Shown here piece after piece: positions 1 through 58,512 of a DNA stretch of 58,512 nucleotides; the stretch's first letter is position 1; the number at the start of each line of letters is the position of its first letter. Origin of the DNA: a virus (Duplodnaviria > Caudoviricetes); IMG/VR virus record IMGVR_UViG_3300044646_001108, positions 1 through 58,512 of that record. One strand, written 5' to 3'. A program made the position numbers and the translations under genes. Under the pieces are notes generated by a model. That model was given only the letters and a program-made list of their open reading frames with translations, searched no databases and was not told where the DNA came from.

Positions 1-55
1 CTTTGATTCATCGGGTCCAAGCTTCATCATCTGCACCCGCCACTTCCATGTCGGC
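1..55. repeat. Terminal direct repeat, left copy (circular overlap)
   Basis: 1-55 matches 58458-58512 with 3 substitutions (repeat positions 35, 43, 52). Confidence 0.95.
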
Positions 56-462
56 ATGAATAGACCCGTTCCGTTGCAGTGCCAACAGCTGTCCGACGCC
101 TTGCGCTTTGGCACGTTGAACTTGTTTGGCGGCGCGTAGCTGTTGAGCTTTGTCCCAGTCCCGTTGCATGCCTTGCAAATTCGGATCATCCATTCAAGCA
201 ACGCCTGCTGCGCGATGATGGCTGCTCGATCCTGACCAATGCCGATCCTCTTCCTTCGACCGGAGCGGATCAATGTGTTCGACAGCAGTTCGATGCTGTT
301 CTGTAGTTCGCTGTTGTGACCTGCAGAGCGAAGGGCTTGCAGCGTAGAGCCAAGCCGTGAGGCGAACGCAAGCGCGGCAACGATCTCGATGTCGTGATGT
401 AGCTCGTCAGCCTTGAGGTTGCCGCTGTTGAGCGCTGAACCTATGCGCTCATGCGTCGCCAT
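1..462 (-). CDS. Q-like antitermination / zinc-finger protein, 5' part (continues across the junction to 58353)
   Basis: Not in the ORF track. ATG at 462 reads MATHERIGSALNSG...ICKACNGTG...SCWHCNGTG...; it runs off position 1 and continues in frame at the other end. It has two CxxCxGxG motifs and lies at the end of the nin-like region. Confidence 0.65.
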   Translation of the reverse strand, partial: MATHERIGSALNSGNLKADELHHDIEIVAALAFASRLGSTLQALRSAGHNSELQNSIELLSNTLIRSGRRKRIGIGQDRAAIIAQQALLEWMIRICKACNGTGTKLNSYAPPNKFNVPKRKASDSCWHCNGTGLFMPTWKWRVQMMKLGPDESK

Positions 463-790
463 CCGCACCCCCTACGATGCGGTCACGCATCATGTGGACG
501 AACTGGTCGAGCCTCAACATCACAAGCGGTCGCGTGTCCCCATCAACTCTCATCACCACCACTGGTATCTCGGTTGCCACGGACCCAGCTTCGCACTGCC
601 GCATGAAATTGATCACTGACAGCTGTTTGCGTCGCTTCACTTCGATCCGGAACGGCGGCACGTTGATGTCCTCTCCGCTGTCCCTTGCTTGTCCCAGTTT
701 TCTTTTTACCGCCACCCCTAACTGGTCGCTGAGGTAGGTTGCGATCTCCCTTTCCGTCGAGGCTCCTCGATCTCGCTGTAGTTTGCCCAT
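449..790 (-). CDS. Holliday junction resolvase-like PD-(D/E)XK endonuclease
   Basis: MGKLQRDRGASTERE...ARDSGEDI...RIEVKRR is an Hjc-type E...D...EVK pattern. Start refined to ATG 790. Confidence 0.65.
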   Translation of the reverse strand: MGKLQRDRGASTEREIATYLSDQLGVAVKRKLGQARDSGEDINVPPFRIEVKRRKQLSVINFMRQCEAGSVATEIPVVVMRVDGDTRPLVMLRLDQFVHMMRDRIVGGADGDA

Positions 791-935
791 CACTCTTCCT
801 TTTCTTCTGATAACAGCTGTTGCACACCCGTGTTCGCCTGCCAACAGACAAGACGTAGGTGAGCTTTGATCCTTGGGTGGGCGACGGCTTCCCACACATC
901 GCGCACGTAAACCTCTGCAGATACGGTGAGTTCAT
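543..935 (-). CDS. Small zinc-ribbon protein (C-terminal extent uncertain)
   Basis: CAMC...CNSC in the first 45 aa. ATG overlaps the upstream stop (ATGA). Confidence 0.4.
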   Translation of the reverse strand: MNSPYLQRFTCAMCGKPSPTQGSKLTYVLSVGRRTRVCNSCYQKKRKSDGQTTARSRSLDGKGDRNLPQRPVRGGGKKKTGTSKGQRRGHQRAAVPDRSEATQTAVSDQFHAAVRSWVRGNRDTSGGDES

Positions 936-1231
936 CGAACACTGAGCCTCCCGTCTTCAATGAGCCACGCGATGGTGTCTCGGTGGGCTTCTTCCCAGGC
1001 GCGGCGCTTCTCTTCCAGGCTCCAGTTCTTGCCCTGGTCGATTTCCATGTGGCACTTGTTGCAGACCGCAGCGACTCGGTAGTCGTGAGCCTTGATGCCC
1101 TTGCCCTTGCCGTCTCTTAGCTGATTGCTGTGGGCGGGGACGATGTTGGTCCCGTCGCCGTGGCACCTGCAGACAAAGCAGAACGGCGCGTCGTGCAAGT
1201 GATCAAGAAGCTTGCGGCTGCGCCAGTTCAT
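932..1231 (-). CDS. NinG/DUF968-like HNH-type zinc nuclease
   Basis: MNWRSRKLL...CFVC...AHSNQLRDGKGKGIKAHD...CNKCH. Start refined to 1231. Confidence 0.65.
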   Translation of the reverse strand: MNWRSRKLLDHLHDAPFCFVCRCHGDGTNIVPAHSNQLRDGKGKGIKAHDYRVAAVCNKCHMEIDQGKNWSLEEKRRAWEEAHRDTIAWLIEDGRLSVR

Positions 1232-1683
1232 AGGCTTGGGGAGACCGCAGCGCGGTGAGCGTTGAACGGAGCGAGGATCAAGCGTCTGAACCCATCTGCA
1301 GCAGCGGGGTCTTTGTCCAGTAGCGATCGACTGCTGATGCCAAGCATCGAGCAGATGTAGTTGCGAGCAGATGGCTCGTCGCAGATTGAGTCGAAGCTCC
1401 TGGCGCTTGCCCAGTTGTAGAACTCCGGGTCTCGGCAAAGCAGGAACGCCTGCTGCGACAGCGTCTTCGGATGTTCAACAGCCTGCTCGTCGTCGCCAAT
1501 CTGAACAAGCACCGCCATGAACCTCTGCCCCGCTCGCTTACCCTGGCGGATGGTGAAGTCTCTGAACGGGTGTGCTTCGCCCTCGTCGTCAAGCAAGAAG
1601 GTCACTGTCCTGCCGCGAGTGGATGACTCCGCCCACTGCAGCAGCATGACCTCGCCTTGGAATGCAATCTTTTCTGCGTCCAC
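1228..1683 (-). CDS. Hypothetical phage protein
   Basis: GTG start with GAGGA RBS, coupled to neighbouring genes. Confidence 0.6.
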   Translation of the reverse strand: MDAEKIAFQGEVMLLQWAESSTRGRTVTFLLDDEGEAHPFRDFTIRQGKRAGQRFMAVLVQIGDDEQAVEHPKTLSQQAFLLCRDPEFYNWASARSFDSICDEPSARNYICSMLGISSRSLLDKDPAAADGFRRLILAPFNAHRAAVSPSL

Positions 1684-1686
1684 TCC

Positions 1687-1992
1687 TCACTCCTTGTAGC
1701 GCATCAGTTGCCGGTACTTCTCGGCTTTGGTTGTTGGGCGCTTCGACTTAACAGCTGTTCGCTGTTGTTGCTTAGCGTTCGGTATTGTTTCTGGGCAATC
1801 TTTTGCGGGCACGGGCACACCAGGAGGGCTCGGCTCGCCCCATTCGTTCCCGTCGACGTTCAAGTACGTGATCTTGCTTCCTGGGAACTGGTCCATCAGC
1901 GAGCGGATGTCCTTGAACAGCTGGTCAACATGCGGCTTTTCTTTGCGGACCGCAGCGAAATAATCTTTGTCAGCCTGTGTGAACTTCATCAT
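1687..1992 (-). CDS. Hypothetical phage protein
   Basis: MMKFTQADKDYF...; GAGGAG RBS before 1992. Confidence 0.55.
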   Translation of the reverse strand: MMKFTQADKDYFAAVRKEKPHVDQLFKDIRSLMDQFPGSKITYLNVDGNEWGEPSPPGVPVPAKDCPETIPNAKQQQRTAVKSKRPTTKAEKYRQLMRYKE

Positions 1993-2000
1993 TCGACTCC

Positions 2001-2252
2001 TCACCCTTCCAATCCAACTACGTGGCATGAGTGGTGAAGCGCTGTCTCTCTCGACTCGCCGCGCTTCAAGACTACGTGTCTGGTGCCGCTCGGCGTGACG
2101 TGTTCGCGCCTGATGAACTCGTACACCTCGCCTGTCCGCAGCAGCGTGAACAGCTGTCCTGGTTGCATGTTCCTGACCTTCTTGCGAGCAGGGCACCTGC
2201 GCCCCTGGTAGCAGTTGCCGTGGCATGGAGGACAGGTCTGCTCGACGCTCAC
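2001..2252 (-). CDS. Hypothetical protein (Cys-rich N-terminus)
   Basis: Start overlaps the helicase stop; CPPCHGNCYQGRRCP. Confidence 0.45.
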   Translation of the reverse strand: MSVEQTCPPCHGNCYQGRRCPARKKVRNMQPGQLFTLLRTGEVYEFIRREHVTPSGTRHVVLKRGESRETALHHSCHVVGLEG

Positions 2253-3280
2253 GACAGCTGTTCCTCGACCAGGATTCCTGTTTCCTTCGCGACCAGACCT
2301 GGCGGAACGTATCTCGGGACCTCGAATCCGTGCGGTCTGCCCTGAACCTGACGCTCATGGAAGCTGTTGCCTTCGCTGTGATACCAAAGCCGGACAGTTG
2401 CCTCCTCGCCGCCGTCTCTGTTCTTGACGACGATGACCTGGGCATCACTCCATGCCTTCGCGTCATCGAGCAAAGGCTTGCCGTCCTTCATGCGCCGCTC
2501 GTTCTCAGCCTTCGCGCCCTCCTCCTTGACCACGCGCTCCTTCATCTTGTTGCGGTAGACCAGGACGACGTTGTCAACGCGGTCAGTGATGGCGCCAGTG
2601 CCCTTGATGTCGTACTTGCCTGGAATCTTTTCCTCAGACTCAAGCTTGCGAATGTGGTGGACAACGTGAATGTGAATCTCATGCGCCCTCGCCATCTCGC
2701 AGAGCTTGAAGACAAAATCCTTCTGGCTGTTGTAGTCGTCTTCGCCCGAGACGCAGCACATGAGGTTGTCGATGAAGAAGTGGTGGCACTTGTTCTCAAG
2801 CGCGGCGTACTTGACGATGCCCTGCACGTCAGACATCGAGGCGGTGCCCCTGACGTCCGCATACCAGAGCTTGTCTGTTGCCCAGTGGATGAAGTCCTTC
2901 GCGTACTGGGGTGAGGGCAAGCCCCCAGCAGCCTGAAGAATCATGCGGCTGTTCAGTGCTTCGGGCAGCATCTCGAAAGACGCAACGCCGCAGCGGTATC
3001 CCTGCTGCATGAAGCCAAGCTCAACCTGACTGATGATCAGTGACTTGCCGTGCCCATTCGCACCAGCCCAGAGGGTGACCTCTCCAGGCTTGAACTGCAG
3101 ATTCAGGTTTCCCCAGGGCAGCTTGGCAAAGACGCTTGAGTTGTCTCCATACATCCGCTGCAGCGTCTCTTCCACGAAGTCGGATGGCTTGCGCATCGTG
3201 TGCGCCTTGCTCTCCTGCTGCTTGAGGTAGGCACCGAAATCGAATGAGTCCGGGACCGTCTTAAACATACGCACTCTCAC
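2249..3280 (-). CDS. DnaB/T7 gp4-like replicative helicase
   Basis: Walker A GANGHGKS, SFEM, FFIDNL, HHIRK, IKGTGAITD, VKNRDG (SF4 motifs). Confidence 0.9.
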   Translation of the reverse strand: MRVRMFKTVPDSFDFGAYLKQQESKAHTMRKPSDFVEETLQRMYGDNSSVFAKLPWGNLNLQFKPGEVTLWAGANGHGKSLIISQVELGFMQQGYRCGVASFEMLPEALNSRMILQAAGGLPSPQYAKDFIHWATDKLWYADVRGTASMSDVQGIVKYAALENKCHHFFIDNLMCCVSGEDDYNSQKDFVFKLCEMARAHEIHIHVVHHIRKLESEEKIPGKYDIKGTGAITDRVDNVVLVYRNKMKERVVKEEGAKAENERRMKDGKPLLDDAKAWSDAQVIVVKNRDGGEEATVRLWYHSEGNSFHERQVQGRPHGFEVPRYVPPGLVAKETGILVEEQLS

Positions 3281-3707
3281 TCATCGATTCATGTATCCAC
3301 AAAGCCCACTCTTCATTCATCGACCGGAACCAGGGGAAGAATTCCAGGGTCCACACCCACTGATCGCGGGGTCGCTCGATGCTCTCCGGCGTCGGTAGGT
3401 AGCTCACGTCGTAGCCCTTTACCTCGTCGTAAAACCAAGCCTGCACTGGGTTGGCTTCCCCGCACAGCTGTTCGAACAGACCCATCTTCGCCTGTTCAGC
3501 GTTGCAGACAACGACGGTGGGCAGGCTCTTCAAAAACCGCCAGTCGTAATCCTTGCCTGGGATCGCCCTCACAAATGCGTATGGCTCCGTGTTCATGCGC
3601 ATGCGAGCGGGCAGCAAAGAGACGAAGACCATCTCCGGCGCCAGCTTGCGCATGCGCGACATGAGAATGGTCTCGCCACCGAATGGGAGCTTGGTCGGGT
3701 CGATCAT
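3261..3707 (-). CDS. Hypothetical protein in the replication module
   Basis: Overlap-coupled ORF between the replication protein and the helicase. Confidence 0.6.
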   Translation of the reverse strand: MIDPTKLPFGGETILMSRMRKLAPEMVFVSLLPARMRMNTEPYAFVRAIPGKDYDWRFLKSLPTVVVCNAEQAKMGLFEQLCGEANPVQAWFYDEVKGYDVSYLPTPESIERPRDQWVWTLEFFPWFRSMNEEWALWIHESMSESAYV

Positions 3708-4201
3708 TTGAAGCTGCTGAAGTCTTCGGTCTCAACCTCATCCAAGTACCGCTTCTGGCTGAGATACGTACCGGCGTGGGGAACGAACCGACCGCCCTGG
3801 TCAGTCCACTGAGGTGTTTGTTTGATCGCGGCGAGATGAGCGAGGATGACCTCGCGCTTGGAGCCAAGGTTGTGCCTCTTCCACACCTCCAAGGCGCGAG
3901 CTTTCGCGTCTTTTCTGGGGTACTGAGACCAGAACTCGTCGAAGCCAACCGCCGCATCTGGCGACTCCTCGACCGGCTCTCTCACCCTTATCAAGAATTT
4001 GCCGACCTGCTTGGCTTGGTCGGCTGTAATGCAGATCGTGACAACGTCATCAGCTGTCGATCCAACCTGCTGCTGGATGGTGAATACACCACCTTCCTCA
4101 ACTACGCTTACTGGGAAATGTTCCAGGGTTTCCATAGACGCCTCCTTCATGGTGTCCTCAAAAGGGAAAGTAATCCTACATTTGGAATTGCTTTTTGACA
4201 A
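3704..4201 (-). CDS. Phage replication initiator-like protein
   Basis: C-terminal FDEFWSQYPRKDAK...FVPHAGTYLSQKRY motif typical of phage replication organisers; upstream of the helicase. Confidence 0.65.
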   Translation of the reverse strand: MSKSNSKCRITFPFEDTMKEASMETLEHFPVSVVEEGGVFTIQQQVGSTADDVVTICITADQAKQVGKFLIRVREPVEESPDAAVGFDEFWSQYPRKDAKARALEVWKRHNLGSKREVILAHLAAIKQTPQWTDQGGRFVPHAGTYLSQKRYLDEVETEDFSSFK

Positions 4202-4497
4202 TCCCCTTTGATAAGTTTTTACACCTAAAGGGTAGGCATAGTCCTACAGCACCCGGCGTGTTGTCCTACAGACATTGCTTCCTGGCTCCTGTATCCCCGT
4301 TGGTGGGCGGACTCAGCCTTAGACCGAGCCCTTTACATGCCATCCCCGCCGGAGCCGCATGACTCGCCAGCCTCTTCGCGGATGGGTGCTGGCTTCGCCG
4401 CCCATGTGTCCCCTGTTCCACCGCTGACAACCAGTAGGGGTATCGCCGCCCAGCCCTGTCGTCTCAATCACCAACCGGGCAGCATGTAGACAATCGC

Positions 4498-4809
4498 TCA
4501 GTTGTTGAGCTTGTGCTTGACGAAGTCCCAGTCGATGGTGTCGTTGCTGTAGAGCAGGCTGCGGAAGTCAATCGCGCCGTTGGTGAACTTGTCGATGGCA
4601 ATCGCAATCGGCAGCGACACGGTGTTTGCCCTGTAGATCAGCGCGGTGATGTAGGTTCCACTGACGCCAGCCATGTGACCGAGACGATCTCGATCAAGCT
4701 GCGACAGCGAGCGGATCAACGCCTTGTGTGCGCCCTCTGGCTGCTGCGGCTGCGCAGCCTCCTCGAAGTGGGTCACCTGCGGCACGTCTTCGATGACGGT
4801 TGTGTTCAT
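4498..4809 (-). CDS. Cro-like HTH regulator
   Basis: Divergent from cI; HTH-like LGHMAGVSGTYITALIY; AAGGAG RBS before ATG 4809. Confidence 0.65.
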   Translation of the reverse strand: MNTTVIEDVPQVTHFEEAAQPQQPEGAHKALIRSLSQLDRDRLGHMAGVSGTYITALIYRANTVSLPIAIAIDKFTNGAIDFRSLLYSNDTIDWDFVKHKLNN

Positions 4810-4829
4810 GGGTACGGTTCTCCTTGAAG

Positions 4830-4845
4830 AATACCTTTCGGTATT
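4830..4845. promoter_or_regulatory. Repressor operator AATACC-N4-GGTATT (copy 1)
   Basis: AATACCTTTCGGTATT just downstream of the leftward promoter. A degenerate copy lies at 4879-4894. Confidence 0.75.
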
Positions 4846-4852
4846 GCTCGCC

Positions 4853-4880
4853 ATCTTAGCATGTGTCACACATGAGTCAA
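4853..4880 (-). promoter_or_regulatory. Leftward sigma70 promoter (cro/replication operon)
   Basis: TTGACT-16-TAAGAT on the minus strand. The spacer contains the inverted repeat CATGTGT-C-ACACATG. Confidence 0.6.
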
Positions 4881-4972
4881 TCCTTTTCGGTATCAAGTCT
4901 TGCCTTCCTGGTTGGTCGGTCTTACACTAGCGGAATCCCTTAGTGGTGTACTAGAGGGTAAAAGGAAGCAAC

Positions 4973-5629
4973 ATGGATGTGTTTGAGACCCGCCGCTTGA
5001 ACGTGGTGGCGTACATAGAGGAGAAGTTCGGGGGGAACAGGGCGGCTTTCTGCAGGGCAACCGGCAAGAACCCCAACCTGATCAACCTTGTGCTGACTGA
5101 CAACCCAGACTACAGAAGGAACATCGGGGAGAAGTTGGCGCGGGACATCGAAGTCAAGGCTTCGCTTCCTTCTGGCTGGCTAGACGCCCCTCGCGGAGTC
5201 GGCGAGCGCAAGACGGCAACGATCCCCATCACGTACTTGCCGTGGGCAATCCCAGACACGCCGCCACTCAAGCCGGACTCCTGCCTGACCGTACCAACAG
5301 ACGACCCCGCCCTGCGAATCCGAGTCTCCGGCACAGCAAACCTGATCATCGTCGTTCAGCAAGAGTCGAGCATGGCTCCGACGATCAAGGTCAACGACTT
5401 CATCTGGGTTGACCTGGGGGTCAAAGCCTTCAACAGCGACGGCGTTTACGTCGTCAGAAATTCAGACGGAACAACCGCCCTCAAGCGGATACAACAGCTG
5501 TCGCCAACCCAGTTCCAGCTGTCCGTTGACGACAAGACCTATGAGCCCCGCGCCGTCAACTCCAAGGCGATGACCAAGCTGCCTATCGTTGGGCGGGTCC
5601 TCTGCGTCTGGGGCTGCAGCATGCTCTGA
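4973..5629 (+). CDS. cI: CI-like repressor (HTH plus S24 peptidase)
   Basis: N-terminal HTH (RNIGEKLARDIE...GWLD); C-terminal SMAPTI...KRI LexA-type self-cleavage domain. Confidence 0.88.
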   Translation: MDVFETRRLNVVAYIEEKFGGNRAAFCRATGKNPNLINLVLTDNPDYRRNIGEKLARDIEVKASLPSGWLDAPRGVGERKTATIPITYLPWAIPDTPPLKPDSCLTVPTDDPALRIRVSGTANLIIVVQQESSMAPTIKVNDFIWVDLGVKAFNSDGVYVVRNSDGTTALKRIQQLSPTQFQLSVDDKTYEPRAVNSKAMTKLPIVGRVLCVWGCSML

Positions 5630-5635
5630 AAAAAC

Positions 5636-5656
5636 GGGTCGCGCTCGGCGACCCGG
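5636..5656. terminator. Hairpin after cI
   Basis: CGGGTCGC-GCTCG-GCGACCCG flanked by an A-run. Confidence 0.5.
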
Positions 5657-5731
5657 AAGCCGCTTTCACGGCATGGCAACTACCGCCATGTTGCTGCTTT
5701 GAGTGGCAAACAAAAAGCGTTGCTTCCTGAC

Positions 5732-5747
5732 AATACCGGAAGGTATT
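5732..5747. promoter_or_regulatory. Repressor operator (copy 2)
   Basis: AATACCGGAAGGTATT overlapping the -35 box. Confidence 0.78.
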
Positions 5748-5774
5748 GACAAACGACTTTCCTGTAGCTAAAGT
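5746..5774 (+). promoter_or_regulatory. Rightward early sigma70 promoter
   Basis: TTGACA-17-TAAAGT. Confidence 0.75.
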
Positions 5775-5782
5775 CTCTGGTC

Positions 5783-6511
5783 ATGGACGAATCCATCTAC
5801 CTTGAAGACGACGGGGGTCAAGGCTGGCACCACCAAGAACAGCTGCTGGAGCAGCAGTTGTTCGAGGAGAAACAATCCCGTTTGACATTGTTCAACTGCA
5901 AAAGGAAATCCGAAATGAGCTTGATCGCAAAAGACACTGGTACAGACCGCACCTTCGAACTCGCCCCCGCTGGGGCTTTTGCCGCCCGGTGTTTCCGGGT
6001 GATTGACCTGGGCACCCAGACCTTCTCGGTCATGGGCGAGACCAAGATGGCTCACCAATGCCTCATCAGCTGGGAGCTTGGCAAGACGATGGCTGACGGA
6101 CGCCCGTACACCATCAACGAGAAGTACACCGTATCCCTGCATGAGAAGGCGAAGCTGCGCACGGTCCTCGAATCCTGGCGCGGCAAGAAGTTTACCGAGG
6201 CTGAGCGCAAGGGCTTCGACCTGAAGAACATCCTCGGCAAGGTCTGCTTCATCAACATCGTCCACGCGCAAAAAGGCGAGAAGGAGTTTGCGAACGTGGC
6301 TTCTGTGATGCCGGTGCCAGACGGGATGACCTCTCCTCCCGCATCCAACGAGCAGCTGTACTTCTCGATCAACGACTGGGACGAGTCAGCCTTCCAGAAG
6401 GTGCCCAAGTTCTACCAGGAAATGATCAAGAAGAGCCCCGAGTTCCAGCAGGTCGACGCTGTTGGCACCCCCGGTCCGTCGTCAGACCAAGACGACGACA
6501 TCCCGTTCTGA
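5783..6511 (+). CDS. Phage ssDNA-binding/replication protein (NGO0469-like); main start probably 5915
   Basis: PAGAFAARCFRVIDLGTQ motif and SSB-type DDDIPF tail; AAAGGA RBS before ATG 5915. Confidence 0.75.
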   Translation: MDESIYLEDDGGQGWHHQEQLLEQQLFEEKQSRLTLFNCKRKSEMSLIAKDTGTDRTFELAPAGAFAARCFRVIDLGTQTFSVMGETKMAHQCLISWELGKTMADGRPYTINEKYTVSLHEKAKLRTVLESWRGKKFTEAERKGFDLKNILGKVCFINIVHAQKGEKEFANVASVMPVPDGMTSPPASNEQLYFSINDWDESAFQKVPKFYQEMIKKSPEFQQVDAVGTPGPSSDQDDDIPF

Positions 6512-6533
6512 AGACCGTTCTGAGGAGGACACT

Positions 6534-6965
6534 ATGACAACACGACTCAAGGTGCTGGAGATGGTCCAGCAAAACCACACGCCGATCACCAGCAAGCAAA
6601 TTGCCAAGGAGCTTGGCGTCCGAATTGAGACCGTCGCCTCTGCGCTGACCGATCTCTGGAAGACCAAGCAGGTGAAGCGTCGCTCCCATGACCGCATGTA
6701 CGAGCGGGGCGGGCGTTTCTACGAGTACGTCCACTCCGATAGCACCCTCCCAGGGTTTGAGTCCCTGGTCCTGCCCCTTGCAAAAAAGACCAGCAAGCGC
6801 AAGAAGCGGGCGGAGGGTGAGCGCCTTGCCGAGTTGCCACAAGCAACGACGCTGTCGCCCACCATCTCCTTCCCCGTTTCTGGCAAGACTGTGTCGTTCA
6901 CCATCCGGGAGGCGCGGCAGCTGCATGAACAGCTGTCGTCGTTGTTTGGGCATGTGGCGCATTAG
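6534..6965 (+). CDS. Winged-HTH DNA-binding protein
   Basis: ITSKQIAKELGVRIETVASALTDL; GAGGAGG RBS. Confidence 0.65.
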   Translation: MTTRLKVLEMVQQNHTPITSKQIAKELGVRIETVASALTDLWKTKQVKRRSHDRMYERGGRFYEYVHSDSTLPGFESLVLPLAKKTSKRKKRAEGERLAELPQATTLSPTISFPVSGKTVSFTIREARQLHEQLSSLFGHVAH

Positions 6966-7488
6966 GCTGCACGACCTGGACCTTGAGATGGCTTATGTCA
7001 TAACGACGCGGCGCCAGCAACACAAGAGGGAGCTTGCGGTTAAGACTCAAAAGTACGACCGCAAGCGTACCGACTGGGAGATTGCTTTTTACGGATTCAT
7101 GGGTGAGGTCGCCGTCGCCAGGGCGCTTTGCATACCAGTCGACACAACGGTCCTGGCGGGCGGCGATGGCGGCGTTGATCTAGTGATCAATGGCGAGACC
7201 CTCCAAGTGAAGACGCACTTGAGTAATGCGACCAAAAACTTCCTGTACTTTGATAACGAAGACAAGCTTAGCTGCGACTTCGGCATTCTTTGTAACGTCG
7301 ACCGCGACGACACAACTGTCTTGATCCGTGGGGCGCTCAGCCGAGAAGACTTCATCCACAAAGCTGGCATCCGCAACTTCGGCTACGGAGAACGTCTTGC
7401 CGTCCACGCCAGTGAACTGTTTTCGATGGATGGCTTGATCAGGTCCATCCAATCCCACAACGAACTGACCATAGGTGAGCCATGCTGA
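6952..7488 (+). CDS. Putative PD-(D/E)XK nuclease-like protein
   Basis: GEVAVA...DGGVDL...QVKT pattern. Confidence 0.5.
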   Translation: MWRIRLHDLDLEMAYVITTRRQQHKRELAVKTQKYDRKRTDWEIAFYGFMGEVAVARALCIPVDTTVLAGGDGGVDLVINGETLQVKTHLSNATKNFLYFDNEDKLSCDFGILCNVDRDDTTVLIRGALSREDFIHKAGIRNFGYGERLAVHASELFSMDGLIRSIQSHNELTIGEPC

Positions 7489-8318
7489 CCAACAAATTGA
7501 ACCTTCCCAAGGCGGTTGTACTCGCCGTGCAAAACGACCCCTACACGCGGGGCAAGTCCGACATCAGCGTCACCCAGCTGATCTCCCCCCCATACCAGCG
7601 ACAGCTGCGAACAGCTGTTGAGCCACAAGAGGATGTTGCCGAGAGACTGTTCTCGCTGTACGGACAGATCGGTCACGGCATCCTTGAGCGCGCCGGTCTG
7701 AAGCTTGGATCAGATGTTGAGAACCGGCTCTTCGCCGAGATCAACGGTTGGACCGTATCAGGTCAATACGACCTCTTCGAGGACGGCGTCCTGATGGACT
7801 ACAAGTTCACCACATTCTGGTCGGTCAAGGGAGATGAGCCCAAGACAGAGTGGGTGCAGCAACTGAACCTGCTTCGCGTTCTTGCAATCCGCAATGGTAT
7901 GGATGTGAAAGCATTGAGGATCATTGCCCTGCTGCGCGACCACCAGATGACGCAAGCCAAGCGCGACCCCGAGTACCCGCAGCTTCCCATCGCAACGGTG
8001 GACATCCCGGTGTGGGACGTGTTCGACGCCGAGGAGTTCATGCTCGCCAGGGTCAAGGCTCACCAAGACGCAAACCCTCCGCCATGCACGGACGAGGAGC
8101 GCTGGATGCAGCCGTCTGTCTTTGCCCTAAAGAAGAACGGACGCAAGACAGCCATCAAGTTGTACGAGTCACGCGAAGAGGCTGAGTCAGCTGCATCGGC
8201 TGGCGGCAAGGACCACTTCGTCGAACACCGCCCTGGCGAGTTCAGGCGCTGCACCAGCTACTGCAACGTCGCGCATGGGTGCCCAGTTTTCCAGCAGTCA
8301 CAACAAACGGAGTTCTGA
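7482..8318 (+). CDS. Cas4/RecB-like PD-(D/E)XK recombination exonuclease
   Basis: ISVTQLI, SGQYD...DYK, QLN, C-terminal RCTSYCNVAHGC cysteines. Confidence 0.8.
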   Translation: MLTNKLNLPKAVVLAVQNDPYTRGKSDISVTQLISPPYQRQLRTAVEPQEDVAERLFSLYGQIGHGILERAGLKLGSDVENRLFAEINGWTVSGQYDLFEDGVLMDYKFTTFWSVKGDEPKTEWVQQLNLLRVLAIRNGMDVKALRIIALLRDHQMTQAKRDPEYPQLPIATVDIPVWDVFDAEEFMLARVKAHQDANPPPCTDEERWMQPSVFALKKNGRKTAIKLYESREEAESAASAGGKDHFVEHRPGEFRRCTSYCNVAHGCPVFQQSQQTEF

Positions 8319-8319
8319 G

Positions 8320-8487
8320 ATGGACAAGGTAACCGAACAGCTGTTCACAGACATACGGCAGACCATTGAGCAACTCAAGCATGTGCCAAGTGGGGTCAGC
8401 CTCAAGACCTTGATGCACATCGAGGTGCTTGAGAAGCAAATCCAAACCCTTCGCGGTCGCATCTTGATGATGGAGGTGGAGCGATGA
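8320..8487 (+). CDS. Hypothetical protein
   Basis: Coupled short ORF MDKVTEQLF... Confidence 0.5.
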   Translation: MDKVTEQLFTDIRQTIEQLKHVPSGVSLKTLMHIEVLEKQIQTLRGRILMMEVER

Positions 8488-8726
8488 GCAGAGCCGTTGC
8501 TTGGTACAGCCCAGCCACCGGGCTGCTGATGACCGAAGGTGAGTACATCCTGCGACAGGCAAACTCAGCGCAGTTTCCTGCGGACTTGACCCCGCTGGTG
8601 TGGGAGCGCGAGGTCGAGGAGTACCAACGGCTGTTTGCCGAGTGTCAGCAACAGCTGGAAAACACGATCTGTGCCCTGGAGTCAGCCAAGGCGGAGCTTC
8701 AAAAGATCATGGCGGAGGTCCTATGA
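8484..8726 (+). CDS. Hypothetical coiled-coil protein
   Basis: ATGA overlap, GGAG RBS. Confidence 0.5.
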   Translation: MSRAVAWYSPATGLLMTEGEYILRQANSAQFPADLTPLVWEREVEEYQRLFAECQQQLENTICALESAKAELQKIMAEVL

Positions 8727-9034
8727 ACAGCTTCTCAGCCGTGGAGATTGAGGTGATCCGCTGGTCGGAGGCTCGCGGGATCATCGCCAACAGCGACAGC
8801 AAGACACAGCTGTTGAAGGCGTTCAGCGAGATGGGCGAGTTGGCTGACGCCGTCAATAAACGAGATATGCCTGGGATCAAAGATGGGATAGGCGATGTGC
8901 TGGTGTGCCTGATCAATGTCGCCGCGCTCGAAGACCTGGACCTTACTCGCTGCCTGATCCACGCCTACAACGAGATCAAGAATCGCAAGGGCTACCTCAA
9001 CAAAGAGGGGGTATTCATCAAGGAAGCGCCATGA
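8723..9034 (+). CDS. MazG-like nucleotide pyrophosphohydrolase
   Basis: QLLKAFSEMGELADA...DGIGDVLV...AYNEIKNRKG. Confidence 0.85.
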   Translation: MNSFSAVEIEVIRWSEARGIIANSDSKTQLLKAFSEMGELADAVNKRDMPGIKDGIGDVLVCLINVAALEDLDLTRCLIHAYNEIKNRKGYLNKEGVFIKEAP

Positions 9035-9219
9035 AGGCGCTTGCCCTGCTCTTTGCGGCTTCGGTCCTGGCGCTGTATGTTTTGGTAGCGGTCTTGATCC
9101 TGACCGCTGCCGCCAAGCCCAGTGTCCGCCGCATTGACTGCAGCTTGGCGTCGTTCCACCCCGACTTCACGCCAGCCATGCGCAAAGCCTGCCAAGACAG
9201 ACACAAGGAGAAGCCATGA
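9031..9219 (+). CDS. Small membrane protein
   Basis: Hydrophobic N-terminus, then IDCSLASFHPD...AC. Confidence 0.55.
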   Translation: MKALALLFAASVLALYVLVAVLILTAAAKPSVRRIDCSLASFHPDFTPAMRKACQDRHKEKP

Positions 9220-9518
9220 AGCCAAACGAAGAAGACGAAGCCTTCGCCGAACTGTTCGCCAAGCAAGAGGCGCATATGGCGGACGCGATCAACCCAAGCC
9301 ACTACAAGGTCGGCGGCATCGAGACCATCGACTACATGAAGGCGAAGTCCACCCGAGAGGAGTTCCGTGGGCACCTGCGCCTGACCGCCCTGAAGTACCT
9401 CAGCCGCGCTGGATACAAACACGAAGACGTCATCGAAGACTTCAAGAAGGCTCGCTGGTATCTGGACCGACTGATCAAGGACCTGGAAGAGGAGAGCAAG
9501 CATGCCAAGCGCAACTGA
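9216..9518 (+). CDS. DUF3310 / T7 gp1.7-like nucleotide kinase family protein
   Basis: INPSHYKVGGIETID...LKYLSR...EDFKKARWYL. Confidence 0.85.
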   Translation: MKPNEEDEAFAELFAKQEAHMADAINPSHYKVGGIETIDYMKAKSTREEFRGHLRLTALKYLSRAGYKHEDVIEDFKKARWYLDRLIKDLEEESKHAKRN

Positions 9519-9702
9519 ACTTAACCCCAAGGTTTACAAGACAGCCACCCAGACGAGCGTCCTGGAGACCTGGAGGAAGCACGGGTTTACCCCACCTTCA
9601 GAGATCGAACAATACCGCTTGAAGTGGTTGGAGTTCCGCTCGCTCCACCTTCGCGAGGAGGAGGAGACGCTTGCTCACCCGGATGGTAATACGCAATGCT
9701 AA
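9502..9702 (+). CDS. Hypothetical protein
   Basis: GAGGAG RBS; lies just upstream of the integrase. Confidence 0.5.
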   Translation: MPSATELNPKVYKTATQTSVLETWRKHGFTPPSEIEQYRLKWLEFRSLHLREEEETLAHPDGNTQC

Positions 9703-9742
9703 TATCGAGCCGGGTACTCAGGCGCTGCCGAACTGGAGCCTG

Positions 9743-10771
9743 ATGATGAGCATTTACCTGCGCGGCAGCGTTTACTGGATAGAGATACGCAAACCCAACG
9801 GCGAGCGGATACGCGAAACGGCGGGGACGGGGGACAGGGGGACAGCGCAAGCTTTCCACGACCTGAGAGTCAAGCAGATTGAAGATGGCTTGATCAAGCC
9901 CCCGACCTGGGCGGACGCGATTCGACGCTGGATGGAGGAGCGTTCTGACAAGCGGTCATTGGACCGCGACGAGTCGATGGCTAGGTGGCTTGCGCCGCAC
10001 TGGGATCAACGGCTGTTCAACAGCATCACCGATGACGACGTCAAGAGGGTGGTGGAGTTGAAACGCAAGGAGACCAGCGCGAGCAACGCGAACCACTACC
10101 TGAAGTTCGTGAAATCGCTCTTTAACAGATCGGTGGACTGGGGATGGGTGGATTCTTCACCCGTCAAAGCAAAGCCCTTCTCCGCGCCAAAGACGCGGGT
10201 GAGGTTCCTTGCTGAGGATGAGCTTGTCCGATTGATGCGTGAGCTTCCTCATCACCTGCGGGTGATGGCGGAGTTCAGCGTGTTGACGGGTCTTCGGATG
10301 TCCAACGTGACTGGACTTCGGTGGGACCGGATTGACATGCAGCGCCGGGTTTTGTGGATTCCGTCGACCGACTACAAGTCGGGCAGGGACCACGGGATTC
10401 CGCTGGGGGATCGGGCGGCGCAGATTCTGGAAGGAGAGAAAGGGCAAAACGAGGAATGGGTGTTCACGTACAAGGGTTACCCCGTACAGAACACCAACAC
10501 GGCGGCTTGGCAGAAGGCGCTGCAGAGGGCTGGCATCCGGGACTTCCGGTGGCACGATCTTCGGCACACCTTTGCCAGCTACCACGCCATGAACGGCACC
10601 CCGCTGTTGACGCTCAAGGCATTGGGCGGATGGCAGACGCTGGAGATGGTCAACCGCTACGCCCACCTGTCAGCAGAGGGTGCGCGGCAGTACGCCAACA
10701 ACAGCGTACCCACAGCTGTGGGTGCGTGTGGGAGAACTGTGGGTATTGTGGGTCAACAAAACCCACAATAG
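9743..10771 (+). CDS. int: Tyrosine integrase
   Basis: TGLRMSN, HDLRH, LGGW and RYAHL catalytic motifs; adjacent to attP. Confidence 0.95.
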   Translation: MMSIYLRGSVYWIEIRKPNGERIRETAGTGDRGTAQAFHDLRVKQIEDGLIKPPTWADAIRRWMEERSDKRSLDRDESMARWLAPHWDQRLFNSITDDDVKRVVELKRKETSASNANHYLKFVKSLFNRSVDWGWVDSSPVKAKPFSAPKTRVRFLAEDELVRLMRELPHHLRVMAEFSVLTGLRMSNVTGLRWDRIDMQRRVLWIPSTDYKSGRDHGIPLGDRAAQILEGEKGQNEEWVFTYKGYPVQNTNTAAWQKALQRAGIRDFRWHDLRHTFASYHAMNGTPLLTLKALGGWQTLEMVNRYAHLSAEGARQYANNSVPTAVGACGRTVGIVGQQNPQ

Positions 10772-10787
10772 CGCACCCACAAATGAA

Positions 10788-10809
10788 CAGGGGAACCGAA
10801 GTTCCCCTG
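10788..10809. terminator. Intrinsic terminator hairpin downstream of the tRNA fragment / integrase
   Basis: CAGGGGAAC-CGAA-GTTCCCCTG, a perfect 9-bp stem (UUCG loop on the minus strand). Confidence 0.75.
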
Positions 10810-10816
10810 GGAAAAA

Positions 10817-10861
10817 TGGCGGAGTGGACGGGGCTCGAACCCGCGACCCCCGGCGTGACAG
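10817..10861 (-). mobile_element. attP core: 3' half of tRNA-Asp(GTC)
   Basis: Minus strand reads CTGTCACGCCGGGGGTCGCGGGTTCGAGCCCCGTCCACTCCGCCA: anticodon loop GTC, T-loop GTTCGA, CCA end. The 5' half is absent. Confidence 0.9.
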
Positions 10862-10948
10862 CACTATACACCTGCTTGCAAATCAACAACTTGCAGCGCC
10901 TTTGTACCCACAAAGCGAGCAGATTGTGGGTGCTGTCCGCCCACAGGG

Positions 10949-13900
10949 TTAACGCGGCTCCCCTGCCTGACGCTGGATGGCGTAGAACTCCTTGTTGAAC
11001 TCCGACTCCAGCTTTCTCCGCTCCTTGTCGATGAACTGGAGCCTGTCGTACTGCTCGCGACGCGACAGGCTCTTGTTGTCGCGGATGTCGATCTCCTCCT
11101 TGCGCAACAGCGACAGCTGTTTGACGATGAAGCGCTGAGAGGAATCAAGCTGGGCGAATAGTTCGTTCTCCCTGATCCGAGCCCGAGCGTTGGCGGATGC
11201 GTTGTCAGACTCGGCGTTCTGAAGCTCAGCCTTGGCTTCCTTCACCCGCTGGCTGTTCTCGAAGAATGACGACTGGTCGCCACGACCCGTGTCCCTGCGG
11301 TAGAACGCCTTGAGGATCGGGTAGGCGTTCTTGTCCAGAGCGGCGTCAGGTCCGACATTCAGGGACAAGTCAACAGCTGTGATGGTGTCCTTGACGAACG
11401 TGCCAGCACCGCCGGTTGTGAACGTCAGCAGGTACGAGAGCGTCTCTGGGCTGACATCAACCTTACCGCTCTTGCCTGGGCTTCCGCCCGTGGCTTCGTT
11501 CATCCAGGTGGTGAACCGCTGCAGGAACGTGTCCCTTGTGTTCGTCCAGTACCGCTCGCTGTCCGGCGTTGCGCCGCCTTTGTAGTCCGGCGGCAGCAAA
11601 GGCATGCCGTTCTCGCGCTTCTCAGAGGTAAGCACGATGAATGGATCAACAATCGTCGGCGACACAAACGTTGCGGCGTTGTCCGCTGCACCAAGCGGGC
11701 TGAAGTGAGTGAAGAAGCTGTCTCGCATGAACGCGGCAACTTTCCACGGGTCACGCCCCCGCTCCAGGTCCTTCATGGCGTAGCCAAGGTTCACGAAGAA
11801 GCCCAAGCCGTAGGCGAGAGGAACCGTGTACTGCTCTCCGTTGGGTCCAAACCACATCAGGTTCTTGAGCTTGGCAGAACGGTTCGACTCTTTGTCCCAG
11901 TACGGGTCATCGTCATCCCCAGCCGCACCAGCAGCCATCGTGGCAACGATGTACCCCAAGCCAACGAGCGAGCCAGCCAAAGCCCCGCCCTTCTTGGACA
12001 TCACCAGCTTGCTCACCGACACTGCGCCCTGAATGGCGGGGTTGATGAACAGGTACAGCGGCGCAAGGAACGGAGTCATCTTGCCCCTACGGTTGAAGTT
12101 CACCGTGAGGTTCTTGGCGACCGTCGCAGCCTCTTCGCGCACCGCCTTGGGTGCATTGGTGTGGTTGTACCCGGCGCGCTCGATCACGCTCTTGTAGGCT
12201 GCAACTCGGGCTGCGTTTTCGATGCCTGCGTTGACATCCATGATCAGGTCTTCTGCAGACTGCAGGTATCGCAGCGCCAGACGGTGGTACGTGCGCGGCT
12301 CCTTGAGAGAAGCTTGAGCGTTGCGATAGTCGGAGATCACGCGCTGCTGGCGCTGCTCCAAGCCGACCAAGTCCATGAACCCAGTCTTACCGCCATCAGT
12401 CCTGTACATGTCGTAGTAGGCGCGAAGCTCTGGGTTACCAGCCCAGTTGTTGTTCCGCTCCGCCCGCATGACGGAGTAAGCAACCGGCATGAAGTCACGC
12501 CAGATGTCTATGGTGGCTTTGCCGCCGCGCTCAACAGCTGTTTTCGCTGTTGCGTACTCCAGGTCTCGACCGGCGTTGATCAGCACGAACGCAGGCGAGA
12601 GCGCAGTCCACAACTTGCCAAGCGTTCTGTTGATGGAGCCGAACACTCCCAGATAAACCTCTGCCAGCTTGCCGCTCAGCAAAGGCGTCATCTGCAGGTC
12701 AGACAGAAGACCGGGGTCGTTGATCCTGATGCTGCGCGGAACGCCGTTCACCCGAACGCCAATCGTGTTCACGCCTTCGTCCTTGACCAGGGCGTAGTCG
12801 ACGATGTTGTTGGTCTTGTTCCAGCGCTTTTGCATGACCATCGGGTCAACATCCCAAAGCGCCGAGTCGGGGTTCTGCAAGAAGAATTTCAGCACAGCCT
12901 GACGCAGCTTGTTCTTCTCAGCTGCAACGATGGCTTCCTCATAGTCCTTGAGGATGTTCTCAACGATCTGACCAGCGCGTGAGCCGCGTCCCATTGCCCT
13001 GCGGAAGAACGGGTCGCGGGGGTCGAAGCGCGGGTTGCCGGTCGCCTTGCCCTCGGCAATACGCTCGAAGCCTTTGAGCGGCACGTAGTACTGCCAGCCA
13101 GAGCGCCAGGACTGCAGGGTTGCGTTGTCGATCAGCCCGCCATCAAGCAGCGTTTGCCCAGTAAGGCGGGTGATGGCTTGGAACCTGTCGGCAATCGATT
13201 TGATTTTGGCGAACTGGGCACCCTTCGCTTGCAATGAGGCGATGACGGACTGAGCGTCAGCGTTGGACATGCCAGACCCGTCGCCCGCGAACTGCGGGTT
13301 GATAGACGCGATGTGCGCATTGCGCTCTGCGGCGTGGTTGGCATACATGTACAGCGCCACGTCGTTCAGGTCCACGCCTTGTTGAGCAGCCTCCTGGATC
13401 AGCGGGCGCACAACGTTCTTGCGGAAGTCGTCGATGCGGTTACCAGCCCTACCGTGCATGCGGTGCAGGGAGTTCTCGATGTTCGTCTCTTCGGTCACCA
13501 CGCCACCTTGCGCAACAACCTGCTGTTGAACATCTGTCGCCCTGCTTACTTCATTGGCAAGCATGTTGGACACGCGCTCCGTCATTGTCCGCTCGCCAAG
13601 GGCAAAGCGATTGCCTTGTAGCGAGACCTGACGGGCGAAGTTGCTGTTGGACAGCGGTTGGAACTGGCGATTCGGGACCTGACCTGGGGCTTTGCTGCCA
13701 ACAGCCGCTGTTCTGCTGAGCGACGGGAGCTTGTTTCCAATCTTGGAAGCCAGCGCCAAAGCCTTGCCTTTGTGGAAGTACAACAGCTGTCCGGTGCGGG
13801 TGAGTTCGCCGTTGGTTTCGGCAAGCGAGCGGTCCTCGTTCATCGGGTACACCGACGCGATCTGCGTAGCCCGGTCATCTCCGTAACGCACATCCGGGTG

Positions 13901-16900
13901 GACGATAGCTACAACCGGGTTGCCGTCTTTGACCAGATCGAGCAGCACCTTGTACCCATACCGGCGACCAGCGCGGTCCCCTTCGCTTCGGAATACAGCG
14001 ACAGGGTCGGCGATCTGCCTTGGCACGTCACGCAACTCATCAACCGTCAGGGCGATGCGAGCCTTGACTGGGACCACCATGCCAACCGTGTTTCGGCGGA
14101 CCGCATCTTCGGTGTTCTTGCCGAACATGCCTGGGTTCACGACCTTCATCACAGTCGCCGGGTCCATGACCACCAACTGGTCGGGTGAGCCAACAGCCTT
14201 CAGAACAGCTGGCGTCTTCGAGATGCCAAAGACGCGGGGTGCGCGCGGGTCTCCGTCGGCAGCAAGTTGCACATCCCTGCGGCTGAACTGACCAGCCTCA
14301 GTAAGGGCAGGCTTCTCCGCGCGCTGGGTTATCTCAGTCCTAGTGCCCTCGTAGTCGACAGGAACATCATGGTTGAGGATGACCATCATCCCCATATTCG
14401 GCACGGCGTAACCGTCGTAACCGGCGTCGACGATTGAGGACTCAAACGCATTGAAGTCCTGCTGCGACGCGCGATACAGGCGACTCATGTCATCGCCTGG
14501 AGCGAGGATGTTGTCGAACTGCTGCGAGTAGACGTACTGACCTAGACCGGACTCGGCGCGGGGCATGCGCCCCATGTCGTTTTCGATGTAGAAGTAGACC
14601 CTGCGCTTAATGCGAGGATCGCCTGAACCATCAAGGCGCCGCGCTTCGGCTCCCTTGATCCCGGTGCCGTAACGGTTTCCGACTAAGGTTTCGGTGCGGG
14701 CGTTTCCGTAGTGGACCCCGACGAAGCTGCTCGCTCCTGGCTGAGCTTCTCCGAGTATTCTCCCGCCGCCTGTGCCGGATCGAATGGGAGGTTGGTCAAG
14801 TCGAACGACTCGGCTTGCTGCGGCTGGTTGCCAGGAGACTGTTCCGTCACCGGCGACGTCGACGCGCGATGGAGCGTACCGACGCTGTAGCTGTTCGCTT
14901 TCTTGTAGTCTTCCTCGGTTGCGGAGCGAATTGAGGTAAACGTCGCCATTCGGACTCTCCTTCCAGTCGTTCTTGGTGGACTCAAGAACCACCTGTTTGG
15001 TATTGATGTCTGTTAATTTTACACCAAGAGAATCCTCTGTGGTATTGATTGCGCGTAGGATTTCGGCGACCTGGGTCTGCCTCCAGTTCCCCGCGAAGTT
15101 CAGCAGACGAATACCTGGGACCCCGTCAACAACGATCTGCTGGAAGCCGGGGGCAAGGATGTTGCCCTCCTTGTCCTTGGGTGCCGACTCCAGGAATTTC
15201 GCAAAAAAGCTGGTTGCTTGGTCAACCGTCTTCAGGTCCGGGGACATGACGTCAATCGCCATGTTCTTGCCTGATGCAAGGGGGCGTGTGCTGATGACCT
15301 CGGTTTGCTGGAACGCATAGCCAACCATGTCCATGAAGTCGGATACGGCTTCTGGGCTTGCCAGCGCATCGATCTGGATTGCGCCCTCAATCCACTGCAG
15401 GTACGCACCGACTCCGGATACGTTCTGTCTGACTCGGATTCCAGCGAGGTCGGCAAGAAAGCTGATCTCGCGCTGAGCAACATCAACCGGAATCTCTTTG
15501 CCAGCAAGCTTCCCGGCAAGAACAGAGTCCGCTCCTGGTGCAAGTCCAATAGACACACGGCGAGTGTTACCGCCGATGATGTCGCGGACAAACTCAGCCC
15601 GGATGCCCATCGCCCGCTGCATGGTGACCCAGCCAACAGCCTGGACCTCTCGCGCAGTCCAGCCCCCGCCATCAAAGTTGCGGCTGTTGAGAAAGTCGAC
15701 GACGTCGTTGTAGAAATCAATGCCGTACTCGTACTGCGACTCGCCTGTCGTTGTCTTGTCTGGAGCCAGCTGTTGAACAGCCTCATCGCCGAAGCGCTTG
15801 CGCAGAAACTCGAAGACCGTCTCGTCGACAAAGCCGATGTCGCGAGTCGCCCAAACATCGATAGCTGCGGGCTGGCGACCGCGCGGATCATCCTTTACGA
15901 TTGTTCTGGTGCTGCGCCCAAGCTCGCTGTCCAGGAAGTCCATCAGCTTGGCGCCAATTCCACCCTCTGGCATCCGACCAGAAAGGATGTCTATCAGCGC
16001 GTCTTGGTTCAAGCCAGCCTTCTTGACCTCTTGCTTTCCAGCAGCCATGTCAGCTGCGCGTAAGACGTCAGTCATGCCTTTCGTTGGGCTTGCTCGCTTC
16101 TGCGACATCAGCCAAGCCAAAGCGTATTGAGGAGTCGTGCCCCCAAATACAGGGCGAAGAGCTTCATCAAGCTGCCGATACCAGCTTCGCGAGTCCTTGA
16201 GTTCCTCCGATGACAGGAGAAGCTGGACCCGGTCAAGCCAGTCTTGGGCGGTGATCTTGCCCAGCACCAACTTTTGATTGCCGCTGCCAAACTCAACCCG
16301 GTCGTTGACCGGGGAGCCAACGCCATCCTTTCTCTTGAGACGGCGGGCAATCCGACCCTCAGCCTCTTGCGCATCAACTGTCGGGCTCAGCGGGTTTGCG
16401 GGCTCGACGGGGAGTCTACGCTGAGCTTGTACCGATACCTGTTGCTGTGGTACACTCTCATTAGGGATTGCTCTAGGAGACGACAAAGTGGCATCAATAC
16501 CAACCTCGTTCCCCGCTGGGACGACGTTCTTCGACGTCGGCGGCGTCCCTGTCACTCGCGCACCCAACGGCGGGCTCTCTGCTTGGGACGACAACCCTCG
16601 AACTGGAGAGACGGCACCGCGAACATTCGGGCTATCGACCTGGACATCAGAGGGGGTGCCCATGTCAGAGGCTGACTGGCGAGCCCTGTTCACCCGGTCG
16701 AACACCTCTTCTGCGGCTTCCGAGTAAATCTCGAACTGCTCGCGCTCAAGCTCATTGATCTTGTCCTGCGCCGCCGACAGGTCCCCAGGGGACATCGGGT
16801 TCTCGCGGCTGCTCATCGCACGGCGAAGCTTCTCTGCCTGCTCGTACAGCTTGTGGGCTACACCCTTCGCGTCCAGCATCTGAGCGAAGTTCATCTGTAG

Positions 16901-19900
16901 CTCGACCGGGAAACCGGCGATCTGCGCACCCTTGAAGAACACGTCGCGGTATCCGCTGGGGTGAACTGGCGCGGCAGGGTCCCAGCCATTGCGCTTCACA
17001 ACAACGCCAGGGAAGAACGACGTAACCGCGTCGATCATGTTGTCCAGTTCACGCAGGTCTTCGACAACCAGCGTCGAGCGGACAACGTCACCGATCTTGG
17101 TGTGGTCCCCGCCGTAGTCGAACCAAATCTTGCCGAACGCGCGGGGAAACTTCTTGATGGGACCGGCTTGCAGGGTCATGCCTTCGCGGTCCGCAACCCT
17201 GAGCATGCGCGTGTCGTAGCGAGCCTTGATGGTTGGCGCGCGAGCCAGAAGCGCCTTGGTGTTCTGGTAGACCTGGAAGATGTCTTGCTCAGCCAGCAAG
17301 ACCGTAGCGGGGATGTTCCTGCCTTCGACCAGCGCAGTGACCAGCTGTTCACGCGGAGGCGGGGGCGGCTCTCTGCGCTTAGCCTGCGGCGCCGCGCCAG
17401 TTGCTGACTGGGCGCCACCAAACGTCACAGTTGGCGCGCTCATCTGGTAACCCGAGTACATCGGGAACCTGCCCAAAGAAGCTGGCGCTGCCTGCGACGA
17501 CTGGAAACTCCCGGTCCCTACACCCGTAGCACCGGGCTGAGCAGGCTGCGCAGCAGATGTTACGGGCGCGACACCACCCCTGGCAACCACTGCAGCCAAG
17601 GCGGGCGGCATAGAAGACTTCGCTGCCTCGCGCTTCTGGTATTCCTTGAACGCATTGACGATGGCTTCCCGAGCCTGGATGACTCGCTGCCGATCCTTGA
17701 TGTACTGAGGACCGCGCAGGGCTGCGCTCAACTTGTTCAGGATGTCGACCAGGATGTCTTTGAACTGTTGAGCAAGGGTCTTGTCCTGGAAGCTGTCGAA
17801 CAGCCTGTTGAGAAGCTGTGGATCGGTGGCTTGCTGACCGACCGTGTAAGCCACCAGTTCAGACTCAAGCTCTTGTTGAGTCATCGGGCGACCAACCTCG
17901 CGCATCCGCGACGCGTTCAGGCTGTCGAACAGCCGTTGCTGCATCTGCGGGTCAACAGCCTTGACCACCGCATCGCGAAGCGCCTTGTAGACGTCGGCGT
18001 AACGGGTCTCCAGGACGTGGGTCAACTCATGCCACGTCGTGTCCATCAGATCGGCATTGGCTCCAACCAGGATGGTGTCGCCTACACGGTAGCCATTGAA
18101 CGCACCGAGGTTGCGGGTCTCGCCAGCCTCGTTGGTGACAGTCATCCCCTGCTCGCCAAAGTCCACCCAGTGAACGTTGACCCCAAATGCCTGAGCGAGA
18201 GCCTTGGCGAAGGTGTTCAATCGCTTGTCTGAAGTGACCTCCGTCACATTCAGCTGCTCTCCAGGGTTGACGCCGAGGTCCTGCCCAATGCTTGCCAGCG
18301 CATTGGTCAAGGTTTCCGGCTGGGATTGCTGCTGGCTAACAGCTGTTCCCAGTGCCTGTTGATTTCGGGCGTCTACCTCGTCCAGCATCTGCTGCAGGTC
18401 GTTCTGGTCCACGGTTCCCGCAGCGCTGACGTCGGACCGCAGGCTCATGGGCTGAGCCTGTGGCTGAGCCTGACCCAAATTCAAATCGGAATTTTGACCA
18501 GGGACAGCTGTTGACAGCTGTTGATCTGCTGTTGCCCCAGGAAGGTTTTGATCAAGGTCGCCGAGCGCGGGGTCTGTACGCTCACCACCTGCCATCACGC
18601 CTTGGGCGAATGCATCGAGGTCAACCGACGGCTCCACCCGTCCACGGTTGTAGCGGTCATCAGGGTTGGGAATGTCATTGACCAGACCTTGCGGCGAGAA
18701 CGGGTCAGCCGCCGGTGGCGCGGCGAGCGGATCAAAACTTGGATCAACTCGACCACGGTCGTACCGAGCATCAGGACCTGGGGTGTCGTTGACGATTGCG
18801 CCCGGCTTGATGAGGTTCTCGACAGCGGTCGGCGTTCCTCGGTTGGGGTCTAGGGCGGAGATCGCCTGTTGACCAGTCTGCACATCATCGAAGCTCCGAC
18901 TCTCAACGCCGCGATCAATTGCGTCGGCAATGCGCTGCTCGTTCGTTGGGATTGCGGCACGAACGGCGCCGACCGGACCGCCGCCGATTGCCCCAAGGAC
19001 AAGGTTTGCAGCAGAGCCTTCGCCGATCTCTTTGTTCTCGATCTGGGACCGAATGCCGATGTCAGCCGCAACGCCTTCACCAACTTCCTGGACGCCTTCT
19101 TCAAGCGCACTGGCGCTGCCGCCAACAGCCACGCGACCCGCCACGGTTCTGCCACCGACGCGAGCCAAAAGATCGTCATACGCGCCCGTGACGAGCTTGC
19201 CAGTCACCCTGCCGCCAAGCGCCGCGACCATCCCCTGAAGGACCGCAGCGCTCTCGCCAGCTTTGTCGGTCACGATCCTGCGAGCCTCTGCTTGCGGAAT
19301 CTTCCGATCAATCATCGCCTTGTAGTAGGGGCTGACTTCCAACAGCTGTTGATGGCTCAGCTTGCCGATGTACTCCTTGGCTGAGTTCACGCCTTCGCCA
19401 GCAGCCATGCCGCCGCCGACAGCTGCAGCTGCGTTTGGGTTCCTGGTGACAATTGCAGTTGCCACAACCGGAGCCAGCGAACCCAAAACACCAACGGCTT
19501 GCAGGGCGTAGCCCGCCACCGTTGGGTCGTCGCCCCAGCTGAACTCACCCTTGAAGATGTTGCCCTTCGGCTCAGCGCCAGCCATGCGACGCTTGCCCTC
19601 TTCGGACATGCCAGCAAGGATGTCTTTCTGAACCTTGTCGCCGTAGTTGGCGAGGGCGTCGGTCCCTGGAACACTGACACCAGATAGCGCACGGTCGACG
19701 GCGATCCTCGCCTGTTGCTTGTCCTCCATCTGATCTTGAATGGATCGGATGCCAAGCGCATCCATCAGCGCCATGCGGGCATAGTTAAACAGCCGCATCC
19801 CAGGCGTCCCCTTGTCCATGATGTCGCCAGTCGCAACGTCACGAACAATGCCCTTGACTCCACTCTCGACACCCTTGGGAGCCCGCAGGGTCCCGCCAAC

Positions 19901-20410
19901 AAGACTTCCTGTGCCAACGCGAGCAGCGTCGCCCACAAACTCGCCAACGCTGTAGTCCTGTGAAGTGCCAGCCGTGCCGCCGAACTCAGGCGAAACACCG
20001 TCTGGCATACCGGCTTGCGGCTCTGCTGGTAACGCGCTGCGACTGACCTGGGGCTGCGCAGGAGCGGCAGAAGCTGCAGAAGCGGCTGGTCTGGAAGCCT
20101 GGGCGGGGGCGGGAGCGACTCTTTGCTGTTGTTGAACAGCTGTCGGTATTGCTTGCGCGCGAGCGGGCGGCGGTGTGTCTGCAACAGGCAGAGCCGGGTC
20201 AGGAAGAGGCGGAGCAGCTGGCTTCACCCCACCGACGTTTGCGCGGCGCAGAATCCGAATAGACAGATCGTCTGTCGCCTCGGAGCCGCCAGTAATTGCC
20301 TCAGAAGTCTGGGCTGCAGCAGCATCTTGCATAGCCGCAGCACGACGACCCGGCTCACCAGTAATGCCTGCCCGACGCAGGACCCGGTCTTCAAATGACA
20401 GTTCGCTCAT
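10949..20410 (-). CDS. Large polyvalent virion/ejection protein (metallopeptidase, RelA/SpoT-like, HhH-like, ART-like, MuF-C/PBECR-like, LPD38-like domains)
   Basis: 3153 aa, last gene of the ejection cluster. Motifs: WHELTH; GPIKKFPRAFGK...GDVVRST...SGYRD...VELQ...AHKLYE; VHYG...RVYFY...GYDGY; IADPVAVF...IASVY; NLTVNFNRRG...LFINPAIQG. Confidence 0.85.
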   Translation of the reverse strand: MSELSFEDRVLRRAGITGEPGRRAAAMQDAAAAQTSEAITGGSEATDDLSIRILRRANVGGVKPAAPPLPDPALPVADTPPPARAQAIPTAVQQQQRVAPAPAQASRPAASAASAAPAQPQVSRSALPAEPQAGMPDGVSPEFGGTAGTSQDYSVGEFVGDAARVGTGSLVGGTLRAPKGVESGVKGIVRDVATGDIMDKGTPGMRLFNYARMALMDALGIRSIQDQMEDKQQARIAVDRALSGVSVPGTDALANYGDKVQKDILAGMSEEGKRRMAGAEPKGNIFKGEFSWGDDPTVAGYALQAVGVLGSLAPVVATAIVTRNPNAAAAVGGGMAAGEGVNSAKEYIGKLSHQQLLEVSPYYKAMIDRKIPQAEARRIVTDKAGESAAVLQGMVAALGGRVTGKLVTGAYDDLLARVGGRTVAGRVAVGGSASALEEGVQEVGEGVAADIGIRSQIENKEIGEGSAANLVLGAIGGGPVGAVRAAIPTNEQRIADAIDRGVESRSFDDVQTGQQAISALDPNRGTPTAVENLIKPGAIVNDTPGPDARYDRGRVDPSFDPLAAPPAADPFSPQGLVNDIPNPDDRYNRGRVEPSVDLDAFAQGVMAGGERTDPALGDLDQNLPGATADQQLSTAVPGQNSDLNLGQAQPQAQPMSLRSDVSAAGTVDQNDLQQMLDEVDARNQQALGTAVSQQQSQPETLTNALASIGQDLGVNPGEQLNVTEVTSDKRLNTFAKALAQAFGVNVHWVDFGEQGMTVTNEAGETRNLGAFNGYRVGDTILVGANADLMDTTWHELTHVLETRYADVYKALRDAVVKAVDPQMQQRLFDSLNASRMREVGRPMTQQELESELVAYTVGQQATDPQLLNRLFDSFQDKTLAQQFKDILVDILNKLSAALRGPQYIKDRQRVIQAREAIVNAFKEYQKREAAKSSMPPALAAVVARGGVAPVTSAAQPAQPGATGVGTGSFQSSQAAPASLGRFPMYSGYQMSAPTVTFGGAQSATGAAPQAKRREPPPPPREQLVTALVEGRNIPATVLLAEQDIFQVYQNTKALLARAPTIKARYDTRMLRVADREGMTLQAGPIKKFPRAFGKIWFDYGGDHTKIGDVVRSTLVVEDLRELDNMIDAVTSFFPGVVVKRNGWDPAAPVHPSGYRDVFFKGAQIAGFPVELQMNFAQMLDAKGVAHKLYEQAEKLRRAMSSRENPMSPGDLSAAQDKINELEREQFEIYSEAAEEVFDRVNRARQSASDMGTPSDVQVDSPNVRGAVSPVRGLSSQAESPPLGARVTGTPPTSKNVVPAGNEVGIDATLSSPRAIPNESVPQQQVSVQAQRRLPVEPANPLSPTVDAQEAEGRIARRLKRKDGVGSPVNDRVEFGSGNQKLVLGKITAQDWLDRVQLLLSSEELKDSRSWYRQLDEALRPVFGGTTPQYALAWLMSQKRASPTKGMTDVLRAADMAAGKQEVKKAGLNQDALIDILSGRMPEGGIGAKLMDFLDSELGRSTRTIVKDDPRGRQPAAIDVWATRDIGFVDETVFEFLRKRFGDEAVQQLAPDKTTTGESQYEYGIDFYNDVVDFLNSRNFDGGGWTAREVQAVGWVTMQRAMGIRAEFVRDIIGGNTRRVSIGLAPGADSVLAGKLAGKEIPVDVAQREISFLADLAGIRVRQNVSGVGAYLQWIEGAIQIDALASPEAVSDFMDMVGYAFQQTEVISTRPLASGKNMAIDVMSPDLKTVDQATSFFAKFLESAPKDKEGNILAPGFQQIVVDGVPGIRLLNFAGNWRQTQVAEILRAINTTEDSLGVKLTDINTKQVVLESTKNDWKESPNGDVYLNSLRNRGRLQESEQLQRRYAPSRVDVAGDGTVSWQPAAASRVVRLDQPPIRSGTGGGRILGEAQPGASSFVGVHYGNARTETLVGNRYGTGIKGAEARRLDGSGDPRIKRRVYFYIENDMGRMPRAESGLGQYVYSQQFDNILAPGDDMSRLYRASQQDFNAFESSIVDAGYDGYAVPNMGMMVILNHDVPVDYEGTRTEITQRAEKPALTEAGQFSRRDVQLAADGDPRAPRVFGISKTPAVLKAVGSPDQLVVMDPATVMKVVNPGMFGKNTEDAVRRNTVGMVVPVKARIALTVDELRDVPRQIADPVAVFRSEGDRAGRRYGYKVLLDLVKDGNPVVAIVHPDVRYGDDRATQIASVYPMNEDRSLAETNGELTRTGQLLYFHKGKALALASKIGNKLPSLSRTAAVGSKAPGQVPNRQFQPLSNSNFARQVSLQGNRFALGERTMTERVSNMLANEVSRATDVQQQVVAQGGVVTEETNIENSLHRMHGRAGNRIDDFRKNVVRPLIQEAAQQGVDLNDVALYMYANHAAERNAHIASINPQFAGDGSGMSNADAQSVIASLQAKGAQFAKIKSIADRFQAITRLTGQTLLDGGLIDNATLQSWRSGWQYYVPLKGFERIAEGKATGNPRFDPRDPFFRRAMGRGSRAGQIVENILKDYEEAIVAAEKNKLRQAVLKFFLQNPDSALWDVDPMVMQKRWNKTNNIVDYALVKDEGVNTIGVRVNGVPRSIRINDPGLLSDLQMTPLLSGKLAEVYLGVFGSINRTLGKLWTALSPAFVLINAGRDLEYATAKTAVERGGKATIDIWRDFMPVAYSVMRAERNNNWAGNPELRAYYDMYRTDGGKTGFMDLVGLEQRQQRVISDYRNAQASLKEPRTYHRLALRYLQSAEDLIMDVNAGIENAARVAAYKSVIERAGYNHTNAPKAVREEAATVAKNLTVNFNRRGKMTPFLAPLYLFINPAIQGAVSVSKLVMSKKGGALAGSLVGLGYIVATMAAGAAGDDDDPYWDKESNRSAKLKNLMWFGPNGEQYTVPLAYGLGFFVNLGYAMKDLERGRDPWKVAAFMRDSFFTHFSPLGAADNAATFVSPTIVDPFIVLTSEKRENGMPLLPPDYKGGATPDSERYWTNTRDTFLQRFTTWMNEATGGSPGKSGKVDVSPETLSYLLTFTTGGAGTFVKDTITAVDLSLNVGPDAALDKNAYPILKAFYRRDTGRGDQSSFFENSQRVKEAKAELQNAESDNASANARARIRENELFAQLDSSQRFIVKQLSLLRKEEIDIRDNKSLSRREQYDRLQFIDKERRKLESEFNKEFYAIQRQAGEPR
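16427..16456 (+). promoter_or_regulatory. Internal antisense sigma70 promoter
   Basis: TTGTAC-18-TACACT with extended -10 (TGgTACACT), 31 nt upstream of GTG 16488. Confidence 0.55.
16488..16727 (+). CDS. Candidate nested antisense gene, 79 aa (putative immunity/antitoxin)
   Basis: Own promoter and AGGAGA RBS 7 nt before GTG. Globular-looking sequence (FFDVGGVPV...AWDD...PRTF...PMSEADWRALF) opposite an S/P/G-rich linker of the host ORF. Confidence 0.6.
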   Translation: MASIPTSFPAGTTFFDVGGVPVTRAPNGGLSAWDDNPRTGETAPRTFGLSTWTSEGVPMSEADWRALFTRSNTSSAASE

Positions 20411-20412
20411 CG

Positions 20413-21873
20413 TTACTCATCCGCTGCTGGAAGCGCTTGCGCGGCTTGACCCTGCTGATTGAATCGTCGACCGTAGTTCACTAGCACCCCGGCAAGCTCG
20501 CCACCGTCCGCCCTCTTCCTCCAGTCATCGAAGATTTCTGCGTGAGCAGCAGCTTCAATGGCTCGCTTCTCCTCCCTGGTCATGGCGCGCTTGAGTGAAT
20601 CCTCTTGGCGCTGGATGAGGTTAGGCAGGACGGCGTTGACCTGCTGGCGCATGATCGAGAACTGATCGTTCGCGAACACCTGAGCAGCTGCACCCTGCAA
20701 ACCGCCCTTAGTCCTCGCCCACTCTTGAATGGAGCCGTGTTGAGCGAACGCGCCGGTAACAGCTGGCACCTTGCCGTCCAGGTTTGCGAACGCTGAAGCG
20801 AACCGCTGGGCGCTGGTTGCGGTGTCGGTCTTTATTCCAGCCGCATCATTTCTTCCACGGTAGTAATCAGTCTGCGCGCCAATCAATCCCTTGCGGGCGT
20901 CGAGCAGCGAGGCATTTGTCCGCGCATTGGATGCGCTCGCGTTGGCGCTGGTAACGGCAGCGTTGGCATTCGTGACCGCAGCATCTCCAGCCTTGCCCTG
21001 GTAAGTGATGGTGGACTGGTCCTTCATCGCGGCAAGGGGCTTGCCAATGGCGGCGTCGTACACCTCTGGGGCGTATAGCGCAGCCAGATGCCCAATCGGG
21101 GTCCGCGTGACTGTCTCGCGACCATTTCCATCCGTAGCTCTGCGCACCGCAAAGATGTTTGGAAAGCCGTAGCTCTTGCTGCTCTTGTCTTCATCTACGC
21201 CGCCAACAATCGTCAGATTGCTGGGGTCCATACCAAGCTTTGCCGCAAGTGATGCAGTAGCCTGCTGGTCTCCGCTCAGCGCCTGACGGAACATGTCCCT
21301 GTTGCCTCGCTGTTCAAGCATGTTGCCAAAGGTGATCAGCGAGTTCATCTCGCCCTGGTCAACCTTGCCAGCCTTTGCGCGAGCCTGGAATACTGCGACC
21401 TGAAAATCAGCGATGCCGCGCAGACCCTCCGGGGAGGTAAGGTCAAGGGGCACACGGGACTTGATTGTTGCGGGAGGGGGCGGGATGACCGTGTCCGGCT
21501 GCTTGACCCCATTAACCACCGCCCCAGGTTGAGCGAAAGCCACTTCGCGACCAGCAGGCTGGGCGTTTGGATTCGGGCGCTCAACGTCCTTGAATAGGTA
21601 TCGGCTTGCAGCGTCGTTGATGCCGGTGATCATGTCTTCTTCGCGTTGACGCTGACGGCGCTGGTACTCCTGGTTCTCAACCTCAAAGCCAAATCGCTTT
21701 TCCTGCCGACCGGCTTCGGCTTCAGCAAATCGTTGACGCTGCCGCTCGCCCTGCAGCTGAGACATGGTGAGGGCGGAGCGACGCGAGCCTTCCATGCCGC
21801 GCTCATTGGCGTCCGCCGCTTCGTTGAGGACATCCGCGATGCCCTTCTGGGGTGGGATTGCGTAGGTCGCCAT
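20413..21873 (-). CDS. Internal virion / DNA ejection protein
   Basis: Ala/Gln-rich helical protein directly upstream of the polyvalent protein. Confidence 0.65.
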   Translation of the reverse strand: MATYAIPPQKGIADVLNEAADANERGMEGSRRSALTMSQLQGERQRQRFAEAEAGRQEKRFGFEVENQEYQRRQRQREEDMITGINDAASRYLFKDVERPNPNAQPAGREVAFAQPGAVVNGVKQPDTVIPPPPATIKSRVPLDLTSPEGLRGIADFQVAVFQARAKAGKVDQGEMNSLITFGNMLEQRGNRDMFRQALSGDQQATASLAAKLGMDPSNLTIVGGVDEDKSSKSYGFPNIFAVRRATDGNGRETVTRTPIGHLAALYAPEVYDAAIGKPLAAMKDQSTITYQGKAGDAAVTNANAAVTSANASASNARTNASLLDARKGLIGAQTDYYRGRNDAAGIKTDTATSAQRFASAFANLDGKVPAVTGAFAQHGSIQEWARTKGGLQGAAAQVFANDQFSIMRQQVNAVLPNLIQRQEDSLKRAMTREEKRAIEAAAHAEIFDDWRKRADGGELAGVLVNYGRRFNQQGQAAQALPAADE

Positions 21874-23159
21874 CAGCTTCTCCGAATTGCTTGTTTCCGC
21901 ACTGGGGTATGGGTTTCCTGAACTAGGTTGTCGAGAGCCTCTTTGCCGACCTTGCGTACCGTGTCAGCAGGCAAGACATACTCGCCGTTCGAAAGGCGAA
22001 TGGGGTCTCCGGTGTCCTGGTTTACAGCCTTGACGCTGTCCGACGTCCCAGTTCCGGGTCCGCGCACAATCCCGCCGCCCTTCATCTTCTTGGCTTTGCG
22101 TGAGCCGCCGCTCAGGGCTTCAACCTTGGCATCAAGGTCCTTGATTGCGCCCAGTGCCACACCGATGGCGTCTTGAACGTTGATTGCCTTGCCGTTGCCA
22201 ACACCCGTCTGGCGAGCGAAGTCTTCGGCATAAGGACCGACGTGTCGCCCTTCGTCCTCGACGCCCTCTTTGTAAGTCCAGCGCTCAACTGGCATGTTCC
22301 GAACAGCGCCAAGAGCCTCGCCGCGAGCCATTGGCTGCTTATCCTTCTTCATGTCTTCTGACGACATGAAGTACATCATTGCCGCAGTGCCAGCCAGCTG
22401 CCCAAGCCCCGATATGGCGGCGTTGTCTGCTTGGTACGCGGTCAGCTGGTTTGCGTACTGCTGGTTCATCATGTTCCCAAGAGAGCCCTGCCCCGCCATT
22501 GCCCCGCTGAGACCACGCATCGCCCCGTCGTAACCCCGCGCCATGCCAGCGTCTTGCGCATTGAACAGCGCGGCGTTGCTGTTGCCAACATTGGAGCCAG
22601 TGCCGATTGCCGACAGCTGCGTCTGCGGAAGATTTCTTCCGACGTTGATGGCGTTCGTGCGCTTCTGGTCGAGCATCTGATCCGCAGCCAGTCGGGCGTT
22701 GGTCATTGCGCCAGCCTTCTGCGCAGTCGTTGCCAGAGCAATCTCGTTGTTCAGGTCTGCAAACCGGGCGGCATTGGGGTTGATGCCCATGCGCGACAGG
22801 TTGCGAACAGCTGTTGCCCTGGCTGTCGACGCAGCCTGCTCGACGTCAGACGCCGCGCGACCAGCCATGAGATTTCTGTACCCGGCTCTGTCTTGATTCA
22901 GTGCCTCGGTAACCATCTGGTTCTCTAGAGCCCTGAACGGCTGGCGGTCATCCTGCGCTTCGCGAGCCATCTGCATCGCCATGCGCTGACCTTCCAGGTT
23001 TGCGTTGACCATGCGCTGGTAGAAAGGCATGGTCTCCTGGAATCGGCGCTCAGAAAATTCCATCTGTCGGTTGCCGAGCGCGGTCATCTGATTGCCGAGC
23101 GCGGTCATCGCATTGGCGATGGGGGTCATGTCTGGCGGCGGCGGCGCATCACTGCACAT
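21873..23159 (-). CDS. DNA ejection protein with S74 intramolecular-chaperone domain
   Basis: MCSDAPPPPD N-terminus; SSEDMKKD...WTYK...HVGPYAED...AIKDLDAKV (S74-like). Confidence 0.7.
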   Translation of the reverse strand: MCSDAPPPPDMTPIANAMTALGNQMTALGNRQMEFSERRFQETMPFYQRMVNANLEGQRMAMQMAREAQDDRQPFRALENQMVTEALNQDRAGYRNLMAGRAASDVEQAASTARATAVRNLSRMGINPNAARFADLNNEIALATTAQKAGAMTNARLAADQMLDQKRTNAINVGRNLPQTQLSAIGTGSNVGNSNAALFNAQDAGMARGYDGAMRGLSGAMAGQGSLGNMMNQQYANQLTAYQADNAAISGLGQLAGTAAMMYFMSSEDMKKDKQPMARGEALGAVRNMPVERWTYKEGVEDEGRHVGPYAEDFARQTGVGNGKAINVQDAIGVALGAIKDLDAKVEALSGGSRKAKKMKGGGIVRGPGTGTSDSVKAVNQDTGDPIRLSNGEYVLPADTVRKVGKEALDNLVQETHTPVRKQAIRRS

Positions 23160-23760
23160 GTGCTTCTCCTAAAACTTTGATCAGTTGATTGGCTGTGTGC
23201 TGATAGCCCAGCGCTTGTAAAAGATCGCCCACTCGGTTCACGGTCTTGACGGTGACGCGAATCTCAGTGACCCCAAGGGTCGCAAGAACACGCTCGACGT
23301 ACTGGATCAGCTTGATGCCGATCCGCCCCTTGCGGTGTTCTTTGTCAATGAAGATGGTGTCCTCTTCGGCAATCCACTTTCTTGTGTGCGTGGACTGGGT
23401 CAGATACATCATGCAGTTCCCAACCAACTGACCATTGGTGCGAACCGTGAACAGCATGAAGCGCCCGGTGCGCTCGGCGTTGACCATGTAGTCATAGTCA
23501 GGGTCCAGAGCAACGCCGTGCCTGTACCCTTCAGTTTCTTCCCAATGTCTGCAGTGAAGAGGCTTGACGTCTTCGATAACGTCCTCAATGCGCTCGCACT
23601 GCAGTGAGTAACCGCAGTACTCCTGCGCATCAAATTGGTCAACGTCAATACGACTGAGCCGAACCTGCGACGCTGCGTGAATGATCCCAACAGCCAACTC
23701 GGGGGTAAGCCGGTTGCCAAGATTTTGCTCAAGCGCCAGTTGAAGTGCATCAAGATTCAT
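23149..23760 (-). CDS. GNAT acetyltransferase
   Basis: EDTIFIDKEHRKGRIGIKLI...LGY; position before the ejection genes as in podoviruses. Confidence 0.8.
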   Translation of the reverse strand: MNLDALQLALEQNLGNRLTPELAVGIIHAASQVRLSRIDVDQFDAQEYCGYSLQCERIEDVIEDVKPLHCRHWEETEGYRHGVALDPDYDYMVNAERTGRFMLFTVRTNGQLVGNCMMYLTQSTHTRKWIAEEDTIFIDKEHRKGRIGIKLIQYVERVLATLGVTEIRVTVKTVNRVGDLLQALGYQHTANQLIKVLGEAHVQ

Positions 23761-24031
23761 GCTGGCGACGGTAGTCAATGATTTTCTCAATGGTCTTGAT
23801 TTGGACCTGCGTCTGACGCATTCCCTCTTCAATCATTTTGTTGCGCCTGTCGCCAATAAAGTCTTCGGCGTACAGGTGCTGCTCAGAAGGCACTTCCCAC
23901 TCTTCTTGAGTTACAAACTTTGCACCCTTGTATTCGCAGGTGAAGGTAAAGTGGATGCCAACTACCCTCCCCTGAAAATAGCGGACTTCGTGGTGGACAG
24001 GGACGTACTTAACGTCTTTGTCGAGAATCAT
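23750..24031 (-). CDS. Hypothetical protein
   Basis: Coupled ORF in the late operon. Confidence 0.55.
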   Translation of the reverse strand: MILDKDVKYVPVHHEVRYFQGRVVGIHFTFTCEYKGAKFVTQEEWEVPSEQHLYAEDFIGDRRNKMIEEGMRQTQVQIKTIEKIIDYRRQHES

Positions 24032-24231
24032 GAGACCCCCATTTCCTCTTTGTAGCGAGCCTCAACCACAGCAACCAGGTCCTGATGGTCGATCTCAAAA
24101 ACACCTTCAAGCGTCACTGAGCAATCGTCCTTTACGCGCGTCATGCTGCCGACATCCTCAAGGACCCTGAACTTAACCGTAGTGAGTAGCGAGCCAATGT
24201 TTCGCTCGACTGAATAAACTTGAAACCTCAC
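24028..24231 (-). CDS. Hypothetical protein
   Basis: Coupled ORF (GTGA overlap). Confidence 0.5.
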   Translation of the reverse strand: MRFQVYSVERNIGSLLTTVKFRVLEDVGSMTRVKDDCSVTLEGVFEIDHQDLVAVVEARYKEEMGVS

Positions 24232-25076
24232 GACTTGAACCTCCCAAAAAACACCTTAAAGCTCATGAGAAAGTTGCTGGCAATGGAATACGAGCCAGTT
24301 GTTTCAAAGCTTCCTGGATTTGCGGTAACCGACGCGTTGCTGCTCTGATTGCGAATGGTGAGCTTGCCCGTCGCGTTGTTGATGCCGACAGATATGATCC
24401 GCCTCAGCCAACTTGTGCCATCCACATTGCCCCCCGTTTCAAGAAGGATTGAGCCTTGAAACGACATTGTCCCGGACGGAAGAGATGTGTAAATACTTGT
24501 GTTGGTTATAGGGTCAGAGCCAGCGACACTTCGACTGCCAGTAGCCTGAACAATCAAGAAGTCGATGCTTATGCTACTGCCGTCTTCATCAACCGGAGAG
24601 TCAGCAATTGCAACCGTTGAGTCGTATTCGTTCGCGGATATAACAAAACCATACGTTGGAACGTCGACATATTGAGTCTCATAAAACCCAGGCGGGTCTA
24701 CCAAAGTGGTGCCACAAATGACCCCGTATACCGGCGGCTCGTACACAAAGTAAATGTATGAGTATCCTGGCGAAAACACCCCGGTGAAAAAGTCATAATA
24801 CCCAGGATCGTAAACATAAACAGAATAAAAGCTGCCTGGGCTTATTTCTCCGTAGGTGCATGCGTACTCATAGTATGGCGGAGGGTCGACAAAAACCACA
24901 TTCGGCACTACGATATACCCGAGAAACGCTTGTTCCCCAGTTGGGTTTGGGTAATTAACAGCAACGTCTGCAATATAAGCAGAACCTACAATGTGGGGCA
25001 TATTTTCGTCGGTGTCGAAAATAGTGTCAGCCCCGGCTGTCACCCTAATCCTGGAGTTGCTCGCCGTAAATGTCAT
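24228..25076 (-). CDS. Tail-associated protein with Tyr/Pro-rich insertion
   Basis: Beta-rich sequence; central DPPPYY...DPPGFY segment. Confidence 0.55.
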   Translation of the reverse strand: MTFTASNSRIRVTAGADTIFDTDENMPHIVGSAYIADVAVNYPNPTGEQAFLGYIVVPNVVFVDPPPYYEYACTYGEISPGSFYSVYVYDPGYYDFFTGVFSPGYSYIYFVYEPPVYGVICGTTLVDPPGFYETQYVDVPTYGFVISANEYDSTVAIADSPVDEDGSSISIDFLIVQATGSRSVAGSDPITNTSIYTSLPSGTMSFQGSILLETGGNVDGTSWLRRIISVGINNATGKLTIRNQSSNASVTANPGSFETTGSYSIASNFLMSFKVFFGRFKS

Positions 25077-25339
25077 GCTGTTGCGATTGCCACGGCAGCG
25101 GCTCCGGTAAAAGTTCCGTTGTATGTGGTGTCTGAGACGTTCGACCCACTTGGGGTTGTGTACCGCAGCCCGCCGTTTTTTACATCCATGTTTTTAGATA
25201 CGACGAAACGCAAGTCCGGGGTGCCACTAACTCTCCGCATGTAACGGCGAGCGCTTGTCAACTTGCCATTGGAAGCGATGAAGGTTGTTGGAGTGATGTA
25301 GAGTGCATATGGCATTACGACGGGTTCCTGAAAATCCAA
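25073..25339 (-). CDS. Hypothetical tail protein (start may be a later ATG)
   Basis: Coupled ORF. Confidence 0.5.
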   Translation of the reverse strand: MDFQEPVVMPYALYITPTTFIASNGKLTSARRYMRRVSGTPDLRFVVSKNMDVKNGGLRYTTPSGSNVSDTTYNGTFTGAAAVAIATA

Positions 25340-25815
25340 ACCTTAAATGACTCAGTGATCGCTGGCAACGCGCTTTTGTATGTCACCCACGTTTCTTGAA
25401 CATAAATGCGCTGCGTCGTCATTGATATATTCAACAACCTGAACGAGGCGCCTACGTTCTGGAATGGAGAGGTAGGCGTTACCTGATCTGCGCCCCGAGC
25501 CGATGTTGCAAATGGTATATACCCCAGGTTGTGTGTGCTGATTTCGTATAAGTCGGTGCCGGATGTCGGCACATCGTATGTCACGTCATCCTTTTTGCCA
25601 GAGGTCGTCTGCGTGTTTGCCGCCCGGTACGGGAAAGTGAGTGAGGCAGTGACCGTGCTTTCCAGCGACATATACGAAAGATCAGAGTGGAAGAAAATGT
25701 TGGAGATATTCTTCTTTGGCTTGTTGAGGTAATCTGTGAGGGTCGCACTGGTAATGCCTCCGGCACAGATCATCACCTTGCCATCCGATCCCCGCGCATA
25801 AAGTCGGACAGGCAT
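25315..25815 (-). CDS. Putative tail protein
   Basis: FHSDLSY...HNLGYIPF motifs seen in tail-tip accessory proteins. Confidence 0.55.
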   Translation of the reverse strand: MPVRLYARGSDGKVMICAGGITSATLTDYLNKPKKNISNIFFHSDLSYMSLESTVTASLTFPYRAANTQTTSGKKDDVTYDVPTSGTDLYEISTHNLGYIPFATSARGADQVTPTSPFQNVGASFRLLNISMTTQRIYVQETWVTYKSALPAITESFKVWIFRNPS

Positions 25816-25816
25816 T

Positions 25817-26587
25817 TCACCGCCTATGCAACGGGCACCCGCCGATTTTCATGGAGTCTCTGGTCCATCGTGCGGGGTTAAAAGAAAACTTCTTAGCCCA
25901 ATCCAGCTTCTGCTTCTCGCTCTCGGTTATTGTTTCACAAACAATTTCAATATCGCGATTAAACCGAGGGGTTAAATAGGCGATTGCGTCGCCAGCATTG
26001 AATTGATATTTCACACCCTTGCCTTCGGGGGGCTTGGAGAAAATAGCGTTAATGTGACTGTGGTGTTGATAGTGAAACTCAATTTCACCGGGCATTGTCA
26101 TCCAGCGATGGTCTTGGTTGTGGTAAAACGGGTCGCTGAGAAACCAGGACACTGGCTCCTCTGTGAAAATGACCCACGGCGAAGTAATCTTCCAAGCCAT
26201 CCAATCATTGCCGATCATGCCGGGGTATTGACTTGGAGGATGATGCTCACCGCTGTGCATTAAACCTGGCGCGGCTCCTCCAACCTTTCCATCTGGCAAT
26301 ACGGTTACGCAGTAATCAGACCACATTGGTATTACCAACGAGTTCTCCCACAGCTTTTGAACTGCGTAGCAATGCTTGATAGTCTTTGCCATTTTGGGTG
26401 GCGCAAACGGGTTGAATCTTTTCTTCAACTCCGCGCTGGCAACCTCTTCGTCAAGGTAAGGCGGCACGCCACGCCACCAAGTTGGAAGCGCTTTTGACAG
26501 GCGAACAATCGGGAACAGCTGTGGAAGCATCTCCGTGGTTGTCAGACAACGAAGCGTGATCTTCTTGGTTTTCTTCCAAAACAGCAT
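25817..26587 (-). CDS. Hypothetical protein (possible beta-clip/dUTPase-like fold)
   Basis: PTWWR...TIKHC...IPMWSD...KITSPW...PG...AGDAIA pattern. Confidence 0.5.
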   Translation of the reverse strand: MLFWKKTKKITLRCLTTTEMLPQLFPIVRLSKALPTWWRGVPPYLDEEVASAELKKRFNPFAPPKMAKTIKHCYAVQKLWENSLVIPMWSDYCVTVLPDGKVGGAAPGLMHSGEHHPPSQYPGMIGNDWMAWKITSPWVIFTEEPVSWFLSDPFYHNQDHRWMTMPGEIEFHYQHHSHINAIFSKPPEGKGVKYQFNAGDAIAYLTPRFNRDIEIVCETITESEKQKLDWAKKFSFNPARWTRDSMKIGGCPLHRR

Positions 26588-26589
26588 GT

Positions 26590-27312
26590 TTACATCCTGT
26601 CCTTGTGTCGCAAAAACATGTACACGCTTTCGCGCCAAGTTCCAGCGAACTCTTGAATCGTGGACAGCCGGTTGTAAAAGTGGTGCAGGATGCGGTCGCC
26701 GTTCAGGTACACGCCGCAGTGGTCCGGTCCGTCTACGACGCCTCTCCCAACACGCATTAGGATTCCGTCGCCGTGTTGCGGGAACATCACCGGCTCAAAC
26801 CCACACAACTGCCAGCTGGTTAAAAACAGGTTTTGCCCCTGATAACTGCGCGACTGCATCAGGTAGTTGTCGGGCGTGACAATGTTGAGCAGCTTGATGC
26901 CAAGCTCCCGCTTGTAGTAGTCGATGATGAGCCGGTAGCAATCAGCCTGACCAATGCTCCACTGGCGCCCCTCAAATGGTGGGCTATCCTTAAACGTCAG
27001 CGGGTAAAACATCTTGAAGTGACCGCTGGGGTAGGCAACCTTTAGGATGCCCATGTTGTGGGTGTTCATCCAGTCGATGTCTTCGTTTGTTGCCGCCGCC
27101 TTTTCAGCGCGGCTTGAAAACACTCGCGCATACGTGCGGTCGCCGCTTTTTCTGGAGAGCCGCATATGACCACGAACGTTGTCGAGCCATATTTCAGCGC
27201 CGACGCCGTCGCTCATGATTGCCGAAGCTATCTCCGGCATGACGGTGATGAAGTGGACCTGCGCCTCACCGCATCTGTCGTCAAAGTTGATGCCGTATGC
27301 GGATTCCATCAA
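26590..27312 (-). CDS. Tail assembly protein K-like NlpC/P60 peptidase
   Basis: DCYRLIIDYY...HCGVYL...ILHH catalytic Cys/His. Confidence 0.8.
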   Translation of the reverse strand: MMESAYGINFDDRCGEAQVHFITVMPEIASAIMSDGVGAEIWLDNVRGHMRLSRKSGDRTYARVFSSRAEKAAATNEDIDWMNTHNMGILKVAYPSGHFKMFYPLTFKDSPPFEGRQWSIGQADCYRLIIDYYKRELGIKLLNIVTPDNYLMQSRSYQGQNLFLTSWQLCGFEPVMFPQHGDGILMRVGRGVVDGPDHCGVYLNGDRILHHFYNRLSTIQEFAGTWRESVYMFLRHKDRM

Positions 27313-29801
27313 ACCTCAATGCTTATCGTTTTGTTCGTTAAATCGATGAGGAATTTCCCATCGGTGCTTTGAACGGTGCCTGCGGTAATCGATCCATTCT
27401 TGATGTCGAACGCGCCCGCTTTTGTCAGCTTCCACCCACTGGCTGCGGTCGCGTAATTGGTCGACTCAATCGTGTCGGCAATCTTTGCCGTAGTGATCGT
27501 TCCGTCGCCAATCACTGCCGTCTTGATTCGCACCACGCCATCAACAAGCTCAAACGGGGTCGTAGTGGTGGCTGCTGTGGCTTGATGCTTGATCTTGAAG
27601 TTGGCTACAACAAACTCTGCATTGCCGCCTGATATGGAAACCGTAGGGTTGTTCGCTGTAAACGCTGTGACGTTTCCATTTCCATCGTCGGTGACATCTG
27701 TGGTGCCGCCAGAGTAAAGCTCGCTGCCATACACCTTAGCGCCGTTGATTGCGATGGTGGCGTTGATGTATCCGGTTGTAATCTTCTTTGCCGAAACCGA
27801 GCCAATCTTTGCGTCAGTAATGTCTGCGTTTTTTATGGTTGCCGCATCCAGGTATACAACGCCTCCATCCACAATAAACGGCGCGGTGATCTTCCCGACC
27901 TTTGAATCAGCGGTAACGGTTGCGGAAGTTGGCAGGCTTGTATCAGCAATTCGTATGAAGGTCGTCCCGACTGCGCTTACGACGTGAACACCAGCAAAGC
28001 CGTCAACACCAAAAATACTCACCTTGTCGTTGACAACGAGTCCGTGCCCACTTGGCACCGTAAATTGCCGGTATGCTGCGTTGTTCGTAAAAGCAGATAT
28101 TGCGACCGTGCTGACAGATGGGTTTACCACGGCAAATTTGTCGACGCGGGCGATGAAGCTGCTGACAGGGGTGCCGTTAACAGTTTGCGACGCAAGACCG
28201 AAGCCGGACACGTAGCCGTTCTGATCAATCTTCACCGTGTACTGTGCGTACAGGTTGCCGTCGGCGGTTGACCGGGCGCCCGCCTCAACAGCGATGGCGT
28301 TGTTGAGGTCGCTGCGCAGTGTCGTGATGTCCGCAGCCAGCGAGCCGTCTGCATTAACCCTGGCAATCTGCTCGCTCGTCACGGACGCAGCAACGCCGTT
28401 GTACTGGGCAGTGAGGTTGCTGATGTCAAGGGCGAGCGATTGATCGGCTGTGCTTCTTACGTACTGCTCGTTGGTGATCGCAGCGCTGTTGTTCTCGAAT
28501 TGTGTGTTCAGGTTCGTAATGTTCGACGCCAACGATTCATCTGCAGTCGAGCGCGCAATCTGTTCGCTCGAAATGGCTGCGGTGTTGGTGGCGAACTGCG
28601 TGTTGAGCGTCGTAATGTTCGACGCCAGGGATTCGTCAGCAGTGGACCGCACGTACTGCTCGTTTTGAATCGCAGCCGTGTTGTCGGCGTAGTTCACCTG
28701 CAGCAGGCTAACGTCTTGGGCGATAGCGCTGTCGGATGACACGCGGGCTGTCCGCTCTGAGTGCAACAGCCCCGAAGTCAGTTGGTCAACATCTGTTCCC
28801 GTGTACGCGCCCCGCATCTGCACAGCCAGCGTGTTGCGCTGAGTCGCTTCCGCCTCGTCTGCGGTCGTCCTCGCAGTTGATTCAGACTGAATTGCTGCTT
28901 GCAGGCTTGCGTCGCCCGCCTCTGTGGATGCAGTCAGGAGCGTGATGTTCGAAGCCAGGGACTCGTCTGCCGTCTGGCGGATGATCTGCTCGTTCGTGAT
29001 GGCAGCTTGACGTAGCGCCGCTTCAGCAAGAATCTCCGCAGCCCTGGTTGCAGCCTCAGCATTGATGGCGGCAAGACGTAGATCGCGCTCTTGCTGGATC
29101 GCGGCAATCCGGGCGCGGGTCTCAAGAGTGGCGGCGCGCACAGAAGCCCTGGTTTGGTCGTATGCATCATCGATCCTCGACGACAAGGACCTGAACAGGG
29201 ATGACTCCAGGATTTGGTTCTGAAGGATTGGGATGATGTTGGCGGGGTCTACGCCAGTGGTGACCTCAGTCCCGAACGCGCTGTTCCAAGCCGAACGAAC
29301 TGCCGCCTGCGAAACAGTGCGGACCCAGTAGTACAGGGTGCGCTCTTCGCCGATGATGTCTGCAAAAAACTGAGAGCTTGAGGTTCCTGCAATTTGCGCA
29401 CTCGACAGGTCGTTTGTGTAAGACCTGAAGACCTCGTAGTAGGACGGGTTGGCAAACCTTGCAACATTCCATGACAGCATCACCGTGTCGAAAACAGCTA
29501 CCGCCTTGAGATCGGTCGGGGCTGGCGGGGTGGTAAGGTCCGACGAGCCGTCGTATATCGGGCTAAGCTCGCTATCGGGCAACCTAAGGTTGACGCTTGC
29601 GCTTAGGTTCTGGATCACCGAGGCGTTGGATGTCGTCTCCTGGACAAGCCCGATCTCAGTCAAGTCACGAAACGTAACGCCTGCATCGAGTGCGTCACCT
29701 CGAACCCCGACTCGCACTTGCGTGGCTTCTGTCAGAGCGGTCAGCACCTCCCCAACGTTCTCTCCGTCATAGGACGGGATCGATGGCAGCTTGGTCGTCA
29801 T
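27309..29801 (-). CDS. Tail tip / host-specificity J-like protein (FN3, coiled coil, DUF1983-like)
   Basis: YYWVRTV FN3 motif; AQYTVKIDQNGYVSGFGLAS; IGDGTITTAKI. Confidence 0.75.
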   Translation of the reverse strand: MTTKLPSIPSYDGENVGEVLTALTEATQVRVGVRGDALDAGVTFRDLTEIGLVQETTSNASVIQNLSASVNLRLPDSELSPIYDGSSDLTTPPAPTDLKAVAVFDTVMLSWNVARFANPSYYEVFRSYTNDLSSAQIAGTSSSQFFADIIGEERTLYYWVRTVSQAAVRSAWNSAFGTEVTTGVDPANIIPILQNQILESSLFRSLSSRIDDAYDQTRASVRAATLETRARIAAIQQERDLRLAAINAEAATRAAEILAEAALRQAAITNEQIIRQTADESLASNITLLTASTEAGDASLQAAIQSESTARTTADEAEATQRNTLAVQMRGAYTGTDVDQLTSGLLHSERTARVSSDSAIAQDVSLLQVNYADNTAAIQNEQYVRSTADESLASNITTLNTQFATNTAAISSEQIARSTADESLASNITNLNTQFENNSAAITNEQYVRSTADQSLALDISNLTAQYNGVAASVTSEQIARVNADGSLAADITTLRSDLNNAIAVEAGARSTADGNLYAQYTVKIDQNGYVSGFGLASQTVNGTPVSSFIARVDKFAVVNPSVSTVAISAFTNNAAYRQFTVPSGHGLVVNDKVSIFGVDGFAGVHVVSAVGTTFIRIADTSLPTSATVTADSKVGKITAPFIVDGGVVYLDAATIKNADITDAKIGSVSAKKITTGYINATIAINGAKVYGSELYSGGTTDVTDDGNGNVTAFTANNPTVSISGGNAEFVVANFKIKHQATAATTTTPFELVDGVVRIKTAVIGDGTITTAKIADTIESTNYATAASGWKLTKAGAFDIKNGSITAGTVQSTDGKFLIDLTNKTISIEV
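28320..28760 (-). repeat. About 96-bp (32-aa) tandem repeats in the coiled coil
   Basis: AAI-x-(N/S)EQ-x-x-RSTAD(E/Q)SLA-x-x-I repeated 4-5 times. Confidence 0.8.
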
Positions 29802-32395
29802 GTCGTCTTTAACTCCCAGGCACTTTGAGAAATGCCAACAGCTGTTACGTTGGCTGTTCCGGTGATCTCAATCTCCCACTCGCGAGCCATAAACCCAGAC
29901 TCCAATCGGAACGGGTTCGAGCTCGCTGCGGTGTAGGTCTTGCTCACTCCATCTGCGATGACTTTCATCGTTACGGGATAGCTGTCGGCAACGACCTGCC
30001 CGAACGCCATCGTTCCCGGCGATGGCAGCTGCCCAATCTTGCTGCGCCATGTGTAAGTCAGGTTCGCGGCTCCAGCGAACAGCGCCTGAATGGAGCCATC
30101 GGCAACCGAAACAATGAGCCTGTCATCCTGAATCACTCGGTGGGCTGCGTACCCAACAAGCGTGGTTTCGCACCAGGAAGCAGCCTGCCCGGTCGGGTCG
30201 AAGATGAACATCTTCACAACGTTGTTGACAGTGCAGAAGCCGTGATAGCGGCTCTCATGCCAGTACCCGTGGATTGACTCCGGGTTGTAGGATTGCCACT
30301 GCGCTTGAGTCAGTACCGCCTTGGTAACGACGTCAGCGCCGCCAGGGGTAATCAACACAAGCCCATCCGGAGATGCGTACATTACCCCGTTGCCGGTCTC
30401 AGCGATGCTTCGCTTGGACACGCATGCTTGCTCAAGGGGGAGCTTGGCGAGTGTCATCGACTCAGGGCTGACGCCTCCAACCAGATACGGAAACCCTGTC
30501 GTAAGGATCGCAGCCGATTGCCCGAAGACAGCAATGCCGACAACAGGGTAGTCGACGCTAACGCGGTACTTTGCTGGATAAGCGTGTGGCTGGTACTGCT
30601 CTGAAAAACAGATCGTCTTTCCCTGACTCCAGCCAATGGCGATTCCGTTTGCCATCATTCTTAAGCCAGCGAGATCGGTCGGCGGAGCGACCCAATTGGT
30701 GGACGGGATTACCTCACCAAGAGCCGACTGAAGAACCTTGTCGGCATAGCTACTGACGCCCAGAGCAATGCTGTCCGTCACAAGTTGGTACTGCGTTGTG
30801 CCATTGGCTGCAGTGGCTGTGCGGTACAGGTGAATCTTCGTGATGTTGTAGTTTCCTGTTGGCGCGCCAGACAAGTTGCTTACTGTGACGGGGTAATCGG
30901 GATCGATGTCTACCGTCTCCGATGGCTCACTTGGGGGACCCTCCTCCCCGTACTGGCTCACATAGGTGTAGACGTAAGAGCGGGTCTCGGCGTTTCGCGT
31001 GGGCTGCAGGGTTCCGAGCGCAGAGTAAGGTTCAACCGGCGGCGTCAAGGCGTTAGGGTTGCCAGGAGTCGCTCTTGCGTTGACAGCTGCGGCAGTTTCT
31101 GTGTCGATGTAGCTGACCTGCGAGGCGGGAAGCTCGACCACCAAGCGATAGCTGGTTTCTGGCGCCGAATACGTGCCATCAGATTGCGTCGTAACGTTCT
31201 GACGGTAGATGCGCTTCTTGGTGCAGTTTGCGGGCGGGTCGTCGCCGTGGACGACCTTGACCTGGGTTGACCCATCAATTGCTCGAATGAACCCGCTGGA
31301 GCTTGATAGCGGAGACTCTTGTCCGCTGTCCGCAACCCAGCTGACCGCGTACACCCGCTGCACCACTGGCGCTGGAGTCGTCGCTGACGCATTGTCTTCG
31401 ATGGTCTGGTCGCTAATTTCAATCGACGCAGTTGGCGCAAACGAAGGCTTGCTTGGTGTGCGCAGAACAGCTGTTGACATCTGTGTGCCAGTAACAGCTG
31501 CAGCCAGCAGATCGTCGTCGTACTTCGCCTGGGTAAGCGGGATCGTTGCGATAGCCCGGTAGTTGCCAGACGAGTCCTTGCGGTAGATGCGCTTCTGGGT
31601 AACAGCTGTTTGGCTGTTCCCTGAGGTTGGCAGGCTCGTCAGCTTGGTTCGAGCCAGAACCCGCTTGGACACAGAGGTAATGCCAGCCATGCTGGCGCCG
31701 CCCGTGTTGAATGTGATCGTCTTGGCGTCAACAACCGAGTCGACCTTGTAGGCACTTGCCCCGGCTTTGACGTAGTCGTCTACCGCAAAGTCGTGTGTGT
31801 AGGTGAAGACAACTGTGGCAACGTTCGATGCCACCGTGATGGTCACATCGTACAGACCGTAGTCGTAATGGGCGGCAAGGCAGGTGGTCTTTGCCGTCGT
31901 CCCGATTGCTGACTCTTTGGAGCCGTCAGCGTTCAAGTACGTGATGGCGTATTCCCTGGTCTCCGTTGCGTTGTCAGAGATCGCAGCGCCAGTTGCCCGA
32001 GGCGCGTTGGCTGGCTTTGGGATGCCGAGTGTGTAATACGCGGTTGGGAATGGAGCTACCCCACCGGCAATGTATGTCTTGGGTCCGTACTTTGGCGCGC
32101 CATCACCGGACCAGTAGATGCGGTCCCACTGATCGTCAATGATCGGAGACTCAAAAACATCCACTTCGGTGGTCCACGACAACACCTTAGTATTGTTCAG
32201 GACCGGGTAAATGCGCTTAACAGCTGCTCCGGTGCGACCCGTGGTGAGTCCAGCGGAAAGGTAGTTTTTGAACGGAACCAGCGCCCCAGATTGCAAGCGA
32301 GCGTTCGTCGCCACCTGAGCTTCCATGTCTTGCAGCAGCCGTGCGTCGACCATCGGACGCATCCCGGCGAAACGCCTGATGACGAATGCCGCCAT
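29798..32395 (-). CDS. Tail tubular B / nozzle-like protein with three Ig-like inserts
   Basis: F.GM.P N-terminus; three Y.(T/S)...G.E...(R/H)(I/L)YR modules; beta-propeller-like C-terminus (YASPDGLV). Confidence 0.65.
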   Translation of the reverse strand: MAAFVIRRFAGMRPMVDARLLQDMEAQVATNARLQSGALVPFKNYLSAGLTTGRTGAAVKRIYPVLNNTKVLSWTTEVDVFESPIIDDQWDRIYWSGDGAPKYGPKTYIAGGVAPFPTAYYTLGIPKPANAPRATGAAISDNATETREYAITYLNADGSKESAIGTTAKTTCLAAHYDYGLYDVTITVASNVATVVFTYTHDFAVDDYVKAGASAYKVDSVVDAKTITFNTGGASMAGITSVSKRVLARTKLTSLPTSGNSQTAVTQKRIYRKDSSGNYRAIATIPLTQAKYDDDLLAAAVTGTQMSTAVLRTPSKPSFAPTASIEISDQTIEDNASATTPAPVVQRVYAVSWVADSGQESPLSSSSGFIRAIDGSTQVKVVHGDDPPANCTKKRIYRQNVTTQSDGTYSAPETSYRLVVELPASQVSYIDTETAAAVNARATPGNPNALTPPVEPYSALGTLQPTRNAETRSYVYTYVSQYGEEGPPSEPSETVDIDPDYPVTVSNLSGAPTGNYNITKIHLYRTATAANGTTQYQLVTDSIALGVSSYADKVLQSALGEVIPSTNWVAPPTDLAGLRMMANGIAIGWSQGKTICFSEQYQPHAYPAKYRVSVDYPVVGIAVFGQSAAILTTGFPYLVGGVSPESMTLAKLPLEQACVSKRSIAETGNGVMYASPDGLVLITPGGADVVTKAVLTQAQWQSYNPESIHGYWHESRYHGFCTVNNVVKMFIFDPTGQAASWCETTLVGYAAHRVIQDDRLIVSVADGSIQALFAGAANLTYTWRSKIGQLPSPGTMAFGQVVADSYPVTMKVIADGVSKTYTAASSNPFRLESGFMAREWEIEITGTANVTAVGISQSAWELKTT

Positions 32396-32676
32396 TACCA
32401 CTTCACCTTATCAGCCCAGTAGGCTGCAGACATCTTGCCCTTGGAGATGTTGCTGGCATGACGGGCTTTGAAAGACTCGCGCCGGTTGCGGTAAGCCTCC
32501 GACTCACCATCCTTCTTTGGGCTACCAGAGACACCTTGCTGACCAAACCGGATCGTCTTGATCTGATCGCCTGACTTAGCCACCACGACGTGGCTCTTGG
32601 TCGGGTGCGACGGAGTGCGCTTGGGCTGGTTGTATCCAGACACACCTGCTTTTGCGAGGCGAGGGTCTTTGCTCAT
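32395..32676 (-). CDS. Conserved basic phage protein
   Basis: IRFGQQG...FKARH...SAAYWADKVKW. Confidence 0.7.
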   Translation of the reverse strand: MSKDPRLAKAGVSGYNQPKRTPSHPTKSHVVVAKSGDQIKTIRFGQQGVSGSPKKDGESEAYRNRRESFKARHASNISKGKMSAAYWADKVKW

Positions 32677-32693
32677 TCATCGCTCCTATGGTC

Positions 32694-32885
32694 TTACTTG
32701 ACCTTCAGCACCAAGGAAAGCAGAAGGAGAATGATTGCGCCAGCGGCTCCAATCAGGATTCCCTCCAGCCGCTTCAGACGGGCGTTGATTCCGTTATAGC
32801 GTTCCGCGCATACAGCTTCGTGAGTGTCCACTCTGCCCTCTACTTCGGATACGCGCTCATCGATGGTCTGCGTTTTGTTTGCCAT
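32694..32885 (-). CDS. Small coiled-coil plus TM protein (XhlA/holin-like)
   Basis: HEAVCAERY...RLKRLE, then a C-terminal TM helix. Confidence 0.6.
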   Translation of the reverse strand: MANKTQTIDERVSEVEGRVDTHEAVCAERYNGINARLKRLEGILIGAAGAIILLLLSLVLKVK

Positions 32886-32886
32886 A

Positions 32887-33150
32887 TTAGGTCGTCGTAT
32901 CGAAGTTAACTGTTCCGTTCAGAGTTGTTGTAACTGAGCCGTTGGTAAAGTTGAGAATCTCCGTGTCATTGGTGGAGCCACTACCGACGCCTGAGATTGC
33001 TCTGATTGCCTCCAGGTAAAACTCAGAAGCTTTGCGGATTGCAACCACGTAGTTGGACGCGCTGCCGCCAGTTGGCGTGAAAGAAAAGTGGACGATGAAA
33101 TAGCCGTTGTGCGTCTTGGTGACGCCCGCAGCTGTTAACGAGATTGCCAT
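32887..33150 (-). CDS. Hypothetical protein
   Basis: AGGAG RBS, coupled. Confidence 0.55.
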   Translation of the reverse strand: MAISLTAAGVTKTHNGYFIVHFSFTPTGGSASNYVVAIRKASEFYLEAIRAISGVGSGSTNDTEILNFTNGSVTTTLNGTVNFDTTT

Positions 33151-33159
33151 TACCGCTCC

Positions 33160-34020
33160 TTAACGTGACACAGATTTGATTGATTGATCGAGCAGCGCCG
33201 CAGGAGACTGCTCGCTGACCCCCCTGAAGCCCCATTTGACAAGCTCTTCTTTCGTGAAAAGCGCGCTGACCTCGCTGATGATTTTTGCCCTGATCTTGCT
33301 GTCTAGGTTCACCCCAAACAACATCACCCAGCCATCAAGGTTGACGGCGCTGCCGTTAATCGTGGCAACCTCGGCTGACGGGTACATGAGACTTGGGCTT
33401 GGCGACAGGACCGCGACCGGCTTCAGCCGCTCGCTTAGCCCGCCTATTGGTCCGACAACATTCACAGCGTATGCGTCAATCCTGCCGCCGAGCAGGTCGT
33501 TGACTGCCCCGGCGTATGACTTGTAGCTCACAAACGTACAGGGAAGCCCGGTGCAAAGAGCCCTGGCTCCAAATTCGCTGACGTTACCGCCGCCAGAGGT
33601 GCCAACAAACAGGTGTTTGCTTGAGCGCAGCGATTCCCACGATGCATGGGTCGCCGAAACTATCACCGTGCTGTTGAAGCCTATAACAAACACCGGATCA
33701 AGATTTTTTGGAGCGCCCGCTGGGTAGCCCTGAGGGAAATAAACAGAGTTCAAAACGACCGAGTCGCCGCTAACCATCAGCGCTGGCGAGTCCAGGCTCT
33801 GGAAGTACTGGTGCCCAATGTTGCCAGACGCCCCTGGTTTATGTTCAATCCGGACCCGAGTGCCAGACGCCTCAAGCGCCCGCTTGATTCGCATCGATAT
33901 GTTTGAGTAAGGACCGCCAGCCTCTCTGTTCACAACGATGGTGACATCCTGAGAGGCTCTCGCCGTCAGTCCAAAAAGTAATATCGCGACCGCAGCGGCG
34001 CGTTGAAGATGTCGTGCCAT
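33160..34020 (-). CDS. Bug/TctC-like tripartite tricarboxylate transporter substrate-binding protein
   Basis: Signal peptide; VTIVV...AGG...EHKPGASGNIG; YKSYAGAVNDLLGGRID. Confidence 0.7.
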   Translation of the reverse strand: MARHLQRAAAVAILLFGLTARASQDVTIVVNREAGGPYSNISMRIKRALEASGTRVRIEHKPGASGNIGHQYFQSLDSPALMVSGDSVVLNSVYFPQGYPAGAPKNLDPVFVIGFNSTVIVSATHASWESLRSSKHLFVGTSGGGNVSEFGARALCTGLPCTFVSYKSYAGAVNDLLGGRIDAYAVNVVGPIGGLSERLKPVAVLSPSPSLMYPSAEVATINGSAVNLDGWVMLFGVNLDSKIRAKIISEVSALFTKEELVKWGFRGVSEQSPAALLDQSIKSVSR

Positions 34021-35018
34021 TTTTCTCCAAGCAAATTTTTGATCTCGCCAACCCCTTGGAGAAAGACGCTACGGGCTTCGCTTGGCGGACCCTTGAACAA
34101 ATGGTTATCCCGCGAACTAAATATGTGGCTCTTGCTCTTCGGAGACTTTGCGACCAGACTGTTTTCAAGCCTGTAGATAACAGAAGCCACAAACGCCTCG
34201 TAATAAGGCGATCCAAATGGGGTAAACATGTTGCCAGTGGCGCGCAAGTTGGCGACTCGCTTGAGAACTGCGTGGCACTGCTTACGCATTATTTTGTGCG
34301 AGTCCACATCAGAATAGAAGTTTCTCATCTGAGTGCTGCCGTCACGCCAGTTGACGCATCCGCCATACGCAAGGTGCGACTTGTCCATAAAGTTCAAAGC
34401 GTGGCTTCCGTTCTCCAGCTTGACGATATTTGGCTTGTCACCCCCGAACAGCAACAGCGATGGCTTACCTTCCGTAGTGCCAAAATTATCTGGCGACGAG
34501 AACATCCAGTTCCAGGGCGACACGTTGCTGCCGTACTGGTACACCCAGGTTCCGTCGGAATACATGGGGCGCTCAAGCGCGCGCTTGTAATCCATGACAG
34601 TAACTTTAGTGGAGCCAAGCCCAAGTCGTCCAAGAAGTGGAAAGGCATTTTTGTATGCCTCGGCATTCTGGTTCTCATCGGACCCTGATTCGGGGTCGCA
34701 GGAAAACGCGCCCATAACTACAACTTCGTCGAGATGGATGCCATTCGACACGAACGTCTCAAGCACATTGGTGCTATCGAACCCGCCGGAGAAGAACAAG
34801 GAAATCTTGCTGTATTGGTCCCGCAGCTGCTGCGCCCTCTCACGATACAGCCGCTCCAAAGACTCGGGTGGCTCAGACTTCCAGTCAACAGCCTCGAATA
34901 CGCTGTCAAAGTAATAAAACCTGGGTTTCCGCCCAAGGCGCTTCCCGATCTCAAGCGCTTCAATTTTTGACGGGACTACAAGCGGGTGCCCGTCAATTAC
35001 ATACCCCACTTCAATCAA
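33966..35018 (-). CDS. PP-loop (adenine nucleotide alpha-hydrolase) protein
   Basis: LFFSGGFDS; GGDKP; paralog of 50929-52062. Confidence 0.75.
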   Translation of the reverse strand: MIEVGYVIDGHPLVVPSKIEALEIGKRLGRKPRFYYFDSVFEAVDWKSEPPESLERLYRERAQQLRDQYSKISLFFSGGFDSTNVLETFVSNGIHLDEVVVMGAFSCDPESGSDENQNAEAYKNAFPLLGRLGLGSTKVTVMDYKRALERPMYSDGTWVYQYGSNVSPWNWMFSSPDNFGTTEGKPSLLLFGGDKPNIVKLENGSHALNFMDKSHLAYGGCVNWRDGSTQMRNFYSDVDSHKIMRKQCHAVLKRVANLRATGNMFTPFGSPYYEAFVASVIYRLENSLVAKSPKSKSHIFSSRDNHLFKGPPSEARSVFLQGVGEIKNLLGEKWHDIFNAPLRSRYYFLD

Positions 35019-35791
35019 AGTTGCGCAATGACTTCAGTGCGTTTCCCCAAGGTGAACGCTGCTTTGGTTGCCGTTTCAAGGGTTAAATGGGCGCTTGGGC
35101 GAATTTTTGCCCGGAACGGCAGGTTGTATAGCTTGCTCTTTGCCTCCTGCACAGGAAGCGAGTGGTCTATTTCGAGCAGATAACTTTTTGCGATCTCTGG
35201 CGTTCCAAGGAAAAACGGGTCCGGGTGTGACACAGACCCAAACAATCTGCCTGCGAATGATTCGCCGTAAAGAACACAACTGAAGTCGTTACCAAGCGGC
35301 TGTATCAAGGTTGCCCCGCGCCCATGCGGCACCAAGTCGCCTTCGCCAGAAACATAGGTGGCGCCATTCATTTCCGCTACTTGGATTGCGATCTTTTGGG
35401 CGACCACAGAGCCCCAGTGGATTTTCCAGTCAACGGTATATCCAGGCTGCAGAGCCATTACCCCGGTCGCCGGGATAACCTTTGGCGTGAGCCCCAGTTG
35501 GCGGCAAGCATGGAAAGCGTACTGAGCCTCATTGAATGGAAACAGGTCCAAGACAATGATCGGCGTCACGTTTGCGCCAACCTGAACAAGCTTGCGCAGC
35601 ACGTACTCCGAATCTAAGCCGCCAGAGAGGGCACAAAAAATCTTGTTGTGTTGCTGCGCCAATGTTGAAGCGTGGGCTGTGCATGCCTCATCAAAAGACA
35701 GCTGTTGTGCTGCACCACTGTTGATGGTCGCCAGTGGCGTTGCGCCGTTTTGAACGGCATCTTCGACATTGATTGTGAGCCACATATTCAC
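35015..35791 (-). CDS. PP-loop (adenine nucleotide alpha-hydrolase) protein
   Basis: ALSGGLDSEY; SGEGD. Confidence 0.7.
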   Translation of the reverse strand: MNMWLTINVEDAVQNGATPLATINSGAAQQLSFDEACTAHASTLAQQHNKIFCALSGGLDSEYVLRKLVQVGANVTPIIVLDLFPFNEAQYAFHACRQLGLTPKVIPATGVMALQPGYTVDWKIHWGSVVAQKIAIQVAEMNGATYVSGEGDLVPHGRGATLIQPLGNDFSCVLYGESFAGRLFGSVSHPDPFFLGTPEIAKSYLLEIDHSLPVQEAKSKLYNLPFRAKIRPSAHLTLETATKAAFTLGKRTEVIAQL

Positions 35792-36189
35792 TGCCCCTCA
35801 AAGAGCGCAGCGATTTCTGGACCAACTGCATCTGCCAAGCTCGGAGTGGACATTGCCTGCTGCTCCTGGTCAGTGAACGCGCCAGTCGAGCCCTGCAAAG
35901 CCGATGAAAGGCTTGTATCGACCAACGGGTCGGCGACAGCTGCAAGTGTTTTAAGCCACTGAACCGGCGCGCTTGCCATAATGACCTTCCGCAATTCGTC
36001 AGCGGTGGGTGATGGAGTTTGCCAGACCGTGATCGAATAATCTGTGCGGCAGGAGAAGATGCTCCCATCCTCATTCCTTGCAGAACAAAGGGCGTCCTCT
36101 GTGGTCAAGGTGCAATCGTCGCTGTAATAGCGAACCACAATGGCATGTTCATCCGGGATGACGTGTAGGATTTTGTATTTGATTTCCAT
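35788..36189 (-). CDS. Hypothetical protein (possible tail fibre chaperone)
   Basis: Directly follows the Gly-rich fibre gene. Confidence 0.5.
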   Translation of the reverse strand: MEIKYKILHVIPDEHAIVVRYYSDDCTLTTEDALCSARNEDGSIFSCRTDYSITVWQTPSPTADELRKVIMASAPVQWLKTLAAVADPLVDTSLSSALQGSTGAFTDQEQQAMSTPSLADAVGPEIAALFEGQ

Positions 36190-36191
36190 GA

Positions 36192-36968
36192 TTAAGCCGT
36201 CCCATTCACAATAGTCCCGCTGTTGATGATGCGGTTGATGTTGCCGTAACCGAAAATTCCATAGCCGTTGGCTCCTGCAGACGCAGCAGCACTTGCCGCG
36301 CCCCCGCTCCCGCCCGACCCATTGTTTCCGGCGCCGCCACTGCTGCCAGCGGAGCCTGGGTTTCCGCCAGCGCCGCCATTACCAGCATATGTGCCGCCGC
36401 TGTCGCCAGCCCCGCCGGTTGTGGTAGTGGCATTTCCGGCGGGGACCGTTCCAGCGCCACCTCCGCCGTTTCCGCCAGAGGTGGAGACGTTGTTCTTCCC
36501 GTCGCCATAGATCCCACCACCACCGCCACCACCGCCGCCTCCGGCGCCGCTACCAGTCCCGCTTCCGCCTGTTCCGCCTTGGATGGTGCCAAGGTTATTG
36601 AGAAAGTAAACTCTATTCCCGGTAACGTTCGCAAAGTTCAGTGCATGCCCGCCAGTGGCGCCATCTACCTTAGTGCCCGCAGACCCACTGCCGCCAGTAC
36701 TTGAAGAACCGCTGCCGCCAGCGCCACCATAAGTGGCTCCAGACGAGCCGTTCGCGCCAGTGATGACTGCATTGTTCTGCACAAGAAATTGACTGCCATT
36801 ACCAACCCTGCTTGGAACGGTCTGCACACCATTCGATCTGTTCCCCGCAATCCTGACCATAAGAAACACAGGCTCGGTGTAGGTATTGGTTGGGATTGAT
36901 AAGGAAGAAGTGCCGGTGGCGACCTCCTCATAGACAAAGCGTCGCATCGATGCGGGCATCGTCATCAT
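36192..36968 (-). CDS. Glycine-rich tail fibre / receptor-binding protein
   Basis: Poly-Gly tracts bracketed by NNAVITG and INSGTI, reminiscent of gp38-type adhesins. Confidence 0.65.
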   Translation of the reverse strand: MMTMPASMRRFVYEEVATGTSSLSIPTNTYTEPVFLMVRIAGNRSNGVQTVPSRVGNGSQFLVQNNAVITGANGSSGATYGGAGGSGSSSTGGSGSAGTKVDGATGGHALNFANVTGNRVYFLNNLGTIQGGTGGSGTGSGAGGGGGGGGGGIYGDGKNNVSTSGGNGGGGAGTVPAGNATTTTGGAGDSGGTYAGNGGAGGNPGSAGSSGGAGNNGSGGSGGAASAAASAGANGYGIFGYGNINRIINSGTIVNGTA

Positions 36969-37591
36969 TACGCCATCCCCCTCATATAGCTTCCGTTGAG
37001 GTTTGTGCCGTCGTAGTAGAAGGATAAGATGTCAACTGCGCCTGCCGACGTAGACAGCACCGGCACCGCGCCGCCCGCCCACTTAAACATACTGCCCCAT
37101 GTGACCGTTCTGTTTCCGGTGCCATCCTGAATGAGCTTTAAGGTCAAATACGATGCGTCCTGCAAATTCGTCGGGTTCGCAATTGTTCGATTGCCAGCGA
37201 GCGTCAGCTGAGCGGCTTGACCGTTTTTTGCATCCCAGTTCACCGTTGCGCCATCAGTGAGGACTTGGCGCAGATACTGGGGGTTACTCTTCTGGGTGAA
37301 CTCTTGCAGAAGTGCAGCATTGATGCGCAACTCGACCCTTGCCCCAGCGTTAAACGCAGTGCCAGTCGTTCCGTCTTGCCCGCGAACAATCGTCAGTGCG
37401 TCGGTGCTGCGAGCAGTCACTTTCACAACCTCTGTGTTTGTGCCCTCAACCAAGGTGACGTAGAAGAAATCAGGGCTGGTTGGCGTCGGGAATCTTGAGC
37501 CAGTCCCTGTGGCGACGGTCAGTGAAGTCGCAGAGTTGGTGATGGCAGACGCAAGCGTAGTCGCTGCGTTGTTCGTAAATAGGATGGGCAT
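36968..37591 (-). CDS. Tail fibre protein
   Basis: FTNNAATTL...EVVKVTAR...VRGQDGT...VELRI; QDGTGNRTVTW. Confidence 0.7.
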   Translation of the reverse strand: MPILFTNNAATTLASAITNSATSLTVATGTGSRFPTPTSPDFFYVTLVEGTNTEVVKVTARSTDALTIVRGQDGTTGTAFNAGARVELRINAALLQEFTQKSNPQYLRQVLTDGATVNWDAKNGQAAQLTLAGNRTIANPTNLQDASYLTLKLIQDGTGNRTVTWGSMFKWAGGAVPVLSTSAGAVDILSFYYDGTNLNGSYMRGMA

Positions 37592-39987
37592 TATCCAGTT
37601 CTCCTGACTTCAAACATTGCCCTGTTGGCGGCGACGTCGCACAACAAGTAGTTGGGTTTCGTGATTACAAGGGTTCGGTTTGCGTCAGCGGATACCTTGA
37701 TTTTCTGATTCAAGGTCCGCCTCAATCTGGCGCTTTCAATGCTGAAGACATTACTCACGTCTCCAGCCATATTCTTTGTGAGCGCCATCGTTGAAGTCGC
37801 GCTCGCCGATGCGCCTCTGACCGAAGCTATGTTCTTGGTTATGTCGAGGGCGGCGCCAGCCGTGGCAAAAACCGACTCGTTCGCCGCAAGCGACTTGGTT
37901 AGGTCGACAAACACAATCGTGCTGACGACAGCGCTGCCGTCGAGCGCCATGTTTTTGGTCAGCGCAACATCAGCCAAAGTGGTGACTGCCGCAGAGCCGG
38001 TCACCTCCATGTTCTTGGTGATGTCGGCAAACGCTTGAGTTGTCGCGGCAACCAAGGGCTCGGCAGCTATGACAAACGCAACAAACGCTGAGGCTTGGGT
38101 GGTGGCAACAGCTTGCGCCTGTACCTCGACAACGTAATCGACATAAAAGATCGCCTGGGTATTGACGGCTGCGCTGCCGCTCAACTCCAGGTTCTTTGTG
38201 ATGTCAGCCGCTGCAGTGGTTGAACCACTGCTGGCGGCGGCTGCGGCTACGACATAGTCAACGTAATGTTGACCAGATGCCGCCACTGTTGCGCTCGCGC
38301 CTGCCGCAAGGTCCTTGGCAACACCAAGCTCAGAGCTTGCGCCTGCCGAAGCCGCCGCATCAGACGCAAGGGGCTTGTCGACTGACAAGGCTCCCGATGA
38401 GGACGCAGCACATGAGGCGCCGACAGCAAGCGGCTTTTCGACGCCTACGCTTGCATAAACGGAGGCAACAGCATTTGCCTGCGCCTCAATGTTCTTCGTG
38501 ACATCCGCTGGCGCAGCAGAGACTTCCGCTGTGCATTGGTCTGCGCACTCAAGGTTTTTGGTTGCGGCAAGGTCAGCAAGCGTAGATGCCGACGCAGCAG
38601 CATCTTGCCCCTCAAGCAGCTTATCGATTGCGGCGGCAGCAGTCGATGTCGCGGCGACGAAAGCGGACGACGCGACGGAATAGTCAACAAGCACAGCGCC
38701 TACCGATGTGGCAAGAGCGCTCTGATTTGAGGCAATCGTGAAGTCGACGTAATGCTGGGCAACAACAACAGCTGTTGACAGCGAGCTTCCGTCTACGGCG
38801 TACTGGACGTAGTGCTGACCCTCAGCAACAGCTGTTGCTTGAGCGAGTCCGGCAAGAACCTTCTCAAGGCTGGCGGCAACAATCGTCGAAACAGCCGCCG
38901 ACCCAGAAGCCTCTATGACCTTCGTGAGGGAAACGTCGGACGAGACGGAAGCAGAGGCGCTTGCAGCCACCGCGACAACGTAGTCCGCATAAGCATCGGC
39001 TGTCGTTGTTGCTGAAGCGCTGGCGAACAATGCCAGCCCCTTCGTTACATCTAGATTGGCGTTGTCTACAGCAGCCAATGCGGCGATGTCAGCGCTCAGC
39101 GTATTTGAGACAGCAAGCGCAGCATTATCAGCAAGACCACTGACGTTTAAGCCAGGGCTCAGCGCATCGCCGCCGAGGACGCCTTCGTTAAGCGCAACTT
39201 CCCCAATCTCGCTAAAAGAAAGAGAGGTCTCTGGTACGCCAACCTCAAGCGTCTTCTGCAACGCGAGCGAGGCTAAGGATATGCTGCTGGCAAATTGCCC
39301 AGCGCCGGATACTACGTAGTCAACAAGAATCCCGCCATTTGAAGAAACAACAACGCTTGCTTCATCTGCCAGAGGCTTGGAGACGTCGGTAGAGGCAGCA
39401 TCAGTCGATGCGGCAACCGATATACCGCCATCGATTGACTTGATGACCTCAAGCGATGAGGCAATTAACGCCGCTGCCGATACAGCAGACTCAATGGACT
39501 TCGTAACTGAAGCGGGAGCAGTGCCAGCAATAGCTGTTGCTGTCTGCTGACTTCCCACCACATAAGAGACGATGGCGGTTGCCGGGTCTGAAACGGCGCT
39601 AGAGGATGCGCTCCCAGCAACCACGAAGCCAACGTAGTGCTGCGCCGACGAGGCGGCTGACACCCCGGCAGAAGCACCAAGAGCTTTGGTTATGTCAGCG
39701 CTTGCGCTTGCAGTCGCGGAGGCATCGACTGCATCTTCCAGTGGCTTGGTTACCCCAAGTGCCGCTGTGCCGACTACAGCCGTGCAATCGATTGAGTCTT
39801 CGAGATTCTTCGTGACACTGGCAGCGGCGCTGCCAACAGCCGCCGTTGCTGAAACTGCGGACTCAATGTTTTTGGTGACGGAAAGCGGCGCGGCACCAGC
39901 GATAGCTGTGCAATTGGATGAGCTGCCAAACTCCAAGAAGCCGCTGTTTAGCAGCCCCCCATTAAACGCGCCGCTCCCGACAAGCAT
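37591..39987 (-). CDS. Long Ala/Ser/Val-rich repeat fibre protein
   Basis: About 20-aa periodic repeats (VTKNLE.../YVDYVV...) over about 750 aa. Confidence 0.65.
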   Translation of the reverse strand: MLVGSGAFNGGLLNSGFLEFGSSSNCTAIAGAAPLSVTKNIESAVSATAAVGSAAASVTKNLEDSIDCTAVVGTAALGVTKPLEDAVDASATASASADITKALGASAGVSAASSAQHYVGFVVAGSASSSAVSDPATAIVSYVVGSQQTATAIAGTAPASVTKSIESAVSAAALIASSLEVIKSIDGGISVAASTDAASTDVSKPLADEASVVVSSNGGILVDYVVSGAGQFASSISLASLALQKTLEVGVPETSLSFSEIGEVALNEGVLGGDALSPGLNVSGLADNAALAVSNTLSADIAALAAVDNANLDVTKGLALFASASATTTADAYADYVVAVAASASASVSSDVSLTKVIEASGSAAVSTIVAASLEKVLAGLAQATAVAEGQHYVQYAVDGSSLSTAVVVAQHYVDFTIASNQSALATSVGAVLVDYSVASSAFVAATSTAAAAIDKLLEGQDAAASASTLADLAATKNLECADQCTAEVSAAPADVTKNIEAQANAVASVYASVGVEKPLAVGASCAASSSGALSVDKPLASDAAASAGASSELGVAKDLAAGASATVAASGQHYVDYVVAAAAASSGSTTAAADITKNLELSGSAAVNTQAIFYVDYVVEVQAQAVATTQASAFVAFVIAAEPLVAATTQAFADITKNMEVTGSAAVTTLADVALTKNMALDGSAVVSTIVFVDLTKSLAANESVFATAGAALDITKNIASVRGASASATSTMALTKNMAGDVSNVFSIESARLRRTLNQKIKVSADANRTLVITKPNYLLCDVAANRAMFEVRRTG

Positions 39988-39999
39988 CAGTCAGCCCCG

Positions 40000-40431
40000 T
40001 TAGGCAAACGTGATGGACAGCGAATCAACCGGGAACGTCACCGTATCCGACTGGTTGATGGTCTTGGCAATCGTCAGAGCGCCCCAGAACAGCAGGTTGC
40101 CAGCTGTTGCGGCGTCATAGATGCCAAAGTGCGACACGGTTCCCCAGGTCCCGGTTGGGGTTGGGAACGTCACTGCTGCAGCGTTCTTTGTGTTTCCGCC
40201 TGTGCCAGAAGAGACCGCACCAGTGGTGTTGTTGGTCGACTTCCAGTTGGTCAAAGACGGAGTCAAAGCGACGCGCGCGTATGAATTGCCGCTTACTTCT
40301 GTGCCGCCACCGGCATCCGAGGGAGCCGCAGTCAGAAGACCAATATGCAGCGCGGTTGGCGCGGCAAACGTCTGGGCACGGAAGACGTGGTCAATGAGTT
40401 TGTTTTCCAAATAGTCCGACATTGCAGACAT
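40000..40431 (-). CDS. Virion structural protein (fibre-associated)
   Basis: SDYLENKL...GTEVSGNSYAR...WGTVSHFGIYDAATAGNLL. Confidence 0.7.
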   Translation of the reverse strand: MSAMSDYLENKLIDHVFRAQTFAAPTALHIGLLTAAPSDAGGGTEVSGNSYARVALTPSLTNWKSTNNTTGAVSSGTGGNTKNAAAVTFPTPTGTWGTVSHFGIYDAATAGNLLFWGALTIAKTINQSDTVTFPVDSLSITFA

Positions 40432-40453
40432 GATCGTTTCCTTTCAAAAGAGG

Positions 40454-40786
40454 TTAAGCGAACTGTTGGCGAACGCTGAACTTCAGCGTCTCGTAAACGG
40501 TTTCTATGAGTCCATCGTAGTCAATTGACACCTCCCCTTCGTAAAACCCTGGATCAACATTCAAGGTGGTCCCAGGAAAGTTGAATCGCACAACACCGTC
40601 TGATAGCGGTGCAACCTTCTCACAGATGAGTGTTGCAAGTACCGTTTCGCTTCCGGCTTGCCTGAAGAACACGCGAACGAAAATATCCGGGTCATCCAGG
40701 TTGATTGGTGACCCATCTTCACGGGTCAACTTCAAGGTAATTGAAGGTAGGTTGTCGCCCTGTACAAGCTTGATGCGCTCTGCCAT
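40454..40786 (-). CDS. BppU N-terminal-like adaptor protein
   Basis: LVQGDNLP...PINL...GVVRF...GFYEGEV. Confidence 0.6.
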   Translation of the reverse strand: MAERIKLVQGDNLPSITLKLTREDGSPINLDDPDIFVRVFFRQAGSETVLATLICEKVAPLSDGVVRFNFPGTTLNVDPGFYEGEVSIDYDGLIETVYETLKFSVRQQFA

Positions 40787-40787
40787 C

Positions 40788-41444
40788 TCACACTCCTGTT
40801 AGCCGAACCCTGACCTCGGCTCTTGAGTTGCCCCTGATGGCTCGCGATCTGGCGGCGTTGACGCCCGACATAAATGCAGTGAGGTTTGCTGCGCTTGCTG
40901 GACCGTTTGTCCACGGCTTGTTTGCCATAGAGAGCAGTCTGTATTTGGCGCCACTTGCAATCACCTCCGCGTAGTCCTCAAACAGAACGTCGTCGAAAGT
41001 CGCTGCGCTACGCGATGGCTTGAGAGCCACGCGCATCGTGAGCGAGTTCGATGCTGTCTCTTTAGGGATCGGGAACACGCTGATCGAGCGCTCGTCCTTT
41101 TGCAAGAACACTCTCGGATCGGCGCGGCTTTTGTCTGCGCCCGTGAATAAGGTGTTGTACACCTCAGCCTTAGGCACACTATCTGGGGCAGCGGGATCGA
41201 GTTCGTTGCTGCGATACCAGGCTCGCATCACCTTCACCACAAGCTGCCCTGTTGGGGGCTCAAGCTCATAGTCGGTGATCCCAGCCAGAATCGTCACAGG
41301 GTCGTGATCACGCTGAATGACATGTGTCTTCTCGCAGAACTCAATCAGCGCGGACCTTATTGCCACGTCAGCCGTGATCTCGGGACATCCAGGCACTTCA
41401 GGAAGAACGAACTGATAAAAGTCGTCGAGAGTAGCCATGATCAA
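40788..41444 (-). CDS. Head-tail adaptor-like protein
   Basis: VLPEVPGCP...EFCEKT; position after the capsid genes. Confidence 0.6.
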   Translation of the reverse strand: MIMATLDDFYQFVLPEVPGCPEITADVAIRSALIEFCEKTHVIQRDHDPVTILAGITDYELEPPTGQLVVKVMRAWYRSNELDPAAPDSVPKAEVYNTLFTGADKSRADPRVFLQKDERSISVFPIPKETASNSLTMRVALKPSRSAATFDDVLFEDYAEVIASGAKYRLLSMANKPWTNGPASAANLTAFMSGVNAARSRAIRGNSRAEVRVRLTGV

Positions 41445-42139
41445 GCCATATCAAGCTGCGCCGACTTGGGCGGGACGCCATCCATATTCGTCACGTTCGG
41501 AGACGTGGAAATGCGGCGGCGGTTTCCGATCCCCAGCGAGTTGGCGAACATTTGGTAATGCACTCCAGCCCGCTGCAGGTTCCCTGCGTACTCAGAATCT
41601 TTACTGAAGGCTCGGTACAGGATGTAATCCAGTAGCACGCCAGAGTAAATATCCTCGCTTTGCAGTATTGACGTTGAGCTTAGATCGCCAGTGGTCACGT
41701 CAACCGGAGACTTTGAGTAAACAATCTCCAGTTTGTGACCAACAACGGCTGGCGGGTACACGTAAAACGTCTTTGGCGAGCGCTCATCGAACATAAAGTG
41801 CTTGAGGCTCGTTGACGAAGTTTCCGTGTGCCAGTCAGGAAGCTGCGCGTCGAGAATCTCACGCTCCACTACGCGGACCGCGCGTCCAACCACGCCTGCA
41901 GATGACACATTGCGCACGGCATCCAGAAAACGATTCCCATCAGTGGGAATGGTTTGCTGTGAGCCAGCGGCAAGCGTCATCACAAACGTGGCGGAGTAAA
42001 TGTCCGGGCGGTGGATTGCAAGTTCACGACGACCATCGTTCAGGTAGCGGAGCAGCTCGGCTTGCGCCCAACGAACGTTGGTTTGGTCCTGAAGGATGTC
42101 TCCAGCCCTGGTGAGGATTTCATTGGGTGTTTGTGCCAT
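41441..42139 (-). CDS. Tail tubular A / adaptor protein
   Basis: LQDQTNVRW...ELLRYLNDG...FYVYPP...YRAFSKDSEY. Confidence 0.7.
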   Translation of the reverse strand: MAQTPNEILTRAGDILQDQTNVRWAQAELLRYLNDGRRELAIHRPDIYSATFVMTLAAGSQQTIPTDGNRFLDAVRNVSSAGVVGRAVRVVEREILDAQLPDWHTETSSTSLKHFMFDERSPKTFYVYPPAVVGHKLEIVYSKSPVDVTTGDLSSTSILQSEDIYSGVLLDYILYRAFSKDSEYAGNLQRAGVHYQMFANSLGIGNRRRISTSPNVTNMDGVPPKSAQLDMA

Positions 42140-42308
42140 GCGGCTCTCCTATCTTTGGGATGGCTACTCTTCTGCGACGAACAACCTTTGCGGGCTCAGG
42201 CTCAACCTTTGCGGGCTTGGGCTCTTCGTAAATCTCGTAATCGCCAGAGTCCATCAGGACCTTGGCATACGCATAAACATTGCCGTTTCGTTTGTGTCGT
42301 AGAAGCAT
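42120..42308 (-). CDS. Hypothetical protein
   Basis: Short ORF after the capsid gene. Confidence 0.45.
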   Translation of the reverse strand: MLLRHKRNGNVYAYAKVLMDSGDYEIYEEPKPAKVEPEPAKVVRRRRVAIPKIGEPHGTNTQ

Positions 42309-42316
42309 TGGAAGAA

Positions 42317-42346
42317 AGGGCGGACCGAGTTGCCCCAGCCCGCCCT
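42317..42346 (-). terminator. Terminator after the major capsid gene
   Basis: AGGGCGG...CCGCCCT stem followed by a T-rich tract on the minus strand. Confidence 0.55.
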
Positions 42347-42351
42347 ACTCA

Positions 42352-43335
42352 TCAGGCGTAGAAGAAGCCTTCGACCAGAGCCTCAGACTTAATCACCTTG
42401 TAGCCAAACACGTTCAAGCCACGGACGATGTTCCCGAACGTGGACTGCGAACGCAGCGTTTCGACCTTGGTGATCTGCGAAGCAAAGGTGATGGCGTCGC
42501 GAGTGCCCGCGTACACGTAGGTTCCCTTGACGGTGCCGGCGCCGGTATCACCAGACATGCGGGTCGCGCCAGTTGCGGTGGGCAACAGGTTCGACACGTA
42601 GAGAGTGAAGCGGTCAATGGTGCCGAGGCGACCATTGCGCAACGGAGTCTGGCTGTCGCCAGTGATCGAGGCGTCCTTCAGATCGGACTGCTTGATCATG
42701 GCTGCCATCCACGCGGGGATGACCATCCAACGACCCATCTCAGGAACGTTCTGCTCGTCCAGGACCTGACCCATTTCCACGATCTTGTTGATGACCGTGG
42801 TCTTAGTCAGTTGAACGCCGGTCAGACCGCCAGTTGCGTTGCCGTCGCCGAGGTTGATGTTCTGGCTCAAAACACCAGCGGCTGCGCCTTGGTTGGCAGC
42901 AGCTGCAGCGTTCTTCACGCCAGCCAACACATCGGTGTCCACGGAAATCTTCATCTGCTGAGCAGCGTCATTGGTGAAGATGTCCATGAGCTTGAGGTCA
43001 GCCTGCACCTCATCGACGTCGTCCACAACGACCTGGAAGTACTTGCCCTGATCGATATTCAGTTCGATCACGCTGTTGGTCGGGACCTGCGAAGACAGGG
43101 TCTGACCTTTGCTGTACGAACTGATGGTGATCGAGGGGATCGTGCGAATCTCGACCTTGTCGCCTTGGTCTTTGATCTCGCCTTCCCAGTCGTTGTTGGT
43201 GATCTCAGAAAGAACGGTCGAGCTATAGAACTTGACCTGGAGCTTGCCGGACCAGATTTGCGGGATGAACTTCCCGGTGTAGCCGTCGGTGCCAGCACCG
43301 GCGCCATAGTAGTTTCCAGAAACAGCGATGGACAT
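42352..43335 (-). CDS. Major capsid protein (P22 coat-like)
   Basis: FIPQIWSGKL...WEGEIKDQGDKVEI...RGLNVFGYKVI; follows the scaffold. Confidence 0.88.
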   Translation of the reverse strand: MSIAVSGNYYGAGAGTDGYTGKFIPQIWSGKLQVKFYSSTVLSEITNNDWEGEIKDQGDKVEIRTIPSITISSYSKGQTLSSQVPTNSVIELNIDQGKYFQVVVDDVDEVQADLKLMDIFTNDAAQQMKISVDTDVLAGVKNAAAAANQGAAAGVLSQNINLGDGNATGGLTGVQLTKTTVINKIVEMGQVLDEQNVPEMGRWMVIPAWMAAMIKQSDLKDASITGDSQTPLRNGRLGTIDRFTLYVSNLLPTATGATRMSGDTGAGTVKGTYVYAGTRDAITFASQITKVETLRSQSTFGNIVRGLNVFGYKVIKSEALVEGFFYA

Positions 43336-43408
43336 TTGAAACTCCTTGTTTGTATGTCCTCGCCGCCCCCTGTTTGCTAAGCGTTCGTGTCAGACGGGAT
43401 TGTCTGCT

Positions 43409-44359
43409 TCAACGAAAGCGCCCTTCAGATTGAGCGGCGAATATGTCGGATTCAATCCGAGCCGCTTCTGCCTCAGTGACCTTCCCACGCCTGACGTCGT
43501 CGTAGAAACGAGCGACATCTTCCGTGGTCCAGACCCTTTTTGCCGGTGCTGCAGCTGGCTGCGCTGCCCTCGTCGAGGACGGCACCACCTGATCAGCGCG
43601 GCTTGGCGGTCGCGACTCGGTGCTTGGTTGTCTCGACTGCTCAAAGGAGTTGAAGAAGTTGGCGATGCGCCATGCATCGAGCTTTTCGTAAGCGTCGTCA
43701 AAGAGTTCCTGCCTCGGGCGACCTGTATACGGGTCGAGCCCTGCGAGGTAGTTCAGGAAGTCCTGATCGGTATTCAGCTGTTCCCACTGCGGAGCGTCTC
43801 GGTTCAGTGATTCAAAGAACGCCTGACGCGCGACCTTGCGCTGCGCCTCCGTGACCTGTTCAAGCTGCTTCTTGACATCACCGTCTACGCCATTCGCGCT
43901 CTTTGCAGCGCGTTTGACCATGTCGATGAACTCCGCTCCGTACTGCTCAACCTCTTCCGGCTTGATGCCGTCGTTGGTGGGCGCAGGCGTTTCGAGTGAT
44001 GCGACCTTCTGCTCTGCAGCAGCCAGCTGATCACGCAGTTCGCGGATCGTCTGAGCCATGCGGGGCATCTCTTTCGCAAGACGACCCTCAGCCACTTTGG
44101 CGCGTTGCTTCCAGTGGTCAAGGTCGCCGCTCTCATCGGCGGGTTTATCGGCAGGCGGCTGATCTGTTTTCGCGGGTTCCGCAGGCGGAGCGCTATCGAC
44201 AGGTTCAGTCGGTTTCGGATCAGTCGGTTCAGCAGGTGCTGGGTCGACGGCTGGTGCTGGAGCCGGTGGTGTGGCGCCATCCGGAGTTCCATACGCTTGT
44301 TGGTACGCTTGTTCCGCAAGCTCGGCTTGCTTCTCAACTGCTCTTGGTAGTCGTGACAT
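43409..44359 (-). CDS. Capsid scaffolding protein
   Basis: Pro/acidic N-terminus, coiled coil, IFAAQSEGRFR C-terminus; upstream of the MCP. Confidence 0.75.
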   Translation of the reverse strand: MSRLPRAVEKQAELAEQAYQQAYGTPDGATPPAPAPAVDPAPAEPTDPKPTEPVDSAPPAEPAKTDQPPADKPADESGDLDHWKQRAKVAEGRLAKEMPRMAQTIRELRDQLAAAEQKVASLETPAPTNDGIKPEEVEQYGAEFIDMVKRAAKSANGVDGDVKKQLEQVTEAQRKVARQAFFESLNRDAPQWEQLNTDQDFLNYLAGLDPYTGRPRQELFDDAYEKLDAWRIANFFNSFEQSRQPSTESRPPSRADQVVPSSTRAAQPAAAPAKRVWTTEDVARFYDDVRRGKVTEAEAARIESDIFAAQSEGRFR

Positions 44360-44463
44360 TAAATTTCCTCTGAGCCATGTCCTACGCGCAAGAGAGCCTC
44401 ATCGGAGTCTCTGCCTACGTGACCGGAGTTCAGGGCGGGTTGATGCCGGGTTTCCCCGGCGGG

Positions 44464-44670
44464 TTACCTGTGTTCAGTCGAACACAGCTTTATCAGGTCG
44501 GAAAGCGCGAGGCAGTAGCCCTGCAGCTTGTGAGCCTGGACTGCAGCAGTTGCTGCCTCCAAGTCATCTCGCTTCGCTTCCCTCTCCTGAATAAGGTACT
44601 GCACGAAGTGTTGGAAGTCTGAGTCCCGTCTCAGGCGTTCAACGACTTCGCGCTGTTTTGGTGTGATCAC
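44464..44670 (-). CDS. Small protein downstream of portal
   Basis: KLQG motif typical of Bbp19-like proteins. Confidence 0.55.
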   Translation of the reverse strand: MITPKQREVVERLRRDSDFQHFVQYLIQEREAKRDDLEAATAAVQAHKLQGYCLALSDLIKLCSTEHR

Positions 44671-44990
44671 TTCTTGAATGAGGCGCGCTGCCAGGACATC
44701 TTGTCCCAGTGTTGCGGCATCGGCTGGACCATCCCGCCGTTAGCCATTCCAGAAGCATTCAGCTTGCGGCGCTCATCTTCTGTCAGCGGGTCGCCGCCAG
44801 ATACTAGAGTTCGCGGCACATCTGCAAAAGCAGCCATCGGGTCTTCCTCTGGCGTCTTCTTCATGTTGCCCGACAGAACGTCGCGCAAAAGCTTGTCCTG
44901 ATCTTCCATGCGCTTCTTGCTGTCTTCATAGCGCTTGACTGCAAGTGCGCCTTGCCCTGCTCCAGTAAGGAACGAAGTGAGTTTTCCCAT
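44667..44990 (-). CDS. Hypothetical protein with MANGGMV motif
   Basis: AGGAG RBS. Confidence 0.55.
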   Translation of the reverse strand: MGKLTSFLTGAGQGALAVKRYEDSKKRMEDQDKLLRDVLSGNMKKTPEEDPMAAFADVPRTLVSGGDPLTEDERRKLNASGMANGGMVQPMPQHWDKMSWQRASFKK

Positions 44991-44998
44991 GTGATCTC

Positions 44999-46939
44999 CT
45001 ATTGCAGCATCGGAGGCTGCTGTTGTTGGGGCGGCTGCGCCTGAGCTTGTTCAGCTGCAGCTGCGGTAGCCTCCTGCTGCGCGCGCTGAGCCATCAGAAT
45101 CTCATCAGGCTTCGGCACGATCTTGTCGACATCGATGTTCAAGGACTTGGCGGTCTCGCGCAGAAGCTCTGCACGACCAGCAGGTCCGATGATCTGCATG
45201 TCGAATGGGTTGGCAGTCAGCTGCATGAACTCATTGCGGCGCTGCTGCTGGGTCTCCTTGAGGAGGGTCCCGACGATCCCGGAGGCGACGATCTGCATGT
45301 CGCCCTTGATGCTGACATCGTCGTCATAGATCATCAAGTGGTCGTAGAAGCGAGTGAGCATCTCGGACGTTGCTTTGTCCAGGCTCAGGATCGCTTGCTT
45401 GATGCCCTTGGCTGCGTTCTCCATCAGCATGCTCAAGCCGCTTGCGGTGCGCCCAGCGCCGCTGACGTTGCTGCTGCCGTATACGTAGTTCGGCACTCCG
45501 GTGACTTCATCAGCCACCTTCTGGAAGTACTGAAGGACGTTCATCAACGTCTCAGCGTTCATGTTCGGCTGGAAGAAACGAACAGCAGGCTGTCCGCCGC
45601 CAGTGCGGTCAGACGTCGTCTGCCAAATCTTCCATGGGTACATCGAGGTCAGGTTCTCGCCGTCGGGCAAGCGGTCAACGCTGACCTCCACCTGGGGACC
45701 TGATGCGATGCCCATGTTGTTCGACAGGGCGCGAGCGGCACCATTGCAGATGACCTGGGTGTCTCGCATGATCTCTGGCAGAGCCATGCCCCAGAACGCG
45801 CCGGGGATGTTCTCCCAGGCTGCTTTGCTGTACGGGCGGCGACCAAGCGGGTCGGGGTTCTTGATCGCCTTGATCGTATGCGAGCCAACCTTCCAGCAGT
45901 TGACCTCGTACTCAACGTGATCCTCAACGTCCTTCATGCCCCACTCGCGGAGCATGTAGCCCGAAGCGGAGCCCCAGAACTCGACGGCTTCGATGATCTC
46001 AGTGCCGATCAGCGTGTTGTTCCTGCCCTCAAGCAGGTGGCGTTCGGAGTCGCCCTGCTCCATGTTGCGCAGACCGCCACGCCCGTACTGCTCAAGCGCT
46101 GCGCGGATAGCGTCGTCGTTATACCCAGGAACTCCGATCAGCTTGGACAGCGATGCCCGCGTCAGTTGGTGGCGCTGGATGAAGTAGCCGTCCTGCGGCG
46201 TCACCGCGTTGGGAGAAGGGAAGCAGTCGTAGGGCGATACGCGCTCGAACGACTCGCCGATGTCCTCAAAGACCTCCGGCTTCCAGCCTTTGGTCCAGCG
46301 CATCTGACGTCGTTGCTTGATGACCGGACCCTTGATCACGCATGACGGGAAGGTCACAAAGTCATAGATGACTTCCGACATCGTCTCCGACCAGCGCGCG
46401 TCAGTGAGCTTGTCCAGCATGCGACGCTCCATGTTCATGGCAGCGTTCTTGGCAAGCTCGTTCATGCGCTTGGTGACCGTGTCGTACAACTCCTTCATCC
46501 GGGCATTGATCGCTCGCGGGTCAATTGCCATGCCTTGCTGGGACACGGCGTCGGCTTCCATCACGACGGTCTCGATGATGCCTTCGCGCATTTCGTTGGG
46601 TAGCGCAGGCTCAGCAGTTGGCTGCAAGCTCCAGCTTGAGCCGGTGCCCGACAACAGCACGTCCTTGATCCACGACTCGGCTGCACGGCACTTGATGTCC
46701 GTGAGCATCATGTAGATGTCGGAGCCGCCGGTCTGGCGGATCAGTGCGAGCTTGTCGGGGTCGTACTCGCCACGACGCTGGCGCTCGCAGCGAAGCAGGC
46801 GCTCGGTGATGTCGGCTTTGGCAGACTTGGCTTCGGTGTAGCAGCGGTCGATGTAGGCGCTCAGGGAGAGAACAGCAGGTTCCTCCTTGATCTGCTCCTT
46901 CTCGACGTCGCGCCGCAACCTCAGTGATTCAAGTGCCAT
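44999..46939 (-). CDS. Portal protein
   Basis: 646 aa directly after terL; PGAFWG...RTASGLSMLM; Gln-rich C-terminus. Confidence 0.88.
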   Translation of the reverse strand: MALESLRLRRDVEKEQIKEEPAVLSLSAYIDRCYTEAKSAKADITERLLRCERQRRGEYDPDKLALIRQTGGSDIYMMLTDIKCRAAESWIKDVLLSGTGSSWSLQPTAEPALPNEMREGIIETVVMEADAVSQQGMAIDPRAINARMKELYDTVTKRMNELAKNAAMNMERRMLDKLTDARWSETMSEVIYDFVTFPSCVIKGPVIKQRRQMRWTKGWKPEVFEDIGESFERVSPYDCFPSPNAVTPQDGYFIQRHQLTRASLSKLIGVPGYNDDAIRAALEQYGRGGLRNMEQGDSERHLLEGRNNTLIGTEIIEAVEFWGSASGYMLREWGMKDVEDHVEYEVNCWKVGSHTIKAIKNPDPLGRRPYSKAAWENIPGAFWGMALPEIMRDTQVICNGAARALSNNMGIASGPQVEVSVDRLPDGENLTSMYPWKIWQTTSDRTGGGQPAVRFFQPNMNAETLMNVLQYFQKVADEVTGVPNYVYGSSNVSGAGRTASGLSMLMENAAKGIKQAILSLDKATSEMLTRFYDHLMIYDDDVSIKGDMQIVASGIVGTLLKETQQQRRNEFMQLTANPFDMQIIGPAGRAELLRETAKSLNIDVDKIVPKPDEILMAQRAQQEATAAAAEQAQAQPPQQQQPPMLQ

Positions 46940-46948
46940 GTCGATTCC

Positions 46949-48394
46949 TTAGACCCAACCGGCAGCTACCGGGTGGTTGTGTACTGTTTTTGAGCGAATA
47001 GGGCTCATCTCGGACCTCATCTGGAGACACCCGTACTGAAGGGCGTCGTGTATGTGTGAAAACTTGTCCTTCACCGGACGGTCTTTGAACCGCGCAGAGC
47101 CAGAGACTCGAAGTCGCTCGTAGCGGTAGCCGCCGTTGAACCCTTTCCTCAGCATCTTGCAAGAGGGGTCCAGGACAAACCCAGGCTCTCCGCCGGACAT
47201 CCGCTGCAGGAAGTAAGCAACGGACTCGCGTCGAGCCACAAATTCATTGGTCGGAGCAGGCTCACAAAGGATGCCAAGCTCCATCAGTTCCTGCATGCAG
47301 GTCTTCTCATCGGTCTGGCTGCGCATGTTCCCAGCGGGGTCGCCAACAGCCTCGACGCGATGCTTCGAGTACTCGCCTCGGATCACAGGGCGTACAACTT
47401 CGGAGTAGAACTGCCGGATGCCCATGTCCTCGGAGACCAACTCTTTGAGGACCAACAGCTGTCCGCGACTGTTCATCTGCAGGAAGGCGCAGGCGGGGGT
47501 CAGACCGAAGTCAAACGACAGCAGGATCGGCATCCCCTGGATCGGCGTAATCGCCATCTCCGACAGGTGGACCCTTTCGTTCCACTCCGGATAGACGGGC
47601 TTGCCATCCATCGTGGTGCCGTACTGCCCCAGCAGGAAGACCCTGATCCAGTCTTCCGTCTTGCCGTACAGCTGGTTTAAGTAGTACTGATACCCGAGGC
47701 TGTGGTTCTGGATGTTCTCAGCCTGCGGGTTCGGCACGTACTGTTGGTACGTGGGCGACTTGGGGTCCATGTCCTGGATCAAACCACCTGGTTGTTTGAA
47801 GAACCGGAAGATTTCCGGGCGCTCTTCTTCAGCCAGCTTGTACCACCAGGAGTCATCGTCAGGCGGGTTGGTGTCCATGATCACACCAGTCCAGCTAGGA
47901 CCGCCGTTGCGCTTGGAGGGGAAGCGACCGACACGCTGAGTCAGCATGTCCAGAACCGCCTTCTCCATCTCGCTGGCTTCGTTCATCCAGCCGCCGGTCA
48001 ACTCCAAGGACCTCAGCTTGCCGACATCATCAGGGCGATCCAACGCCATGAAGATGACCTCAAGCTCAAGTCCCGTTCCGTCCCCGATGTCGGAGATGTT
48101 GATGTTCGACGTGATGGGTGTGTCCCACTTCATCGTCGCCAAGTCCTGATACCAATCCATCCACGTCTTGATCGTGGTCGACTTCAGTTCAGGGTATGTG
48201 TTTCTGCAGATCGCCCAGCGTGAGCGCCTCACACCATCAGGTCCAGGCATTTGCTCCAGGGCTCGGGACAGAACCTCGAAGCAGCATGCGGTCGACTTGC
48301 CCGATCCGACAGGACCCATCAGACCGCGCACGAACGAGTTGTCTTGATGGAAGGCTTCAGTTATCGGACCAGGGGCTTGGTAGTTGACGTTCAT
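46949..48394 (-). CDS. terL: Terminase large subunit
   Basis: GPVGSGKS Walker A, NEASE Walker B, DTNPP, DFGLTPA, HIHDALQY. Confidence 0.95.
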   Translation of the reverse strand: MNVNYQAPGPITEAFHQDNSFVRGLMGPVGSGKSTACCFEVLSRALEQMPGPDGVRRSRWAICRNTYPELKSTTIKTWMDWYQDLATMKWDTPITSNINISDIGDGTGLELEVIFMALDRPDDVGKLRSLELTGGWMNEASEMEKAVLDMLTQRVGRFPSKRNGGPSWTGVIMDTNPPDDDSWWYKLAEEERPEIFRFFKQPGGLIQDMDPKSPTYQQYVPNPQAENIQNHSLGYQYYLNQLYGKTEDWIRVFLLGQYGTTMDGKPVYPEWNERVHLSEMAITPIQGMPILLSFDFGLTPACAFLQMNSRGQLLVLKELVSEDMGIRQFYSEVVRPVIRGEYSKHRVEAVGDPAGNMRSQTDEKTCMQELMELGILCEPAPTNEFVARRESVAYFLQRMSGGEPGFVLDPSCKMLRKGFNGGYRYERLRVSGSARFKDRPVKDKFSHIHDALQYGCLQMRSEMSPIRSKTVHNHPVAAGWV

Positions 48395-48529
48395 CAGGGG
48401 GTATTACCTTCGGCGGTCTTCGACTGATCCGCTCAAGTTGTTGTGCAGCCCGCATCTGAGCGCAGGCTTGGATGATCCATTCAAAGACGTTCCCGTCGGT
48501 CTTGGGGTCGTAGACCGGGTACTTCGGGA

Positions 48530-48979
48530 TTACATCAACTGGACCTCGGCGGACCTGCGTCTGACGAGACCCGGAAGAACTTTCCCACCCCCACGGGTCC
48601 AAAGCATCAGCTGCTCCTTCGCCCCGTCCCAATCCTTCGCGACGATCTTTCGCTTCAGGGTGGACGTCTGCAGCCTCCCGACGCCCAGGTTGTAGGCGAA
48701 GTCCACTATCGCTGCCAGACGACCCGGCTTTTCTTGCAGCAGATTTGGGCATTGACGGAGGACTCCAGGAAGGTATGTGTGGTTCAGTTCGAACAGCAAC
48801 AGCTGTTCAGCGCGCTCCTTGCTCATTGGCGGATGCGTGAGTTCGACCTTGTTGCCGTTCTCGTAGTACGTGCTGCCGTACCCAATGGTCGGCACACCGG
48901 CTGGGCATAGGTACGGCTTTGACCGGAACCCCTCAAACAACTTGCAGAGGTCGGCAGCGATCTGCACCGCCTCCTGCAT
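48530..48979 (-). CDS. Lysozyme (GH24 endolysin)
   Basis: FEG...YLCPAGVPTIGYG...AYNLG...GLVRRRSAE. Confidence 0.92.
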   Translation of the reverse strand: MQEAVQIAADLCKLFEGFRSKPYLCPAGVPTIGYGSTYYENGNKVELTHPPMSKERAEQLLLFELNHTYLPGVLRQCPNLLQEKPGRLAAIVDFAYNLGVGRLQTSTLKRKIVAKDWDGAKEQLMLWTRGGGKVLPGLVRRRSAEVQLM

Positions 48980-49473
48980 CAGAGCCCTCGCTTGGCAAGG
49001 GTTCTGTCGAGGAACCAGTAGTTCAGGGTCCCAGAAACCAGCGCAGCAAAGTCTGCGCTCATTACCAGCTTGAAGACGTCAATCGGGTCCATGCCAACCC
49101 GGTAGCTCATCCAGGCGAACCAGAGATGAGCAAAAGACCAAATCGCAAGAATCCAGTAAGTAACCACCGGGCGGACGCTGGCGGACAGAGAAGCCACCCA
49201 TCCGCCTACCGCCTTCACCATCTCGGTCTGCTGGTTGATCGCCGCGTTGAAAGCAACCATCGCTCCAACATCGACTGCAGCCTCCCTGTGAGCGCCAATC
49301 TCGGCGAGCTTTTGGGCGCCCCTCTGGGCTTCAAGGTCACATTGACGCTGGAACATCAGCAACTCATGGGCGCGCTCGTTCTTCTTGTCCAGCCACTTCA
49401 GGATTTCTGGGGCAAGGCGGAACAACCCGCCAAAAATTGACCCCAAAAGACCACCACTCAATAGATCGACCAT
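48979..49473 (-). CDS. Putative holin
   Basis: ASVRPVVTY plus TM helices; YWFLDR; adjacent to the lysozyme. Confidence 0.65.
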   Translation of the reverse strand: MVDLLSGGLLGSIFGGLFRLAPEILKWLDKKNERAHELLMFQRQCDLEAQRGAQKLAEIGAHREAAVDVGAMVAFNAAINQQTEMVKAVGGWVASLSASVRPVVTYWILAIWSFAHLWFAWMSYRVGMDPIDVFKLVMSADFAALVSGTLNYWFLDRTLAKRGL

Positions 49474-49483
49474 CAACCCCCCC

Positions 49484-49747
49484 TTAATGCAGCTTGATCT
49501 GCTCAGCCGCGCGGTCGAACGACTCAATCAGCAGGGCTGCAAGCCGCTCCAAATCCTTGCCTGAACCCATTTCCCGCAGGTCTACATCGACTTCAAAGCG
49601 GTGAACGGCGCCATACAGGCTCACAAGACCGGAAATCGTGACCAGGAAGGGGGCAATCGCCTCAGCCTCTGGGCTTTTGTAGCCCACATCCACAAATTTC
49701 AGGGGCTCAAACTGCCTCAAGTAGCCCTCAAGCTCACGATCAACCAT
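49484..49747 (-). CDS. Hypothetical protein
   Basis: GGAGG RBS before ATG 49747. Confidence 0.55.
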   Translation of the reverse strand: MVDRELEGYLRQFEPLKFVDVGYKSPEAEAIAPFLVTISGLVSLYGAVHRFEVDVDLREMGSGKDLERLAALLIESFDRAAEQIKLH

Positions 49748-50030
49748 CCAACTCCTCCAATTTCTGCGCGCTTTAAGGCGGATATGCACAAAATTTTGCG
49801 AAAAACGAACATATACCCCCTCCCCAGGGGGTGTCTTGGTCCGCATGGGGCGCCAAAGTTATCGTCAGGCGATAAACCGGCTAACTTCGCTATAAAAAGG
49901 CGCCAAGTGCGTGTGAGGGTGGGTATGTGGTGGGTCCCAACCCCGCCGCCTCGCGCGCTCGCGGGTCCGCCGCGACTCCGCGCACGACAACGCGCGCGTT
50001 TACGCCCTGTCCGACAGCTGTTGCCGCTGT

Positions 50031-50708
50031 TCAGCCTGGAAGTAGAGGACCGGACTCAATGCCCGGTCGACTCCCCAGCACTGGCGCGGGGTTGCAGTCG
50101 ATTGTGGGCGGCTGACTGTGGGTAGAGCGGATGCCAATGTTGAAGATGACGTTCGTCTTGGCGGTGTCGCCCTGGTAATCGCCCCACTTCGTCGGCTTGA
50201 GCTTGCTTGCGACCCACTTGCGGGCGTCCACGCGCAGCCGTGCTGCCTGGATTTCCTCCATGCTGCCAGTGGCGGCTTCGTCGGCGATGTCGACGATCTC
50301 ATCAGCCAGGGAATCGGCGCGGTCGTCGTGTGCGCGCGCGTACCGCTCCCGGAAGTCCTTCCTTTCCCGTAACCACCGATAGACAGTGTCGAGCCCTCGA
50401 TGCTCCAGCCTGCAGTAGCTGCGCAGTGATCTCCCCTCTGCGATCCAGGCGCAGATGCGATCTGCCTCTTCGTCTGTGTATTCGCTTGGTCTGCCCATGA
50501 CAGCTGTTTGGGTGCTGTTCTCTCCCCCTACGCTTTGCACAGCTGTTGCCTGCTGTTGTGCCAGCTGTAGCTGCTCATGGGCGTTTTTCTCAGCCAGGGC
50601 GACTTCCTGCAGCGCCTGATCCCTTGCTGCGTCCTTTTGCTGGCGCTTCTTCTCTGCTGCCTTCTTCCTGGCAGCTTCGCGCTCTTCGCGCTCTTGCTCT
50701 TCGTTCAT
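50031..50708 (-). CDS. terS: Terminase small subunit (Sf6-like HTH)
   Basis: GRPSEYT...ICAWIAEGRSL...TVYRWL...ARLRVDARKWVASKLKP. Confidence 0.88.
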   Translation of the reverse strand: MNEEQEREEREAARKKAAEKKRQQKDAARDQALQEVALAEKNAHEQLQLAQQQATAVQSVGGENSTQTAVMGRPSEYTDEEADRICAWIAEGRSLRSYCRLEHRGLDTVYRWLRERKDFRERYARAHDDRADSLADEIVDIADEAATGSMEEIQAARLRVDARKWVASKLKPTKWGDYQGDTAKTNVIFNIGIRSTHSQPPTIDCNPAPVLGSRPGIESGPLLPG

Positions 50709-50932
50709 CTCAACTCTCCCGACTCTCTGCGCCCCCAATCGAAGCGGTTCCAGGCGCGCTCATGGACGAAGTACAGGATCGAGTTGACCACCAGGGCGAA
50801 GCTCACCACGCCCAAACCGACCTTCCAGCTTCCACTGGCAAGCCAGCCGCCGACGAAGTTCGTGATCGTGACAAGCACCCTCCAGGTGATCACCTTCAAC
50901 GCGCTACGGGGAATCCTCTCAGTGAATCTCAT
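50705..50932 (-). CDS. DUF2061-like membrane protein
   Basis: RSALKVITWR...YFVHERAWNR. Confidence 0.8.
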   Translation of the reverse strand: MRFTERIPRSALKVITWRVLVTITNFVGGWLASGSWKVGLGVVSFALVVNSILYFVHERAWNRFDWGRRESGELR

Positions 50933-52062
50933 GCCTGTCCTATCGTGTACCTCTTGGTGAACGCCTTGATGCCGTCTGGCATCCCTCGGCGCTCAATGAG
51001 CGAGCCCCCTGGCAGAACCTGGGCGAGGTAGGCAAGCCCACGGCACCAGTTGCTCATTGCCTTCGTGTGCTGAGGGTCGCGCCTGATCCAGGTGTCGAAC
51101 TCCGTGTTCCACATGGTGTCGCTCTTGTCCGCCTGATACCAGCCGTCGTCCCAGGTGCTGTAGACCACTGAGCGCAGAACCCGCTCATGCACCCGACGTA
51201 TGGTTCGAAAGCTCGGGCGCTCCCAGTGGCGCACCATCTCCGGGTTTTGCCTGAGCCAGCGGCGGATTACGTGTGCCTGCTTGCACAGCATCTCAACAGC
51301 TGTCGGCGACCAATAGAACGGCTCGGTCTCCACGTTGCTATGGTCCGCGTTCCACTCTCGGATCGTTGTGATGTTCACCCCACCGTCTGGGAACACCATC
51401 CAGAACTGCCCGTCTTCGATCCTTGTCTTGGGCTTGTCGATGCCAACGATCAGCGCTACTCGCTTCCCGCGCTCAAAGGTCCTCATCATCTCTGCCCAGT
51501 GCCAGTAGTCGTACCGGAACAGCTGCCCTGGGCTTAGGTGTTCGTTTCGCCGCAGCGCCCAGGTTGGGTCGTCCATCTCAGCAATGGAGTCCAGGACATG
51601 CTTGCTGGCATCCAGAACCGTGATCTTCGTTTTCGGCGCCCTGGTGGCAAGCTCTTGCAGCCTGGGCACCGCCTGCAGCGCATGCTCGGCGGCGAAGTTC
51701 CAAGGCGCAATCACCGAGCGATCAAGCACCGTCCAGCGCTGGGTTGCCTCGGTGAGGTGGTTGCAGACAACTTCGTCCAGGTGGATGCTGTTTCGAAGGA
51801 ACGTCTCCAGGACGTTGTGAGTGTCTGCGCCCCCGCTGTAGCTGAGGATCAGGTAGTCGTAGCTCTCTCGAAGCTGGCGGGCGCGCTTTGCGTACAGGTC
51901 ATCCAGGCTCTGCTCTGGCTCGACCGTCCAGTCGTAGGCGCCGAACACCTCATCGTGGAACCACCAGCCCACCTGCTGGTTGGTTGCCGCCCCGTAGAGC
52001 AGCGCGTCGACCTTTGAACTGAACCGGGCGTTGCCGACAACGTAGAAGCCTAAGGCGCTCAC
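50929..52062 (-). CDS. PP-loop (adenine nucleotide alpha-hydrolase) protein
   Basis: LSYSGGADT; GIDKP; paralog of 33966-35018. Confidence 0.75.
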   Translation of the reverse strand: MSALGFYVVGNARFSSKVDALLYGAATNQQVGWWFHDEVFGAYDWTVEPEQSLDDLYAKRARQLRESYDYLILSYSGGADTHNVLETFLRNSIHLDEVVCNHLTEATQRWTVLDRSVIAPWNFAAEHALQAVPRLQELATRAPKTKITVLDASKHVLDSIAEMDDPTWALRRNEHLSPGQLFRYDYWHWAEMMRTFERGKRVALIVGIDKPKTRIEDGQFWMVFPDGGVNITTIREWNADHSNVETEPFYWSPTAVEMLCKQAHVIRRWLRQNPEMVRHWERPSFRTIRRVHERVLRSVVYSTWDDGWYQADKSDTMWNTEFDTWIRRDPQHTKAMSNWCRGLAYLAQVLPGGSLIERRGMPDGIKAFTKRYTIGQA

Positions 52063-52063
52063 A

Positions 52064-52246
52064 TCAGCACTTTTTCGCCCTCTTGCTCACCATCCCGCCG
52101 TTCGCCATCTTGGCTGTCTTGGCGGCTTCCTTGAAGTTGGCGTCAGTCGGGGCGCCCTTCTCCCCTGGGCGACGCATGCGCTCACCGGAGCCCTTGGCGA
52201 TCCGCTCGCGCTTGGCGTTGATGTTCGCGTACAGCCCAGGCTTCAC
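52064..52246 (-). CDS. Small basic phage protein
   Basis: KPGLYANINAKRERI...GAPT...AKTAK, then MANGGMV. Confidence 0.65.
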   Translation of the reverse strand: MKPGLYANINAKRERIAKGSGERMRRPGEKGAPTDANFKEAAKTAKMANGGMVSKRAKKC

Positions 52247-52248
52247 TC

Positions 52249-52389
52249 TCAGCCGCCCTTCATGCACTTGCCAGCCTTGGCGCAGGCAGCGGCGTTCTTG
52301 CAGCCCGAGCAGGGCTTGAACTTGCCAATGGGACCGCCCTTTGCGTACCCCTTGACGGCTTTCACTGGGACCTTCACTGCTTTCTTCAT
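52249..52389 (-). CDS. Small basic Cys-containing protein (first late gene)
   Basis: AAGGAG RBS; YAKGG; CSGC...C...C. Confidence 0.55.
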   Translation of the reverse strand: MKKAVKVPVKAVKGYAKGGPIGKFKPCSGCKNAAACAKAGKCMKGG

Positions 52390-52448
52390 GGCTTCACTCC
52401 TTGTTTCACTCTTGATGTTGCAAAGAAACAACTGTTCGACATCTGTTG

Positions 52449-52464
52449 AATACCGTTTGGTATT
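52449..52464. promoter_or_regulatory. Repressor operator (copy 3)
   Basis: AATACCGTTTGGTATT overlapping the -35 box; a half site AATACCG lies at 52475. Confidence 0.78.
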
Positions 52465-52492
52465 GACATGCAGCAATACCGAACGATAAGAT
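52463..52492 (+). promoter_or_regulatory. Rightward sigma70 promoter
   Basis: TTGACA-18-TAAGAT. Confidence 0.7.
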
Positions 52493-52795
52493 TCGGGTGT
52501 CGGTGATGTTCTTTGTGTCTGTTGTCCCCGCCACCGACGCGACTGGGGACTGGGTTCCAGGCGACCGAGCAATGTCCTGGTAGGCGAGAGTCGGTTTGGT
52601 CCCGGCAAGACGCCAGAGACGGTGAGCTAACCCGACCGTAAAGAGCGCTCGACCAGCCCGCCGGAAATCCCACCGTCCCAGCCGATCTTCTGACCCGGCT
52701 GCAACAGGGTTTCAGACCTTGCCCACCGTGGTGGGTAAGTGCGGACGCCCTGTCCTACCGAGCGTTGGCGGTTCCCAGCGCATGAAAGGCTCTCA

Positions 52796-52894
52796 ATGCT
52801 TTCCTTCTTGCTGGTTCTGCTGTCCGTCTTTACGGCTTTGGTGCTGTTCAGCGCTGCTGCCGCCGCCCTCTGCCCCTCTTACGTCAAGGAGTGA
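52796..52894 (+). CDS. 32-aa hydrophobic peptide
   Basis: GAAAGG RBS; MLSFLLVLLSVFTALVLFSAAAAALCPSYVKE; below the ORF-track cutoff. Confidence 0.45.
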   Translation: MLSFLLVLLSVFTALVLFSAAAAALCPSYVKE

Positions 52895-52896
52895 AC

Positions 52897-53172
52897 ATGC
52901 GAAAGATCAAGTACTTCACCTGGGCTCAATTGCTCGCCGCGACCATCGCTGGCAACAAGATCGGCTTCAACCGCCAACTCAACCCCGACGGGGTCGCCAA
53001 GCTGGACGCTGACCAGAAGTACCCGGTGACCTTCTCGATGCTCCATGAGCATATCGCCGGGGAACTCGCCGAGCCCCACGTTCGCGCCGTCGTCGCTGTC
53101 GACCCCACTCATACGGTCACGCTCGACGTCGAGATGTCCCTGTTTAACGCCCTACCAACTGCGGAGATTTGA
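52897..53172 (+). CDS. Hypothetical early protein
   Basis: AAGGAG RBS. Confidence 0.6.
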   Translation: MRKIKYFTWAQLLAATIAGNKIGFNRQLNPDGVAKLDADQKYPVTFSMLHEHIAGELAEPHVRAVVAVDPTHTVTLDVEMSLFNALPTAEI

Positions 53173-53173
53173 C

Positions 53174-53374
53174 ATGGAATGCGTTGTCCACATTCGCGAG
53201 GTCTACGGTCGCCCGACCGTCTACCCCGTCAACGAAACCGCCAAGCTGCTCGCCCAGCTTGCTGGCACCAAGACCTTCACGCCCCAGGCGCTGGCGACCA
53301 TCGCCAACCTTGGCTACAGCGTGACGCTGTCCTCTGCTTACGCCGACCTGCAGGCGGCACTGGAGGCGCGATGA
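53174..53374 (+). CDS. Conserved small phage early protein
   Basis: VYGRPTVYPVNETAKLLAQLAGTKT...LGY. Confidence 0.65.
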   Translation: MECVVHIREVYGRPTVYPVNETAKLLAQLAGTKTFTPQALATIANLGYSVTLSSAYADLQAALEAR

Positions 53375-53523
53375 ACGCCGCCCAGACGATCACCCGCACT
53401 TTGCGTCGCCGCGAACGATACCGTTTGCTGCGCTTCCTTGTCGGACAGCTGTTTTCTGTCCTGCAGTTTTTTGCCGCCGCAGCGCTGATCTACGCGCTGC
53501 TGGTTCTTGGTCTCGCCCTTTGA
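53371..53523 (+). CDS. Small membrane protein
   Basis: GGAGG RBS; basic N-terminus plus TM helix. Confidence 0.5.
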   Translation: MNAAQTITRTLRRRERYRLLRFLVGQLFSVLQFFAAAALIYALLVLGLAL

Positions 53524-53535
53524 TTGGAGGTCATC

Positions 53536-54768
53536 ATGGAAATTCAGCATCTCTCGAAGCCGCAACTCAACGAAGTCCTGCGCCGGGTCACTGGCAAGGG
53601 GCGAGACATGGCTCGCAACTCCAAGGAGGATTACCTCGACGCCCTGGCGTCGTGTTCCGCCGAGTCGGTCACCAGCGCGGTCCAGTCCCTGGGGCTGATC
53701 GCTGGCTCCTGGGCGGTCCAGGCTGCTGCTCCAGCGCCAGCTGTTGAACAGCTGCCCGAGATCAAGCCGGTCCGGGTCGCAACCCTGGGTCAGATTTTCG
53801 GAGTCCGGGGCAAGCTCGCCTCGACCGAGATCGAGGTCTGGAATGACCCGGCTGCTCCGACCCTGGACCCGCTCTACAAGTTCGACATCGACGCCCTGCA
53901 CTCCGCTGCAGTCGCGATCAAGCGCGGACGCAACGTCTGGCTGGCTGGTCCCGCTGGCACTGGCAAGACCGAGTTCGTCAAGAACCTCTGCGCGGGTCTC
54001 GGTCGCGCCTTCATCCGGATCAGCTTCGACTCCGGCGCTGAGCGCTATGAGTTCATCGGCGGCGAGCGCGTCAAGAACGGCTCCACCGTCTACCAGGAAG
54101 GCGTCGTGCTTCGCGGCATGCAGCGCCCTGGCGCGGTGATCCTGCTCGATGAGGTCAGCTTCGCCCGCCCCGAGTACCTCTCAGCCCTCCACGCTCCCCT
54201 GGAGCCGGACGGCGCTGTTACGGTGCCCGAGACCGGGCAGGTGATTCGCAAGGCTCCCGGCGTCTGCTTCTTCGCTGCCGACAACTCGAACGGTCGCGGC
54301 GACTTCTCTGGCATGTACGTCGGCATTCGCGAGCAGAACGTCGCGTTCGTCAACCGCTTCGCCAAGACCCTGGTCTTCAGCTACCTGAAGCCCGAGCTTG
54401 AGTCGAAGGTGATTGCCGCGCGCTCTGGCTGCACCGTCGAGCTTGCGGAGGTGATCGTCAGCTTCCTCACCGTCTGCCGTCAGGCTGGCGATCAGGCTCA
54501 GCTTGATCACATTCCTACCCTGCGCGAGGCGTTCTACCTCGCCGAGGGTCTGACCGACGGTCAGGAGTACCGCAAGGCGTTCGAGGAGACGATGGTCAAC
54601 CGCGCCTCTCCCGAGTCTGCAGAGGTCCTGCAGCAACTCTGGAAGGCGAACGTCTCGGACGTTGCCATCGAACGGGCTCTCAACCCGCAGAAGTACAGCA
54701 ACGCCCCTGCTGCCGACCCCGGCTGGTCGAACATGACCAGCGACGGCGAAATGTCACTGGCTGCTTAA
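53536..54768 (+). CDS. MoxR/CobS-like AAA+ ATPase
   Basis: GPAGTGKT, LLDE, AADNSNGRGD, NRF. Confidence 0.88.
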   Translation: MEIQHLSKPQLNEVLRRVTGKGRDMARNSKEDYLDALASCSAESVTSAVQSLGLIAGSWAVQAAAPAPAVEQLPEIKPVRVATLGQIFGVRGKLASTEIEVWNDPAAPTLDPLYKFDIDALHSAAVAIKRGRNVWLAGPAGTGKTEFVKNLCAGLGRAFIRISFDSGAERYEFIGGERVKNGSTVYQEGVVLRGMQRPGAVILLDEVSFARPEYLSALHAPLEPDGAVTVPETGQVIRKAPGVCFFAADNSNGRGDFSGMYVGIREQNVAFVNRFAKTLVFSYLKPELESKVIAARSGCTVELAEVIVSFLTVCRQAGDQAQLDHIPTLREAFYLAEGLTDGQEYRKAFEETMVNRASPESAEVLQQLWKANVSDVAIERALNPQKYSNAPAADPGWSNMTSDGEMSLAA

Positions 54769-54781
54769 CCTGGAGGTCAAC

Positions 54782-56887
54782 ATGGCAAATCAAATCATTG
54801 GCGCTCGCGTCAAGGCTGCAGCGCTTGTCCACGCCCAGAAGCAACTAGGCAACCTGGGCTTCCGGTTCAAATCCGGCGCTGGCTCCGCAACCTTCCACGG
54901 CGAGACTGCCTACGCCGCCTGGGAGGCTGGCGCTGGCGACTGGGTTGGCGCTTTCCGCATCAACTACCCAGAGATGCCCGACAACGCCCTGGTCAGCCGC
55001 CGCGAGGCGGACCTGATCAGCGCGTACACGCTGCATGAGATCGGACACGTCGCCTACACCGAGGCGAAGGTCACCAGCGGCAAGGCTGCGCTCATCCACT
55101 ACCTGTACAACGGGATCGAGGATGGGCGCATCGAACATGCGGTCATTGCCAGCGGCAAGGCTCGCGGTGCGCGGTCGATGTTCAAGCGCCTGATGTCGAA
55201 GTTCACTAGCAAGATCGTTGCTGGCGGCGACTTCAACCCGACGTCAATCAACAGCGCCCCATTCGCCTTGGCTTTGGTCTCACGCGCCGCTCTGGGCGAT
55301 GGCAACGGGTTCGCGAAACAGCTGTTGTCTCGCATCCCGGAGCCGTACCAGTCGCTCTACGCAGCCGCTGCGGACGGCATCAAGTCTGCCCCGCTCGACC
55401 GCTCCGGCTCTGCCGTCTCGCTCAGTCTGGCTCAGCAGTTCCTGGATGGCTGGCTGCGCATCAACCCGGACGCCCTCAGCCGCCCAGCCGCTCCCCCTCC
55501 CCTGGGCGAGCCCCAGGATGGCGAGGGCATCTCGATACCGGGTGGCGAGGGCGATCAGGACGGCGACCCCGCCGAGTCCGCTCTGCCGAGTCAACTGGAG
55601 GAGGAACAGCCCGACAGAGACGGTCCCAGCGGTCACTGGTCGCCGCCTGATCGCGACCTTTTTGACGCCGACAACTACGGCGACGGCGACGGCGACGGGT
55701 TCGACGACAACGATGAACAGCTGTCTCCCGAGGAGCAAGCCGCAGCTGAGGCTGACGCCAAGGAGCGCGACGAACTTGCGGAGCAGATGGCTGGCGCTGC
55801 CGAGGCGGCACCAGAGGCTGACGACAGCATTCTCAGCGCCCTGCCGGAGTCCGACTCGGACGACGACGAAGGCGGTGACAGTGTTGGCGAGCCGTTCCAA
55901 GCCCTGGATCAGCAGGACAACTTCGATGAGGGCAAGGTCATCAAGCCCGAGCCCGAGGTCGACGATGTCTTCAAGTCGATTCGCGAACGCACCCGCGATG
56001 CGGTCACGCTCCGGTCTGTCCCGGTTGCCAACCGCAGCGAGATGCGCAAGTGGAGCAAGCTGCAGGACTTGACCGACAAGACCCGCAAGTCGCACCTCAA
56101 GAAGCTCAACCGCCACGCGATGCCTGCTCTCAAGGCTCAGCTGTACCGGGTCCTCAAGGCTCCGGAGCGCTGCGGCTGGGACGGCGGCGCGATGGGCGGT
56201 CGCTTCGACGGCAAGCGCGCACCGCGCATGCTGGCTGGCAGCGAACAAGTCTTCAAGCGTCGCTGGCTTGCTGAGGGCATCGACACCGCCGTGTCGGTTG
56301 TCATCGATCTGTCCGGCTCGATGCAGGGCAGCACCATCGACTCTGCAGTCGACCTCGCCTGGACCATCGCCCAGGCTTGCGAAGGCGCTCGCGCTGACGT
56401 CGAGGTTGTCGGGTTCCAGAACGCAAGGTATCCGGTCTACACGGGCGGCTACGACATGCGAGGCGATTGGCACTCGGCTCAAGGCAACAGCGACTGCACC
56501 TTGGTGGTCGCCAAGCGGTTCGCTGACCGCTGCGAGTCAGTCGCCCATCACTTCCAAGTGATGAAACGACTGCCTGACATGGGCACCCCTGACTATGAGG
56601 CATGCAAGACGGTTGTCGAACAGCTGTCCGAGATGCCGCACAAGCGCAAGGTTGTGATCATGGTCACCGACGGCTGCGGAGACGTTGCCGACATGCGCCG
56701 CCTAGGAGAGGGAGCCTGGAAGCTGTACGGCGTAGACGTGATTGGCTTCGGCATCCACGTCAGCGCTCAGCAGTTCGCCCGCGCCTACCCGGTCGGCTCT
56801 CCAGTCAGCCTGGACTCGCTCCACAAGACGGGTCTCAAGGGTGTCGTCAAGCAGCTGGAGTCGCGCGATCAGCGCCGCGTCATCTAA
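54782..56887 (+). CDS. CobT-like protein: HExxH N-domain, acidic linker, VWA domain
   Basis: LHEIGHVAYT...NGIEDGRIE; DLSGSM MIDAS; GTP; VTDG. Confidence 0.88.
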   Translation: MANQIIGARVKAAALVHAQKQLGNLGFRFKSGAGSATFHGETAYAAWEAGAGDWVGAFRINYPEMPDNALVSRREADLISAYTLHEIGHVAYTEAKVTSGKAALIHYLYNGIEDGRIEHAVIASGKARGARSMFKRLMSKFTSKIVAGGDFNPTSINSAPFALALVSRAALGDGNGFAKQLLSRIPEPYQSLYAAAADGIKSAPLDRSGSAVSLSLAQQFLDGWLRINPDALSRPAAPPPLGEPQDGEGISIPGGEGDQDGDPAESALPSQLEEEQPDRDGPSGHWSPPDRDLFDADNYGDGDGDGFDDNDEQLSPEEQAAAEADAKERDELAEQMAGAAEAAPEADDSILSALPESDSDDDEGGDSVGEPFQALDQQDNFDEGKVIKPEPEVDDVFKSIRERTRDAVTLRSVPVANRSEMRKWSKLQDLTDKTRKSHLKKLNRHAMPALKAQLYRVLKAPERCGWDGGAMGGRFDGKRAPRMLAGSEQVFKRRWLAEGIDTAVSVVIDLSGSMQGSTIDSAVDLAWTIAQACEGARADVEVVGFQNARYPVYTGGYDMRGDWHSAQGNSDCTLVVAKRFADRCESVAHHFQVMKRLPDMGTPDYEACKTVVEQLSEMPHKRKVVIMVTDGCGDVADMRRLGEGAWKLYGVDVIGFGIHVSAQQFARAYPVGSPVSLDSLHKTGLKGVVKQLESRDQRRVI

Positions 56888-56891
56888 CCCT

Positions 56892-56907
56892 GGGGGCTCG
56901 CGCCCCC
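56892..56907 (+). terminator. Hairpin after the VWA gene
   Basis: GGGGGC-TCGC-GCCCCC followed by only two T residues. Confidence 0.4.
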
Positions 56908-56937
56908 TTCAACAACCGTTCAACAAGGAGCAACAGC

Positions 56938-57204
56938 ATGACCATCCAGTCACTCAACGACCCCGCCGTTCGCGCCGACCTTTCGCGCGACTCGGACCTG
57001 CAGATGCTGTCATTCATCCACGACGAACGTGGTGGACCGCGATCTGCTTACGCCTGGGCAGTGGGGCGCATCCCGCAACCCAACCCGGTCAACCCCTACA
57101 TGGGCGACCAGTTCTTCACCGCCGACCTGGACACCCAGAAAGTGGAGGACTTCATCATCGCCTTCTACACCGCATACAACGCCCGCTTTGGGCTCACCTA
57201 TTGA
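56938..57204 (+). CDS. Hypothetical protein
   Basis: AAGGAG RBS before ATG 56938. Confidence 0.6.
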   Translation: MTIQSLNDPAVRADLSRDSDLQMLSFIHDERGGPRSAYAWAVGRIPQPNPVNPYMGDQFFTADLDTQKVEDFIIAFYTAYNARFGLTY

Positions 57205-57213
57205 GGAGCCAGC

Positions 57214-57714
57214 ATGAAGATCGATGAACTTGCCCTGGTCATTGCCGAGCGCGCTCACCGCGAGGCTGTCAGGGCTGACGGTGTCACGCCGTACATTGCC
57301 CACCCGATGGTGGTCGCCGCCGTTGTCCGCGCTTCAGGCGGAAACGAAACAGCTGTTGCTGCAGCCCTGCTGCATGACGTAATCGAGGACACCCCGATGA
57401 AGCCTTCGGAACTCATCGAGCTTGTAGGCGAGGAGGTCGCAGACCTTGTGGTCGAGTTGACCTTCCCAGCCAACATGCCAGACCGCAGGCGGCGGATGAT
57501 CGAGAGAGTCCCTTCGATGAGCCCAGTGGCTAGGCTGATCAAGCTTGCCGACATTTACTGCAACCTCTCAGACCTGCCCAGGTCTGGCTGGGATGCGGAC
57601 AAGGTGGCTCGGTATTACCGGCACCTGCTGGCTATGCGCGTGGCTTTGGCTGGAACCCACCCCGTGCTTGAACGGGCGTTCGACGATGTCGCCGAGAAGT
57701 TCCCTGTCGCGTAG
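57214..57714 (+). CDS. Mesh1/SpoT-type HD hydrolase (small alarmone hydrolase-like)
   Basis: PYIAHP, AALLHDVIEDT, VVELT, IKLADIYCN. Confidence 0.88.
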   Translation: MKIDELALVIAERAHREAVRADGVTPYIAHPMVVAAVVRASGGNETAVAAALLHDVIEDTPMKPSELIELVGEEVADLVVELTFPANMPDRRRRMIERVPSMSPVARLIKLADIYCNLSDLPRSGWDADKVARYYRHLLAMRVALAGTHPVLERAFDDVAEKFPVA

Positions 57715-57728
57715 TCCTGCTTGATATT

Positions 57729-57752
57729 GCCCTCGGGGAATTTCCTGGGGGC
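57729..57752. terminator. Terminator between convergent operons
   Basis: GCCCTCGGGG-AATT-TCCTGGGGGC, then TGTTT. Confidence 0.55.
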
Positions 57753-57843
57753 TGTTTCACTATAAGCAGGACCTACGGAATTGGATTTGTTGGATAGTCC
57801 TTCTGCCGATTATGCACATTTACAACCCCCGGCGCAACAGCTG

Positions 57844-58353
57844 TTATGGCTGTTGCTCTGGGGGTTTTTCCGTATCTACGTTTGCGGGCATCCGGAGCAA
57901 TTGCGCTCTGCCCGCAGCGATCTCGCTCTCAACGAATGCGACCATGTCCTCAAGCTGTTTGACGGTGCTGTTGTCCAGCTGTTCGTCGTGAACAGCGAGC
58001 GCTGTTGCGATGGCGTTCATCTCAGCGCCGCTGCACCCATATCGCTTGTGCTTGGCGGCTCTCTCAACCATCGCCTCGACTGCAAGCTGGGCTTGTCTGA
58101 TCTCGGGCATGAACTCAGCGCCGAGACCGTGCCGCGCATAGGCTTCAGAGATGTTGAAGCAGGCAATGAGTATGTCAACCTCATGCTTGCCCGCTCTGCC
58201 CTTCTTGATTGAATCAAGCGCCGCGTAGTGCTTGATCTTCAGAACCGTAAGCGCGTCGCTGAACTGGTGCGCGATAGGCTGCACCCCCTGGATCACTCTC
58301 TCCCAGGCGTTCAGTGTGATGGGCTTCGGTCTGTACTTGCTTCGCTTGCGCAC
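57844..58353 (-). CDS. Conserved hypothetical phage protein
   Basis: MRKRSKYRPKP...HDEQL; its start abuts the stop of the Q-like gene. Confidence 0.65.
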   Translation of the reverse strand: MRKRSKYRPKPITLNAWERVIQGVQPIAHQFSDALTVLKIKHYAALDSIKKGRAGKHEVDILIACFNISEAYARHGLGAEFMPEIRQAQLAVEAMVERAAKHKRYGCSGAEMNAIATALAVHDEQLDNSTVKQLEDMVAFVESEIAAGRAQLLRMPANVDTEKPPEQQP

Positions 58354-58512
58354 TACTCCAGCAACTCCAACAGCTGTTGAGTTACCTTGCGGCGCGCGGC
58401 AGCGTATGCATCATCCGCTATCTCTTTTGCGAACTCGATGCGTTTCTCCCACCAGTCCTTTGATTCATCGGGTCCAAGCTTCATCATCTGCGCCCGCCAT
58501 TTCCATGTTGGC
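58353..58512 (-). CDS. Q-like protein, 3' part
   Basis: ...KLGPDESKDWWEKRIEFAKEIADDAYAAARRKVTQQLLELLE*, in frame with 462 to 1. Confidence 0.65.
   Translation of the reverse strand, partial: PTWKWRAQMMKLGPDESKDWWEKRIEFAKEIADDAYAAARRKVTQQLLELLE
58458..58512. repeat. Terminal direct repeat, right copy
   Basis: Matches 1-55 at 52/55 positions. Confidence 0.95.

Follow-up and report, generated by a model that had tools for sequence, protein, structure and literature searches.

The phage and the distribution of its palindrome

The window, the whole 58,512-bp stretch of DNA that was analyzed, is a complete temperate podophage from a lake; it encodes an integrase and a CI-like repressor, and its attP has a tRNA-Asp core. 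Its family is a distant relative of the HMO-2011-type and Rhizobium phages, with a portal identity of at most 36%. An earlier note on this DNA claimed about 43 copies of the palindrome ACAGCTGT. The count is 43: every start listed in that note is exact, and no other copy exists (Table 1). One hundred dinucleotide-preserving shuffles of the window gave a mean of 1.24 copies and a largest count of 5, none reached 43, and the reversed pattern is present once. Among the 8-mers of the window ACAGCTGT is the commonest, among the 10-mers AACAGCTGTT (18 copies), and among the 6-mers CAGCTG (98 copies). Two sites lie at the centers of perfect 16-mer palindromes, as claimed: ACCCACAGCTGTGGGT at 10708-10723 and AGCAACAGCTGTTGCT at 38824-38839.

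The sites are spread at random (CV about 1), with no regular spacing and no strand orientation. The ACAGCTGT-free stretch reported at 38836-47454 is real (8627 bp) and taken alone is borderline (P = 0.053 under uniform placement). In four records, the TerL-portal-capsid block is depleted of the motif, with 3 sites versus 19.3 expected (Poisson P = 6e-6).

Table 1. Positions of the 43 ACAGCTGT sites, with the gene context, the peptide read at the site, and the state of the site in related records.
Site	Context	Peptide	Remarks
85..92	ORF 1-468(-)	S-C	same 8-mer at aligned place in G008
619..626	RusA/PDDEXK-like ORF 449-895(-)	Q-L	
813..820	ORF 449-895(-)	T-A-V	
1751..1758	ORF 1687-2466(-)	T-A-V	
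2150..2157	ORF 1687-2466(-)	T-A-V	
2254..2261	helicase ORF 2249-3280(-), 3' end	Q-L	S-C in overlapping ORF call
3464..3471	ORF 3261-3707(-)	Q-L	
5494..5501	CI-like repressor ORF 4973-5629(+)	Q-L	
6929..6936	ORF 6688-7488(+)	S-C	
7611..7618	exonuclease ORF 7482-8318(+)	T-A-V	ACAACTGT in G005
8337..8344	ORF 8275-8487(+)	Q-L	
8806..8813	MazG-like ORF 8600-9034(+)	Q-L	
10712..10719	integrase ORF 9671-10771(+), 3' end		center of 16-mer; kept in G005
11113..11120	giant polyvalent virion protein ORF 10949-20410(-)	Q-L	
11373..11380	ORF 10949-20410(-)	T-A-V	
12534..12541	ORF 10949-20410(-)	T-A-V	
13783..13790	ORF 10949-20410(-)	Q-L	kept in G005 (protein-guided alignment)
18339..18346	ORF 10949-20410(-)	T-A-V	kept in G006
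18504..18511	ORF 10949-20410(-)	T-A-V	kept in G006
18514..18521	ORF 10949-20410(-)	Q-L	10 bp from site 18504..18511
19342..19349	ORF 10949-20410(-)	Q-L	
20136..20143	ORF 10949-20410(-)	T-A-V	
22807..22814	virion structural ORF 21873-23159(-)	T-A-V	kept in G005; V-A-A in G006/G007
26515..26522	ORF 25817-26638(-)	Q-L	
29838..29845	internal virion protein ORF 29798-32401(-)	T-A-V	
31467..31474	ORF 29798-32401(-)	T-A-V	
31602..31609	ORF 29798-32401(-)	T-A-V	
35698..35705	ORF 35015-35791(-)	Q-L	
38768..38775	ORF 37591-39987(-)	T-A-V	
38828..38835	ORF 37591-39987(-)	T-A-V	center of 16-mer
47455..47462	TerL ORF 46949-48394(-)	Q-L	sole site in TerL-portal-capsid block; kept in 9/12 aligned relatives; ACAGTTGT in G009
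48799..48806	endolysin ORF 48530-48979(-)	Q-L	
50014..50021	non-coding, between TerS ORF and ORF 49484-49846		kept in G004, L056, G005, L027
50500..50507	Sf6-like TerS ORF 50031-50738(-)	T-A-V	ACAGTTGT in G005
50539..50546	TerS ORF 50031-50738(-)	T-A-V	kept in G004, G005, L056
51296..51303	ORF 50929-52062(-)	T-A-V	
53445..53452	ORF 53179-53523(+)	Q-L	
55318..55325	CobT/VWA-like ORF 54782-56887(+)	Q-L	
55717..55724	ORF 54782-56887(+)	Q-L	
56620..56627	ORF 54782-56887(+)	Q-L	kept in G005, L027; ACAGTTGT/ACAACTGT in G009-G011
57349..57356	HD-domain ORF 57214-57714(+)	T-A-V	
57837..57844	between convergent ORFs 57214-57714(+) and 57844-58353(-)		
58370..58377	non-coding, just upstream of ORF 57844-58353(-)		

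Boundaries and coding context of the motif

The full motif is a sharply bounded 10-mer, RACAGCTGTY, that fits 37 of the 43 window sites. Of 97 sites examined for the bases flanking ACAGCTGT, 89 have R at -1 and 93 have Y at +8. One-mismatch neighbors are not enriched (0.74-1.32 times expectation, pooled from five records), and the flanks of CAGCTG are bimodal: in the related record G416, 40 copies carry both flanks, 9 carry one, and 37 carry neither. The flanks and the one-off counts fit a sharp, symmetric recognition of the motif.

The window is 95.6% coding, and about 40-41 of the 43 sites lie within ORFs without an intergenic excess. The sites are read as T-A-V (20), x-Q-L-x (18), and S-C (3), and 3 fall outside ORFs. 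Synonymous codons were shuffled within genes 1000 times, which preserves codon usage and had been named as the refuting test; the enrichment persists, with 41 copies observed in ORFs versus a mean of 3.9 (sd 1.8, maximum 11). When whole codons were permuted, the count averaged 0.88 and never exceeded 7. The Thr-Ala-Val tripeptide occurs 25 times versus 9.5 expected and is spelled ACAGCTGT in 20 of these, yet ACA accounts for 18% of the codons used for Thr and GCT for 27% of those used for Ala. The earlier argument for the DNA over the protein is upheld in that the signal resides in the DNA, given survival of the synonymous shuffle, the use of several frames, and the distorted amino-acid usage. 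These results show that, within coding DNA, ACAGCTGT is specified at the level of nucleotides.

The motif in related phages

Nineteen related phage records were analyzed in full, and the enrichment recurs among them as the earlier note had proposed checking. ACAGCTGT ranks first among 8-mers in eight records that span 52-64% GC (the window phage G000, G004-G008, G416, and G816), including 40 copies in the 64.8 kb of G416, whose portal is 57% identical, and 8 copies in the 30.9 kb of G816. Counts exceed the synonymous-shuffle means in G005 (24 versus 3.5), G416 (34 versus 2.0), and G008 (10 versus 0.9). Motif density holds steady at about 0.3-0.7 per kb while individual sites come and go. Sites are kept above background in G005 (5/11 versus 0.117), L056 (5/5 versus 0.477), and L024 (2/2 versus 0.107). 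The excess conservation is gone in distant class-A records (0/8 sites in G006 and 1/6 in G008); an ongoing drive of mutation or repair would look no different.

Sister clades carry the variant words ACAGTTGT and RACAGAY, with CAGCTG or even AGCT wholly purged. Clade B carries ACAGTTGT/ACAACTGT at 23 copies versus 2.7 in synonymous shuffles of G009 and 13 versus 2.8 in G011. G009 has no AGCT where 178 are expected, yet has 26 variant sites; its variant retains 7 of the 8 positions, minus the restriction-type core. G009, G012, G013, and G014 retain 0-3 copies of CAGCTG, and many related loci have none. Enzymes of that specificity therefore clearly act on the phage family. Class C (RACAGAY) occurs about 3 times per kb, and the mean spacing of class A is 1.4-2 kb. 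An S-R 5' flank, and with it the half-site S-R-ACAG, is common to motif classes A, B, and C. The two orientations of the class B and C variants are equally frequent relative to transcription, and the signal is therefore read as duplex DNA, not RNA. The motif evolves into one-step variants in sister clades, a point beyond those of the earlier note.

Candidate readers, hosts, and competing explanations

The proposal that the copies are sites for a DNA-binding or DNA-modifying protein holds as far as the signal lies in the DNA, but no reading protein was pinned down. The two ORFs suggested as readers fared poorly: the HTH matches of 6534-6965 are sub-threshold (E 1.7e-4 or weaker, below Pfam cut-offs) and it lacks a homologue in relatives, and 57844-58353 lacks a class-A homologue. 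When 53, 50, and 6 ORFs were scanned against PHROGs and Pfam, no methyltransferase was detected, in line with the note. The scanned phage ORFs likewise contained no Vsr-like gene and no primase domain (a DnaB-like helicase only), and none made a convincing DNA-binding candidate. In the comparison of related records no phage gene tracks the motif cleanly, and the class-A-only genes and TerS of the window phage have no detectable homologue in G416. One gene is common to class A and G416 only, ORF 20413-21873; the fold of its 486-aa product, made up of long helices, matches no solved structure.

Among 1,133 genome rows from Pseudomonadota, of which about 800 are Burkholderiales, none approaches the motif density of the phage. 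The largest AACAGCTGTT counts per bacterial genome were 16, 16, and 36 (samples of 401, 401, and 331) versus 18 in the 58.5-kb phage, or at most about 10 per Mb versus 308 per Mb. The attP core is identical over 45 nt to the tRNA-Asp 3' end of at least 14 Burkholderiales genomes in the sample. This is compatible with the Burkholderiales host suggested earlier, but the order is only tentative because the fragment also lies within 2-3 mismatches in other phyla. ACAGCTGT occurs 25-59 times per genome in five bacterial genomes, four of which have an exact attB match. In the exact-attB genomes the 8-mer is at or below its reversed control, except in G125 (59 versus 11, about 32 times sparser than in the phage). 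The half-site AGCTGTT is not above control in four of the five, and is at 1.14 times control in G125. The motif thus appears to belong to the phage clade and not to the sampled hosts, although a small motif-rich host clade may exist outside the sample. Cyanobacterial HIP1 was rightly named as the precedent for a highly iterated palindrome.

The copies could be a by-product of a methylation-linked repair ratchet or of biased gene conversion, as in the model of Elhai 2015 for HIP sequences or in very-short-patch-like repair: a host methyltransferase marking CAGCTG or AGCT would bias mismatch repair toward the motif, which would then build up with no benefit to the phage. In favor of this, the core is among the classic Type II sites, four relatives have purged CAGCTG, site positions turn over, and the motif has no co-occurring phage gene. 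Its density, one site in about 1.4-2.2 kb, is also of the order of magnitude predicted for HIPs by Elhai 2015 (PMC4390886). This origin is nevertheless unlikely. The model predicts a one-off excess at the two end positions, which is missing (pooled observed/expected 1.1 at outer and 0.74-1.32 at inner positions), and one-sided intermediates are few. A host-encoded ratchet should enrich the host too, and 0 of the 1,133 genome rows are enriched; the phage itself has neither a methyltransferase nor a Vsr-like gene, and G009 carries its variant sites without any AGCT.

It is improbable that, over a long life as a prophage, the phage adopted a hyper-abundant host word (an uptake sequence, a Chi-like site, or a host HIP). 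P1 and Chi are a phage case of an over-represented host word, and Bobay 2013 reportedly covers such cases. The phage is temperate and the host search covered a sample of species, but the bacterial densities, the exact-attB controls, and the half-site counts all go against this origin, as does a motif common to records spanning such a range of GC.

Preferred primase start sites are a slim prospect. The T7 and T4 primases recognize the trinucleotides GTC and GTT; a template 5'-CTGTY-3' ends in GTY, its primer would start pppACAG, and the palindrome would serve both strands. The shared half-site, the two orientations and density of class C, and a class A spacing near the Okazaki-fragment scale fit this reading. 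Against it, the phage has a DnaB-like helicase without a primase domain, a 5-base word is frequent enough by chance, and priming needs no palindromic coupling. The window half-site outside palindromes is at 1.5 times shuffle, but a control word deviates equally.

Distributed pac-like packaging signals read by the small terminase have a slimmer chance still. P22 and Sf6 have pac inside the TerS gene, and in the window two copies 39 bp apart lie in the Sf6-like TerS gene (about nt 190-240) with one just downstream, among the better conserved sites. G416, however, carries the motif just as densely with no detectable homologue of this TerS, headful packaging requires one pac per concatemer, and the sites are randomly spread.

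ACAGCTGT is not a CI or immunity operator, a point the earlier note did not raise: the divergent CI/cro region lacks it and contains a palindrome of its own, ATACC-N4-GGTAT, repeated at 4830-4844 and 4879-4893. A stoperator-like array of immunity-repressor sites silencing the prophage is accordingly the least probable reading; dozens of identical short sites in a temperate phage and lineage-specific variants resemble the stoperator/repressor co-evolution of Cluster A mycobacteriophages, but nearly all sites lie in ORFs with no intergenic excess and the variants have no orientation relative to transcription.

The reading that we tentatively favor, with somewhat less than even confidence, is that RACAGCTGTY is a highly iterated palindrome of a temperate lake podophage clade whose sites are kept by selection for a putative dsDNA-specific factor. 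The copies would be recognition sites for a sequence-specific dsDNA-binding or DNA-modifying factor, probably dimeric, that may act along the whole phage chromosome. Such a factor might come from the phage, as a small and fast-evolving protein, or from the hosts, as a protein conserved among them. The motif would then serve as a self-DNA tag in replication, packaging, condensation, or protection, rather than as a transcriptional operator. It looks like a sequence tag owned by the phage.

Abundance and anatomy of the palindrome

A pattern search of the window returned 43 copies of the palindromic octamer ACAGCTGT, and their coordinates agree exactly with the 43 starts that the earlier note had counted by hand. 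The two perfect 16-base palindromes it had reported at 10708-10723 and 38824-38839 are also real. ACAGCTGT is the most frequent 8-mer in the window, AACAGCTGTT the most frequent 10-mer (18 copies) and CAGCTG the most frequent 6-mer (98 copies). Dinucleotide-preserving shuffles (n = 100) contained a mean of 1.24 copies of the octamer and never more than 5, an excess of ~35-fold for the real sequence, and the reversed-letter control of ACAGCTGT occurs once.

The window is 95.6% coding and 40 of the 43 sites lie within ORFs. The sites are read as Thr-Ala-Val (20), x-Gln-Leu-x (18) and Ser-Cys (3), with 3 non-coding, and the rare frame is the one that requires cysteine. Synonymous-codon shuffles within genes (n = 1000) left 3.9 ± 1.8 copies (maximum 11) compared to 41 real copies in ORFs, a ~10-fold excess, and permutation of whole codons left 0.88 copies. 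The three types of shuffle rule out chance and codon usage as the cause. The earlier note had proposed selection on the DNA rather than the protein, and the use of several frames together with the persistence of the enrichment when codon usage is preserved bears this out. The Thr-Ala-Val tripeptide is 2.6 times more abundant than amino acid frequencies predict, and 20 of its 25 occurrences are spelled ACAGCTGT despite ACA and GCT being minority codons, indicating that the motif bends the protein sequence and not vice versa.

The recognition unit extends beyond the octamer. At 97 sites in four class A records, the phage records that carry ACAGCTGT, the 5′ flanking base is A (66) or G (23), the 3′ flanking base is T (65) or C (28), and the next base outward is C or G at about three-quarters of the positions. 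In the window, 37 of the 43 sites match RACAGCTGTY and 21 match SRACAGCTGTYS. One-mismatch neighbors of the palindrome are not enriched in a pool of five records, with observed/expected ratios of 1.10 (positions 1/8), 0.74 (2/7), 1.01 (3/6) and 1.32 (4/5). The flanks of CAGCTG are bimodal in the related phage G416, where 40 copies have both A and T, 9 have one and 37 have neither; the corresponding counts in the window are 43, 27 and 28. The lack of enriched one-mismatch words and the bimodal flanks identify the entire palindrome as the unit and its recognition as sharp and symmetric. The half-site RACAGC outside palindromes is only 1.5 times its shuffle value in the window and an unrelated control word deviates equally, which makes the half-site unconvincing as a selected unit in this genome.

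Genome organization and site distribution

The record is the entire IMG/VR virus entry of 58,512 bases, rated complete, and PHROGs and Pfam scans show that it is a temperate podovirus-type genome with the genes listed in the table. No methyltransferase or Vsr-like family was matched among 53 ORFs (PHROGs) or 56 ORFs (Pfam), in line with the first reading of the sequence, which had recognized no methyltransferase. By portal protein, Rhizobium phage RHph_TM3_14A (36%) is the closest cultured phage, followed by the HMO-2011/CRP/HTVC103P group (25-29%), and a search of cultured-phage DNA with the portal and large terminase (TerL) DNA gave no match. All 24 sequencing runs listed as containing the phage are lake-water metagenomes. 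Polyvalent proteins are thought to enter the cell with the injected DNA, and ~2,800 residues of the polyvalent protein encoded here have no family assignment.

Gene assignments in the phage genome
Feature	Coordinates	Strand	Detail	Basis
DnaB-like helicase	2249-3280			PHROGs/Pfam
Replication initiator	3704-4201			PHROGs/Pfam
CI-like S24 repressor	4973-5629			PHROGs/Pfam
Integrase	9671-10771			PHROGs/Pfam
Polyvalent virion protein	10949-20410	-	3153 residues; MuF_C (2120-2217), LPD38 (2849-3014)	PHROGs/Pfam
Portal	44999-46939			PHROGs/Pfam
Large terminase	46949-48394			PHROGs/Pfam
Sf6-like small terminase	50031-50738			PHROGs/Pfam
RusA/PDDEXK-like nuclease				PHROGs/Pfam
HNH nuclease				PHROGs/Pfam
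Exonuclease				PHROGs/Pfam
Endolysin				PHROGs/Pfam
CobS/CobT-like AAA+/VWA pair				PHROGs/Pfam
HD-domain protein				PHROGs/Pfam

Adjoining the integrase gene is a 45-base stretch (10817-10861) that matches the 3′ end of a tRNA-Asp(GTC) gene at every position, and the surrounding region (10700-10948) looks like an attP region. It includes a GC-rich hairpin followed by an A run (~10790-10816) and eight or so CCCACA/TGTGGG repeats (10708-10935) that resemble integrase arm-type sites. The motif copy at 10712 arises at the head-to-head junction of two of these repeats.

The divergent CI/cro region (4811-4972) contains no copy of ACAGCTGT and carries its own repeated palindrome, ATACC-N4-GGTAT, at 4830-4844 and 4879-4893. 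This pair sits between the CI-like gene and ORF 4498-4896, a similar third inverted repeat follows the CI gene (5728-5751), and these repeats are the likely immunity operators. The absence of ACAGCTGT from a region with a different palindrome shows that the motif is not the immunity operator.

Gaps between sites are Poisson-like, with coefficients of variation of 1.15 in the window and 1.01 in each of the relatives G005 and G416, and none of the three genomes shows regular spacing. There is no concentration in non-coding DNA, which makes up 4.4% of the window and holds 3 of the 43 sites. From the early region through the giant gene to the tail and head genes, the number of sites per kb drops from 1.21 to 0.95, 0.40 and 0.13, and it rises again to 1.05 and 1.31 in the two segments on the right. 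The earlier note had seen no palindrome in the head genes between 38836 and 47454. This 8.6-kb gap is real and borderline on its own (P = 0.053), and in each of four records tested the block from TerL to capsid is short of sites (3 vs 19.3 expected over the four, P = 6e-6). Binned by protein identity to G005, density is 0.32/kb at 80% or more, 0.73/kb in the middle bin and 0.91/kb below 60%, but the per-gene rank correlation between density and protein conservation is not significant (Spearman rho 0.02) and protein constraint is not claimed as the cause of the depletion. Two blocks of the window (23800-27300 and 32400-37000) have no homologue in any compared relative, a lower GC3 (0.52-0.62) and only two motif copies in ~8 kb. 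They are probably recent acquisitions in the tail-fiber/host-range region.

Related phages, variant words and bacterial genomes

A portal-based scan of IMG/VR supplied the best 80 loci of 589 confirmed relatives, and 19 related records were taken whole or to their contig limits. ACAGCTGT is the top-ranked 8-mer in the window (G000) and in the relatives G004, G005, G006, G007 and G008, which span a GC content of 52% to 64%. It also ranks first in G816 (8 copies in 30.9 kb) and in G416, which was found independently by scanning IMG/VR for two ACAGCTGT copies within 30 bases and has 40 copies in 64.8 kb, a GC content of 64% and a portal only 57% identical. Counts exceed synonymous shuffles 6- to 17-fold in G005 (24 vs 3.5), G416 (34 vs 2.0) and G008 (10 vs 0.9). 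The enrichment that the earlier note had suggested looking for in related phages is thus present. In a portal tree (quick search, 53 rows, SH-aLRT support only), the nine class A rows form one clade. G416 and the L059/G816 lineage carry the motif and branch outside the clade that joins class A with its sister, so the origin of the motif probably predates class A.

Individual sites turn over. Protein-guided alignment finds the same octamer at the window's sites in 5 of 5 cases in G004, 6 of 25 in G005, 2 of 13 in G006, 0 of 13 in G007 and 1 of 9 in G008. By nucleotide alignment, the sites kept (8-base background in parentheses) are above background at short and middle range, with 6/6 in G004 (0.69), 5/5 in locus L056 (0.477), 2/2 in L024 (0.107), 5/11 in G005 (0.117) and 3/6 in L027 (0.14), and in the more distant class A records are 0/8 in G006 and 1/6 in G008. 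Because the alignments have sites and ancestry in common, they do not amount to independent tests; they suggest a maintained density with single sites slowly replaced.

Two sister clades carry variants of the word. Clade B (G009, G010, G011 and related loci) is enriched in ACAACTGT/ACAGTTGT, which is the motif with one central transition (ORF counts vs shuffles: G009, 23 vs 2.7; G011, 13 vs 2.8), and the window sites at 47455 and 56620 align with this variant in G009-G011. The G009 record (54,761 bases, the record behind L047) contains no AGCT (178 expected) and no CAGCTG (16.7 expected), and its 26 variant copies equal the 26 palindromes of G005. A phage of 55 kb thus avoids an AluI-type tetranucleotide altogether. 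Clade C (G012-G014, L005, L087, L095-L098) has 0-3 copies of CAGCTG, with none in G012 and G014, and is enriched in RACAGAY (G013, 107 vs 18; G014, 74 vs 15.5). RACAGAY has a density of 1-2 per kb, is present in both orientations and is found only in lineages lacking CAGCTG. By comparison, CAGCTG is present 98 times in the window versus ~30 expected, and 43 of these copies are inside the 8-mer. The flank 5′ of ACAG is common to classes A, B and C: S, then R, almost never T. The asymmetric variants are not oriented with respect to genes (13/10 in G009; 40/31, 51/54 and 38/36 in class C), which rules out an RNA-level motif and argues for recognition of duplex DNA rather than an RNA or an oriented, Chi-like signal.

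CAGCTG is absent or nearly absent in many members of the family (loci among L005-L098; G012, G013, G014, G814, G815), including loci of 12-22 kb with GC above 50% and no copy, and PvuII-type restriction enzymes therefore seem, from these phage sequences, to be common among its hosts. Other words lead in other relatives: GACAAAC in G813 (37 vs 8.7), AGGGTCTG in G814 (12 vs 1.2) and TACCGGTA in G812 (16 vs 0.4), the last at least partly clustered as GGATACCGGTATCC. CTCGAG is at ~2 times its expectation in G015 and G812. Around a distantly related portal gene in L013, a 14.2-kb contig of a Sericytochromatia MAG, the 16-base palindrome TAATCCCATGGGATTA is repeated 13 times, with C for the central T in three cases; this is another iterated palindrome, possibly belonging to the host.

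The 45-base tRNA-Asp core is present with two or fewer mismatches in 358 of 401 sampled Burkholderiales and is exact in at least 14 of those listed. Genomes of a Marinobacter, a Pleionea and a Hallella also contain the fragment to within 2-3 mismatches, and because it is not order-specific the assignment of the host to the Burkholderiales is only tentative. AACAGCTGTT reaches at most 16 copies per genome in the 401 Burkholderiales genomes, 16 in 401 genomes of one Burkholderiales family, and 36 (in 4.6 Mb) among 331 genomes from across Pseudomonadota. Some genomes are in more than one of these samples, which together hold ~1,100 Pseudomonadota genomes; five genomes marked as unpublished (G041, G220, G309, G394, G561) are among those counted, and no claim depends on any single one. 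The bacterial counts are mostly close to the reversed control, and the phage density of AACAGCTGTT (18 in 58.5 kb) is ~30 times that of the richest bacterium. Five genomes, four of which have an exact attB match, contain 25-59 copies of ACAGCTGT each, and the half-site AGCTGTT is not above control in four of them and only 1.14 times control in the fifth (G125). The motif is thus not mirrored in the ~1,100 sampled genomes or in those with an exact attB match, and the enrichment that the earlier note had suggested testing for in predicted Burkholderiales hosts was not found in these genomes. Searches for a lysogen, in which prophage and host flanks could be compared, found none: they returned no TerL match in 5 genomes, portal matches from 4 of 401 genomes (best 43% identity), at most 56% identity in a portal scan of genome contigs, and nothing in metagenome contigs for an exact 30-nt attP-junction pattern.

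Possible functions and known iterated motifs

The motif is a DNA-level, sharply defined, symmetric 10-base word carried by a phage clade over a wide GC range with turnover of its sites, and it is unrelated to the immunity operator, intergenic regulation, strand or spacing. We tentatively favor the reading, drawn from sequence comparisons, that the copies are selected as sites for a duplex-DNA factor. Selection would keep them as recognition sites for this sequence-specific factor along the whole chromosome. Clade B points to selection on the word itself, since G009, with AGCT forbidden, has as many copies of the nearest AGCT-free word as G005 has palindromes. Counting against this reading, a continuing repair or conversion drive would give similar site turnover, and searches found no reader protein. 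The proposal in the earlier note of sites for a host or phage DNA-binding or modifying protein is supported so far as the signal lies in the DNA; a protein that reads it was not found in the searches.

The search for a reader used tblastn and profile searches from the window's genes, and no phage gene was present in all motif-bearing class A-type records and absent elsewhere. In G416 no homologue was detected for three genes found only in class A (4319-4474, 6688-7488, 53179-53523). A single gene, ORF 20413-21873, which encodes 486 residues in the virion module, is shared by class A (G005, G006, G007) and G416 (E = 4.6e-7) with no match in clades B and C. It has 10 homologues in a large protein collection, none of them named. 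Its AlphaFold model (mean pLDDT 62.8) consists mostly of long helices with no Foldseek match in the PDB at E ≤ 0.001, and the lead was fruitless. ORF 57029-57217 is low in complexity and probably a spurious frame. The helicase family is no correlate either, being present in G813 and G814, which lack any ACAG-type motif (A, B or C).

An extension by analogy, possible though doubtful, is that RACAGCTGTY, ACAGTTGT and RACAGAY are dialects of a self-DNA tag by which a phage or host machine would tell phage from host DNA, and that restriction of the core may reshape the tag. Chi and DNA uptake sequences offer a parallel as short exact words scattered in coding DNA, with dialects in related lineages and a plausible role in self-marking for a duplex-scanning machine. 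Both kinds of word, however, abound in the chromosome of the host and Chi has a strand orientation, whereas ACAGCTGT is palindromic, has unoriented variant forms and is at or below control in the sampled bacteria.

The nearest known counterpart is HIP1 (GCGATCGC) of cyanobacteria with the alternate HIPs, the precedent cited in the earlier note, although carrier, methyltransferase and one-off bias differ. PMC4390886, PMC5861425 and PMC13756078 present their function as debated between a repair by-product, nucleoid structure and an uptake signal. HIP1 resembles ACAGCTGT in being an 8-bp palindrome with a Type II restriction-type core, a tens-fold excess, use of several frames and about one copy per kb, and in both cases variants or other palindromes replace the word in related lineages. 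Xu 2018 describes a palindromic octamer over-represented 15- to 300-fold, and in Elhai 2015 the genome also encodes a methyltransferase that acts on the inner sequence, and one-base deviations gather at the two outermost positions. The excess of ACAGCTGT over dinucleotide shuffles falls within that range, and its sites lie within and between ORFs and are tied to no single frame or peptide. HIP1 spacing is periodic at 10-90 kb in Xu 2018; the phage genome is 58.5 kb and its short-range gaps have coefficients of variation of 1.0-1.15. Unlike HIP1, the carrier is a phage clade and not a cellular phylum, the sampled bacteria lack the motif, and no cognate methyltransferase was found among the ORFs of the carrier genome itself. 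The outer-position bias of one-off variants in Elhai's HIPs was looked for in five records and not seen.

A methylation-linked ratchet is unlikely. The position ratios of one-off words show no such bias, the sampled bacteria have no enrichment, the phage has no methyltransferase or Vsr-like match, and a mechanism based on AGCT or CAGCTG methylation is hard to reconcile with G009, which has no AGCT and carries as many variants as G005 has palindromes. Mirroring of a motif-rich host outside the samples is improbable: a host word would be abundant in the host chromosome, and this is not so in the sampled genomes or in those with an exact attB. The S-R-ACAG half-site common to the three classes would fit primase start sites; this is very improbable, as no primase domain was found in the phage with PHROGs or Pfam and in the window the half-site excess does not surpass that of the control word. 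Distributed pac signals read by the small terminase (TerS) are, if anything, a shade less probable still, since the motif should track TerS, yet G416 has the motif and no detectable homologue of the window's TerS (tblastn E < 1e-3, profile E < 0.01).

Stoperators of Cluster A mycobacteriophages also number dozens of copies in a temperate genome with lineage-specific variants, and they lack symmetry, have an orientation, lie mostly between genes and share the sequence of the repressor operator. ACAGCTGT differs in being palindromic, 93% intragenic and absent from the immunity region, and a CI operator or stoperator-like array is the least credible explanation and was rejected, given the other palindrome in 4811-4972, the 3 of 43 sites that are intergenic and the unoriented variants. 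Restriction-site avoidance in phages is the subject of Rusinov 2018 (PMC6286503). The sister lineages that purge CAGCTG (G009, G012, G014) and AGCT (G009) fit this pattern, unlike class A, where CAGCTG is over-represented. Literature searches outside subscription journals turned up nothing on ACAGCTGT as a motif of bacteria or phages and nothing on phage iterated palindromes; of the 1,036 papers that contain the word, those listed have it in primers and eukaryotic E-box contexts.

The function of the cyanobacterial hyper-abundant palindromes is disputed after thirty years, and a small phage genome with such a signal narrows the explanations. A host-wide repair by-product becomes less likely because this phage-clade signal is not found in the ~1,100 sampled Pseudomonadota genomes. 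The sister clades act as a natural experiment: in lineages whose hosts evidently restrict CAGCTG or AGCT, the nearest core-free word replaces the palindrome, which suggests that the word, and not its methylation, matters. The phage system is also compact enough for recoding and testing. A reader protein, if there is one, would represent a new way for phages to mark or manage their own DNA, and if the variant words are indeed dialects of one tag, this would be the first phage-autonomous highly iterated palindrome and a tractable 58-kb model for HIP function.

Follow-up and report, generated by a model that had tools for sequence, protein, structure and literature searches.

In the window, i.e., the whole 58,512-nucleotide stretch of phage DNA analysed here, an open reading frame (ORF) of 79 amino acids lies entirely antisense within the gene of a giant polyvalent virion protein (3153 aa; 10949–20410, minus strand, from the ORF and its translation), and the locus raises the question of whether the small ORF is a gene and, if so, whether its product serves the toxin-like domain encoded beside it. 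The ORF occupies 16488–16727 on the plus strand, from a GTG start to a TAA stop that overlaps sense Tyr1229. With a probability of roughly 0.6, it is a genuine gene encoding a 79-aa cytoplasmic protein of the Tis1 immunity type, nested antisense in the gene of the toxin-type domain and carried within a mobile cassette. A small conserved protein gene is thus hidden opposite a giant phage virion-protein gene, and its product most likely keeps a toxin-like domain harmless.

The 3153-aa protein matches LPD38 (E = 2.4e-21) and MuF_C (1.7e-11) in Pfam as well as large-protein families in PHROG, and it fits the polyvalent class (Iyer et al., 2017, PMC5512222), whose members are giant, virion-associated, and built from several domains, including those of the LPD and MuF types. 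Pfam domains in the related loci comprise ddrB-ParB, ART-PolyVal, PBECR3, LPD3, LPD38, and MuF_C. Just upstream of the nested region in the sense direction lies the core of a Tas1/Apk-like RelA-SpoT-homologue pyrophosphokinase domain (16859–17275, minus strand; sense residues approximately 1046–1184), whose closest solved relative belongs to Tas1–Tis1 (Apk1), a type VI effector–immunity pair of Pseudomonas aeruginosa (6OX6). Chain 6OX6_A was matched by the single sequence (E = 2.8e-8) and by a seven-sequence profile (E = 1.8e-14, profile positions 17–155); Tas1 was the sole PDB match at E ≤ 0.01, and the motif positions D..R, GY, and E.Q align. The RelA/SpoT-like domain named in the original prediction thus stands in its similarity to Tas1 but not in Pfam terms: RelA_SpoT (PF04607) gave no match to the window's copy even at E ≤ 10, and the copy in locus L006 reached 23.7 bits, below the cut-off of 27. 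The adenosine-type syn3 signature GxN, which marks adenosine specificity according to the available text of PMC12226406, is missing from the window's domain: Tas1 GYSGVNS aligns with GYRDVFF, with D-V-F at the GxN position, and GYRD is kept in 11/11 aligned loci. Owing to this missing signature, both the product of the sense domain and its toxicity are uncertain.

Ahead of the GTG, the plus strand carries a weak −35-like hexamer TTGTAC (16427–16432; 3/6 match), an 18-nt spacer, an extended −10 element TGgTACACT (16448–16456; TG at 16448–16449 and TACACT at 16451–16456), and a Shine–Dalgarno (SD) sequence AGGAGA (16475–16480) followed by 7 nt. When the window was re-read, the promoter-like site, ribosome-binding site, start, and ORF of the original prediction were all found at these positions; the first and second positions of each antisense codon lie opposite sense positions 2 and 1, and its third lies opposite sense position 3 of the preceding codon, in agreement with the shared-wobble frame that it had named. 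Its caveat that an open frame of this kind is weak evidence was well founded: with the sense protein and codon usage held fixed, the frame would be open by chance with a probability of 0.42 in the window and 0.23–0.80 per locus, and the polyvalent gene contains 27 antisense stop-to-stop stretches of at least 79 codons, seven of them in the frame of the nested ORF. The promoter agrees with 7/12 consensus positions and is absent from the list produced by a consensus scan of the window. A composite pattern (TGnTAnAnT, 17–19 nt, AGGAG, 5–9 nt, RTG) has a single match on both strands of the window, namely this site, compared with a mean of 0.005 in 200 Markov-1 simulations, although it was defined post hoc on a site already seen. 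By themselves, the ORF and the promoter are not above chance.

Comparison among related loci indicates that the nested ORF is above chance. The comparison set comprised the window and 11 other loci, and in all 11 an open antisense frame of identical phase follows the Tas1-like domain (the L003 version being five codons shorter), with identity across the 12 loci falling to 35–45%. In eight of eight new viral loci, the ORF is again nested in the same phase at the same domain, within varied Pfam architectures. GGAG is located 5–10 nt ahead of ATG or GTG in 12/12 loci, and the start aligns with the N-terminus of the family; conservation of the ORF and its ribosome-binding site, which the original prediction had put forward as a check, is therefore observed. 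In an alignment of four loci (window, L001, L003, and L005), CTGTGnTAnAnT, AGGAG, and the TG of the start are invariant. In the extended −10 region, the invariant columns are C46 T47 G48 T49 G50, T52 A53, A55, and T57; only the "n" positions of the −10 element differ, though sense residues differ there (P/T/A, V/I, and S/N/T). The TTG of the −35-like hexamer is kept in the window, L003, and L005 and lost in L001. The 7-nt spacing between the SD sequence and the start is retained in L003 and L005 despite sense deletions of one and two codons, because the start codon has shifted. In six loci (L006–L008 and L010–L012), a −10-like hexamer is located 1–9 nt from the SD sequence, too close for a leader, and the promoter claim is therefore restricted to the window's subgroup and to L015.

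Selection in the two frames was compared, as had been proposed, in the window, L003, and L005 by means of sense-synonymous changes that alter the antisense protein (SN), with NS/SS as the sense-only ratio. SN/SS was 0.35 in the overlap (bootstrap 95% CI 0.19–0.60) versus 1.05 (0.84–1.28) in the adjacent domain. In 40-codon sliding windows, the ratio was 0.75–1.53 for windows starting at residues 1030–1190, 0.53 at 1210–1249, which spans the end of the ORF, and 0.22–0.23 at 1230–1289, so that the depletion is limited to the ORF; an additional control (window versus L003, residues 709–927) gave 0.84. Antisense identity was 56/80 versus 47.1 ± 2.3 and 44.5 ± 2.5 by synonymous resampling (z = 3.95 and 4.58; domain control, z = 0.25 and 1.25), and total third-position identity was not elevated (0.41 versus 0.54). 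In a replicate set of eight further loci (28 pairs), SN/SS and NS/SS were 0.43 (0.28–0.62) and 0.93 (0.80–1.07) in the overlap, versus 0.84 (0.72–0.95) and 0.57 (0.46–0.69) in the domain. The remaining four frames gave no usable selection signal. These ratios indicate that the antisense frame is under purifying selection and that the overlapping sense "linker" has little constraint of its own, as originally supposed. The claim of a conserved antisense gene with its own ribosome-binding site is upheld, with the extended −10 element in the window's subgroup.

It is accordingly most improbable that no protein gene is present, i.e., that the frame happens to be open in a linker poor in Tyr and rich in GC, and that its "family" consists of gene-finder calls on contig fragments that mirror, from the opposite strand, a conserved sense peptide, TG.P.TS.N.VP.GN. 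Such a reading agrees with the openness figures and the 27 comparable stretches, with a sense linker as conserved as the domain (0.65–0.69 versus 0.64), with the recurrent nesting of all eight new viral matches, and with the frame coupling that makes both translations co-vary; it is opposed by the depletion of antisense-only but not sense-only changes, restricted to the ORF. Furthermore, antisense Trp (three sites), Met, Leu, and Arg are retained through coordinated or double changes while sense residues change, codons ending in T, for which the sense frame has synonymous alternatives, keep GGAG intact, and the position of the start shifts to offset indels. Just as improbable is the reading in which the polyvalent or late transcript is controlled by an antisense regulatory RNA and the ORF is incidental. 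The constraint acts at the amino-acid level in a single frame, transversions are absent only at antisense two-fold sites, and third positions are otherwise saturated (pSS 0.76–0.88), which an RNA structure would not allow; conservation of the SD sequence and start at fixed spacing also argues against an RNA, whereas the conserved promoter-like element antisense to a long late gene and the lack of listed terminator-like sites on the plus strand from 15751 to 19700, an interval including the ORF, would suit one.

Proteins homologous to the nested product occur elsewhere, which is a further argument against an RNA function. A profile of four antisense proteins retrieved 50 of 1.84 billion proteins at E ≤ 1e-3 and seven at E ≤ 1e-10. 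The small domain is present in free-standing proteins, as tandem repeats, and in fusions to a transmembrane (TM) segment with TPR repeats or to other extensions; in P0079, it is followed in frame by a TM segment and bona fide Pfam TPR repeats. An AlphaFold2 model (37 sequences) has a pLDDT of 83.7 and a pTM of 0.70, and both P0079 and this model speak against a chance ORF. No annotation for the family was found in Pfam, NCBIfam, or PHROG. The 79-aa protein is a member of an undescribed small-domain family predicted to fold confidently. The original prediction had called the gene overprinted; if this is taken to mean birth de novo in the linker, it is not supported, as the same domain is free-standing elsewhere, including the TM and TPR fusion, and the sense frame is the unconstrained one. 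Because the sense frame is unconstrained, it is more likely that an older, pre-existing immunity gene was overrun by the giant ORF.

The best structural match of the model among 48,161 PDB chains is Tis1 (6OX6_B, 76 residues), the immunity partner of Tas1, to which the sense domain is closest among solved structures. The match is weak (Z = 4.1, rmsd 4.4 Å, 59 aligned residues, 7% identity; model residues 7–74 versus chain residues 8–77), ranks 2–5 lie less than 1 Z from it, and the comparison tool itself cautions that Z < 8 may reflect merely a common arrangement. In a second structural comparison, Tis1 ranked first of 374, with the next Z at 2.7. With the model as query, Foldseek found no match in the PDB and BFVD libraries at E ≤ 1e-3, and a profile of the family, compared with every PDB chain sequence (E ≤ 10), yielded four chance-level matches, with 6OX6_B not among them; sequence homology to Tis1 was not found in this search. 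BcTis1 itself is only 24% identical to Tis1 in the available text of PMC10083569.

The domain, its helical tail, and the linker with the antisense gene and promoter form a conserved block (16445–17344, minus strand; sense residues approximately 1023–1322). Sense identity to L003 and L005 is 0.5–0.8 within the block and drops to ≤0.2 past residue 1322 for L001, L003, and L005; in L005, identity is low ahead of residue 1023 as well. The homology thus stops just beyond the promoter of the nested gene, and the small gene is located directly behind the Tas1-like domain in 12/12 loci, with the rest of each protein differing. These alignments show that domain and antisense gene travel as a single cassette between polyvalent proteins of different architecture, in line with the portable cassette of the original prediction. 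The strict linkage, the block boundary, and the first rank of Tis1 argue against the view that a genuine, translated gene yields a product that does something other than inhibit the neighbouring domain, namely a lysogen moron function (superinfection exclusion or anti-defence), a chaperone for assembly or packaging of the polyvalent protein, or an interaction module with another target. This view is unlikely, albeit the strongest of the alternatives, and it draws on the occurrence of the family outside this context, on its lack of annotation, and on a Tis1 similarity of just Z = 4.1. The proposed immunity function is indirectly supported by the linkage, the Tis1 match, and a parallel with Apk2.

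Apk2, a (p)ppApp synthetase fused to MuF, occurs in prophages together with IapK/BcTis1 and Aph1 (PMC10083569, PMC12226406); it is always accompanied by Tis1-like genes and variably by aph genes (PMC10083569), as far as the available text of these sources goes. Likewise, a Tas1-like pyrophosphokinase domain is carried here on a virion-associated protein of a temperate phage, and the small non-enzymatic partner is constant (12/12 loci) whereas the HD-domain alarmone hydrolase is variable. The immunity genes of Apk2 follow the toxin gene, whereas the small gene here is embedded, in opposite orientation, within the gene that bears the toxin-type domain and has a putative promoter and a ribosome-binding site of its own; furthermore, the toxin-type domain here is internal to a polyvalent protein of 1000–3150 aa and lacks GxN, and no sequence similarity between the small protein and Tis1 was detected. 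The fixed linkage of Tis1/IapK-type proteins with an Apk/Tas1-like domain is thus found in a nested antisense rather than a downstream arrangement. Tas1–Tis1 likewise differs in its adjoining immunity gene and in delivery by the T6SS and PAAR (available text of PMC10083569). Bacterial antisense overlapping genes with experimental support and purifying selection in the alternative frame are described, in the available portions of PMC8850804 and PMC9927249, as evolutionarily young and functionally unrelated to the host gene. The present ORF is similarly embedded and selected, but it is kept in 12 loci, is the constrained partner, belongs to a wider protein family, and would be tied functionally to the domain encoded next to it.

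In the proposed immunity mechanism, the 79-aa protein would act as a structural immunity protein of the Tis1/IapK type, occluding the acceptor site of the neighbouring domain by binding to it. Transcription would start at its own sigma-70-type extended −10 promoter, on the strand that carries the integrase and the CI-like S24 repressor genes of this temperate phage. Because of this promoter and strand, expression would fall in the period when the late operon is off, during lysogeny or early in infection; such timing would shield the producing cell ahead of packaging of the toxin-bearing protein, and lysogens would be protected from toxin injected by related phages. Late transcription off the opposite strand would probably oppose expression of the nested gene in lytic growth. 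Immunity genes of pore-forming colicins are transcribed from the strand opposite the colicin gene by their own constitutive promoter, so that the cell is immune even when the toxin gene is silent. The nested gene resembles them in strand and promoter, but colicin immunity genes are located downstream of the toxin gene and are not known to be nested in it or to share codons with it. Since the immunity function would lie on the complementary strand of the toxin gene itself, recombination could not part the two. RNA libraries contain contigs at 16548–17027 (four strandless contigs from three libraries, two of them outside the ORF).

A small alarmone hydrolase (SAH; Mesh1/SAH-type HD domain) is encoded at 57214–57714 on the plus strand, with a Pfam HD_4 match and PDB sequence matches to 3NR1 (8.1e-21), MESH1 (7.8e-20), and the (p)ppApp hydrolase 7SMG (5.2e-6). 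The enzyme could alone handle an alarmone product, which would favour a non-inhibitor role of the small protein; however, the complete record G805, which contains L006, lacks SAH yet keeps the small gene. As part of the immunity mechanism, SAH may add a second, enzymatic protection, as Aph1 does for Apk2, and may possibly be tied to the cassette. Like the variable hydrolase of Apk2, it is found in the window and in 3/10 related viral records.

Well-supported antisense protein genes are rare and disputed in bacteria and phages. The small gene of the window is an antisense gene for which the evolutionary support was replicated, a protein family exists, and the fold is predicted confidently. Its 79-codon open reading frame (ORF; GTG at 16488, TAA at 16725–16727, + strand) lies wholly within the giant ORF (3153 aa; 10949–20410, − strand), which encodes a polyvalent virion protein. 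Its start signals, read from the sequence, comprise a −35-like TTGTAC (16427–16432, +), an 18-nt spacer, an extended −10 (TG at 16448–16449 and TACACT at 16451–16456, +) and, after a further 18 nt, a Shine-Dalgarno (SD) sequence AGGAGA (16475–16480, +) located 7 nt from the GTG. Re-reading of the window sequence confirmed the coordinates and description of the promoter-like site, ribosome-binding site (RBS), GTG and ORF in the original prediction. The promoter matches 7 of 12 consensus positions and is absent from the listing of a consensus scan. The first and second positions of an antisense codon lie opposite sense positions 2 and 1, and its third position lies opposite that of the preceding sense codon; for an antisense stop to arise in this frame, the sense protein must have Tyr, or else His or Gln after a T-ending codon. 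The caveat attached to the prediction, that such a frame is often open by chance, was well placed: once the sense protein and local codon usage are taken into account, the probability of openness is 0.42 in the window and 0.23–0.80 in its relatives. Furthermore, the giant gene contains 27 antisense stop-to-stop stretches of at least 79 codons, seven of them in the frame of the small gene. Openness of the frame was thus dismissed as weak evidence for a gene. Strandless contigs of 151–160 nt from three riverine RNA libraries map to 16548–17027, the runs having been retrieved using the window itself; these contigs therefore count neither for nor against transcription of the small gene.

Searches with the adjacent domain, i.e., the Tas1-like pyrophosphokinase part of the giant protein, led to three groups of relative loci: L001 (same record as L002), L003 (identical to L004), and L005 (identities of 95, 64, and 63%, respectively). 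The antisense frame, the conservation of which had been proposed as a check, is open in all three groups. In the upstream alignment of the window, L001, L003, and L005, CTGTGnTAnAnT, AGGAG, and the TG of the start codon are all invariant, and the extended −10 varies at "n" positions only, despite differing sense residues (P/T/A, V/I, S/N/T). Sense deletions of one and two codons occur between the SD and the start in L003 and L005, where the 7-nt SD spacing is retained because the start codon (ATG) has moved. A scan of IMG/VR with the family alignment of the small protein yielded 10 loci, comprising two records already found and eight new ones. The small ORF is nested antisense in the same phase in 8/8 new loci, within host ORFs of 1014–3089 aa, and lies immediately behind the same Tas1-like domain in 8/8, and the architectures of the host proteins vary (ddrB-ParB, ART-PolyVal, PBECR3, LPD3, LPD38, and MuF_C). 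Conservation of the RBS was likewise upheld, with GGAG located 5–10 nt ahead of the start in 12/12 loci. A −10-like hexamer lies merely 1–9 nt from the SD in L006–L008 and L010–L012, compared with 18 nt in the window's group; as judged from these signals, a promoter is predicted for the window's subgroup and L015 only. Two loci in genome contigs reached through P0028 (L016 and L017) were rejected as spurious: both are housekeeping genes read in an antisense frame, and 0/2 matched the profile.

Selection was assessed on the two frames. Briefly, all possible and observed changes were classed by their effect in each frame (S, synonymous; N, non-synonymous; sense frame first), with the overlap opposite the small gene (sense residues 1230–1306) compared with the adjacent domain (1032–1227) in the same frame relation. 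In the first set of loci, the two-frame comparison favored the predicted antisense constraint: SN/SS is 0.35 in the overlap (bootstrap 95% CI 0.19–0.60) and 1.05 in the domain (0.84–1.28), such that sense-silent changes altering the antisense protein are depleted in the overlap relative to doubly silent ones. The intervals were obtained from column bootstraps because the loci are few and related. Along 40-codon sliding windows, SN/SS is 0.75–1.53 for those starting at residues 1030–1190, 0.53 at 1210–1249, 0.22–0.23 for 1230–1289, and 0.53 at 1270–1309. An additional control in the giant protein (residues 709–927, window versus L003) gave 0.84, with no selection seen in the shared-wobble frame, and the remaining four alternative frames gave no usable signal. 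When synonymous codons were redrawn with each sense protein kept, antisense identity in the overlap was 56/80 in both comparisons versus 47.1 ± 2.3 and 44.5 ± 2.5 in the resampled sequences (z 3.95 and 4.58), and the domain control gave z 0.25 and 1.25. General conservation of synonymous sites was rejected as a signal, since third-position conservation is not higher in the overlap than in the control (0.41 vs. 0.54, 0.35 vs. 0.40, and 0.35 vs. 0.37); in the shared-wobble frame, power lies only in class-specific tests. The missing changes are only those that would alter the antisense protein. Three antisense Trp residues are kept because the sense Gln codons are always preceded by a codon with C at its third position, an antisense Leu is kept as CTN/TTG with a coordinated neighbor, and an antisense Arg is kept via a CGA-to-AGG change that turns the sense Arg into Leu.

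The eight new loci alone (28 pairs) replicated this result. In the overlap, SN/SS is 0.43 (0.28–0.62) and NS/SS is 0.93 (0.80–1.07); the corresponding values in the domain are 0.84 (0.72–0.95) and 0.57 (0.46–0.69). Four disjoint pairs gave 0.48 vs. 0.78, and single pairs are noisy, the intervals of two of the eight including 1. These sequence comparisons indicate that, in the replicate set, it is the antisense protein that is under selection in the overlap, with the sense "linker" carried along as a passenger. The sense frame of the first set is still partly constrained (NS/SS 0.52, 0.27–0.84). Conserved "linkers" in giant phage proteins may owe their conservation to the other strand.

The small protein belongs to a newly defined family without a Pfam, NCBIfam, or PHROG entry. 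A profile of four antisense proteins (A3), scored against 1.84 billion representatives, matched 50 proteins at E ≤ 1e-3, of which seven reached 1e-10 but none reached 1e-30, and a search of longer proteins added five further members. Members are mostly 62–150 aa and align from their first residues on; some are tandemly duplicated. The motifs singled out in the original prediction, F.DV.G.PV, AWD, and PR.F, proved common to the family, in the form LP.SFP.GT.F.DV.G.PV ... AWD ... PR.F ... G..SE..FR. One of the members found among longer proteins, P0079 (431 aa), carries the family domain, a hydrophobic segment, and then Pfam TPR repeats in one frame. No Pfam match covers the family domain in any of 47 members (two weak unrelated matches were below threshold), and NCBIfam and PHROGs each matched 0/37 members. 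A word-based search with the 79-aa protein returned a single match, a 94% twin, and cluster look-ups returned only the name "hypothetical protein" and one NCBI record, WP_462081207.1, from a Luteimonas sp. genome. Neither of two free-standing members, P0026 and P0039, was recovered from the viral contigs. Further free-standing members are WP_462081207.1, the TPR fusion P0079, and P0071, which is located on a 394-kb contig.

AlphaFold2, supplied with 37 family sequences, predicted a β-hairpin and two more short strands, together with two helices, one of them short and the other C-terminal (mean pLDDT 83.7, pTM 0.70); a model from just four sequences (pLDDT 59.5) was excluded from fold searches. 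Foldseek found no match at E ≤ 1e-3 in the PDB and BFVD libraries, and the ESM Atlas gave no usable match. In an exhaustive VIA-align comparison with 48,161 chains, rank 1 was 6OX6_B, i.e., Tis1, the immunity protein of Tas1 and the one chain that the hypothesis had named beforehand. The score (Z 4.1) is weak by the tool's standards; ranks 2–5 scored Z 3.6–3.1 and Z 5 was reached by none of the chains. The alignment covers 59 residues (model 7–74, chain 8–77) at an rmsd of 4.4 Å and 7% identity, and no sequence similarity of the small protein to Tis1 was found. A second comparison, limited to the 374 best chains from Foldseek, also put 6OX6_B at rank 1, with the runner-up at Z 2.7.

Tas1 is a type VI effector synthesizing (p)ppApp. 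Sense residues ~1046–1184 of the giant protein are a relative of Tas1 (E 2.8e-8 with a single sequence, 1.8e-14 with a seven-sequence profile), which is the sole PDB match of the domain at E ≤ 0.01; the Pfam RelA_SpoT threshold was not reached. Tas1 GYSGVNS is aligned to GYRDVFF of the domain, and the product of the domain is uncertain because the GxN signature is missing at these residues. GxN is described as the signature of adenosine-type enzymes (PMC12226406). The giant protein matches Pfam LPD38 and MuF_C, and RelA/SpoT domains are known to occur within polyvalent and MuF proteins (PMC5512222, PMC5576092). Its N-terminal part (residues 299–504) matches a PHROG labeled "virion RNA polymerase" (E 6.4e-15) and the sequence WHELTH, which resembles an HExxH motif, occurs near residue 790; both count as additional modules of this protein. 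The window represents a temperate phage, with an integrase and a CI-like S24 repressor on the + strand and structural genes on the − strand. A 2164-aa relative known as protein only, P0017, carries its Tas1-like domain at the extreme C-terminus (2006–2156) and lacks a linker; any partner gene that it has must be located elsewhere.

Two other genes of the window may concern pyrophosphorylated nucleotides. A Mesh1/SAH-type small alarmone hydrolase (SAH; 57214–57714, +) matches 3NR1 (E 8.1e-21) and the (p)ppApp hydrolase 7SMG (E 5.2e-6); it is found in 2/3 records at least 90% complete and is missing from the complete viral record G805. A MazG-like nucleotide pyrophosphohydrolase (8600–9034, +), which adjoins the integrase gene, could be another enzyme acting on such nucleotides. 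As in Apk2 immunity modules, in which a Tis1-like gene is constant and the hydrolase gene varies (PMC10083569), a constant small gene (12/12 loci) and a variable SAH (the window and 3/10 related viral records) occur here; unlike in those modules, the small gene of the window is nested, antisense, and shares codons with the giant gene. IapK is described as occluding the acceptor site (PMC12226406). No report of a nested antisense immunity arrangement was found in the literature library searched, and antisense or opposite-strand placement in this sense is unmentioned in the main texts of the papers checked.

Sense homology among the window, L001, L003, and L005 ends abruptly near residue 1322, just past the antisense promoter, and that of L005 starts only near residue 1023; therefore, the domain, the small gene, and its start signals travel as one block. 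Right past the antisense promoter (16380–16445), the 95% identical L001 becomes wholly divergent and carries another module downstream, which places a recombination breakpoint at the cassette edge. In GenBank phages, neither blastn with the region nor tblastn with P0035, with the window protein, or with the domain gave a match, plasmids gave none either, and the domain alignment matched no genome contig. Among sampled whole genomes, 0/400 scored in the class of G001 and 1/401 in the phylum of G002 matched, the latter weakly and partially.

In the proposed mechanism, the small gene would be expressed, with the late operon off, by a promoter of its own on the strand of the repressor and integrase genes. 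The small protein would then bind to the Tas1-like domain and silence it, and SAH would be an optional second layer of protection. Because the sense frame is unconstrained and the family is found elsewhere, the giant ORF has probably come to extend through an immunity gene that was formerly convergent. The large ORF of four loci (L006, L008, L011, and L012) stops ~80–100 residues past the small gene, with the toxin domain near the C-terminus, which may be an intermediate state. The broader reading, to which we assign a probability of roughly one in three (0.35), is that polyvalent/MuF toxin genes hide a class of antisense immunity genes in two-strand cassettes that recombination is unable to split, with the giant ORF a read-through product. 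The incoming or resident genome would supply the immunity during the silence of the late genes, so the injected effector would be silenced after a short interval and lysogens would be immune to kin. Gene callers would systematically miss such genes, so other polyvalent-protein domains may hide partners. Encoding toxin and immunity on two strands of the same DNA would be a new arrangement and would explain the safe carriage of an internal toxin domain and its shuffling between virion proteins. For a Tas1-like enzyme delivered by a phage, the small protein offers a candidate partner that can be tested directly.

Elsewhere in the giant gene are other long antisense ORFs (e.g., 11705–12982, +), the longest reaching 425 aa; most lie in the codon-on-codon frame, which contains just 28 stops in its 3153 codons. 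On the same strand as SAH, an ATPase matching a PHROG labeled "porphyrin biosynthesis" is followed by a 701-aa CobT-like protein (53524–56887, +), and the two may form an ATPase-partner pair.
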